DNA from: Chrysochromulina tobinii
Taxonomy: Eukaryota
Reading direction: 5' to 3'
NCBI GenBank assembly: GCA_001275005.1
Contig: JWZX01002559.1
Location: 1-40,165 of the forward strand
DNA: 40,165 bases
Shown: piece by piece, positions 1 through 40,165 of the stretch
Position numbering within the stretch: the stretch's first letter is position 1
Layout of the letters: each line of letters opens with the position of its first letter
Translations under genes and position numbers: made by a program
Notes under the pieces: model-generated
Seen by the model: the letters and a program-made list of their open reading frames with translations, nothing else
What the model was told of the DNA's origin: nothing
The model's database searches: none

Positions 1-760
1 GCTGGTCGAAGCTGCCGGAGCACGCGCGCAACTTGCTTGCTCGTCTCACCCAGGCCGAGGGCCACCATCTCGATCTCCGCGAGCAGCGACAACTTCGCCG
101 CTGTAGGTGCTGCCGCCGCTGCTGCCGCTGCTGCCGCTGCTGCCGCTGCTGCCGCTGCTGCTGCTGCTGATGCGGCTGCTGCTGCCACGGCTGCCGGCAC
201 ATACAGTAGCTTCGCGGCCGCCCTCGCCGCCTGCAGTCGACGCGTCCTGCGCCTCCTCCTGCCGCATGCTCGCGTGGCGTGCGCGCATGCACGATCAAGG
301 ACGCCTCGGCCTGCGAGCTCGAGGTAGAGCGCAGGAGCACCTTGAAGCCACCGCGCGCCCAGCGCACGGGCACGTTGGCAGCAGACGACGCATCGCCGCT
401 CCACTGCGCGAGCTCGATGGGCACGCGCTTGAAGAGCATGCGCGCAGCCGCGAGGAGCTGTCCGGCCGCCAACCGCTCCACCAGTCGCTCTCCCGTGCGC
501 TCGAGCCTTGCCGGTGCGGCGAGGTGAGATACTCTTGCGCGACGCGCAACGAGTCGACGCGCTCGCGCGCAGCGGCCTTCTCGGTGAGCAGGCGCTGCCA
601 CAGCAACCGCAAATCGAGCATGTGCGGCGGCAGTTCAGCCAGAAGCCCGGCGGCCTCCGCCTGCAACGATGCCCACCCATCGGGCGTGCTCGGATACCCA
701 GCGTCAGCGGCCCAGACGTCAGCGGCCCAGACTCTCCCCTCGCCATCGTCATCCATCACC
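1..760 (-). pseudogene. Coding-like sequence running off the left edge, with the plausible reading frame switching at least twice (frameshifted gene, unresolved introns or sequence errors)
   Basis: Frame A reads ..LLWQRLLTEKAAARERVDSLRVAQEYL (759 to ~510). A second frame reads LERTGERLVERLAAGQLLAAARMLFKRVPIELAQW. A third reads ..poly-Ala..KLSLLAEIEMVALGLGETSKQVARVLRQL at the edge. No family recognised. Confidence 0.3.
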
Positions 761-1020
761 GAGTCATCGGATGGGCGACCCGCTCACGCCGCCCCTATGC
801 GGATGCGCATCGACAGCATGCTGTGTAGAGACTCCTGCGGCTTGGAGGCGGCCACGTTCTGCCCGCATCCTCGGAACGTCACCAGTGCTGGCCTCACCGT
901 CACACAGACCTGCGACTAAGCATGGCCCGCCATCGAGTGCGGGCACTACTGATGTGCGGGCACTACTGATGAGCAGCTCTCTCGCGAACGCGCGCGTGCA
1001 TGCAAAACGATTACTGAAAG

Positions 1021-2220
1021 TCACATGATGTCTGCCTCTTTGTGACCTGCGGCAACCACGGGTCCAGCCAGAACAAACTGCTCAGCAGCAGCAGCAGCAG
1101 CAGCACCGACAGCACCGACATATGATTCCTCCAAAACTTCGGCTGTGGCGAGTCTCTGAACTTCTGCCTCCACCTCGTCCTCCACCTCCTTCTCGCCTTC
1201 GCCGGACCACATCCACGCATCAATTGGCGTCTTGGGCACGGCGGCATCGACCTCGAGCACGTCGAGAGGGACGCTCGCGTGCTCACCATGGCGCTCACCC
1301 TCACGGCCGCCAGGTCGGCGCCCGAGCCTCTCTCGTAACAAGCCGAGGTCCTCTGCGCCGATACGCCCGCGCCAAAAGGCGGACGGCTCGGTGAGCACGT
1401 ACGCACCGAACTCGTCGGTGTGGCGCGTCGGATGGTACCCTAGATCGCGCATCCATCGGTGCAGCTTCGGCGCCCACGCTTCCTTCCACAGCGTGTGTAG
1501 CGTCTCTCGGTATCCGGTGTCAAGGGCAAACCGAGCGTGGCAGAGTTCGTGGCGAAGGGTCTCGCGCTCCCCGCGCACAAAGGAGATGACGACGTCGGGC
1601 GTGCCGCATTCGCGCCACAGCGCAAGGAAGCCCGTCTCGGCGGCACTCGCGCTCGCGCCCGCACCCGCACTCGCCAGCCGCTCGAACTCGAGAAATGTGG
1701 ATGCGTACAGGTTGTGCCCGAGGTAGCTGCTCGAGCCGAGCGTGCGCTGCGCTTCGTGGCTGACGATGCTGCCCGTCTCAGCGCCGCACAGCGTTGGGTG
1801 CTCGAGCAGCGTGCTCAGCCTGCCCAGCGTCGCGTTCATCACGCGCGCGTCACTCCACTCGACCACCGCGAGCGATCCGGCCTCTGGCCGGGCCTCCCAA
1901 CGCAGCCATCTCGTGGGCTCCGGCGCGATGCCAGCCGCCTTGCTCGCGGATCGTGCGCAAGCATATGGCTCGCCCAACGTGATGACGACCAGGCTATCGT
2001 TCTCTACGCAGCCCGTAACATGCCCGTCGCGAGGCAGCTCGATGCCAGTCGAGACCAAGAAGAGCCGTGCATCGGCCATTTCCTTCTTTTTCAGGCGCAA
2101 CTTGTTGGCAGCCAATGCAAGCACCTCGGCCGTGGCGGCATTTTCGGCTACGATCAGCACCGCTTGAGCCTGCAGCTTGCCCGGACGGGCCAAGCACACC
2201 GGCAACCGCACCTTCGCCAT
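1021..2220 (-). CDS. Hypothetical protein with an N-terminal ubiquitin-like-looking segment and a C-terminal HExxH motif (possible zinc metalloprotein)
   Basis: Likely ATG at 2220 (MAKVRLPV..); the upstream ORF extension runs through a repeat element. Motifs YLGHNLY and TLRHELCHARF..Y. Confidence 0.65.
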   Translation of the reverse strand: MAKVRLPVCLARPGKLQAQAVLIVAENAATAEVLALAANKLRLKKKEMADARLFLVSTGIELPRDGHVTGCVENDSLVVITLGEPYACARSASKAAGIAPEPTRWLRWEARPEAGSLAVVEWSDARVMNATLGRLSTLLEHPTLCGAETGSIVSHEAQRTLGSSSYLGHNLYASTFLEFERLASAGAGASASAAETGFLALWRECGTPDVVISFVRGERETLRHELCHARFALDTGYRETLHTLWKEAWAPKLHRWMRDLGYHPTRHTDEFGAYVLTEPSAFWRGRIGAEDLGLLRERLGRRPGGREGERHGEHASVPLDVLEVDAAVPKTPIDAWMWSGEGEKEVEDEVEAEVQRLATAEVLEESYVGAVGAAAAAAAEQFVLAGPVVAAGHKEADIM

Positions 2221-2297
2221 GAAAGACGAAGCCGCAGTGTGTGAGCGTGCAGTGTGAGCGTGAGCGGAGTGCGGTGTGAAGGCGGCTGATCGAGGAG

Positions 2298-2402
2298 GGC
2301 TGTGAAAATGGGGTCCAGGGGTCCCCGAGCTAGTGGTAACCGCATCCGTATGTACGCCGGTCCGGTGTCTTGGGTGTCGACTTATAACCATTGGCTCTGA
2401 AA
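2298..2402. mobile_element. Short dispersed non-autonomous element, copy 1, bounded by near-identical direct repeats GGCTGTGAAA (2298-2307) and GGCTCTGAAA (2393-2402)
   Basis: Core 2312-2373 matches the reverse complement of 28509-28570 at 59/62 nt by manual alignment. Confidence 0.8.
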
Positions 2403-2763
2403 GGAGTAAGGGCATATGAAAGCGGCCGCCCGCCCCGGCGGTCAATTCAAGTCAAGTCCTGTAATGAGTACAGTTTGTTAAAACTGTTTGGTTTGGGTAA
2501 GGGAGCCCAGCGCCCAGGCCGCGGGTCCGCGAGCTAAGACCTAAGTCGTAAGAAAGTCGAAAGTGGAAACCGCATGCGCATCGTTCGGTTAACCGATAGC
2601 GATTTGATTCGCTTACGGTGTGGCGCGTGGCCGTGGGTCGACAGTCACCGGCCCGGTGTATTTCGTTTGGTGGTGGTGTCAAGTTTCGAGCCATTGGCTG
2701 TGAAGATGATACCGTGCTGTAAGCACACAGTACACACCACTTATCTGGACATCCCTCGACGAG

Positions 2764-5700
2764 TCACGACCACGACACCGAATCTCCGGGCACCAGCACC
2801 CTCGGCAGGCCAGCGGGGCGGTGGCTGTCGCCCGCGACGGCCACAAACGCCAGTCGCAGCGGCTTGCCACTCAGGATCGCGAGCGTGTACCCCGACGCCG
2901 CGCCGCTCAGCCGCGCGACAGTCCCCGGCACGAGCACCGGCAGCTCAAAGGGGATTGGCACCTTCGGTGCGAACGTGAGGTTGCCGGAGCCGAGGGGGTT
3001 GGTGGCGTCGTAGCGCTGACCCGAGAGTGCGAAGACAACGTGCCACGCAACCATATGATAGCCATAGTGCGAGTTGGCGAGCGGTTGGCCCTCAGCGCCG
3101 TAGCCGAGGCCGCCGTGGAGAGCGACCACGTTCCACAAGTCATTGAGCGACGAGCGCCACCACGAGAACGTCGTGTTGAGCACTCCTAGCGCCTCGTCCA
3201 CGTCGCCACCGCGCCAGATGCTGAGCGTCGCCCAATTTGCATTCGCCATCATCCACACGGAGTTGTCCGAGTCGTTGTGGCCGGGGTTGGGACCTGGATA
3301 GGGGTACCGCCCCGTCTGACAGAGCAAGCCGTAGGGCGTGTCGTTCTCGCGCAGCACGGCGCGCAGGTGGGAGGTGACCTGCGCGTCGGTGGTCAGAGTG
3401 CCCAAGCCCAGAGAATCGGCAAGCACCTGCGCGTAGAGTCTCGGGGGTCATCAGAGGCCATCAGAGGTCATCAGAGGTCGTCAGAGGTCATCAGAGGTCA
3501 TCAGAGGTCATCAGAGGTCATCAGAGGTCGTCAGTGGTCGTCAGAGGTCATCAGAGGTCATCAGAGGTCGTCAGCGGTCGTCAACGGTCATGAGCGGTCC
3601 TCAACAAGCACCTGCGCGTAGAGAGCATCGGCCATGATCGCGTCGGCTCCAGTGTAACTCCGATAGAAGCTGCCCGTCGTGTTCCAGAGCAGCTCGTCCA
3701 TCGCAACCCGCCCAACCTCGAAGGCTCGTGAGCACTTAGCAGCGAAGCCGGGGTCGTCCACTGCCGGCGAGAGCGCAAGCTCGGTGGCCGCACGCATCGC
3801 CAGCAGGTGGAACAGTCCCGAGAAACAGGAGACGTTGTACTGTGCGAGGTTGAGGCCATCGTACGTGTCCACCAGCTTGTCAGGTAGCCCAAACTGGGCA
3901 GCCCGGGCGATCTGCCACTGCGCCGCGCGCTTGGCGGTTGGCCAAAGCTCCACCAGCAGATCCTCATTAGCTGTCCACTGCCAGAGCTCGAGCAGGTAGA
4001 CGATGAACATGGAGGTCACATCGCCCATGACGCGCCCACACGGTGCGTCGAGCACAGCAGGCACGCCGGTGTCACATCCGCACGCGAGCTGCTCCTGGAT
4101 CATGCCATCGTCCGTCTGTCCGCTCGCCCACGCACGCATCTTGGACGGGACGCTCTCCGGCCAGAGCATCATGTACGGCACGTGCCGTTCTCCATCATTG
4201 TGCACGCTGTCCACGTTGACGCACGCGAAGGACTCCCACTGGCGCCATCGACCGTCGCGTAGCCACATGGCGCTACGCGTGTGATGCAACGAATTGAGAA
4301 GGGAATCGCCGAGCCAGGTGGGCAACGAGCTCCGACCCTGAGTCCTCCCAGCCAGCACGTTGGCCACCTCGGCCCACGAGGCCACGTCAGCAGCGACCTC
4401 GTCGCCCTCGAGCAGCGTGCGCGCCGCCTGCTCCGAGTCGTTCACCAGACTGGTGTAGTGGTTCCCCACGTCCTTGAGCACAAAGTCACGGTGGGGAAAG
4501 AACCAGCCGAGGGAGATGGTGAGCGAGGCATTTGCGCCCGCGGGCACGCGCAGCTTGACCGCCGCGCCGCCATAGGGATCCGAAGGCTCGAAGCGCGCGC
4601 CGAGCTTGCCCACGCCCTCAAATTCCTTCCACAGCGCCGTGGGGCTGCTCGCGGTGCCCAGGCTGACCACTGGGGCTTCGCGCCTCGGGACGGCGCCATC
4701 GCCGCTCGGGACGGCGCCATTGCCGCTCGGGACGGCGCCATCGCCGCTCGGGACGGCGCCATCGCCGCTCGCGAGCATCTCGACGCTGGCCGACGCACAG
4801 ATGGACACGTTTCCGGAGGCAGCATGTGTGCCCGGGCGCGAGAGCGTGAGGCAGCGCGGGTCGGCGCCTCGTATCCAGGAGCCTTTGGTCCCGGAGGCGG
4901 CGTCGGCGATCGGCGTGTTGCGCGCGGCCGGCACGCTCGAAAAGTTGCCGTGCTGGTAGCAAGAGCCGAAGGCGAAGCTCCATGCGGAGCAGCTCGCGTT
5001 AGCGGTGCAGGCCGCGTGGCACGCGATTGCCGATGGTGGGCGTGGCACAGGCGGCGCTGGGCACTTGGTAACCGTCGACACGTTTTGGAATTTGGAAGGG
5101 TCGAAAGTCGCCTGCGGCTGGCACGTCACGTTGCCAAGCGCGGGCACGGAGGCGTTGAGATAGACGCACGGGCCAGCCCAATAGCTGCGCATCTCGCGCG
5201 CCGACAGGCAGCCCGTGCAGTCGCCCGAGTGGTCTGAGCACGACGGCTCGAAGGTGCCTAGCGATCGGATGACGCCCGTCTGCACCTGGAGAGGCAGCAA
5301 CAAGTAGAATCCCAGTTCGAGCGCGTTGGCCGTTGGGTTGGTCGCAGTGAGCGTGAAGGCGGCACCGGGAACCGCGGAACCCGCCAGGTCGCCCACGCGC
5401 CACTGGGAACGGCCGAACACGGCCAGCTCTAGCCCGACCGGTAGTGAAGGATCCGACGGCACAAGGCGCGAAAACGGCATGGCTCCCGAGAAGTCGAGAG
5501 ACGCGACGCCGGGAAGGCCGTCGGGCGGGTGCGTGCGCAGCAGGCGCGCGTTCTCGAGAAACCCGTCGTTCACCCACACGCCGAGCGCCGCGTCATCCAG
5601 CGTGCTCACCTTGGCACTGCCGGCCGGGGAGTTGTTCTCAATTGTGAAAGAGTGAAGTGTGCCGTCCGCACGCAGCTCCACCGTTCCAGCGGCGAGACCG

Positions 5701-5903
5701 CCCAATGGTGGAGCGCTCCGCATCCCGCTCGGTGGCGGGATCCACGTGACCTCACCGGTACCCGCAGCCGAAGACTTCGAGAGCCACAGGTACTCATGCG
5801 GATGTATTGGCGTAACGTCTCCGTCGGCCCAGGCCCAGATCGCCCGGATCGGGGCCTCAGGCTCCAGGTAGATGGACGGCGACGCACGCATCGAAAAGTT
5901 CAT
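2764..5903 (-). CDS. Glycoside hydrolase family 116 (non-lysosomal glucosylceramidase/GBA2-like); join(5903..3612,3426..2764); N-terminus uncertain
   Basis: GH116-type motifs PPLGGLAAGTVEL..G, GRWRQWES..VDSVH, VDTYD, LLWN.TGSFY, IMADALYAQ|VLADSLG and SHYGYHMVAW. The two ORFs join in frame by removing GT..AG intron 3611..3427. Confidence 0.85.
3427..3611 (-). other. 185-nt phase-0 GT-AG intron filled with a 10-bp tandem repeat; both splice sites lie in a 19-bp direct duplication
   Basis: CAAGCACCTGCGCGTAGAG occurs at 3420-3438 and 3605-3623. On the sense strand it reads CTCTACGCGCAG|GTGCTTG. Removing the intron restores the ORF. Confidence 0.88.
3451..3600. repeat. Minisatellite, about 15 copies of TCAGAGGTCA, degenerating toward 3600
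   Basis: Directly visible 10-bp periodicity. Confidence 0.97.
4684..4771. repeat. In-frame 21-bp tandem repeat x4 encoding SGDGAVP within GH116
   Basis: CTCGGGACGGCGCCATCGCCG repeated four times with one substitution. Confidence 0.92.
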
Positions 5904-6212
5904 GTCGGCGCCCGACGAGGCCGTGGTTGCTGAACGGCAAGCGCTTGAGTGCCTCGAGTAGAGATGGCGTGCCGCTCGCGCGCGCCGCCCCGCCGCACAG
6001 GACTAGGATGAACATGTGCTTCACTGCATCGTGTTCATATGAATACACCCATCACGTACCAACCGAAAACAAAACAAGACTCCCCTATCACCCGATCAAG
6101 TAACCGGTCCCGTGGAGTCACTCCTTAAAAGATTCACGGCACGTTTCGGAACAGGCGATGTTATAAATTCCGCATCCGATTTCCCACACATCGCTCGTGC
6201 AGCACTTTTCTT

Positions 6213-7133
6213 ATGCAGTCCGTGCTGCTTTCACGCCGCGAAGTCGACGCGCTGTACGACTGCGTGCAAGGCGTGGCCGAGGCGCTCGACACCCTCGGCG
6301 CGCGCTGGTGTCTGGTTGCCGGCTCGCTGCTGGGCGCTGTGCGCAGCGGCTCGCTGCTGTTCTGCGACGACGACGTGGACTTGGCCGTGCTCGAGGAGGA
6401 CTACCTGTCTGTGCGGTCCGAGCTGGGGACGCTGCTGCACAGCCGCGGTGTGGGCAGCCTGGTTACGAGGCCCTGGCCCGGCTCGGATCATGTGCGTCCT
6501 GCGCGCTGTACGCACATGTGGTTGGACCTCTTCGTTCTGAGGCGCTTCGAGTCACGAGAGGACCTGGCTGCGTTGCTGCGGGTCAAGGCCAACGGACAGC
6601 CGCAGCCCGCTGGCTACTGCGATGCAATCTTGGCGCGAATAGATGGCGCTTCACCGCGATTCCCACTGTGGCATTACGACAGTCGCAAGGCGATTGAGCT
6701 GTGGCCGTGCGAGTTCTTCGCGGACGCCGAGCTGCTGCCGCTGAGGCGCGACCTGCCTTTTGGCCCGCTCGCGGCGCCCTGCGTGCCGGCGCGCCCTGTT
6801 AGGCACCTGCTGCGCGCGTACGGCGCGGACGTGTTTACGACCTACCGCATCGCCGATAGTCACGTCGACTGGGTCAAGGAGCTGCGCGAGCGCGTGGCAG
6901 CGAGCGGCCTCATCCCTGGCTCCAAGGGGCGGCTTGAGGATGTGCACTTTCTCCCGGTGCAACATTCGCTGCGAGCGCGCCGCGTGGACGCGACAGACGC
7001 GTCGCGATATGGCCGCGCCAAGGTCGAAGCCTTTGTGGCGCGCGAGCTTGAGCTGGACGCAGAACACTGTGACAGACACTGTGAAGGGGCAGCTCTAGAG
7101 TTGAGGACAGAGGAGCGGCAAAGGCATCCTTGA
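6213..7133 (+). CDS. LicD/fukutin-family nucleotidyltransferase-fold protein
   Basis: AGSLLGAVRSGSLLFCDDDVDLAV (LicD GSLLG..R...DDDxD motif), WLDLF, and late LLPL..LPFG..VP..L..YG. Confidence 0.85.
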   Translation: MQSVLLSRREVDALYDCVQGVAEALDTLGARWCLVAGSLLGAVRSGSLLFCDDDVDLAVLEEDYLSVRSELGTLLHSRGVGSLVTRPWPGSDHVRPARCTHMWLDLFVLRRFESREDLAALLRVKANGQPQPAGYCDAILARIDGASPRFPLWHYDSRKAIELWPCEFFADAELLPLRRDLPFGPLAAPCVPARPVRHLLRAYGADVFTTYRIADSHVDWVKELRERVAASGLIPGSKGRLEDVHFLPVQHSLRARRVDATDASRYGRAKVEAFVARELELDAEHCDRHCEGAALELRTEERQRHP

Positions 7134-7186
7134 TTCTTGTGCTCATATGTCATATCCCGTCCGAGACTATACTGTTTCAAATATTA

Positions 7187-8470
7187 TCACCACATATCAA
7201 CAGAAAAATCAAGCGGCCCTGGATGTGGATCGAGCCTCGCTCGCCTTGCTTTCCAGTTGGCTTCGCAGGACCGGATCACATTCTCCGCTACTCGCGATTG
7301 CGGATGCATCCACAGGATGTCTGGTGCATACCTGCGCATCAATGTCAGCCGCTCCTGCATTCTCGTCGTGTTGCTCTCCTCGATTTTGATCTTGTCCTCG
7401 ATCGCCCTAATTTTATGTTTCGCAAACTCATCGGTGCCGACGATTATGGACATTTCCTTCCACGGAATATGCTTTTGAAAGCCAACCGTCGTATCCAAAA
7501 TTGAAGAGCCTAAGAAGACGTTGATCATACCTGCTTCGATCCCGTCATAGATGCGCGAGCTCACAGAATGCACGCCGTGGTCTCCTGGCCATGCCAGATT
7601 GTATTGGCACTTGAGCATGCGGGCCATGGAGGGCTTCGAGAAAGTCTGGTTGAAGTGGGCCACGCAGCCGTCTGACATGAGCTCATCCACAAAGCTGCAC
7701 GGCGACATGTAGCACGGCGAACACAGTTCGGTGACCCCGAGCACGCAAGGTCGTGGGGTTGGCTTTTTGCCGTCCGCACACGGATTTCGCCCCATGCTGA
7801 CTACGGATATTGTAGAGCTCGAGAAGACCATGTTGGAAATATTCCAATTGAACTTGACCAGATGACGACGTGGAACATATGCAACGCCTTGGCCGTGCGT
7901 TGCGCCGCCAAAGTAAACCTTGATCTTTCGGTCGTGCCAATGCGGCACGGATTCAGCTGGGTAGGCCACGAGCGGTATTGGGACCATGTTTTCCTTTGGA
8001 ATGCCCGTTTCGTGGTAGAAAATGGCAGTTGTGATCTGCTTCCCCCAGCACATGTTGCGCATGAGAGCATCATATGATTTTGTGGGTGCGTGGCAGTCTG
8101 TCAAGACCATGATGTGATCTGACCCCTTCCTGCGCCGGTACCACGGCGATGCCTCAAGGAAGCTTGTGAGGAAGTTGACGTTGCGTTTGGTGGCGTTTTC
8201 TCCGCCGCAAAGGCCGCGTGCATTCAGGCCTAGGTAGGCGGCTACGACGAATGTGCTCGCCTTGGCGGGGTCTTGTGTACGCCGTGGGTGTTGTGCAAGG
8301 TGCAACGGCCATAAAATCTCTGCACCGTGCTGATACAAGCTGGGCTCAAGTGGACTCTGGTCCGTGCCTGCGACCGAACTGAGTCGAGATGTGACCGACT
8401 TGTTGCACGCGGCGTTGAAGTAGCTCCACGTCTCCTCGTACATGTAGAATGGCGCGATGATTGCCGCCAT
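7187..8470 (-). CDS. Exostosin-like glycosyltransferase (GT47)
   Basis: RTQDPAKASTFVV, PWYRRRKGSDHIMV, VYFGG, PGD....SSRIYDGIEAG and F..IPW motifs. Confidence 0.78.
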   Translation of the reverse strand: MAAIIAPFYMYEETWSYFNAACNKSVTSRLSSVAGTDQSPLEPSLYQHGAEILWPLHLAQHPRRTQDPAKASTFVVAAYLGLNARGLCGGENATKRNVNFLTSFLEASPWYRRRKGSDHIMVLTDCHAPTKSYDALMRNMCWGKQITTAIFYHETGIPKENMVPIPLVAYPAESVPHWHDRKIKVYFGGATHGQGVAYVPRRHLVKFNWNISNMVFSSSTISVVSMGRNPCADGKKPTPRPCVLGVTELCSPCYMSPCSFVDELMSDGCVAHFNQTFSKPSMARMLKCQYNLAWPGDHGVHSVSSRIYDGIEAGMINVFLGSSILDTTVGFQKHIPWKEMSIIVGTDEFAKHKIRAIEDKIKIEESNTTRMQERLTLMRRYAPDILWMHPQSRVAENVIRSCEANWKARRARLDPHPGPLDFSVDMW

Positions 8471-9099
8471 GGCCCCTCGCCGAAAGCGCCGAACGACGCG
8501 AAGCGCCTACCGGTACCGGTACCGGTAAAAAGACACCGGGGAGCCGGGGCGGGTTCGCTCGGGGCGTGGACAACACACGACAGTCAAGAGAGGACTACTG
8601 GCTAACTTTGACAGCGGGCGGTTAGACCTCTCACACTAGCTCCTAAGTTTCCGTGTTTCCGTACCGCGTGTACGAAGCTCGAAGGTACAACAGATGAATC
8701 AGAAGATAATGCAGAATCAGCTGCTCGGTTTAAGTTTAGTTCATAAGCCATGTCATACACTAAGTTAAAACTACACACGAATCACGAATGCTCAATACAA
8801 GTACGTACAGTAGGGCATGCACATGCATGGTGTTGTTTAACACCGTTGAGGAACAGGGGTTCGATCCAGGGGCAACACGCCAAGGTCAGCGACGCCATCA
8901 CCAGAGGCACTCCCAAATGAGCCGTCGCATGCCACGGTTGAACACAGATTCCTAAAAGGGGCGGCGTGGGGTTTGCGGAAAGCTCAGCGCGGGCGATGCC
9001 CTGAGCACTCCGGTTTCGCTCACGCTCGAGTATGACGCCGGGTGCACGCGCTCGTCACCCTGAGCAGCTGTGCCACCCCCAACGTCCCACGCCAGCGCG

Positions 9100-11037
9100 C
9101 TAGCGAACGAGCACGTTTCGGAACTGCCATGGGTCGGAATCGTCGATGTCTTCCGGGAAGAGCCCAGGCCTGCTGGAGAGGGGAGTCCAGTCGGTGTAAT
9201 AGCCCTTGACGGTGCCGAGGTAGGGCTTCTGGATGTTCAGGCAGGCGCGGTAGTCCATCTCATCGGACTCGACGATGCCGGCGCTCGGGTTGGTGAGCGC
9301 CCAGGCCATGCCAGCGAGAATGGCCGAGGTGACCTGCAATCCGGTCGCGTTTTGGTAGGGCGCGAGCTCCCGCGCCTCGTCGATCGAGAGCTGCGAGCCA
9401 TACCAGTAGGCGTTCTTGGCATGGCCGAAGACAAGGACGCCGAGCTCGTCGCTGCCGTCGACGATCTCGTCCTCGTCGAGCACATGCTTCTCCTCCTGGG
9501 GCCTGCCGGCGCGCCCAAACATCTCGTGCAACGACAGCACCGCGTCGTTCGTCGGATGGTAGGCATAGTGGCAGGTTGGTCGGTAGGCGACGGCAGAGCC
9601 GTCACGGACGGTGAAGTAGTCGGCGATCGAGATGGCTTCGTTGTGGGTGACGAGGAAGCCGAAGTACGCCTCCGACGTCGGGCACCAGGTGCGAACGCGG
9701 GTGTTCGCTCCGGGCTGCAACAGATAGGCTCCGACCTTGGTGCCGATCGTCATCAGTCGGGCGTTCTCGGGCAGCCACTTTTCGTGCGTGCCCCAGCCGA
9801 GCTCGGCTGGCTGCAGCCCTTCGGAAATGAAGCCCTCGACCGACCAGGTGTTGAGGAAGACGTTCATCGGCTTGGGGCTCCGGCTGCGCTGGGTGTCCCT
9901 CTCGGCGATGTGTACGCCCTTGACACCCAACTCGCGCATGAGCTGTGCCCACCCCTCGCGGTCGTCCGGCCCCGGCTCAATGAAGGCATGGCCCGTATCG
10001 TGGGCGATGTCGCAGAGCGCTTGCTTGAGGAGCCACGACACCATGCCGGGATTCGCGCCGCAGCAGGAGACCGCCGTGGGCCCGCCCGGGCTCCGCGCCT
10101 TCTCCTCTCGCAGCGCGCTCCGAAGGACATTATTCGTGCGCTGCTCGGGTCCAGCGCCCTTGTCAAAGTAGAAGCCCTGCCAGGGCTCGACGACGGTATC
10201 GATGTAGAGAGAGCCGAGCTCGCGGCAGAGCCGTATGATGTCGATCGAGGAGGTATCGACTGAGACGTTGACGCAGAAGCCCTGCCCGCCGCCCGCGGTG
10301 AGCAGCGGCGTCAGCACCTCGCGATAGTTCTCTTGCGTGATTGCGACCTGCTCGAACCGAATGTCGCGCTCGTCGAGCAGGCGCCGGTGGCGGTCACTTG
10401 GGTCGATGACGACGAAGCGGGATGGGTCGTAGTCGAAATGCCGCTCGAGCATGGGCAACATGCCTTTGCCGATGGAGCCGAAGCCGATCATCACCAGGGG
10501 ACCCTCGATCCTGCCGTGCTTTGGCCATGGCCAGCTGTCGGTCGCCACAGCGGTGCGCCCACTAGATGTGTCGCTACTGTCTGATAGACTGTCACTTGAT
10601 GCGTTGGTGAGACCCCCCTCACGGCTCGATGTGTCGGTCTCCATCTTTAACGACGGTAGCCCCACAAAGGTTGAGTCGTGAGGGGGGTAGCTCCCAGAGA
10701 GCGGGGCGATGGGAAGATGTTCTTGCGCGCAGTCTCTATGACAGTCTTCTTCATCCGGAGGTTCTTCATCCGGAGACTCCGGCTCGGGAGTCGATTGCTG
10801 GCCCTGGCGCGCATCCATGATGCGGCCGCGGCGCTTCTGGAGAAGAGCGGGACCGCCGGATCGTAATGATATGCAATCAGCCATCATTTGACGAGATTCC
10901 TTCGGTGCTCGCTTTTTGGCGCAAAATTTGGTGAACTCATGAACAAGTTCATTCCGGGCGGCAGAGTCGCGCGGAATGTTTGAACGAAAGGCAAGCCGAA
11001 GGCTAGATCCCGCTTGCAGGCCGAGACAGCGAGACAT
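9100..11037 (-). CDS. hss: Bacterial-type homospermidine synthase with an ~170-aa low-complexity N-terminal extension (true start uncertain)
   Basis: Domain from ~10530 onward: GPLVMIGFGSIGKG (Rossmann), VNVSVD, LYIDTVVEPW, SCCGANPGMVSW, HIAERDTQ, FLNTWSVEGF, YRPTCHYAY, QNATGLQV, and C-terminal DDSDPWQF. Confidence 0.93.
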   Translation of the reverse strand: MSRCLGLQAGSSLRLAFRSNIPRDSAARNELVHEFTKFCAKKRAPKESRQMMADCISLRSGGPALLQKRRGRIMDARQGQQSTPEPESPDEEPPDEEDCHRDCAQEHLPIAPLSGSYPPHDSTFVGLPSLKMETDTSSREGGLTNASSDSLSDSSDTSSGRTAVATDSWPWPKHGRIEGPLVMIGFGSIGKGMLPMLERHFDYDPSRFVVIDPSDRHRRLLDERDIRFEQVAITQENYREVLTPLLTAGGGQGFCVNVSVDTSSIDIIRLCRELGSLYIDTVVEPWQGFYFDKGAGPEQRTNNVLRSALREEKARSPGGPTAVSCCGANPGMVSWLLKQALCDIAHDTGHAFIEPGPDDREGWAQLMRELGVKGVHIAERDTQRSRSPKPMNVFLNTWSVEGFISEGLQPAELGWGTHEKWLPENARLMTIGTKVGAYLLQPGANTRVRTWCPTSEAYFGFLVTHNEAISIADYFTVRDGSAVAYRPTCHYAYHPTNDAVLSLHEMFGRAGRPQEEKHVLDEDEIVDGSDELGVLVFGHAKNAYWYGSQLSIDEARELAPYQNATGLQVTSAILAGMAWALTNPSAGIVESDEMDYRACLNIQKPYLGTVKGYYTDWTPLSSRPGLFPEDIDDSDPWQFRNVLVR

Positions 11038-11143
11038 TACAATTGTATAACTCTCAGGGGCATGCTCAGGGGCGGTGGATGTTGAGGCGGTCAGAGATGG
11101 CGGTCGCTAAGGCCGCGAGAGTATCACAAATGGTCGGCGGCGT

Positions 11144-11237
11144 CGGCGCGTCAGTGGGGTCCCCAGGGGGCGCACAGCTCACCACGGCGCGTCCCAGTGG
11201 GGTAGGTCCCCGGCTCACCACGGCGCGACTCAGTGGG
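11144..11237. repeat. Three imperfect direct repeats of (GCTCACCA)CGGCGCG..CAGTGGG between the DnaJ 3' end and hss
   Basis: Copies begin near 11144, 11177 and 11213. Confidence 0.7.
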
Positions 11238-11365
11238 ATCGCCCGCATCAGTCCGTCACCAGAGAAGTCCCTGCTTGCAGATCCGTGGTTCCAGATCCAT
11301 GTGCGGCCTGGAGGGATTCAGGTCCGAAAACAGCGTTCCCAGCGCCTCAGACGCAGCGAACGGGC

Positions 11366-12214
11366 TCATCTCTGCTTCCCCTTGGAGACCCCCGAGAGCA
11401 TCCGGCGCTGCGCGGCCTCGAAGGCGGCCGGATCGGCCAGCGGGTCAGCGGACAATGTCTTCTTCGCCTTGCTGCTTGCGCCCTTGTCCTTCTTCTCGCC
11501 CTTTCGAGGCGAGGCGACCTGGGCTGCACCACCAAACTTGCTAGTCAGCGAGGCGAGCAGCGCCTCTTGACGCTGTCCCTGGCGAGCGACGATCGCTGCG
11601 AGGAGCCCGTCTTCGCTGCCGCCCGCGCCGCGCAGCCCGAGCTCCTTGGCGAGCTCCTCGGCCTCGGCGGCCTCATTGACCGCGCGCTGCTGCCGCTTCT
11701 GCTTTTTGGACGTGGCCTCGTTCTCAAAGGCCTTGAGACGGCGCACTTTGCCCGCCGCAACGTCGGCCTGCAGCATCTCGCGGAAGCGTGGCTCATCCAC
11801 CTCGGTGCTGCACATCATACGGTCGAGGATGCCGCCCATGTCGCCTTTGGCATCCTCGTAGGCGCGACGGAGGTCGGCTGCCTCCTCCTCTGAGCCACGG
11901 TAGCCAGCGGCGAACGCGTCGATGCGGTCCTGGGTGACGCGCGTGTAGAAGTCGTTCCAGAAGGCGGTCCACTGCGCCTCGCCAATTGTCGACGGGCCAT
12001 CGTCCACGATGCCCGCCGCGTCGTAAGCGCTGCGCTTCTCGACGTCACGAAGGACGCTGTACGCTCTACCTAGTGCCTGGAAGCGCTCGTGCGCACCCGC
12101 GTCGCCCGGATTCTTATCCGGGTGCTCGATGCGCGCCTTCTGCAGATACGCCTTCTTGACCGCCTCCGCGCTCGCGTCGCGCGGAACGCCCAGCACGAAG
12201 TACAGGTCTTCCAT
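11366..12214 (-). CDS. J-domain co-chaperone, DNAJC9-like
   Basis: ATG at 12214 (MEDLYFVLGV). J-domain with HPD (EHPDKNPGD), followed by DNAJC9-type YRGSEEE..DL..AY..AKGDM. Confidence 0.88.
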   Translation of the reverse strand: MEDLYFVLGVPRDASAEAVKKAYLQKARIEHPDKNPGDAGAHERFQALGRAYSVLRDVEKRSAYDAAGIVDDGPSTIGEAQWTAFWNDFYTRVTQDRIDAFAAGYRGSEEEAADLRRAYEDAKGDMGGILDRMMCSTEVDEPRFREMLQADVAAGKVRRLKAFENEATSKKQKRQQRAVNEAAEAEELAKELGLRGAGGSEDGLLAAIVARQGQRQEALLASLTSKFGGAAQVASPRKGEKKDKGASSKAKKTLSADPLADPAAFEAAQRRMLSGVSKGKQR

Positions 12215-12290
12215 CTTTGAGACTGACCTTTCGTCTTCCCGCCAGTTGCTGAATGCGTCAAACTGCGAGCGGAACTCTGGAGCCACAGAT

Positions 12291-14984
12291 ATGGCGGACG
12301 CTGCAGTCGTGGTGATACTTGAGGACGGAAGTGTGGGGCAGCCGCATCGCGTTCACCGCGTGTTCGACAAGAAGCAGCGCCTGAATGCGCCGGCAGCGGC
12401 CGCCTGGGCTCTCGGCTCCTTCTCCATCGGGCGCGGAGGGCCAGTGAGCCTGCGCATCGAGCAGCCGCATATTTCGGCCACCCAGTGCACTATCTCGCCG
12501 CCTGCGCCAGATAGCCCAGGGTGGCGCCTCGCCGATTTCTCCACGAACGGCACGCTTGTGAACGGTACCCTCGTTGGGAAGGGCAACGCCGTGGAAATCC
12601 ACGATGGCGACACGATCAACTTCTCGCTGAGGCCCTACCCATACGCCATCTTTCGGGAGCGCTTCGACGATGCCGTGACCGAGGCTGCCGCTGCAGCGGC
12701 GACCGGGGCGCCCGCGGCGGCTTTGGCCGCTTCCGCCGCCGGCGCCAAGAAGCGCCGTGTGGCCTGTGCCGAGCCCGGCGCGGTAGCGTCCGCCGGCGTC
12801 GCTTCCTCGCCCTCGTCGCACGAGGCGATGCGGCGGTCGTCGGCGAGCAACGCGGCGCACGCGGTCATGCAGGAGGAGCTCGCGCGCTCCCAACGGCAGC
12901 TGCAGGAGACGGAGGCCAAGCTGCAGGGGGTGGAACGAAGCGCGGCCGAGGCGGCTAAGGAGCAGGCGCGCGTGCTCGCCGAGCGTGAAGAGGCGTGGAG
13001 CGCGAAGCTGCGCGAGGCGCAGCACGAGGCACGCGCCGTGTCCGAGCGCCACGAGACCGAGCTTGACAAGCAGGCCGCTGCGCTGCGAGCGCTCGAGCAG
13101 CGGCTCGCGGCGGCAGAAGAGAGGGCGGCGGCGGACGCGGCGACGCTCGCCTTGAGCCGCGAGCAGGCAGTCGTCGAGCGGGAGCAGCGCGAGCAGCTCG
13201 AGGCGACGCTGCGCGCCAAGGCGCAGGCGCTCGAGGCGGCGACCTACACGAATGCCGAGCTCCAACACAAGCTCGCGGCGGCTGCCGAGGCGCAAGAGAT
13301 CGCCCTGCGTGAGGTCGCGTTGTCTCGGGCGGAGGTGGAGGCGGCCAGACGCAAGGGTACCGAGGGCGAAGCTCGCCTCGCCGAGTTGGGCGCGAAGCTC
13401 GAGGCGGCGCGTGCGGAGCTCGGCACCCTGCACGAGGCGAAACGCGAACTCGCCCAGGCGCTGCGTGCCGCCGAGGGCGCACGCACTGAAGCGAGCATAT
13501 GTGCCGAAGGGTGGAAGCGCAAGCACGAGGAATGGAGCGCACGCAGCGCGGGCGAGCTCAGCAGCGCACAGGCGCAGGTGGAGCGGCTTCAGGCGGAGGT
13601 GGCGGCACTGCGCGAGCACGAGAGCTCGCACCACTCGCAGCTGGCCGCCTCCTTTCGCCGGCTGCAGGCAGGGCAGGAGCGCGCGAGTGCGCTGCAAGAG
13701 CGCGCACGCACGACGCGCGCCGCCGTCGGGTTTCTCGTCGCAACAGCGGCCGAGATGCAGCGCGCCGTCGCGATCGCGCACGCGGCGGCGCTCGAGGAGG
13801 AGGAGGCCGCCTCCGAGGCCGTCGCCGCCGAGGCCTCGAGCGTATCGTCGGAAGTCGGAGCCTCGCCCGGTGGCGGCGGCGGCGGCGGCGGTGGTGGCGG
13901 CCTTTACGGCGGCGATGGCGGCGAGAACGAGGACGTCGCGGGTGTGACTCAGCCAGAGCCTAGCCGCGTGGCGGGAGGCCTCGGTGCCGTCCTCGGGGCG
14001 CCTGCCCCTTACGCCTTCTATGCTGGTTCGCAGCACTCCTCCGAAGGAGGGCCGACGCAGCTCGATCGGCCGCGGCGAACCGCACCGCAGTCCAGCCTGA
14101 CGCCACGGGCGGGCAGGGATTACGACGTGGGCGCGACGCAGCAGCCCGACGCCGAGACAGCCCTCGAGCCTGCGCCCACTCCGGCGCCTACGCAGCACGA
14201 AGCGTGCGAGCCCGACGACGACGCCATGGCGCCCACGCCTGTGCTGGCGCTCGGCCGGGGCGGCAGCAGCACGACGCGGCCACTCGAGCCCATCGCAGAG
14301 GGGGTGCACCCTCTTGACACTGCACTGCGGCACCACCGCGCCGCGCCAACGCAGACGCTCGATGAGGAGGGCGATGGCGTGGCGTGCGATGGCGTGGCGT
14401 GCGATGCAGATGGTGGCGCGACCTCCTCTGCGGGAGGTGTTCATACCTCTGCGGGAGGTGTTCATACGGCCAACCGTACGGGTGCCTCGTCGAGCGTCGC
14501 TGGGAGCCGAGCGCCGAGCGCGGCCGCAGCGAGCGCAGCCGCGAGCGCTGCGGCCAGAAGCAGCGGTTCACTGCCGCCGTACCTGCAGGAGCAATACGAG
14601 CAGATGGCGGAGCAACAGCAGGTCACACCGTTCGGCACGCAGGGTTCCGCCCGAGAGGACGCTGATGACGACACTTATGACGAGGCGGAACATGAGGTGG
14701 CATATGGCGCGAACACAGGCGCGGAGGCTGCCGCCCTGTATGGCGCGAACACGGCGGCGGACGCGGAGACGCTCTACGAGCAGGACGACGACCCCATGGG
14801 CGAGCACGCGGAGGTGATCAACGAGGTGACCCACGCTGGTGAGACGGCGCACGGTGGCCACCAGGGCCCTGGTGACCTCGGCGGCGTCACCCAGGTACAG
14901 CGTGATGTTGACGAGCCCAGCCCCATGATGGGTGGCGGCTGTGAGACGCTCGTGCAGGGCTTTGATGAAGATGAGGACGCGTAG
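12291..14984 (+). CDS. FHA-domain protein with a long coiled coil and acidic disordered tail
   Basis: ATG at 12291. FHA signature SIGRGG..IEQPHISATQC..LADFSTNGTLVNG..GDTINF, an Ala/Glu-rich heptad region, and several TQ motifs in the tail. Confidence 0.82.
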   Translation: MADAAVVVILEDGSVGQPHRVHRVFDKKQRLNAPAAAAWALGSFSIGRGGPVSLRIEQPHISATQCTISPPAPDSPGWRLADFSTNGTLVNGTLVGKGNAVEIHDGDTINFSLRPYPYAIFRERFDDAVTEAAAAAATGAPAAALAASAAGAKKRRVACAEPGAVASAGVASSPSSHEAMRRSSASNAAHAVMQEELARSQRQLQETEAKLQGVERSAAEAAKEQARVLAEREEAWSAKLREAQHEARAVSERHETELDKQAAALRALEQRLAAAEERAAADAATLALSREQAVVEREQREQLEATLRAKAQALEAATYTNAELQHKLAAAAEAQEIALREVALSRAEVEAARRKGTEGEARLAELGAKLEAARAELGTLHEAKRELAQALRAAEGARTEASICAEGWKRKHEEWSARSAGELSSAQAQVERLQAEVAALREHESSHHSQLAASFRRLQAGQERASALQERARTTRAAVGFLVATAAEMQRAVAIAHAAALEEEEAASEAVAAEASSVSSEVGASPGGGGGGGGGGGLYGGDGGENEDVAGVTQPEPSRVAGGLGAVLGAPAPYAFYAGSQHSSEGGPTQLDRPRRTAPQSSLTPRAGRDYDVGATQQPDAETALEPAPTPAPTQHEACEPDDDAMAPTPVLALGRGGSSTTRPLEPIAEGVHPLDTALRHHRAAPTQTLDEEGDGVACDGVACDADGGATSSAGGVHTSAGGVHTANRTGASSSVAGSRAPSAAAASAAASAAARSSGSLPPYLQEQYEQMAEQQQVTPFGTQGSAREDADDDTYDEAEHEVAYGANTGAEAAALYGANTAADAETLYEQDDDPMGEHAEVINEVTHAGETAHGGHQGPGDLGGVTQVQRDVDEPSPMMGGGCETLVQGFDEDEDA

Positions 14985-15367
14985 CGTGACCGCGTTCCAG
15001 ACTCCACAGTGTACGCGTGTGCTGACTCAGGTGCAATGGCGCATGGACCCGTGTAAGATCTGAGAAGATCATCCTAGATCATCCGGCCAGAGGCGAAATT
15101 TTTGGTGTATTTATGAGCCGCGCTGGCTAGGTGTCTGGCGTGGACTGTTGTCGCAGTTCTGACGTTTACTGCGCAGACCGCAGTTCGCGCACTTCGCTCG
15201 ACCACCGATGTATACAACCCGTGTGCGCTTAAGTGTGCGCGCTCTACCACGTAGCCACTAGCCTAGTGGCATGCCTAGTGGGTATACCCTTGGGTACCCG
15301 CGATCGCCAGGACGAATACACATCAAACATCACTAATCACGCTCCGCTCAAACGCTGGCGTTCGCGT

Positions 15368-17011
15368 TCACGAAACCCGATGAAAGAGCCGTCCCAATCC
15401 CCCCGCGCACTGCCGCTCATTCGCCTCGCGCTCGCGGCTCTCGATCTGAGCGCTCTCGTTGAGGAGGGTGAAGTACGAGAAGGGGCCCAGCAGGCCAGAG
15501 CCGCGCAGCTCGCCGGCCGTGCACCACGGCTGTGAAGCGCACGCGGTGGCTGCGCGCGCCTCGCAATAGGTCGTCAGCCCCTCGCGTAGCTCTTCTACGA
15601 GATGAGAGATGAGCCGCCGGCTGTAGCGCACCGCGGGTATCAGGCACGACGCCTGCCGGGCGTACTTCTTTTGGTGCGGTCCGTTACGTGCGCCAGAGTG
15701 CACCCAGCTCGAGTTCTGCTCCGCAAGATCGAGGCAGATGAGATCTGGCGACGCGAGATCGGGCGACAGGGCAGCAGCAGGGAGACCGGACGTTGGCGCG
15801 TTGGTCTTGGGCGCTGAATGAGGCGCTGAGTTGGGCAGCTGGTGTGATGGACCGATCCGTGCGGCCAAACTGTTGAACACATCGGCGCTCAGGACGGCGG
15901 CGAGATCACCTGACCAGCCCACGTCGTGCTGTAAGACCCACACGTGGGCATGCGGAGTGACTCCGCTCATGGCACGGCCGTGCAGGGCAAGCCAGCTGAG
16001 GCCGACCAGGTCGCATCCGTTCGAGAGCCATTTGGGTCGTCGGCGGTCGGCCCACTTGAAGCCTTGGCCGTGCTTGGTCAAGAGGAGAAGAGGGAATGCT
16101 CTCCTCACGTCGCTGAGCCCCACACGGTGCACCAGCCCTGCCCTCTCGCCTTGATGGTCCTTAGCAGCGCTGAGAGCAGCGCCCGTCACGGCGCGCCCGC
16201 TCATGGCCTGCGCGACGGCAGCCATGATCGTGGACACCGCTTTCTCGTCGGATCGCCGAGCGATCGCCAAGGACGTACCTCCACAAGTCTCCTGTCGCAG
16301 ACACACCTCGGTTGCGAGCACGACGCGGTGGACGTGGCCGTCGCGTGAGAGAGCCACATGAGCTCGCGCTACTCGAGCTGCGACCTTGTGATCCACCGCG
16401 TACGAGGCCACGGTGTGCAGCACGAGCAAGGGACGCGCGGCCGTGTTGGTCAACGAGGCGATTGCCGTCGTCGTGCGGTGCGCCGCCCTTGGCGAGTTGT
16501 GATTGCTCATCGCGGTTGGTCGAGTTGGCGCGGCGCAGAGCGCAAGCCCAGCCTGAAGGCCGCGCCCAAGAGCCCAGTCCGGCTCGAACGTCTGGGCATC
16601 GAGGTGTCCCAAGCACATGCCATTGGAGGCGTCGTGCATCCAAACTGTGCAGGAGCTCTTGCCGGGTCGATACTCGTAGCCGTCGAACCATCGGTACTCG
16701 TTGCCGTCGAAGTCGTCGCAAGCCTGCCGACAATCCAACGCAGTTTTCGCATGACCCAACGCCACCTGCTCGCCCTCTCGTGGCTGGTTGCATACGCCGC
16801 TGGGCAGGGGATGCCCGAGCCGATCCGTGCACGCACACTGAGAGCAGGCTCGGCACGCACAGCGATGGCAGTCGTCTAGTGTGCAATAGGGCTCGCATGC
16901 ACTGGCGTCGACGAAGTGAGACGCTGCGACGGCACTCGTGTTGCTGAGCGGCGCGCAGAGCCGAGCCGCTGACGACATGTACATAGTAGTAGACACTGCC
17001 GAATAATCCAT
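15368..17011 (-). CDS. Hypothetical protein with a Cys-rich N-terminus and a C-terminal glycosyltransferase-like/DUF3405-like region
   Basis: First ATG at 17011, downstream of a (CA)n run. Cys-rich modules, then HVWVLQHDVGWSGDL and IPAVRYSRRLI..YCE. Confidence 0.55.
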   Translation of the reverse strand: MDYSAVSTTMYMSSAARLCAPLSNTSAVAASHFVDASACEPYCTLDDCHRCACRACSQCACTDRLGHPLPSGVCNQPREGEQVALGHAKTALDCRQACDDFDGNEYRWFDGYEYRPGKSSCTVWMHDASNGMCLGHLDAQTFEPDWALGRGLQAGLALCAAPTRPTAMSNHNSPRAAHRTTTAIASLTNTAARPLLVLHTVASYAVDHKVAARVARAHVALSRDGHVHRVVLATEVCLRQETCGGTSLAIARRSDEKAVSTIMAAVAQAMSGRAVTGAALSAAKDHQGERAGLVHRVGLSDVRRAFPLLLLTKHGQGFKWADRRRPKWLSNGCDLVGLSWLALHGRAMSGVTPHAHVWVLQHDVGWSGDLAAVLSADVFNSLAARIGPSHQLPNSAPHSAPKTNAPTSGLPAAALSPDLASPDLICLDLAEQNSSWVHSGARNGPHQKKYARQASCLIPAVRYSRRLISHLVEELREGLTTYCEARAATACASQPWCTAGELRGSGLLGPFSYFTLLNESAQIESREREANERQCAGGLGRLFHRVS

Positions 17012-17324
17012 GTCTGTCGGCTTAAGCTGTCGGCATGTGTGTGTGTGTGTGTGTGTGAAACAGACGATGCGTGCGCCGTCGTCTCGTCTGCCAGCGGCCA
17101 ACCAGCGGCCCGGCAGCCAGCAGGAATCCAGGCTTATCCAGGCGGCTCCGTCTAGGCTCGTCCAAAGCACCCAAAGTCAAAGAAAAGGGAAATGTGTTTA
17201 ATGGAAACGATAATTGTTCTGTGCATGCGGAGAAGTTGTTTCTACCCAAGTGAGACTTGACTTGATACTTGACTTGTTTGACTTCTTCACAGCCAATCGA
17301 AAAACCTTGCCCCTTCACACGCAA

Positions 17325-18422
17325 ATGGCCTCCGAGGTCGTGTTGCCTTCCGCTGGCAAAGGTGAGTTCCCACGGCTGCAAGACACGCTCGCGCAAGTCG
17401 AGGGCTTGCTTGCGCGCGCGGCCGCTGGCGTGGCACCCGACTCGGCAGACTCGGATGCGCTGGCGGCGCACTTCGAGGCGAAGCAGCTGATCCAGGAGAT
17501 GAGCGAGCGCGCTGGCGTCTTCGAGAAGCGCGCGCGCGAGCCGGATCCCGATAAGCGCATCTACGGCCCCAAGATGGCCCAAAAGGTTCTCGAATTCATC
17601 GACGCGCTGCAGGCGGCTAGCGAGCACGCTGAGGAGCTTGATGAGGCGTTAGCGCCGCTGCGAGCTCGGCTGGCTGCCGCGGCAGTCGCGGCGGCCGCGG
17701 CGGTCGCGGCGGCCGCCGAGGCCGTCGCGCAGGCGGAGCGCGAGGCCCTGGCCGCCGCCGCCGCCGAGCAGGCCGAGCTCGACGAGGAGGTGCGGCTGGC
17801 CTCGGAGCGCGCAACGGTGGAGCGCGCAGCGGCGATCGCGCGCCCGCTAGGCAGCGGCAGCGGCGATGCCTCTTTCCAGCGCTTGGAGGCGGCCGACACA
17901 GTCGACGCGCTCGGCCGCCGCAAGCTCATAGCCGACCTGTCGCTCACGCAGTCTCTTGAACTTCTTGAGGGCAGCTGCGAGTGTGCCGAGTTCGCGAGCG
18001 CGCTGCAGGCGCTGCACCTGCTCTGCGCGAACATCGTCGCGCGGCCCGAGGAGGCGCTGTTCCGCAAGGTGCGGCTCCTCAACGCCTCCTTCCAGCAGAC
18101 TGTCGCGCGCTACCCGGGCGGCGTCGAGGCGCTGCTCGCGCTCGGCTTTGAGGAGAGCGAGACACTTGAGGGCGATGAGGAGGCGGTCTGCTACGTCCTC
18201 GAGGAGCCAAACCTCGAAGAGGACATCGAGCGCTGGGGTCGCTGGTACGATGGGATTAAAGCGCACCAGGCCGAGCTGCTCGGACGCATGGAGGCCCACG
18301 GCGTGCGTGCGCTGCCGGTCGCGGCCAAGGGCACCGGCTGGGCGGAGGGCATGGCCGCGCCAGCGCCCGCGCGACCGGCGGACAATTTGACTCTGCACGG
18401 GCAGCGAGGCGGTGGGATTTAA
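17325..18422 (+). CDS. PUB-domain protein
   Basis: ATG at 17325. PUB motif LCANIVARPEEALFRKVRLLNASFQQTV..YPGGVEALLALGF. Confidence 0.82.
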   Translation: MASEVVLPSAGKGEFPRLQDTLAQVEGLLARAAAGVAPDSADSDALAAHFEAKQLIQEMSERAGVFEKRAREPDPDKRIYGPKMAQKVLEFIDALQAASEHAEELDEALAPLRARLAAAAVAAAAAVAAAAEAVAQAEREALAAAAAEQAELDEEVRLASERATVERAAAIARPLGSGSGDASFQRLEAADTVDALGRRKLIADLSLTQSLELLEGSCECAEFASALQALHLLCANIVARPEEALFRKVRLLNASFQQTVARYPGGVEALLALGFEESETLEGDEEAVCYVLEEPNLEEDIERWGRWYDGIKAHQAELLGRMEAHGVRALPVAAKGTGWAEGMAAPAPARPADNLTLHGQRGGGI

Positions 18423-18498
18423 TAAATGTGTCAACCCCTTTTTGAATATTGGTGTGAATTCACGCCACGAACGGTGGCGACGGGTGGGCGAACCGCCA

Positions 18499-20505
18499 AT
18501 GCAGTCCGTCGCCGTGCCCGATGAGACTGCCATGCTTGCGGCCACGCTTCTTGAGACGGAGTCCGTAGACGATCCCGATGCAGCGGCCACGGCCGTTGCC
18601 TCGGTCTTTGCGCGCGTGCAGGAGCTGGCCGAGGAGAATGAGGCGCTGCGCGCCTCATTAAGCGAGGAGCGCACCATGCGCCTGGGCCTGCTCGAGTCCA
18701 ACAGGGAGCTCGAGTGGCGCGTGCGCACCGGCGCGAGTGCGGGCGCCGACGCCAGTGGGGCGCGGCGCGAGTGGGAAGATTCCGAGGCGCGGCTGCAGTT
18801 GTTGCTCACCGAGAACAACCTGCTCGAGGCGCGTGAGCGCCAGACAGCGGAGGAACTGCGGCGCGAGCAGGCCATCTCGGCCAAGCTGCTGGTCTCGCAC
18901 GCCGAGGCGATCAGCGCCGCCAAGCAGGCGGCGGACGCCGCCCATGCGGCCGACGAGGCAGCGCGCGAGGAGAGTGAGGCGGCGCGCGAAGCGTCCGAGG
19001 CGGCGCGCGAGGCGCATGTGCTCGCCACGTCTTCTGAGGCCGCGCTCGCGAACCTTCGCAACGAGCTGACCGCGGTGCGCGCGGAGCTCCACCAGGCGCT
19101 CGCCGAGAATGCGGTGGCGCGGCAGCAGCTCGAACGGCTGCAGACCGCGTCACTCGTGGCCGAGAGCAAGGCGCTCGAGCAAGCGGCGAACGCCCGAGCG
19201 TCAGTGACGGAGCTGAGGAGCCAACTCGTGGCGCAGCAGCAGCAGCAGCGGCAGCTGGAGCAGCTGCTCGCTCAGGCGAGGGGCGAGGCGGACGGGCACG
19301 CGGCCGCGGCCGAGCGCATGAGAGCATCTGCGGACGCCGCACGCGATGAGGCTCGTGTGGCGACGCAGGTGGCTGAGGAGGCTCGACGCGCGGCTGCGCT
19401 AGGCGCTCGCCGTGAGGCGGAGCTCGAGGAACGAGTGGGCGCGCTCTCGCGCCGGCTCGAGGCCCACGCTGACGAGTTGCAGCGCCACTCGGCCGCGTCA
19501 CAGCAGCAGGTCGCCAAAAGGGTCCAAGCACACTCCCGCACGCTCGCGGAGGCTCACGAGGCGGCCCAAAAGGAGGCGACTCTCGCAGCCGAGAGAGAGC
19601 TCGCGCTGCATGGCGTCGCGGACGAGCTGCGGGCGGCGCTCGAACGGCGCGGTCGCGAAGTCACGATGCTGCAGGCGCAGCTCGACGCCGCCGTGAGCGC
19701 ACACGCGCAGGCCAAGGCTCAGGTGGGTGAGGCGGCGGCGGGCGGCAATCGCGCGCTCGTGGAGGAGGCGATGAGTGCAAAGGCGCGCGCCGAGACCGCG
19801 CACCTGCTCCAGCAGCAGCAGCTCACCGAGCTGCGCGCCGCACGGGACGAGCTGACGCGCCTCAAGGCCGCCTTGGAGACGAAGAGCGCCGAGGTGGAGC
19901 GCGCTGAGATCCGCGGACGACGTGCGGTCGCACAAGCGGAGGTGGAGCGTGACACGATGGGGGCGCGCCTCCAGCAGAAGAGCGAAGCCGTCGATGCGGC
20001 GCACGCCGAGAACTTCGAGGCCATCGCGCGAGGGCGCGCCGAGGTGGACGAAGTGCGTCGCATCGCCGACCTAGCCGCACAAGCGCACCGTGCAGAGAAG
20101 GAGAAGCTCTTAGCCCAAGTAGCCGACAGCACGTCGGCGGCGGCGGGATTGCAAGAGCTTCTCGAGGCGCAACGCAAGGTGGCGGAGGGCTACCGCTTGG
20201 AGGCGGCACGCTCGCTCGCGCGACTCTCGCAGCTCGAGACGACGCAGCCGCACTTCGAGCACACGCTCGCCTCGTACCGCGAGCTGCAACAATCCGAGCG
20301 CGAGAAGCTCAGTAGGGAGTTCGCACAGCAGCAGACGCAACTGCAGCGAGCCCTGTCGAGCTCGCTCGCTGCCTCGCGCTCTGAGAGCCTCTCCGAAGTG
20401 CGCATTGGGCTGGACGAGCTCACTCATGAGCTGCGCGCGGCCCGTGCGCGCGAGGAGGAGCAGATGCAGCGCGTGCAGGCCGCGAGGCTGGTGGTACTGG
20501 GGTAG
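18499..20505 (+). CDS. Long coiled-coil protein of unknown function
   Basis: ATG at 18499. About 670 aa of Ala/Glu/Arg/Gln heptad-rich sequence with consistent GC3-rich codon usage. Confidence 0.72.
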   Translation: MQSVAVPDETAMLAATLLETESVDDPDAAATAVASVFARVQELAEENEALRASLSEERTMRLGLLESNRELEWRVRTGASAGADASGARREWEDSEARLQLLLTENNLLEARERQTAEELRREQAISAKLLVSHAEAISAAKQAADAAHAADEAAREESEAAREASEAAREAHVLATSSEAALANLRNELTAVRAELHQALAENAVARQQLERLQTASLVAESKALEQAANARASVTELRSQLVAQQQQQRQLEQLLAQARGEADGHAAAAERMRASADAARDEARVATQVAEEARRAAALGARREAELEERVGALSRRLEAHADELQRHSAASQQQVAKRVQAHSRTLAEAHEAAQKEATLAAERELALHGVADELRAALERRGREVTMLQAQLDAAVSAHAQAKAQVGEAAAGGNRALVEEAMSAKARAETAHLLQQQQLTELRAARDELTRLKAALETKSAEVERAEIRGRRAVAQAEVERDTMGARLQQKSEAVDAAHAENFEAIARGRAEVDEVRRIADLAAQAHRAEKEKLLAQVADSTSAAAGLQELLEAQRKVAEGYRLEAARSLARLSQLETTQPHFEHTLASYRELQQSEREKLSREFAQQQTQLQRALSSSLAASRSESLSEVRIGLDELTHELRAARAREEEQMQRVQAARLVVLG

Positions 20506-20821
20506 AGTCGCGGGGCGCTCTCCGAATGTTGACTCTTCCCGGCACTTCACCGCACGGTGTGTCGGTCGAGTGTCGAGACGGTCGGGCCGCGTCGCGGCGC
20601 GAACTGGCCCCGCTATAGTACCGCGCGCGCGTGCGGGGGTAGAGCCCCCGCGTCCGGGCCCGGCGCGTTCCGGCGCGTTCCGGCTGGCGCGAGACCGGGA
20701 GAGCGCGCCTCTGGGTCCGCCGGCGGCGGCGCCCCGCGGCGCGTTAGCTTCTCTTTTATCAGCTTCTTGTGTGACAGTGCGCATAGTACACGACTTCGAT
20801 TACCAACACACGGCCGGCAGA

Positions 20822-21262
20822 CTACATCGGTCCGGTACTGTTGTAGCTGTCCTCTAGCTCGCGTAACGCCGCACGCATCTCGCTCTCCACACGTGCAAGC
20901 CGCTGCTCACCATCTGAGGCGAATGCATTATGGGCGGCAGCGACGGCCTGCGTTTCTGTGCGTATGATCTTGTGATCCCCGACTACTGTGTCTCGCCTCA
21001 GCTCGTCGGTGAGCTGCATTAGATTGTCGGTGAGCTGCACGATGCCTGCGGCCAGCACGGAGGTACGTAGCTCGCCGATTTGCTGCCTCACCTCATCCTC
21101 CACCTGACCCCCACGCAACAGTTCGCTGTACTGGTCGAGCAATGTAGACGAACCGTCCTTGAGCCGCGTCAGGCGCGACTGCTTCGCAATCGTGTCCGAC
21201 TCCGCCAACCATTCGAGCGCGCCCCGTGGCGGTGCAACGCCGCTGCTCGATGAAGACCGCAT
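20822..21262 (-). CDS. MED22: Mediator subunit 22 (Surfeit locus protein 5 family)
   Basis: Size (146 aa) and pattern RL.D....LLDQYSELL..GQV ... AAGIVQLTDNLMQLTDELR..TVVGD, with terminal LRELEDSYNS resembling the Med22 ELE.xYYSS end. Confidence 0.65.
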   Translation of the reverse strand: MRSSSSSGVAPPRGALEWLAESDTIAKQSRLTRLKDGSSTLLDQYSELLRGGQVEDEVRQQIGELRTSVLAAGIVQLTDNLMQLTDELRRDTVVGDHKIIRTETQAVAAAHNAFASDGEQRLARVESEMRAALRELEDSYNSTGPM

Positions 21263-21394
21263 GCGCTCGAGGAAAAAGGTCAGACCATACGGAACGCGTG
21301 ATTTGCCTAGACTTTGCCTTGACGAGACTCGCCTTCACACCAGTCTCGCCCCTCGTTCCCTCCCTCACGAGCGTGACCTTGACTGGGATGCGGA

Positions 21395-22786
21395 ATGATG
21401 GCGAAGCGTCTTTCTTCGCATGCCCTGCTCCTCCTGCAGCTCCTACACACATGCTGTGCACGAATGCGTCCGACCGAGCGCGAGGCGCTCGTCGCACTCT
21501 ATGCTGCCACAGACGGGGGCAGCTGGCTACGGAAAGAGCACTGGACGACCAACAACGCTATCGGCGATCCTTGTCGGGCATTTTCCAAACGCTTGCAGTA
21601 CCGCTTCAATGATTACGCGACAACTCCCTTCGTTCCCGGCGCACGCATCGAAGCGACGCCCTGGCATGGGGTCGGCTGCATCGACCCGTGCGACGACTAC
21701 CTTGACGGCCCGGGGTGCACTGCTGGCCGTGTCACCGGACTAGCGTTACGCAACAACAACCTGCGCGGCAGCCTCACCGGCTGGCACGGCGTCGGCCAGA
21801 TGACCAACCTGACACATCTGGACGTGTCCCACAATTTGCTAAGCGGCGTGCTCCCGACGCAGCTCGGACGCATCAACCACGTTGAACTGCTCTCGTTTCG
21901 CGCCAACCAGATCTCCGGGCTGCTACCTCCTGAGATGGCGAGAGTGAATTCCAACGGCGTAGGTTCGCTGCGCGAGCTGTCGATCAATCTCAACCGAATC
22001 AGTGGCATGCTGCCCTCCGAGCTCGGGCTGCACGCAGCCTCTCTCCAATTGCTTGACGTTAAGGTCAATCGGCTGAGTGGCACAATACCGCAGCAGGTAG
22101 GCCAGTTGCAACGGCTCGAGGCGCTCCAGCTTCAGAACAATTCCCTCTCGGGCACGATTCCCGTCGATTTTGGGCTGGTACCTGCAACTGGCGGCGGGGA
22201 CGGTGGTGACGGCCTCATGTACGACGCGCCGCCCGCACCTCCGGGTGGTCTGCAGCACCTTCGATACCTCGAGCTGCATAACAACGCGAGGCTCTCGGGC
22301 ACGCTACCGCCGTCGCTGCAGTACGTGGGCCTCAACCTGGGGCTCGCAGTGCCCGAGATGCGCCATAGTTTGCGCCACCTGCACCTCGGGAGCGCGCGCC
22401 TCTCGGGCACGATCCCGACAGAGCTTGGAAGGCTCACAGAGCTCACCTCGCTCAAGCTCGACGCAAACCGTCTCTCTGGTACGATCCCATCAGAGCTGGG
22501 GCTGCTGCGCAAGCTCGAGACGCTCGACCTGTACGACAACCCGCTGCAGGGCGACGTGCCCTCGGAGCTCGCCCGCCTGATCAACATTCGGCTCTTCTAC
22601 ATCCCCAACCAAAACCTGCGGCCGCTGCGCATGCACTACTGCGGCCAGCGCCTGCCGAACGTCGGCAAGTACAATTACCGCATCGTGCGCGAAGAGTTCA
22701 TGCGCATGGCGACGTCTATCTGCCCCGAGCCGCTCGACACCCTCGGCACCTTCGGCACGCTCGCTGAGCTCTCGGGCGACATTTGA
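21395..22786 (+). CDS. Secreted or surface leucine-rich repeat protein (plant-type LRRs)
   Basis: Hydrophobic signal-like N-terminus, cap EREALVALYAATDGGSW..W, and repeated L..L.L..N.LSGTIPSELG. Confidence 0.9.
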   Translation: MMAKRLSSHALLLLQLLHTCCARMRPTEREALVALYAATDGGSWLRKEHWTTNNAIGDPCRAFSKRLQYRFNDYATTPFVPGARIEATPWHGVGCIDPCDDYLDGPGCTAGRVTGLALRNNNLRGSLTGWHGVGQMTNLTHLDVSHNLLSGVLPTQLGRINHVELLSFRANQISGLLPPEMARVNSNGVGSLRELSINLNRISGMLPSELGLHAASLQLLDVKVNRLSGTIPQQVGQLQRLEALQLQNNSLSGTIPVDFGLVPATGGGDGGDGLMYDAPPAPPGGLQHLRYLELHNNARLSGTLPPSLQYVGLNLGLAVPEMRHSLRHLHLGSARLSGTIPTELGRLTELTSLKLDANRLSGTIPSELGLLRKLETLDLYDNPLQGDVPSELARLINIRLFYIPNQNLRPLRMHYCGQRLPNVGKYNYRIVREEFMRMATSICPEPLDTLGTFGTLAELSGDI

Positions 22787-22986
22787 GCCCGCACGCCCGC
22801 GGGGCCCAACTCGCAAATTCTGAGCGACGCCCTTCGTACGCGGCTTACCCCGATAATTTGCGGTGGTACTGTGTCGATGTCTCAGGAGTGTGAGAAGAGA
22901 CGTACAGACTCTTTACGCGGCCTAAAGTTTAGCTTTCGGCAGCCGGCCATATCACGCGCGTCCGCCGGTCACGGTCAGCCGAGCTA

Positions 22987-23394
22987 CTATAGTGCGTCTG
23001 GCGTGATTGTTAGCGTCAGGTTCTTAACATCTTTCACGGACAGGTTGTTCCCCTTGCCGCAGCGTAGCCCGCATTCCGGCGGGAACCAGACGCGGAGTGG
23101 GCCACCTTGCTGCAGCGGCTGGTTGCCGATGGCATCTGTGTGCATCAGTATGCCGAGCACCAAGTGCTCAAATGCGATCGGTTCAGTCTGCATCCCATCG
23201 CCTGCGATGAATACGCCAGTGCCACTCTTGGCCGCGCCGAGAAGGGCACGGACGCTGCATCCCTTGTAGCCCGCAAATTTCTCATCTGTCACCGGCACTT
23301 CGCACAAGTCGAGCGCATATAATTGGTCCAGCGGTACTTTTGAGCTGCTGTTGCTTGTAACTCCATTGACGAGACGTCGACGAGTAACCTCCAT
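22987..23394 (-). CDS. Small oxidoreductase molybdopterin-binding-domain-like protein
   Basis: F.GYKGCSVRALL, FIAGDG, QPLQQGGPLRVWFP and SVKDV..L.L, matching the Oxidored_molyb-like pattern. Confidence 0.6.
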   Translation of the reverse strand: MEVTRRRLVNGVTSNSSSKVPLDQLYALDLCEVPVTDEKFAGYKGCSVRALLGAAKSGTGVFIAGDGMQTEPIAFEHLVLGILMHTDAIGNQPLQQGGPLRVWFPPECGLRCGKGNNLSVKDVKNLTLTITPDAL

Positions 23395-23508
23395 TCCTCG
23401 GCCTTCGAGAAGAATGATTCCTTGGCGTGAATCGAGCTACGCCGCGTTGAATACGTGAGGCGTGGCACACATCGAAGTGCTCGAAGGTCGGCCGCGTGTG
23501 AACAACCT

Positions 23509-23518
23509 TTGGCTGTGA

Positions 23519-23552
<34 letters not shown>

Positions 23553-23564
23553 TTGGCTGTGAAC
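23509..23564. repeat. (AAGC)8 microsatellite flanked by a perfect 12-bp direct repeat TTGGCTGTGAAC
   Basis: Repeats at 23509-23520 and 23553-23564; the insert 23521-23552 is exactly 8 units. Confidence 0.95.
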
Positions 23565-23879
23565 GTGTGCTCAGCATCACAGTTCTCGGTTGTGGGTCCG
23601 TTGACGTTCCCCTCAGAAACCCCCAGGGTAGGGAGGGTGGGACACGACAACAACAACAAACACGACGGCGTACTTTACCGGTTACCGCAACTCGCGAGTT
23701 CAACTCCGCTCGGCTCGGCGGCCGCGCCGTAGGTTCGAGCCGAGCGGGGCGGGGTGTTCCTGGAGGAGGGTGGGGTCCGACCATTGGGTCCGACCTCCGA
23801 GTGCGGACCGGAGAGGCACGCCTGGGGGTGGTATTAAAGATAAGCTAGACTTCAGAGCTAAACTACCTAAAAACTCAGC

Positions 23880-26316
23880 TTAAAACCTGTTGATCAAGCT
23901 ACGGAACTTCTTCTCAATTGTCTTCTGCCTCTGTGGAGCGGGCGCAGGCGGCCTTGCGCCCACCGGATCCTCGTGATGATCATCCTGCGACGCGCACCTT
24001 TTTCGTCGAGGGTCGAGGTTGGCGGGCTTGGGGCTGCCGTCCGCAGCCAAACCGGGGCGTCCTCGGGGCAAAGCGGCCTTGTTCTTTGGTGGAGCAGCCT
24101 CGTCCCATTGCCGGGTGCAGCCAAAATACTCCAAAAACTCGCACTTGGTGTAGGCGATGCCGTCTGGCGCTGTTCGCCTCTCCACTGGCTTCTTAGGTTT
24201 GTTCGGCTTGGCGATGGATGGACTGGACTGCGACTCCATATTAGGCCACTCGCCCGTCTTGGGCCGACTGGTCTTCTCTGAGCCGAGCACCGACGACAGT
24301 GAAGGCGGCCGTGGCGGCGACGGTGCACTAGCAGCCGCCGCCGACTGCGCCCGTGGCACCTCGCTGCTCTGCGGTGGTGGCGGCGAGTCGGCTTGCGGCG
24401 GAGGCTTGCGGCGGTAGAGTACCAAGCTAATGTGGCGCTCATCGGAGGTGAGAGTAATCCTATCTGCACTCACATAGCGCAGCTGGCCGTTGGCCTCGAG
24501 CCCATCATACCGGTAGCTCGCCTCGCCCAACGGCTGGCGCCCACGATGGCGCCCACTCGCCTCGCGCCTCCGTTTAAAGTGGCCAGATGCGACAATGTCG
24601 GCCCACCAGTGGCCGCCGTCGTTGTAGACGACGGCCGCAGCGGTGTACTCCTGCCGCTCGCCGCTCATGTCGAGCGTCATCGAAGCTGCCACCTGCGGCC
24701 GCCAGGGCAGCTTACTTGCCGCGACGGCGCCGCCGGTCACGCCGCCGTCGATGCGGCCGAGCTCCACGAGGAGCAGCTGCGAGTAGATAGGCTGCTGGTG
24801 GCGCAGCCGCAGATGGCCCATGCCGCACTGCGGGCAGATGCAGTAGTTGTACGGATTCGTCGACAGGTGCGCCGCTATTAGCTGCCCCACCTGCAAGCAA
24901 CGAGGGGCAGGGGGAGGGAGAGAGGGGCACGTAAGGGCTAAGGGCTGTCACGCGTAAGGAGGCGATACGAAGTTTCTGCGCGGAGGCTGCGGGATGGTGG
25001 GATACGGCGTGCAGCCTCCATCATGCTGCCGTGGTCAGCCAGGATCGGGGACCTCGGAAAGAGAGTTAAAAGGATTCCCCAGTGAGGTCGGAATTAGCAT
25101 GGTCGTTTCCTCGTCATGGGACCCCGAGCCGCTGGCATGCACCGGCAGCGTGCATGCGGTGTGCGTGGGCCTGGTAGCGTGCCTGCGGTGTGCGTGGGCT
25201 GGCTGGCGTGTGGTCTCGACGGCTCACCTCGGCGGCCACGCCATGGCGCAGCAGGGCAGCGACGTCTGCCGCCTGCAACAGCAACGGCAGGTGCGCCGTG
25301 TGGGTGGACGCGCGGTACGTGTAGTCGCAGTCGGCGCACTGCCAGACGGCAAGGGTGCGGAAGTGGAAGGGCGACTCAGAGACGCTGTTGGGCAGCAGAT
25401 GCGCAAAGAACTGCTCCATGACCCCAAAGCAATGGCCCATCAGGCACGGCGTCTTGCACGGGCAGCGCGGGCACTTGACGCACAGACCACTGAGGCAGTT
25501 GGGGCACGAGCAGAAGCAGCGGCACTCGACGCACTCGGGCTGCGCAGGTGGGTCCACCAGTGGCCCGGCACCTGGCTTTGCATGTCTATTCATAGTCACA
25601 CGTTGCGTGTCCACCGACGGCCAGGCGTCCGCCGACGAGCGTGCCGACGATCTACTGCTGCTGTTACGACGGGCCTTGCTGCTGCGCGGGGCGGTCGCGC
25701 CCTCCCGAGAGCGGACGCCCACGACGACGACGTCATCGTCGTCGTCATCGGCTTCGACGGGGCGGCAAAGGTACCTAAACCACTTGCGCTTGGCAACCTC
25801 GCTCGACTTGCCCTGCCGCAGTACCTTCAGTGCCGCACGAAGCGCGGTTATGGGGTTGGGAGAGGCTGCGTGCGCTGAAACGCGGGATGTACATGATGCG
25901 CATGAGGAGCAGCAGCAGGAGCAGGAGGAGGCTGAGGTCGCAGATGATGTTGAGGCAGGAGCCAGTAGCCGCCTCTCTTTGGACGTAAGCGCGTGCTGCA
26001 TGAGCGTCAGGAAGGTGTCGACCGCGCAAGTGTTACGTGGCCCATACGCAACACCAACGAGTGGATGCAAAAACTTGCGAGGCCTGAGCGACGTGCCGGC
26101 CCACGCATTCGCCTTCATTTTCGCCTTGGGTGGCGGCAGCAATGGCAGGTCGCACGTGCCATGCCGGCCCGCCACTCCTGGCCGGCGGCCGGAACCAGCA
26201 ATGACGGCGAGGCCCGCGAAGGGATTGAGCGCCTCTGCCGCATCCCGCACACGTCGCGGACGCTTGTTCATACGCGATGGAAATGCGGGCGTCCATGCTC
26301 TTGCGCGCTTTGACAT
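23880..26316 (-). CDS. Divergent ubiquitin-specific protease (peptidase C19-like); join(26316..25228,24890..23880)
   Basis: Exon 1 has Cys box GVAYGPRNTCAVDTFL..MQHAL and CxxC (WQCADC). A phase-0 intron GAG|GTGAGC..TTGCAG|GTG joins it to exon 2, which has CPQC, LLLVELGR, His box YTAAAVVYNDGGHWWADI, YRYDG and SLVLYRR. Confidence 0.68.
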
Positions 26317-26432
26317 GGTCCACGTCGCCCCCGACCTCGTCAACGCCCGCACTCTGTGTGACTGTGAACACTAAACTCGCTTAATGCGTTTGCCTCACAC
26401 ACAGGAAGGCGGTGCCGGGCCCTCCACACAGA

Positions 26433-28445
26433 TCACGGATGATACTTGCCGAGCACCGTTTTCGCGAAGCTCCTAGGTCGCAACTTCTTGCAGCTCCCCT
26501 TGCAGTTGCCCTCCAACATATCAACGGGCAGGTAGTCGGGATGCGCGGGCACGGGGCCCCGGAATGGCGTCACTGGCGGTCGCGTTGGCCAGCCGGTGAA
26601 CTCGATGCCCACCTTGTACTCCGCCCGGATCTCGCGCATGCGCTGCGCCTCCGGGCAGTACAGTTTCATGTGGTTCCAAGTGCGCCAGTTCCAGCGCCAG
26701 CACTTGTGGCAACCCATCGGGATGAAGTGCGGCCAGTCGCACTTAGTCTTGGCCGGCTTGGGGGACGGGTTCCACTTGCGCGGCTTCCCGCGCTCCTTGG
26801 CGCCTGGATCGTACTCGGGTCCCGTGTAGTAGTTGGCTGTGCACCCCTCGGGCCTCGCCGGGTCATCGCCAGGCAGCACGTCCATTTGAAGGTCGTACTC
26901 GACCGCGAATTGGATCGCGTCGAATCGCGAAGGCTTGTGCACGCGGATGCCGGCGTCGGCGCACCGCTTCTCGAGATACTTCCACATAGTGCCCAGTTGC
27001 TGGTCCTCGAGCTTGCCTGCGGCGGGTGTGATGCACTGAGGCGTGCGGCACATTTGAATGGCCTTCGCACGGTTGCGCAGCGAGAAGCCTCCACACCCGA
27101 CGCTCCACTGTGAGTCGTGATCCGAGGTCATCCACCAAGGGCCGGCCATCGGCGCCCCGACATAGTCGTACTGCACGTACTCGCCGATCTTATGCGACGA
27201 GGCGGCGCACATGATCGAGTCCGGCTGAAAGACGAGCGCCACCTCTCCGTTGACCGCCTCCCAAAAGCTGTCGATGAGCATCATCGAGGAGAGCCGTTGC
27301 CAGTCTTCCATGTAGTCGGAGCCCAGGTCGGTGAAGCTGATCTGGCCGCGCGCCGACAAGTCGCCGAAGAGCTCCTTCAGCTTCGGACCGTTGCTCGGAC
27401 CGTGAAACAGCTGTATGGGCCAGCCCGTGTGATTGTGCACATTGTGCACAACGTAATGTTGCAGCTTTGGGCGCCACGAGGTATCCACCATGATCGCCAC
27501 GTGCGGGCGCACGGGCTCGGGGGCCTTCGGCAGCACAAGCGTCTCGAGAAAGTGGATGTCTTCGTCGCACAACAGTGGCTGACCCATGAGCGAGCAGTGG
27601 CGTTTGAAACGCGTGTACGGCTGATAATGCGCACAGCCTTCGACGATCACGGCCAGCGTCTTAATCTTGCCTTTGCACGGGTCGTCCTTGAAGTTCTCGG
27701 TGTTCACCGGCAGGCAGCAGTGCGAATTGCCCACGCATGCATTCTCGACGATGCGCGCAGACTTGAGTGAGTGGCACTCAGGGTTGACTGCCACGGAGCC
27801 GTTGGGGCTCACAAGGGGCATGCCAAAGGACGCGAAGCTCACCCGCGTCACGACGGTGCCGGCGCCACACTCGATGGCAAGCGAGCCGCCCTGAGGGATG
27901 ATGTGCGTCTGCGCGCCTGTGGTCGAGTAGTCAGTGATGGAAATGGTCTTCGTCAACGTTATCGAGGCGCGGCGCTCACGGCGCCGACGCTTTTCTTCCC
28001 TGCGCCACGCGCGCCCACCACCTCGTCGAGCCGGCTCCGCCTCGATCATTGTGAGTCTGCGCTTAAATGGGGCGCTTCCTATCGAAGACGACTTGAGTGC
28101 TGCATCGGCGCTCAGTCGCCGATCAGTGCCGCTGAGTGGCTCCAAATTCGTATCACCGGGCGTCAACACTGTGCCTGATGCTGAGACGCTGGATGGTGTT
28201 GGGCTCAGCGGCGGCGCATGGCGCAACCGTGGCGCGACATGGGAGCTGACGACAAAGCCCACGGCAATTGCAGGTATGATGCACAGAAGCACGATGGTAC
28301 CGCCCCAGATGACGGAGGTTGGAGACTGCTTCCATGCGGCTGCCTCTGGAGCCTTCATCAACAGCTCGTCGCCGTCGTCATTGTTATCGTCATCGTTGAG
28401 ATCTCGGCATCGATCCCGCGGCGCAAAAGGACCTGTCCCATCCAT
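26433..28445 (-). CDS. Type II membrane protein with a SUEL/galactose-binding lectin domain and a DUF5672 (glycosyltransferase-like) domain
   Basis: TM segment IVLLCIIPAIAVGFVV. Lectin CGAG..V.FASFG..CHS..CVG..C.LPV..F.DDPC.G..K.LAV. DUF5672 LVFQPDSIMC..YDYVGAP..W..VGCGGFSLR. Confidence 0.82.
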   Translation of the reverse strand: MDGTGPFAPRDRCRDLNDDDNNDDGDELLMKAPEAAAWKQSPTSVIWGGTIVLLCIIPAIAVGFVVSSHVAPRLRHAPPLSPTPSSVSASGTVLTPGDTNLEPLSGTDRRLSADAALKSSSIGSAPFKRRLTMIEAEPARRGGGRAWRREEKRRRRERRASITLTKTISITDYSTTGAQTHIIPQGGSLAIECGAGTVVTRVSFASFGMPLVSPNGSVAVNPECHSLKSARIVENACVGNSHCCLPVNTENFKDDPCKGKIKTLAVIVEGCAHYQPYTRFKRHCSLMGQPLLCDEDIHFLETLVLPKAPEPVRPHVAIMVDTSWRPKLQHYVVHNVHNHTGWPIQLFHGPSNGPKLKELFGDLSARGQISFTDLGSDYMEDWQRLSSMMLIDSFWEAVNGEVALVFQPDSIMCAASSHKIGEYVQYDYVGAPMAGPWWMTSDHDSQWSVGCGGFSLRNRAKAIQMCRTPQCITPAAGKLEDQQLGTMWKYLEKRCADAGIRVHKPSRFDAIQFAVEYDLQMDVLPGDDPARPEGCTANYYTGPEYDPGAKERGKPRKWNPSPKPAKTKCDWPHFIPMGCHKCWRWNWRTWNHMKLYCPEAQRMREIRAEYKVGIEFTGWPTRPPVTPFRGPVPAHPDYLPVDMLEGNCKGSCKKLRPRSFAKTVLGKYHP

Positions 28446-28485
28446 CTCGCGATCCGCGTCAAGTTTGCTCCCTTCATTCGGAATT

Positions 28486-28577
28486 CACAGCCATTGTTTA
28501 TAACTCGACCAAGACACCGGACCGGCGTACATACGTGTGCGGTTACAACTAGCTCGGGGACCCCTGGACCACAGCCA
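28486..28577. mobile_element. Short dispersed element, copy 2 (inverted relative to copy 1), with an 8-bp direct repeat CACAGCCA
   Basis: CACAGCCA at 28486-28493 and 28570-28577; core matches copy 1 at 59/62 nt. Confidence 0.82.
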
Positions 28578-28582
28578 ATATC

Positions 28583-28753
28583 CCCTTCTTTCGAGTGAGT
28601 GAGTGAGTTATTGAGACACAGACACACCGTGGAACAATACGGGGTACAGGTCGAGATACCCACTGAGGCTCCTAGGGTATCCCATAGCACTCACTCACTC
28701 ACTCACTCACTCACTCACTCACTCACTCACTCACTCACTCACTCCCTTCTTTC
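28583..28753 (+). mobile_element. SINE-like or truncated retro-insertion: (GAGT)4 + ~80-bp core + (CACT)14 tail, flanked by 10-bp direct repeat CCCTTCTTTC
   Basis: Direct repeats at 28583-28592 and 28744-28753. Tail at 28688-28743. Stem GATACCC/GGGTATC (28655-28681) lies just before the tail. Confidence 0.72.
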
Positions 28754-29221
28754 CGAAAAATTGATGTTCTCAACACGACGCGCGCGCACATCCGACCTGG
28801 GGCCCCTGAGTGGACACATTTTATAGAAACCTCTGCGCCCCCTCCCGCGGAAACGCGGAATAAAGAGGACACGCGCGGGGTTCGTGTACCCGGTACGCCA
28901 ATCACTAAAAAAGCGAAATTTTAATTTTGCTCATGAGTTTGTCAGCAGAAAGTCTGAAATTTGTCCTCTCGACCACACGCCCACGACCGCGCGCGCGCCG
29001 CGGCTGGACAGCTCCGTACCCAGCCTCGCCCTCTGTGGCAGCTTAGGAGCGTAGCGCGCGCGCGCGCGCTTGCTCGTGGCATGCCTGAGCCTGTAGCCTG
29101 TCGCGCTGTCGGTCGCGGACCCGGGGTAATTGTGACTCGACTGACTGACTGATTGACGGCGTAGCACGCAGCGGCACCCCCACCGCCTTGCACAAACAGA
29201 AACACAACCATCGTGCGCAGA

Positions 29222-30490
29222 TCACTCCTCGCACTGGCAGGCACCACCATAGTAGGACGAGCTGGCATAGACGCACTTGCGCGGCACGAGCCGGCCATCG
29301 ATGTCGTCGAGCACACGATTGATCGCGAGGCAGACGGTTTCGGAGGGCATCGTCTGGCCTTGCTCCAGGTTGGTCGCCACCGCCATGCCAACCTTATCGG
29401 AGGGAAAGTAGGCGATGATCGAGGTGAAGCCGTAGGTATCGCCGAGGTGGCCGTACGAAGTGGCGCGCGTGCCGTTGGTCCACCGTTTGTCGAAGTTGAA
29501 GAGCGCGAGGCCATACGAGCCGTTGAGCGAGGCGTTTACCATCTGCTGCACCGCAGACGCGGGGATCACTTCCTCGTCGGGGCCGTACAGCGCAAAGGTC
29601 CAATCGGCGGCCGCCTGCGCGTCCATGATGACGTTGCCCGCGGTCCAGCCGGCAAGGCAGTTTATAGAGGAGACGTCAAAGGGCTGCTTCCCCTCGGAAG
29701 TCGCGTAGCTCTGCCGGTCGTAGCCATGCACCGGCGCGGTGACGTTGCCGCACAAGTCGGTGAGCGACGCGAAATGCACGCGCTCCCGCAGTGGCAGTGG
29801 CAGGATCTCGCCCTGGTCGTATGCATCCCACGAGGATGCGCCCGTCTTCTCGGCAAGCACCAGCCCGAGCAGGATGAAGTTCACGCTGCAATAGTTCGTA
29901 CTCGAATGGTGGGAGCCGCCCGACGGAACCGGACCACCCGGCTGGAACATGAGGGGAGCGTGCACGTAATCCAGGATATCTAACGGTGAGAATCCCGTCG
30001 AGGCATGCGTGTACTGCAAGTGACGGTAAGCGTCGGTATCGTAGTCCGGCACGCCCGATACCATGTGCAGCAACTGCCTAATGGTCACTTTCTTGGGGTC
30101 GTACTGGTGCTCGGGCGGGATCGACCACTTGTCGGCGGAGAAGAGGCCGGACATGTCATAAGGGTACTTGGCACTCTTGAGCATTGCGTCCACAAACGTG
30201 TGAGCGACACTATCGAGCGACAACTCACCAGAGGCAACGCGCTTCATGATGGCCGCGCCTGTCATCGTCTTCGTCACGCTTCCCCACGCATACCGGTCGC
30301 TCGTCTGTGCGGCAACAGGGTAAGTGCCCTCAGACACTAACCCACCCGCGGCAGAATACTTGACGTCGTTGGGCATCCGGATACCAAGGCTGACCGAGCA
30401 GTTGTACTTTTTAGCCACCGTATCAACGATGGCCTGCAGGTCGCTTTGCAGGCTCGCCGCCGAGAGCAGCGCGGTCATCATGTATCCCAT
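29222..30490 (-). CDS. Beta-lactamase-family serine hydrolase, probably secreted
   Basis: ATG at 30490 (or next Met). Catalytic-type motifs WGSVTKT (SxxK), TIRQLLHMVSG, NYCSVNF and YGHLGD. Confidence 0.87.
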   Translation of the reverse strand: MGYMMTALLSAASLQSDLQAIVDTVAKKYNCSVSLGIRMPNDVKYSAAGGLVSEGTYPVAAQTSDRYAWGSVTKTMTGAAIMKRVASGELSLDSVAHTFVDAMLKSAKYPYDMSGLFSADKWSIPPEHQYDPKKVTIRQLLHMVSGVPDYDTDAYRHLQYTHASTGFSPLDILDYVHAPLMFQPGGPVPSGGSHHSSTNYCSVNFILLGLVLAEKTGASSWDAYDQGEILPLPLRERVHFASLTDLCGNVTAPVHGYDRQSYATSEGKQPFDVSSINCLAGWTAGNVIMDAQAAADWTFALYGPDEEVIPASAVQQMVNASLNGSYGLALFNFDKRWTNGTRATSYGHLGDTYGFTSIIAYFPSDKVGMAVATNLEQGQTMPSETVCLAINRVLDDIDGRLVPRKCVYASSSYYGGACQCEE

Positions 30491-30652
30491 GAAGAGCGCG
30501 CGGAGGGGTGTGATTTTAAGAGAGCGTGTGTCGGAAAGTCCGACGGCCGCGCGCGGACCTTTCCAGAGAAGTTTTTTTCGAACTTTTATTTCCGACAGTC
30601 CAGCATGAGCCCCCCCCCCACACATAAACGACTACATGTACACCGCTCCACT

Positions 30653-30860
30653 ATGTTGAAGCTTGAAACACCATAGCCGCATAGGGTAACTATCTGAGTG
30701 TTGAAACCCTCCCCCGGTCAAAATCTCGCGCACCACTCTTGGCACCCAAAGGGTTGGCACCAGACTGTAATGTTGAAACATCCTATAGGGTAACTATCGT
30801 ACCGGTGCATGTACCTTTGAGATGTGTTGAAACCCTCCCCCAAGGTCGAAGTCTCGCGCA
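30653..30860. repeat. Two imperfect direct copies of an ~80-90-bp unit
   Basis: Shared blocks ATAGGGTAACTATC (30681-30694, 30785-30798), GTGTTGAAACCCTCCCCC (30698-30715, 30824-30841) and TCTCGCGCA (30724-30732, 30852-30860). Confidence 0.85.
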
Positions 30861-31158
30861 GCCGCCCGCGCCGCGCGCGGGTCCGAGCGTGCGGGGCCGG
30901 GGGGCCGGGGCGCGGGGGCGGGGCCGCGCTCACGGGCGCCGGTGCGGTGCCGCAACCCTGTTACACCTCTTATACACCTCTCGCTCTCCGAGACCATGAG
31001 CGCCCTCTCCTCCACTTACCACCTTCGACGTCGTGTGCCCTAGCCCCTACTTGATTTCTAGAACGGAACACACATGCATACAACGCGTGAGTTCCAAGTT
31101 TTACCGCGTACTAACCTCACCCGCTCACCGTAGTCCGCACGTCAGCGCGTGAGGTGCC

Positions 31159-32208
31159 TCAGCGCTCAGGTCGGTTGCGGTTGAGACCGTCTGTGATGAG
31201 ACCGTCGCGAATCCAGCGCTCGCGCAAGGCGACCTCACCGAGCCAATCATGGAACTCGTGCTTCGGGTCGAGGTAGCGCTCCCTCTCGGCCCACTTGGGA
31301 CACTCCCAATAGTGCCTGCTACAGCGCGCCTGTGGATCGCTCGGTCGACTGAAGCCGTACACGGTGACATTGTCGCACACACTCAGCCCGAGGGCGATGG
31401 CAAGGAGCCCCGTCGAAGGGACCTGTTGTTTTGTCGACTTCCGCCGCCCTTGCTTGACGAGAGACCACAATTCAGAGTAGAAGCGCGGGTTGATGGCTGC
31501 GGTGCGCTCGGCGTACACGCCGCCATAGGCCTGGTGCTGGCACGCCCCTATCCACCTGTTGTGGCAGATGACGAGATTGAGCTCTGGCACGTCGAGGGCT
31601 GCCATGAAGAAGGGCTTTTCGGAGTTGTGCACTCGCCATGTAGTGCGTGCACCCACATCAGCCTCGTGCTTCCGCGTTGGCGCTGCGTTCACGCGGAAGA
31701 TCGCATCGGCGGCATCGATGGCACGGCCTAAGCGGCTGCCTCGAAGGCGCCCCGCGCTCCCGACGACAGCGCACGTGCGGAATCGGCACACGAGCGGCTG
31801 CGTGGCGTTGCGCAAGTACCGTTTCACTGTAGCAATGTTCTGACGCTCGGGCTTGCCACTCATCCGAAGGCCGAATGGAGCGTGCTCCTCAATGAGGCGC
31901 CGAGGCCGCTCCGCAGCTGCAAATGGCGGTGCACTCAGTTGAGAACGATCCGGCGAGATTGAGCCGTCGCACCGTGGCTGCGGCAGCGTGCCGTCTGCAG
32001 TCAGACCGGCTCGCACACGTGGCTTCACTTGCAGCGCTGCCCGGTTTGCTGCTGCATCGCGACATGCCGTGCACGAGGAATCTTTCGACGATATCTTTGC
32101 CACGGTCTGGATCAACTCTAGCGCATGCATGTCGAGTGGATGGATGCTGTAAAATGGTTGGAGATTCGGCGCGGCCTTCAGAGCCTGCTGCTGCGACACG
32201 GCCGACAT
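31159..32208 (-). CDS. Sialyltransferase-like protein (GT29)
   Basis: Sialylmotif L (CAVVGSAG.L.GS.LG.AID..D.IFRVN.AP....DVG.RTT), S (PSTGLLAI...LSVCD.V.VYGF), III (HYWE) and VS (HDWLGE). Confidence 0.9.
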   Translation of the reverse strand: MSAVSQQQALKAAPNLQPFYSIHPLDMHALELIQTVAKISSKDSSCTACRDAAANRAALQVKPRVRAGLTADGTLPQPRCDGSISPDRSQLSAPPFAAAERPRRLIEEHAPFGLRMSGKPERQNIATVKRYLRNATQPLVCRFRTCAVVGSAGRLRGSRLGRAIDAADAIFRVNAAPTRKHEADVGARTTWRVHNSEKPFFMAALDVPELNLVICHNRWIGACQHQAYGGVYAERTAAINPRFYSELWSLVKQGRRKSTKQQVPSTGLLAIALGLSVCDNVTVYGFSRPSDPQARCSRHYWECPKWAERERYLDPKHEFHDWLGEVALRERWIRDGLITDGLNRNRPER

Positions 32209-32749
32209 CGCGTGCGCGGTTTCGGAGTGACGAAACTAAACTTTGTTCCTGGAATCAAATGCAGTCCGACCCAGAAACGCACACGCACAACCACGCCATC
32301 CGAAGACCCACAGCGCCCGTTAGATTTTTTTAGAACGCATGTGCTCAATTGAAAACAATCTTGTGGCTCGTGCTCACAGAGACACCGAAGACGCACACCG
32401 AGGCGCTGGCGCGCTGCAAGTCAAGTCGCTTCTCAAGTCGCTGCACGCACGCGGGAGCCGTGGTGAACGGCGCAACGGGTCCCGGCGTCTGAGAAGTAGG
32501 GGTGCTGCTGCCGCTGTGTCGAGTGTGTGTTCCATCTTCCAATAAGCAATAACACAACCGTCGCGCAACGCGCATATATAAAACATAGGGGCTCGTTGAA
32601 TTTCTACCGTTGCAGCTGTACATTCTAAATAGTTTCGCCCCGGCCGCCGGGAAACTGGGAGTTAACCGGGAGTGCCCCAATTGGAGTGCCCCATGCCAGT
32701 TGCCACTGCCAGCGCTCTCTCTGCCGACCGGAAGTCTTCATAGGAAGTC

Positions 32750-33961
32750 TCAGAGGCTGCCTCCGCCGTACATGCGCTGCTTTGCAGATCCAGCTGGATC
32801 GGTGTGCCGCACGGACGACGAGCCGAAACCGGGCGAGCGCGGGTTGACCTTGGCCGCCACGCTCTCCTTGATGGATCCTTCCTTAGGAGTGTACGTTCCA
32901 GGTGCCAAGTGAGGCTCGAGCGTCTTCAGCCTCGGATTCATGTGGCAGCATGGGTCCATTCCCAGTCGATCCTTGCTGAGCGAAACGGCTTGCCGAGGGG
33001 ACGGCTGGCGTGTGCCATGGCGCGGGGACACGCCGGTCCGGATGGGCTCGTCGCGCCGCCGAGCGCCCTCGACGGGTGCGAAGACGCTCGAGCCATAGCG
33101 CGAGATGGAATGCGTGGGCGTCACCATGGTCTTCGCGCCCACCTTGTTGGGCGTGTCGTGGCACTCGTACTCGCCGACGCCGGGCGTCTCACTCTTACGC
33201 ACGTACGACGAGGCGGAGGGCGAGGTCGATCGGAAGGCCGCAGTGCGCGTGTCTGGCGTGTTCGAGGGGCGCCTGGCTGCTGCTCTTGCTTCGATCAAAG
33301 CTAATTTAGCCGCTGCTGCTGAAACCAGCGCCGAGCCCTCGCACTCGTGCTGGCCCGTTGGTTTGGGCGGCTGGGCCGGAAGGGCGGCGCGTCGGGGTGC
33401 GGCAGCGCGTCGGGACGAGGTGGCGAGCCGACGAGGGCTCAACGTCCTCGAGGCCACGCCGCCGATGGCGTACATGTGATCGTAGTCGTATGCTACCCGT
33501 TCCGAGTGGCAATCGCCGGTTCGCGCGCGCATGGCGTGTTGCGCATCACGTGCTTGCAAGCTCCCGAATGCTGCGCTGCCGTTTGCCACACGGTGATTGA
33601 ACGATGCGATCGAGCGGGTGCTCATTGGCACGTGTGTGTCGTATGCACCGGGGTCGCCTGTGTCTTTGACAAAGTTGTGCAAGCTGCACTTGGCTGACGT
33701 ATCCAGGAATGCGGCGGACGGATATGGATACTTCTCGAACCCCTTAGATTGGAGGTCGTGGTCGCTCACGGATATCGTCATGTAGTCGGGAGGCACATTG
33801 TACGCCCACGGCGGCGGCGTTTCCTCGGGATCCATAATATGGATGCTTTGGGGCGGCACATGCAGCGGAGCCTGGTTCTCGGCGGCGCACAGCTCACGCA
33901 TCCGGGCGCGCAGAGCCTGAGTGGTGTCCGAACAAGCTGCGTCTGACGAGGCATCCGACAT
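32750..33961 (-). CDS. Sperm-tail PG-rich (SHIPPO/STPG) repeat-like protein, probably ciliary
   Basis: Repeated PG.Y motifs (DPGAYD, TPGVGEY, APGTYTP) with F.S..R spacers. Confidence 0.62.
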   Translation of the reverse strand: MSDASSDAACSDTTQALRARMRELCAAENQAPLHVPPQSIHIMDPEETPPPWAYNVPPDYMTISVSDHDLQSKGFEKYPYPSAAFLDTSAKCSLHNFVKDTGDPGAYDTHVPMSTRSIASFNHRVANGSAAFGSLQARDAQHAMRARTGDCHSERVAYDYDHMYAIGGVASRTLSPRRLATSSRRAAAPRRAALPAQPPKPTGQHECEGSALVSAAAAKLALIEARAAARRPSNTPDTRTAAFRSTSPSASSYVRKSETPGVGEYECHDTPNKVGAKTMVTPTHSISRYGSSVFAPVEGARRRDEPIRTGVSPRHGTRQPSPRQAVSLSKDRLGMDPCCHMNPRLKTLEPHLAPGTYTPKEGSIKESVAAKVNPRSPGFGSSSVRHTDPAGSAKQRMYGGGSL

Positions 33962-34351
33962 CGTTCAACTCCCAATATTTTTGGAATGCGTGAATAATGC
34001 GTGCATGCATTTTTTCGAGGAGCGCAACAGAAAAGTATGAAGTGAAACGATGCTTCTAGGAATGAGATTGTCAGCAGCTCTATCGAATCGCAGGTTATGT
34101 ACCGGTACACATTCTGCGCATATTCTGAGCGAGAAGATGAGATGACGGTTCCCCATAAGGAACCGGGATGGCGCGTACTATGGGCGCGCGCGCGCGCGCC
34201 TGCCCATGTTAGGAATCACCAAACTTCCGCGGTTCCGGTTCGCCCGTTCGCGTCCCTGCGATCGACTTGACTTGTCTTGAGAATTCCCGAAGCAGAGCTC
34301 CGGCTGACCGCGGAATCTTTGTGGCACGACATTATTCTCAACACCACGATA

Positions 34352-34708
34352 ATGGCTCTCTCCTTCATCACCTCCGCTCTCGCGCTCAACGTGCGCATGA
34401 TGGCCAGCCCCTCGCCGCCGCCAGCCATCGACAATCGCCGCGCGAGCGTCTCGATGGCTGGCGCGACGATGAATGCTGTGCAAGTTTGGGATGTCCACCG
34501 AGTCGAAACCTTCGGCCAGGTTCCTCTCTCCTACGCGCTCGGCCTGGGCAGTGCGCCGGGAAAGATGGCCACGAAACCGGAGGAGGGCGGTTCGGTGGAG
34601 CCGCTCGAGAAGAAGTTTGTCTATGGGCGTGTGAAGGACAGCTCCAAGGGCCCACCTTGCGGCGTCGCACACTGGCAGGGCACGATCGAGGTGGCCATGC
34701 GCAAGTAG
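34352..34708 (+). CDS. Small protein with a signal/bipartite targeting-like N-terminus
   Basis: ATG at 34352, MALSFITSALALNVRMMAS..RRASVSMA; 118 aa with typical codon bias. Confidence 0.55.
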   Translation: MALSFITSALALNVRMMASPSPPPAIDNRRASVSMAGATMNAVQVWDVHRVETFGQVPLSYALGLGSAPGKMATKPEEGGSVEPLEKKFVYGRVKDSSKGPPCGVAHWQGTIEVAMRK

Positions 34709-35146
34709 AGCATCTATCGATCGTAAGTAGCCATGCGCAAGTAGAGCAATGCTGCAGGTGCAGCCAGCCGCTACAATGAACGAGAAGCAAACATGAGCGC
34801 GCGTGGAGCATGCGCGAGAGCAGTGCGCAGGTGGATGCATGCATGCGCTCCACGTGTGCGTCAGGTGTTCGGACTGATTTATGAGATGTATCAGACCATC
34901 GTCGTCCGCCGTGCCGCGTACTATGTATCCGTGACAGTAAGTCACACACACACACACACACGCCTTCAACGGCCGCGGGGCAGACGTGAACTCTATACGC
35001 GCGCGCCCGCCCGGCTTTTCCGCGGCTTTGGGCTTAACGCCCGGCGCGCTCGACCGCTTGCGTATTGCGTATACCTTTTGTGAGTAATCGAATCGACCGG
35101 GTGTAGTATTGCGGAGCGCGGGCGTGTCGCGAGATCTTCACCGCCG

Positions 35147-36364
35147 TCACTCCGTGGGCGTGTGCTTCCCAGCAGCGGCGATGCCCGCAGCATCCACAAG
35201 TGTCGAGCCAGCGGGCCATGTGACACTTGGGAAGAGCCGCGCGATGCGCTCGAGATCGGTCCCATAGAACTCTTCGGCGAGCGCTCGCGTTTGGGCGAGC
35301 ATGGGCTGCGCGTTGGCTGCCTTGAGAGACGCAGCATGGAGGGCCGCGTACCCCATCGAGGGAGCGGGCGTGCCTAACATGGCGCCAGCTGGGAGCCCGA
35401 GGAAGCTCGCCAGCTTGGGGCGAGCTCCGTCGGGACGGTCTAGGAGATCGTCAACCTTGATGACGAGGAGGCCCGTGTCGCCGAGCGCCTTGTGCCAGTC
35501 CTCGAGGAAAGGGTGGTAGAGGGAACGGATGATCTGGTCGCAGTGGAAGAAGACATCGCTCTGATTCAAGCCAAGCAGCTCGAACAGGTGCGCACAGCGG
35601 CGCGTGCCGTGCGTGGCCTCGCAGTGACGGAAGGCTTCAAACTGCTCGTGCAGGTACGCTTGCAGCCCGGCCGCAGTGGCGCCGTACTTTCGGGCGTAGT
35701 GCCCATGGGCCCAAAAGGCCGTTTCGAGACGGTCGACAGGATGGCGCAACGCCGACACGACGCGGACTCGGCTGCCGTAGAGCGCCTTCATGACGAACGG
35801 CGGCGTAGCTTCTTGCCCCGCGCCGCCCGTGCCCATGGCGGCATCGTGCGCAACGAGCGCCCTCGGGCGGCAGATTGGCCACATGTAAGTGCTATAGTAG
35901 TCGCCGGGTTTGGCCACGTACTCGGCCTTACATGGTCCATAAGACTTGCCCCACGCCGAAGTGTAGCGGCCTGCAAAAGCAGGGTACCACTGTAACAGCT
36001 TGTTGCAATGCGTCATAATGAGCCGGTCGGTGCTAGGCGCGCCTCCAAAACTCTCAACCCAGCGTGCGCTACCTGCGTCGGGTTCCCAGTCATCAAAGCA
36101 GCCCGCACCACCACGCAATTCAACCTCCTTGAGCCGCTTCAAGAAGCCCAGCGCCTCGTCCGAGAACATGTGCCAACCACTAATGAGGTGGATGAACGGG
36201 AGGCAAATGAGCTGGCCCGTCGAAGACTGTATGCAGGGATTCGTCAGCGATGGCTCAAAGGCTGGCGCGATCGGCAGCCGAGGCTCCATTGCAGCCACGC
36301 GTCGGCACACCTCAACATTGCTCCCATGACATCGTGAAGATGTGTTCAAGCCCGGTGGGAGCAT
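35147..36364 (-). CDS. Sulfotransferase-like protein (carbohydrate/heparan ST-like fold)
   Basis: ATG at 36364. CLPFIHLI, 3'-PB-like LRHPVDRLETAF, SLYHPFLEDW, FLGL and terminal LAEEFY..L. Confidence 0.68.
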   Translation of the reverse strand: MLPPGLNTSSRCHGSNVEVCRRVAAMEPRLPIAPAFEPSLTNPCIQSSTGQLICLPFIHLISGWHMFSDEALGFLKRLKEVELRGGAGCFDDWEPDAGSARWVESFGGAPSTDRLIMTHCNKLLQWYPAFAGRYTSAWGKSYGPCKAEYVAKPGDYYSTYMWPICRPRALVAHDAAMGTGGAGQEATPPFVMKALYGSRVRVVSALRHPVDRLETAFWAHGHYARKYGATAAGLQAYLHEQFEAFRHCEATHGTRRCAHLFELLGLNQSDVFFHCDQIIRSLYHPFLEDWHKALGDTGLLVIKVDDLLDRPDGARPKLASFLGLPAGAMLGTPAPSMGYAALHAASLKAANAQPMLAQTRALAEEFYGTDLERIARLFPSVTWPAGSTLVDAAGIAAAGKHTPTE

Positions 36365-36577
36365 GCTCACCCGCCGCCTGCGGCGATGGGTCGCAGCGTC
36401 CCTTGGCGGCGTGGCTGCATAACGCGCCTTCCTGTGAACAAATGTTGTGAAAATCAACTCTGAGTCACAATTCTTACACGTGCTTTGGCCGAGCTTCTCA
36501 CGAACCGCGCCGTTCTGCGCCCTCTTCGCCAATCGCGCGATCGACCGAGGTGCGCAATACGGGAAGGTACATGTTCC

Positions 36578-37663
36578 TCACTTGGTGTAGGACTTGCGCA
36601 GCGGGATGCGGGGCAAGCCAGCAGCGTGCCGTGCGAGGTTGACTGTGTTCTTCATGAGCATCGCGATGGTCATCGGGCCGACGCCGCCTGGCACCGGCGT
36701 GATCGCGCCCGCCACCAGCTTCGCGCTCTCGAAGTCCACGTCACCACAGAGCACGTAGCCGCGAGGGTTCTCCGGTGCGGGCTTTGAGTTGACACCCACG
36801 TCGATGACAGTCGCACCGGGCTTGATCCAGTCGCCCTTGACCATCTCGGCGGCGCCGACGGCGGCGACGACGATGTCGGCCTTGCGCACGTGGCCTGGCA
36901 GGTCCTTGGTGCGCGAGTGGCAGATGGTCACCGTAGCATCCATGGACATGAGAAGATGGGCGACAGGCATGCCCACAATGTTCGAGCGACCAATGACGAC
37001 GACCTCCTTGCCGCTCACTTCGACGCCGCTGCGCTGCAGTAGTTCGACACAGCCCGCGGGTGTGCACGGCACCGCGAGCGGCGGTTTGCCGCCACGCAAG
37101 CACATGTTGCCGATGTTTGTCGCCGAGAAACCATCGACGTCCTTGGAGACGTCGATGGTCTCGAGCACGGTGGCCTCATCAATATGCCGCGGCAGTGGGA
37201 GCTGCACCAAGATGCCGTGCACCTTTGGATCGGCGTTGAGCTCCTTGATCGTGTCTATGAGCTGCTGCTGCGTCACGCTCTCGTCAAACTTGCGGTCTAC
37301 GGAGAAAAAGCCACACTCGTCGGCGGCCTTCTTCTTCATGCGCACGTAGGTCGCCGAGTCGGTTCGCTGTCCGACGAGGACGACCGCCAGACCGGGTGTG
37401 ATGCCATGCTTACTCAATAGGTCGGCAGCCTGCTGCTTGATCTCCCCGCGGATGTCGGCGGCAATTTTTGTGCCGTCGATAATCCTTGCCGGCCCGGCAG
37501 CGGCGGCGCTCGCCACGACGGCGGGCGCTCTCGCGAACGACTCCAGCGCGGCGACACGCTTCGACAGTGTTTCGAGCGTCGAAGATGACTCTGCGAACGT
37601 CGGCCGCGTGATCAGGCTGGCGACCACACCCGCACCAAGCCCGAGCTGCAGGACGCGCCGCAT
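36578..37663 (-). CDS. folD: Bifunctional methylenetetrahydrofolate dehydrogenase/cyclohydrolase, probably organelle-targeted
   Basis: IIDG..IA, PGLAVVLVG, YVRMK, GILVQLPLP, KDVDG, PCTP.G, VVIGRSNIVG.P, VIDVG and TPVPGGVGPMTIAML. ATG at 37663 with an Arg-rich presequence. Confidence 0.96.
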   Translation of the reverse strand: MRRVLQLGLGAGVVASLITRPTFAESSSTLETLSKRVAALESFARAPAVVASAAAAGPARIIDGTKIAADIRGEIKQQAADLLSKHGITPGLAVVLVGQRTDSATYVRMKKKAADECGFFSVDRKFDESVTQQQLIDTIKELNADPKVHGILVQLPLPRHIDEATVLETIDVSKDVDGFSATNIGNMCLRGGKPPLAVPCTPAGCVELLQRSGVEVSGKEVVVIGRSNIVGMPVAHLLMSMDATVTICHSRTKDLPGHVRKADIVVAAVGAAEMVKGDWIKPGATVIDVGVNSKPAPENPRGYVLCGDVDFESAKLVAGAITPVPGGVGPMTIAMLMKNTVNLARHAAGLPRIPLRKSYTK

Positions 37664-37836
37664 GTGATGACCGCGTGAGACGTTCACACGGACAAGATCC
37701 GCAGCGTAGGGCCTCGTTTCAAAAAGGTTTCATGAACAAATGTATGCGCGGCCCTCGTGCGATCCAGACTTTGCGTGGCGCCGAAACCCGCGCTCAAGTT
37801 TGACGCAATTGCGCGCCAAATCTCTCGCGTGTCGAC

Positions 37837-39438
37837 ATGACCACGCTGACCGGCACCATTCCAAAGACCCTGGAAGGCACAGTGGATCCGCCCACGGCTG
37901 GCAAAGCGCTCGCCGGCGCCGTCATCCAGATCGCGTCGATCACGTGCATCTGGTTCACATGCACCTCGGCGGCCACGTGCGTGCATGACCCGCGCCAGTG
38001 CTGGGACGACCCTTGGGCGCGTCAGGTGGTCGTGACGCTCGCGGCCTGCCTGGTGCTTTGGCTGTACTCGCTGCGCACAATACCTACTAAGGGCTTCTCA
38101 GACCCATCAATCGTCGATCGGCTGTGGTCCGTCCTCCCAATGCTCTATTGCTGGCACTGGTACTGGTCCGCACCCAACGCGCGGCAGCTCCTCATGGCCG
38201 TTCTGACGACGGTGTGGGGGGGGCGCCTCACCTATAATTTTGCCATCAAGGGCGGCTTCTCGGGCGGAGAGGATCATCGTTGGAAGGAGGTCCGCTCCTG
38301 GCCAGGCTTCAGTCGCGTTTGGGAGCTTTTCAACTTTCTCTTCATCTGCGGCTTCCAACAGCTCGTCATCCTCGCGTTCACCTCGCCAGCGGCCTACAAT
38401 GTCCGTGCGGACGCGCCACCGCTAAACCGAATCGACGCCGCCGCCGCCCTCCTCTACCTCCTGCTCGTCGTGGGCGAGGCCGTGGCCGACCGTCAGATGT
38501 ACGTCTTCCAGACTGAAAAGTTTCGACGAATCGGCGCCAACGAGCCCCTTGGGTCGGAGTACGCGCACGGCTTCATCATGACGGGGCTGTGGGCGTACAG
38601 CCGCCATCCGAACTACTTTTGCGAGGTGAGCCTCTGGTGGGTCTTCTACCTCTTCTCTATCGCCGCAGGCGCGCCGTTGCTCAACTGGACGATGGCTGGT
38701 GCCTTCTTCCTCAGCCTCCTCTTTTTGCTGCCGCAAGCATCGCTCGACGTGACAGAAAATCTGTCCTCACGCAAGTACCCTCTGTACGCCGAGTACCAGG
38801 CGCGTGTCTCGCGCTTCTTCCCGCTGCCGCCCAGGCCTGCGGGCGAGGCGCTGCCGCCGATGCAGTCGCGCGACGCCGCACTCATCGTATGGTTCGTCCT
38901 CGGCACGCTCATCACGTACCTCATCGACTTTGAGCAAGTGCTCATCGAAGATCCGTCCGCGTATGGAAAGAATGGGGCTCCGCTGCCGCTCTGGCCTCCG
39001 GAGCCTTTCGTACGGGCCATCCACTGGTGGGGCAAGACGGCGGATCCGCTCGTGCTCGCGCGCCCAATCTGGTTCAAGGTAGCGATCTGGCTCGAGGTGC
39101 TTGTTCAGGCGCCGTTTTACATGCTTGCCATGTACGCCTTCGCGCGCCAGCGCAGCTGGATTCGCGTGCCGGCCATCGTGTACGCCACCGTGCTGCTGAC
39201 CATAATGCCCATCGTGCTCGCCGAGCAGTACCTGGGTCCGCATGCCACCTCCCGGCCCTGGCTAGTCACCGCCGTCTACGGTGCGTACGTCCTCATGCCG
39301 CTCCTCGTGCTTCGTCGCGTGTGGTCGCCGCAAGTGTTCCCACCGCCGCTCATGCCCGCAAAGGCGCCTGCCGAGGCGGTGCCCGATGGCGTCTCGCGCC
39401 GTCGGGCACGCTCGCCTGGCAAGAAGAATGGGGCGTGA
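37837..39438 (+). CDS. DUF1295 (steroid 5-alpha-reductase-like) membrane protein fused to a C-terminal EXPERA (EBP/TMEM97) domain
   Basis: SIVDRLWS, WG.RLTYNF..KGG...EDHRW, AD.Q..FQ and GLW.YSRHPNYFCE; then IDF..W....DPL..RP.WF....WLE.LVQ.PF..Y.AYVLMPLL. Confidence 0.85.
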   Translation: MTTLTGTIPKTLEGTVDPPTAGKALAGAVIQIASITCIWFTCTSAATCVHDPRQCWDDPWARQVVVTLAACLVLWLYSLRTIPTKGFSDPSIVDRLWSVLPMLYCWHWYWSAPNARQLLMAVLTTVWGGRLTYNFAIKGGFSGGEDHRWKEVRSWPGFSRVWELFNFLFICGFQQLVILAFTSPAAYNVRADAPPLNRIDAAAALLYLLLVVGEAVADRQMYVFQTEKFRRIGANEPLGSEYAHGFIMTGLWAYSRHPNYFCEVSLWWVFYLFSIAAGAPLLNWTMAGAFFLSLLFLLPQASLDVTENLSSRKYPLYAEYQARVSRFFPLPPRPAGEALPPMQSRDAALIVWFVLGTLITYLIDFEQVLIEDPSAYGKNGAPLPLWPPEPFVRAIHWWGKTADPLVLARPIWFKVAIWLEVLVQAPFYMLAMYAFARQRSWIRVPAIVYATVLLTIMPIVLAEQYLGPHATSRPWLVTAVYGAYVLMPLLVLRRVWSPQVFPPPLMPAKAPAEAVPDGVSRRRARSPGKKNGA

Positions 39439-40165
39439 AGGTCTAACCCTCTCGATGGCCGTGGGTGGGTCATCGATGGGTGGGTCATCCCGACGGGTGG
39501 GTCGTCTCAGCCTCGCGCGCCGCCACAGGTCTGCTGACCGTCCTCGCGCACCTGCGCGACGCCAATACCTCTGATGGTGATGAAGTCAGCGAGCCTCCGC
39601 ATCTACTCGGACCTGCGTGCGGCTGCGCTGCTGGGTGGCTACTACTTCCACTTCACGAGCCTCGCACCGCACCTTGATTTCAACGATGCGCTGCCTGGCT
39701 AGCCTGGCGACAACTACACTTGCTCGGCCGGGGGTGTGCCGCAGCACGAGCAACGTCGGCGCCTCCAGACCGCCGGCGGAGGCACTGGCGCGCAGCAGCA
39801 GCACAACGTGCTTCAGCGGATCGCCGCCGCCGGGTTTCGAGAGCGCGGATGGCAGGGATATTAAGCCTATATGGGGCTATATGCACTCTGCAACATTTAA
39901 TTCCCCGAGACTATATGTTAATCCGGGTGTGGGGGCCTTCGGGCCTGCCGGTCACACGCGCCGGAGTCAGAGTGGTGGGCGACGCGCGCGGGTGCGGCGC
40001 GGGCGCGGGGAGAACTCCCCGGTCCGTCAAGAGTTACGAATTTGGTGGGCCCGCGTGTCCCGTGTGTGTCCCGTGTGTGTGCGACTGGGCTCCTCGGGTA
40101 GAGGGGAGCCAGCCGGTAAGAACCTGCCTGAGGGGGACCTCGGAGGCATAGGGGTCGTTGAGCCC

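What the first reader, a model, noticed from the sequence alone, without database searches (positions are those of the whole stretch)
2298..28577. Candidate sequence-specific insertion system targeting TTGGCTGTGAA/TTCACAGCCAA next to genes
Seen: the motif or a close variant occurs in intergenic DNA at 2298, 2391, 2694, 17286 (rc), 23509, 23553, 28484 (rc) and 28570 (rc). A fixed 11-mer would be expected well under once in 40 kb. At three loci it is directly duplicated around different cargo: the ~85-bp element twice and a bare (AAGC)8. Removing insert 2 restores TTCACAGCCAAT, identical to the single copy at 17286-17297. In a common orientation, one junction always falls within ~2 nt of the start of TGGCTGTG while duplication length varies (8, 10, 12 bp). 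Most sites are ~30-115 bp upstream of a start codon. Established: a fixed first nick with variable TSD length is typical of target-primed reverse transcription by site-specific non-LTR retrotransposons. Inference: an unidentified enzyme targets a CCAAT-containing promoter-like motif as a safe harbour and delivers several cargo RNAs.
Basis: partly seen in the sequence, partly recalled or inferred. Interest (0 to 1): 0.9.

Follow-up and report, generated by a model that had tools for sequence, protein, structure and literature searches.

The report
Algal retrotransposon aimed at promoter word
The repeated motif is the tail end of many truncated copies of one R2-like jumping gene in an alga; it sits at the six-letter word TGTGAA, which is also the commonest word just ahead of predicted gene starts, so the element likely targets a host promoter signal rather than carrying varied cargo.

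Summary
The motif is real (4 exact copies against 0.015 expected), but it is not a target duplicated around cargo. In 120 metagenome loci it is the fixed 3' end, TTGGC|TGTGAA, of one element with variable 5' ends. The 'upstream copies' at 2298 and 28570 are internal element sequence, and 17286 is a 21-nt insertion, not an empty site. Longer copies run into an ORF. Locus L076 holds a 2.8-kb 5'-inverted copy 92-98% identical to an intact 1,540-aa protein with zinc-finger patterns, reverse-transcriptase motifs and a C-terminal domain; a homologue of that domain folds like the R2 endonuclease (Z 13.5). The true duplication is TGTGAA plus 0-5 nt, mode 8 bp, seen at 30 of 57 ends. TGTGAA is the commonest hexamer within 100 bp upstream of called start codons (32 of 143 genes far from any copy; shuffled mean 6.7). 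Verdict: a CRE-like, restriction-like-endonuclease non-LTR retrotransposon with an apparently new kind of target. Target-primed insertion is well supported; promoter function of the word is inferred. No empty allele was found, and no RT phylogeny was run.

The parts
2275..2280 (+). Left target word TGTGAA of copy 1 (left duplication; the right copy reads TCTGAA)
   Evidence: element sequence starts directly behind it
2281..2401 (+). Copy 1: 5'-truncated 3' UTR of the retrotransposon, about 115 nt plus the end word; 2298-2306 is the internal look-alike of the end
   Evidence: same locus filled in L008, L027, L087
2420..2704 (+). Copy 3: old, diverged copy with several insertions, ending ATTGGC|TGTGAA
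   Evidence: colinear blocks against a real copy (L014), but 11 of 1,000 shuffles score as high, so the 5' extent is tentative; 3' end clear
17286..17319 (-). Copy 4: ultra-short insertion (21 nt ending TTGGC) between two TGTGAAG; the left word ends 6 nt ahead of the ATG at 17325
   Evidence: PUB-domain gene downstream
23497..23519 (+). Copy 5a: ultra-short insertion resembling the last 10 nt of the element, between two TGTGAAC(AA)
23520..23564 (+). Copy 5b: second ultra-short insertion, (AAGC)8 then TTGGC|TGTGAAC; the repeat is inferred to be junction filler or slippage, not a cargo RNA
28484..28580 (-). Copy 2: 5'-truncated 3' UTR, about 95 nt; 28570-28578 is the internal look-alike; no upstream TGTGAA in the 400 nt examined
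   Evidence: same locus filled in L057

Best explanation
The motif sites are 3' ends of 5'-truncated copies of one non-LTR retrotransposon that encodes a reverse transcriptase and a restriction-like endonuclease and that likely inserts by target-primed reverse transcription at the genomic word TGTGAA. Shown: a fixed 3' end (...CATTGGC) followed by TGTGAA or a one-letter variant; 5' ends from 11 nt to 2.8 kb; a duplication of TGTGAA plus 0-5 nt; continuity of the short copies with the end of the ORF; an intact 1,540-aa ORF in public data. Inferred: the protein nicks the bottom strand at the 5' edge of TGTGAA, the freed 3' end primes copying of the element RNA, a second nick about 8 nt on gives the duplication, and copying usually aborts within 10-300 nt. 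In L076 the second-strand end appears to have primed internally (twin priming), inverting the ORF. Because TGTGAA is concentrated in the 100 bp ahead of gene starts, in both orientations, insertions fall in promoter-proximal DNA. That the word is a host promoter element, and that the element gains shelter or transcription from it, is inferred and untested.
For: Fixed 3' and ragged 5' ends across loci. 30 of 57 distinct 3' ends have TGTGAA within 30 nt of the aligned 5' end, against about 1.6% per 40-nt window by chance. The base after the left word equals the base after the right word in 24 of 30 (shuffled mean 8.7, maximum 19 in 10,000), two bases in 18 of 30 (3.6, maximum 11). 38 of 52 core-bearing copies end in TGTGAA and 13 more in a one-letter variant; L020 carries the variant TGTGGAAA on both sides. 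The base before the left word is G in 20 of 30, where the element has C, so the preference reaches outside any RNA homology. L076: 8-bp duplication around an inverted ORF, with TGAAC microhomology at the inversion point. P0300 is 92% (residues 650-1378) and 98% (1378-1540) identical to L076 and up to 100% to the ORF ends of short copies. RT motifs QGCVLS and FVDD/YVDD; Atlas neighbours RVT_1 at 0.94; homologue P0248 RVT_1 E 8.6e-8. Model of homologue P0133 (pLDDT 80.7) matches R2 at Z 13.5 (rmsd 4.2, 217 aligned) and 12.4, next row 6.5. Word enrichment: 32 of 143 genes at -100..0, 13 at -200..-100, 2 at -500..-400, 7 of 142 after stops (Fisher p 2e-5), 17 in each orientation.
Against: No empty allele among the loci, all of which were picked for being filled. 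27 of 57 ends lack a nearby left word (19 none, 8 further than 30 nt; three of these are cut by contig ends and one is the inverted L076 copy), and 2 of the 30 hits are neighbouring element ends; some ends are strain orthologues counted twice. Direct Pfam support for the RT is weak (E 0.032; none for P0121), PDB sequence hits are weak (E 0.02-0.7) and Foldseek gives R2 only at E 0.16. The folded domain is a 43-52% identical homologue, not the element's own. The CCHC knuckle usual before this endonuclease is missing. Gene starts are crude single-ORF calls; at least one window start looks mis-called. Element ends are not significantly closer to starts than other non-coding TGTGAA words (19 of 32 against 82 of 201, p 0.056).
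Confidence: 0.88

Rival explanations
1. Same retrotransposon, but the specificity comes from RNA-DNA pairing: the RNA itself ends in UGUGAA and only nicks beside a complementary word get primed, with a loosely specific endonuclease.
For: The end word is nearly constant even in copies without a left duplicate; whether the transcript includes the word cannot be told from DNA.
Against: G is preferred before the target word (20 of 30) where the element has C; L020 shows a variant word on both sides, so there the right-hand word came from the target.
Confidence: 0.25
2. The element targets TGTGAA, but the word has no promoter role: its pile-up near starts reflects old duplications left by decayed insertions, and the location of copies reflects open chromatin and selection against coding insertions.
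For: 0 of 32 ends lie in called coding regions against 81 of 282 other words, as selection would give; every insertion adds a copy of the word; the loci were chosen for holding the element.
Against: The peak holds in genes more than 1 kb from any copy (32 of 143), is narrow, is far weaker behind stop codons, and the words show no TTGGC remnant ahead of them.
Confidence: 0.3
3. One reading: an enzyme targets an 11-bp CCAAT-type motif and delivers several different RNAs.
For: One 12-bp direct repeat around (AAGC)8 at 23509-23564.
Against: The 11-mer is element end plus target word; of 56 distinct TGGCTGTGAA sites 40 had the element core upstream, and the other 16 were internal look-alikes or short sequences with no second shared cargo family. 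CCAAT is not enriched.
Confidence: 0.03
4. A rolling-circle (HUH) or tyrosine-recombinase DNA element that recombines at TGTGAA.
For: Such elements also show one fixed end and short terminal direct repeats (recalled; Replitron paper seen only as a search listing).
Against: The duplication extends past the shared word into target bases; the linked ORF is an RT with an R2-like endonuclease; a 5' inversion with an intact duplication fits RNA-templated insertion.
Confidence: 0.02

Closest known systems
CRE clade non-LTR retrotransposons (CRE1/2, SLACS, CZAR; MoTeR, FoTeR, Cnl1)
   Same: Single ORF with 1-2 zinc fingers, RT and restriction-like endonuclease; variable duplications; many truncated copies (passages of PMC12278014 and PMC12857005). 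The RH...E...D...E spacing roughly fits the pattern quoted in PMC12857005 (RHH, E after 23 residues, AVD for R/KPD, E after 16; read).
   Different: Target is a dispersed 6-7-nt word near gene starts, not spliced-leader genes or telomeric repeats; no poly(A) tail; no CCHC knuckle. Clade membership was not tested by a tree.
R2 retrotransposons
   Same: Endonuclease-domain fold (Z 13.5 and 12.4 for a homologue); fixed 3' and variable 5' junctions, as described for R2 and Utopia (passage of PMC4640811).
   Different: R2 inserts at one site of the rDNA; sequence identity in the structural match is only 9-10%.
HERO, Togen and other microsatellite-preferring RLE families; relaxed crocodilian Utopia
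   Same: RLE elements with short or weakened targets spread over a genome (passages of PMC4640811).
   Different: Their targets are microsatellites or U2-like sequences; here a non-repetitive word that is the top hexamer ahead of gene starts, with clear duplications.
Dictyostelium TRE5-A and yeast Tf1/Ty elements that insert next to genes in compact genomes
   Same: Promoter-proximal insertion in a gene-dense genome (TRE5-A: search listing only; Tf1/Ty recalled).
   Different: Those are placed by tethering to transcription complexes at a set distance (recalled); here the duplicated DNA itself is the shared word.
L1 twin-priming 5' inversions
   Same: Inverted 5' part, small deletion at the inversion point, intact duplication (L076); twin priming is cited for L1 in PMC6895275 (passages).
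   Different: One case only, in an RLE-type element rather than L1.

Membership tests
RLE-type non-LTR retrotransposon | Reverse transcriptase domain | tested here: met
   Motifs in P0300 and L076; Atlas RVT_1 clusters 0.94; homologue P0248 RVT_1 E 8.6e-8 and aligned to P0300 at E 3e-14; direct Pfam hit weak, E 0.032
RLE-type non-LTR retrotransposon | C-terminal PD-(D/E)xK restriction-like endonuclease | tested here: met
   Conserved RH, D, ExK in alignment; homologue model matches R2 at Z 13.5, then PD-(D/E)xK nucleases
RLE-type non-LTR retrotransposon | Fixed 3' end, 5' truncation, no terminal repeats, target duplication | tested here: met
RLE-type non-LTR retrotransposon | CCHC zinc knuckle ahead of the endonuclease | tested here: not met
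   Only one Cys ahead of RHH in P0300; not conserved in 31 homologues
CRE clade | Single ORF with one or two N-terminal zinc fingers | tested here: met
   P0300, 1,540 aa, C2H2-like patterns at 120 and 159; pattern match only
CRE clade | RT phylogeny groups with CRE1/2, SLACS, Cnl1, MoTeR | not tested
   No named reference RT came back from the searches; the likeness of motifs to CRE is recalled
CRE clade (trypanosomatid sense) | Insertion in spliced-leader RNA genes; poly(A) tail | tested here: not met
   Flanks are unrelated single-copy sequences and no A tail precedes the target word
SINE or other non-autonomous cargo | Own 5' head (tRNA, 5S, 7SL) distinct from the LINE | tested here: not met
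   No tRNA or Rfam match at the copies; 5' ends run into the LINE ORF
Replitron / Helitron / Crypton | HUH or tyrosine-recombinase ORF linked to the ends | tested here: not met
   The linked ORF is RT plus RLE

The most novel reading that the evidence does not exclude
An early-branching RLE retrotransposon lineage of haptophyte algae has swapped the usual multicopy-gene target for the host's own main proximal promoter word, TGTGAA/TTCACA. Each insertion keeps the word by duplicating it, so the element shelters in promoters while seeding extra copies of a regulatory site, and its junctions reveal an undescribed haptophyte promoter element.
Probability: 0.4. Interest if true: 0.75.

Novelty: new variant of a known kind. 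Interest (0 to 1): 0.55.

Why it matters
Known target-specific RLE retrotransposons use rRNA, snRNA, tRNA or spliced-leader genes, telomeres and microsatellites (passages of PMC4640811). A family that reads a dispersed six-letter word at gene starts would be a new target class and a new way to live in a compact genome. It also points to a candidate promoter motif in haptophytes, and adds a divergent R2-like enzyme, lacking the usual zinc knuckle, for work on how target-primed insertion recognises DNA. The target is too short and frequent to be a single safe harbour.

Tried and rejected
No whole genome is held, so genome-wide counts rest on 575 kb of non-redundant loci (67 sequences). Viral-contig scans: one chance match in a phage gene and no duplicated motif. 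Of 120 metagenome loci, L059 is a tmRNA and L115 a near-identical short locus; both were dropped, with L001. Structured-RNA idea rejected: folding z-scores -1.8 to +1.9, no Rfam or tRNA match at the copies. Single-sequence fold of P0121 failed (pLDDT 33.7). Read depth over the element (peak 70,910 against 47.9 nearby) shows many copies but is no copy number; away from the bait, 9 ends in 440 kb (about 20 per Mb). Orientation bias near starts (14 antisense, 5 sense) is not significant (p 0.064). Element pieces in RNA libraries are contigs and do not show transcription. Earlier scan findings: four look-ups, nothing. Ten literature searches listed no paper on this family or on TGTGAA in haptophyte promoters; Repbase and Dfam were not available, so a deposited family name cannot be excluded.

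Full report
Setting. The window is GC-rich eukaryotic DNA with ordinary genes and no mobile-element ORF among the 22 ORFs scanned. Its FolD protein has Prymnesium parvum as nearest named relative (68%), and runs holding it are mixed-culture and freshwater samples. A haptophyte host is inferred; 'Chrysochromulina-like' is my recalled guess, not a result. No whole genome is held.

Observation. All eight sites are present and the 11-mer is far above chance. The two ~85-bp inserts are 95% alike over 62 nt. Contigs of run X13 pile up on this stretch (297 laid; depth peak 70,910 against 47.9 nearby), so it is a high-copy family.

What the motif is. A scan with a 19-nt core returned 120 loci (about 170 estimated in all). 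After dropping two chance matches, the copies share a 3' end reading CATTGGC then TGTGAA, followed by unrelated flanks, while their 5' ends vary. Of 56 distinct TGGCTGTGAA sites in loci and window, 40 had the core upstream; the other 16 were internal look-alikes, very short 3' fragments or diverged copies.

The real target. Among 57 distinct 3' ends, 30 have TGTGAA within 30 nt of the aligned 5' end, against about 1.6% expected per 40-nt window; 19 have none and 8 have it further away. Two of the 30 are neighbouring element ends, and some strain orthologues are counted twice. The duplication continues past the word: first base shared in 24 of 30 (shuffled mean 8.7), two bases in 18 of 30 (3.6). 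Lengths are 6-11 bp, mode 8. To the left the match usually stops at once, and the target has G at -1 in 20 of 30. In a separate count, 38 of 52 copies end in TGTGAA, 13 in a one-letter variant and 1 otherwise; L020 has the same variant on both sides. Re-read this way, 17286-17319 is a 21-nt insertion between two TGTGAAG, and 23497-23564 is two stacked ultra-short insertions. (AAGC)8 is best read as junction filler or slippage (inference); 4 of the 5 (AAGC)3+ arrays found are not followed by the motif.

The enzyme. Longer copies run without a break into the end of an ORF. In L076 the 3' 100 nt lie in one direction and 2.7 kb of ORF in the other, inside an 8-bp duplication, with about 30 nt missing and a TGAAC microhomology at the switch. 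This is the layout of twin priming, known from L1 (PMC6895275, passages); the reading is my inference from one case. The ORF has one frameshift. A cluster member, P0300, is an intact 1,540-aa version, 92% and 98% identical over the two L076 frames and ending in the same residues as the short copies. It has two N-terminal zinc-finger patterns, RT motifs and RH, D and ExK motifs. RT support: weak Pfam hit (E 0.032), Atlas neighbours of RVT_1 (0.94), a homologue with RVT_1 at E 8.6e-8, weak PDB hits to telomerase and L1 ORF2. 355 representatives score E up to 0.001, and none of those looked up carries an informative name. A model of the C-terminal part of homologue P0133 (43-52% identical; pLDDT 80.7) has R2 as top match by Foldseek (E 0.16) and by VIA-align (Z 13.5 and 12.4, next 6.5). 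The CCHC knuckle is missing.

Why near genes. With crude codon-scored gene calls (216 genes in 575 kb, introns ignored), TGTGAA on either strand occurs within 100 bp upstream of 32 of 143 starts lying more than 1 kb from any copy, against 13, 7, 6 and 2 in the next four 100-bp windows, 2 inside coding sequence and 7 of 142 after stops. It is the commonest hexamer there, ahead of all 89 anagrams (median 3); shuffles give 6.7, at most 16; 17 genes carry each orientation. Element ends: 0 of 32 in called coding regions, 19 within 300 bp of a start, not significantly more than other non-coding TGTGAA words (p 0.056). So the word's own distribution is enough to place the insertions. An insertion would break an ORF call, so the zero in coding regions is partly built in. 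That the word is a promoter element is inferred.

Mechanism. Shown: ends, duplications, ORF linkage, domain content. Inferred from established TPRT biology: bottom-strand nick at the 5' edge of TGTGAA, priming on the RNA 3' end, second nick about 8 nt on, early abortion, repeated insertion into the duplicated word.

Comparison. It works like CRE- and R2-type site-specific elements and meets the RT, RLE, single-ORF and junction features. It fails the CCHC, poly(A) and spliced-leader features, and no tree was run, so it is 'CRE-like', not filed as CRE. Papers: PMC4640811, PMC12857005, PMC12278014, PMC6895275, PMC10088271, PMC5963040 and PMC5029228 were seen as passages only; the rest as search listings; no supplements were read. 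Ten searches listed no description of this family or target; Repbase and Dfam were not searched.

Verdict. Observation partly confirmed, interpretation partly supported. A known kind of element with an apparently new kind of target: new variant, interest 0.55.

Noticed in passing
window 3421-3623: Probable intron in the GH116 gene (minus strand) made of a 10-nt tandem repeat and bounded by a 19-nt direct duplication of exon sequence spanning the splice point; suggests intron gain by duplication or insertion. Only one such array in the 67 sequences checked.
   Followed up: partly
window 28592-28745: About 155-bp MITE-like insert with inverted (GAGT)n/(ACTC)n ends and a 9-bp direct repeat CCTTCTTTC, directly at the 5' end of copy 2; found only here and in the orthologous L057.
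   Followed up: partly
window 2275-2310 versus L008 3430-3460: The same insertion site has different 5' element sequence in two populations: gene conversion between copies or two independent insertions.
   Followed up: no
L032 and L056 near the match; L003; L079: Stacked insertions: new copies inserted into the duplicated TGTGAA of older ones, giving head-to-tail runs.
   Followed up: partly
proteins P0139, P0140, P0243: Full-length 1,400-1,630-aa relatives at 25-33% identity, all lacking the CCHC knuckle and carrying an insert in the RT: an unnamed lineage whose targets were not examined.
   Followed up: no
window 17254-17283 and 2446-2458; L012, L014: (AAGTC)n repeats recur beside insertion sites; relation to the element unknown.
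   Followed up: no

Follow-up and report, generated by a model that had tools for sequence, protein, structure and literature searches.

The 185-nt intron in a GH116 gene of Chrysochromulina tobinii is apparently one member of a genome-wide and ongoing intron gain that leaves long target duplications of variable length. New introns of this kind probably arise by pasting in copies of existing intron pieces, and we put at roughly 55% the probability that this one goes back to target-primed copying, in which a borrowed reverse transcriptase copied pieces of pre-existing intron RNA into a staggered cut, and the filling-in of that cut left the target duplicated. How new spliceosomal introns originate, apart from the classic transposon introners, has been hard to settle, since few young gains still show a legible footprint. 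In this alga, which is in culture, has sequenced genomes and also lives in lakes as wild populations, many introns carry long duplications that can be dated; their splice sites follow three layouts, their fillers fall into two families, and there are signs of presence and absence between close lineages. Together, these features make RNA-templated versus DNA-repair intron gain directly testable.

The window is the whole 40,165-nt stretch analyzed (contig JWZX01002559.1). The GH116 features within it are as follows, with the evidence for each in parentheses.

3612..6002, minus strand: upstream coding exon of the GH116 gene (non-lysosomal glucosylceramidase-like), ending in LYAQ (Pfam PF12215 and PF04685; RNA contig cover)
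3605..3623, minus strand: first copy of the duplication, made up of 12 exon bases and the 7 bases that open the intron, giving the GT donor at 3611-3610 (sequence, RNA joint)
3427..3611, minus strand: intron of 185 nt, phase 0, GT..AG (RNA joint 3419>3605 in X12 and X14, not in DNA runs X1 and X11)
3439..3604, minus strand: filler, with 16 CTGATGACCT-family units and 6 bp more, belonging to a genome-wide intronic repeat family (repeat analysis)
3420..3438, minus strand: second copy of the duplication, the last 12 intron bases, giving CAG, plus the first 7 of the next exon (sequence, RNA joint)
2764..3426, minus strand: downstream coding exon, from VLAD to the stop (RNA contig cover, protein match)

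The two copies of the 19-bp direct repeat (3420-3438 and 3605-3623) are identical and enclose 166 bp; of the possible cuts that take out the 185-bp spacing, 3611..3427 on the minus strand is the only one with GT..AG. The sequence-only reading, which had described a perfectly duplicated 19-mer around a 10-bp repeat, its upstream copy supplying GT and its downstream copy CAG, was thus right about the architecture. The exon copy accounts for 19 of the 185 intron bases and foreign filler for 166. Neither of the natural intron ends is present in this filler, which consists of 16 10-bp units, all in register, and a further 6 bp. Compared to the consensus, units 1-4 contain 3, 2, 3 and 1 mismatches and the later ones 0-2, the decay being strongest at the 5' end, and this polar degeneration had been noted before, as had the stops in every frame (8 in each of the three sense frames) and the lack of terminal inverted repeats (4 of 15 letters complementary). 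A branch-point-like YTRAY word had been claimed for each unit; 14 of the 16 units begin with one, but not every unit does.

RNA contigs from two studies (X12 and X14) both drop exactly 185 nt at 3419>3605 (CT..AC). X12 has zero letter differences from the window in the GH116 exons concerned, and X14 is about 1% diverged. In the two DNA runs (X1 and X11), contigs enter the repeat from both flanks and the splice joint is absent. Given the exact skip, the intact X12 exons and DNA that lacks the joint, we attribute the joint to splicing. The scarless LYAQ-VLAD product anticipated earlier is borne out: the spliced protein matches Chrysochromulina parva model P0074, from the same 90% cluster, at 985 of 985 amino acids. 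About 2,800-2,900 contigs per DNA run aligned to the window, mostly on the repeat, which marks the array as very abundant, although summed contig depth over the repeat was not taken as copy number.

At window position 5914, one base is missing in all four runs compared; the window's assembly has likely inserted 1 bp there, so that the GH116 N-terminus is shifted compared to P0074. A 21-bp coding minisatellite occupies 4684-4771 in a GH116 exon, where the X14 RNA is two units (42 nt) shorter, as in the shorter proteins P0065 and P0071. The gene call of cluster member P0075 opens with unrelated residues before RYPYPGP, which suggests another intron or a break inside the window's second GH116 exon in a sister lineage.

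Fourteen metagenomic members of the GH116 cluster are among the 15 listed (of 40 read, of 125), and none of them reads through the junction: six end reading into the intron, four start inside it with a slightly different tail, three start at VLAD and one starts later. Thus the intron is common to strains, with 10 of these 14 members reading into or out of it and with variants in the intron tail, and the earlier term "newborn" was an overstatement. For the nearest relative outside the cluster (77% identity), one gene call enters a different intron while the next passes LYAQ-VLAD gap-free; the two calls (P0076 and P0077) each occur in 4 contigs, the longest 5,554 bp, from which we infer one unspliced genomic contig without the GH116 intron. 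P0020, on a 12.9-kb contig, is likewise continuous across LYAQ-VLAD. The site therefore appears empty in the 77%-identical relative, in agreement with the lineage-specific position proposed before, and these intron-unaware gene calls point to an intron that is young and lineage-specific, not newborn.

A second locus gave a closer comparison. Among 15 listed cluster members at the L030 intron (LPN-VRD), 11 read into or out of the intron and two are uninformative. P0122 (97% identity) and P0150 are continuous across the site, yet enter the next intron, and they share linked residues, indicating a sister haplotype without the L030 intron; the intron is thus apparently missing from a haplotype 97% identical. 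In gene calls, relatives at 74-76% identity also lack it, and 3 of 23 matches (64-68% identity) go off-frame at the same codon, so that the position may have been hit in parallel or repeatedly, or may be old. At both loci, the apparent empty sites are read indirectly, from intron-unaware gene calls, and the lake-versus-culture locus pairs contained no empty site for any array.

Scanning with 3.3 repeat units yielded 125 loci, the source of all family counts. These loci were ascertained by repeat pattern, with culture and lake assemblies and their strains mixed; dropping 17 duplicate loci left 108 (169,778 bases) for anchored tests. Blind direct-repeat surveys were noisy, containing array-derived and coding repeats, and provide examples only, whereas counts come from the control-anchored tests. 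A flanking direct repeat with a score of at least 10 was found at 26 of 85 distinct arrays, compared to 4 of 600 mismatched-flank controls. Leaving aside one of the 26, which stems from a repeat artefact, 22 of 25 offer a scarless G[TC]..AG cut in array sense versus 5 of 25 in antisense.

The first 14 exon letters were copied upstream at 54 of 148 acceptor-like ends (control, 1-2 of 148). Forty of these 54 copies begin no more than 3 letters from the junction, 35 of the 40 with GT or GC, and the acceptor-side copies have a median length of 27 nt. GT or GC also follows 68 of the 94 acceptor-like ends at which no copy could be detected, a pattern that decay of older copies would predict. On the donor side, the last 12 exon letters were copied downstream at 21 of 40 AG-GT donors followed by array (the hyphen marks the junction; control, 0-1 of 40), three of the 21 being repeats inside introns. 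The duplication measures 12-38 nt in 38 of 40 acceptor-type cases and up to 63 nt in the donor-side test. The search for further repeat introns with flanking duplications that had been proposed earlier thus yielded many. The sequence-only reading missed the wider class to which the locus belongs, found across the genome, whose fillers mostly come with an acceptor or donor of their own, and it missed the non-repeat family that behaves likewise.

Three layouts were found: the filler brings the acceptor, the filler brings the donor, or the duplication gives both, as at the GH116 locus. The duplicate spans AG-GT at GH116 (12+7), L014 (16+7) and L058 (51+12), and also at L023 and L071. Where filler and duplicate are flush, the inner junction matches the repeat register by at least 3 nt in 8 of 12 cases (one tandem case dropped), against 6% expected. 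Several repeat-unit variants coexist, and a single 13-mer tail closes 32 of the 148 acceptor-like ends; a fold-back between the most frequent tail and the final repeat unit is predicted to reach -8.5 kcal/mol in one variant and -2.8 in another. In L044 and L069, fillers end at a natural acceptor though no clean cut results. In silico removal of eight predicted acceptor-type introns left open frames, several at recognizable motifs, and RNA contigs splice one array-bearing intron. These long exon duplications likely mark ongoing intron-making in this freshwater alga.

Related introns are dispersed over unrelated genes (125 loci, with shared tails and the second filler family), and copies do not resemble one another over their full length between the splice sites: at one end or at both, they carry a locus-specific exon copy, and array length varies. 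The second filler family is non-tandem, with 43 sense versus 2 antisense cores across 25 loci. Its 3' end is fixed at CAG, its 5' start is variable, and it carries the same kind of exon duplication as the array family; RNA contigs show splicing of one second-family intron whose duplicate has decayed (L061 1374-1449). Among viral contigs, no match to the repeat or its tail and no GH116 relative was found, and the companion search of prokaryote genomes gave no matches. The viral collection held one second-family match, on a phage-like contig whose segment L126:4220-4554 consists of about 330 terminal bases of alga-type intron sequence; this contig is probably a chimeric assembly.

In L007, L044, L062, L075 and L080, duplicate-plus-array units have been re-amplified in tandem, lengthening the introns, with up to seven arrays in L080. 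At L064:965 and L003:1627 (array-sense coordinates), duplicates start with GA or GG straight after the filler's acceptor; non-canonical donors or one-base shifts are possible there.

In target-primed reverse transcription, copying of an RNA starts from a nick in the target and breaks off early, so that long variable duplications, one fixed and one variable end, and junction matches are expected. The long variable duplications, the sense-oriented fillers of intron type, the fixed natural and variable inner ends, and the register matches observed here lead us to favor the copying of RNA pieces. The process would begin with two nicks, offset from each other by about 12-60 bases, in keeping with the earlier reading, whose proposal of a staggered cut that duplicates the target is supported. 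A free 3' end would then pair over 0-5 matching letters with intron RNA, from pre-mRNA or an excised intron, and prime a partial copy of it, made by a borrowed reverse transcriptase. The far end would be joined at a short match, leaving fillers cut short at variable points. Within exons, only cleanly spliced insertions would persist, in one of three ways: the duplicate starts with GT or GC and the filler ends in its own acceptor; the duplicate closes with AG and the donor comes with the start of the filler; or AG-GT lies inside the duplicate and pure repeat, supplying branch-point-like words, would be enough, as at the GH116 locus. Thereafter, duplicates would decay and arrays change length.

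The natural acceptor ends of L044 and L069, which no clean cut accompanies, suggest that the filler end is set by the template and not by selection alone. Selection alone may nevertheless explain much of the exact ends and orientation. Agreement with non-LTR retro-insertion is partial. Target duplications of variable length are present, and a fixed 3' end with variable 5' truncation is seen in acceptor-type fillers of both families, not in the GH116 copy of the window. Fillers have no poly(A) or simple-repeat 3' tail, ending instead in the CAG acceptor tail, and no reverse transcriptase or partner element was found among the 22 long ORFs of the window. To our knowledge, an ordinary LINE insertion is not expected to be sense-biased. 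We tentatively extend the RNA-copying reading to a wider proposal, which we regard as doubtful on balance: spliceosomal introns would propagate their own ends, excised intron RNA (whole ends or internal repeats) being copied into staggered cuts in transcribed genes without the help of a dedicated transposon family. Most introns of these families would have arisen in this way, and the process would still be segregating among lake lineages.

Short junction matches and duplications are equally marks of DNA end-joining, and the GH116 copy alone cannot separate an RNA from a DNA template, since its filler lacks both natural ends. An alternative that we consider unlikely, though it is the main competitor, is DNA-templated break repair, in which a staggered break is filled in, an end primes on an intronic array or intron end in DNA, copies the tract and rejoins, and selection keeps the spliceable products, with no retro enzyme involved. 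This accounts for the junctions as well as RNA copying does, including the matches at both inner junctions where the duplicate spans both exon sides (e.g., L058), and the abundance of the array would provide templates. Duplication-plus-filler events also occur in intergenic DNA (L032 versus L076; and 23509-23564, where a 12-bp direct repeat between long ORFs surrounds eight copies of a 4-bp unit, a different and apparently local filler), and staggered-break intron gain with 4-12-bp repeats is known in Daphnia from the available text of PMC4202315. However, capture of this kind should take any sequence in either orientation, while the fillers here are of intron type, lie in sense orientation and stop at natural acceptors even in cases that allow no clean cut. 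Moreover, the 40-kb window holds very few other exact duplications around unrelated filler.

Remodeling of old introns, with one half replaced by a spliced-junction copy (mRNA or cDNA repair) or by local tandem duplication and deletion, is quite improbable. It would fit duplicate boundaries that lie exactly at splice junctions, the normal intron end formed by the other half, the common re-duplications at existing splice sites, and distant relatives that may carry an intron at the L030 codon. Yet GH116, L014, L058, L023 and L071 copy both exon sides, which one half-replacement cannot yield; L077 stacks two different filler families at one junction; and the nearest relatives' sites are apparently empty at both loci examined (GH116 and L030).

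Reiterative, telomerase-like synthesis from a short RNA template at a staggered break, proposed in the sequence-only reading, fits poorly, and we hold it to be very improbable. Haptophyte telomere repeats are, as far as is known, 6 bp long, compared to the 10-bp unit here. Most fillers carry non-repeat splice-site tails, such as the 13-mer, several unit variants coexist, and the non-repeat family leaves the same footprint; the tails and the second family argue for the copying of existing intron sequence instead. In its favor are the 10-bp units with in-register junction matches, the nearly pure repeat of the GH116 filler and, in the part of PMC2246262 available, occasional target duplications at telomerase-made interstitial repeats. 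The retro-tail synthesis offered alongside it is a possible reading and comes close to the RNA copying that we favor. An assembly artefact or chance repeat is already refuted in substance: short-read assemblies do break at the 10-bp repeat, but DNA contigs reach into it from both flanks, RNA omits exactly the intron, conspecific gene calls from other assemblies run into the same intron, and the 15 letters of the duplication other than GT and AG would match by chance with a probability of about 3e-9 at local base frequencies.

Repeat-filled haptophyte introns as such are probably already known, as Emiliania introns are reportedly rich in strand-biased 10-11-bp repeats. A term search of the accessible text of Hovde 2015 (PMC4580454), von Dassow 2009 (PMC2784329) and a Phaeocystales paper (PMC12480563) returned nothing on the repeats described here. 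No description of the long-duplication intron class was found in the open-access papers and preprint main texts searched. Splice-site recruitment from duplicates is already known elsewhere.

The comparisons that follow draw on the available portions of the sources. Introner-like elements of Symbiodinium and Polarella glacialis also recruit splice sites from the target duplication (Roy et al., bioRxiv 10.1101/2020.10.14.339549): in classes 4 and 5 the element brings an acceptor and the duplicate the donor, and in class 14 an AGGH duplicate provides both. Duplications there have a fixed, short length (3-8 nt), in contrast to the variable 12-60 nt here, where fillers also vary in length and start and are largely tandem repeat. 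The introner of a marine Chrysochromulina sp. MAG carries its own donor (Gozashti 2022, 10.1101/2022.06.06.494994 / PMC9860276); dispersed related introns, no TIRs and one co-opted splice site are shared with it and other surveyed introners, but its duplication is 4 bp, not long and variable. Neither a TIR nor a fixed short duplication links the present introns to TIR or MITE introners. About 5% of classified introners are non-LTR retrotransposons in the Gozashti surveys (PMC9860276; PMC12130899). The C. tobinii assembly (GCA_001275005.1) was in the 2022 introner input list and has 0 introner families in the 2025 dataset (PMC12130899). Screens that require similarity up to both splice sites likely miss introns with one end that is a unique exon copy, and a blind spot is indicated in family-similarity screens that scored C. 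tobinii as lacking introners.

In Daphnia pulex, intron gain at staggered double-strand breaks leaves 4-12-bp repeats around filler of mostly unknown source (Li et al. 2014, PMC4202315). Direct repeats of adjacent exon at the opposite intron end, repeated secondary insertions and decay with age are common to both systems; the repeats are longer here, and the fillers come from shared intron families. Tandem genomic duplication of AGGT likewise provides a scarless donor and acceptor (Yenerall and Zhou 2012, PMC3443670), but the body of the GH116 intron is not duplicated exon, being mostly foreign filler (166/185 bases). Non-LTR and Penelope-like elements of Chlamydomonas resemble our introns in making short 5'-truncated insertions with variable target duplications in an alga (Lopez-Cortegano 2023, PMC9977147). 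They differ in having known autonomous partners, and the available text does not describe them as scarless intron makers. A Replitron was rejected as a candidate, as the filler itself lacks direct terminal repeats (PMC10288648, available text).

Elsewhere in the window, two dispersed direct repeats (14 and 18 bp) lie at 30681-30841, upstream of a gene with a beta-lactamase fold. At 39441-39528 on the plus strand, an intron-like GT..CAG stretch, predicted from sequence, directly follows a stop codon; it contains a 15-17-bp repeat related to the array antisense and has a 6-bp flank repeat.
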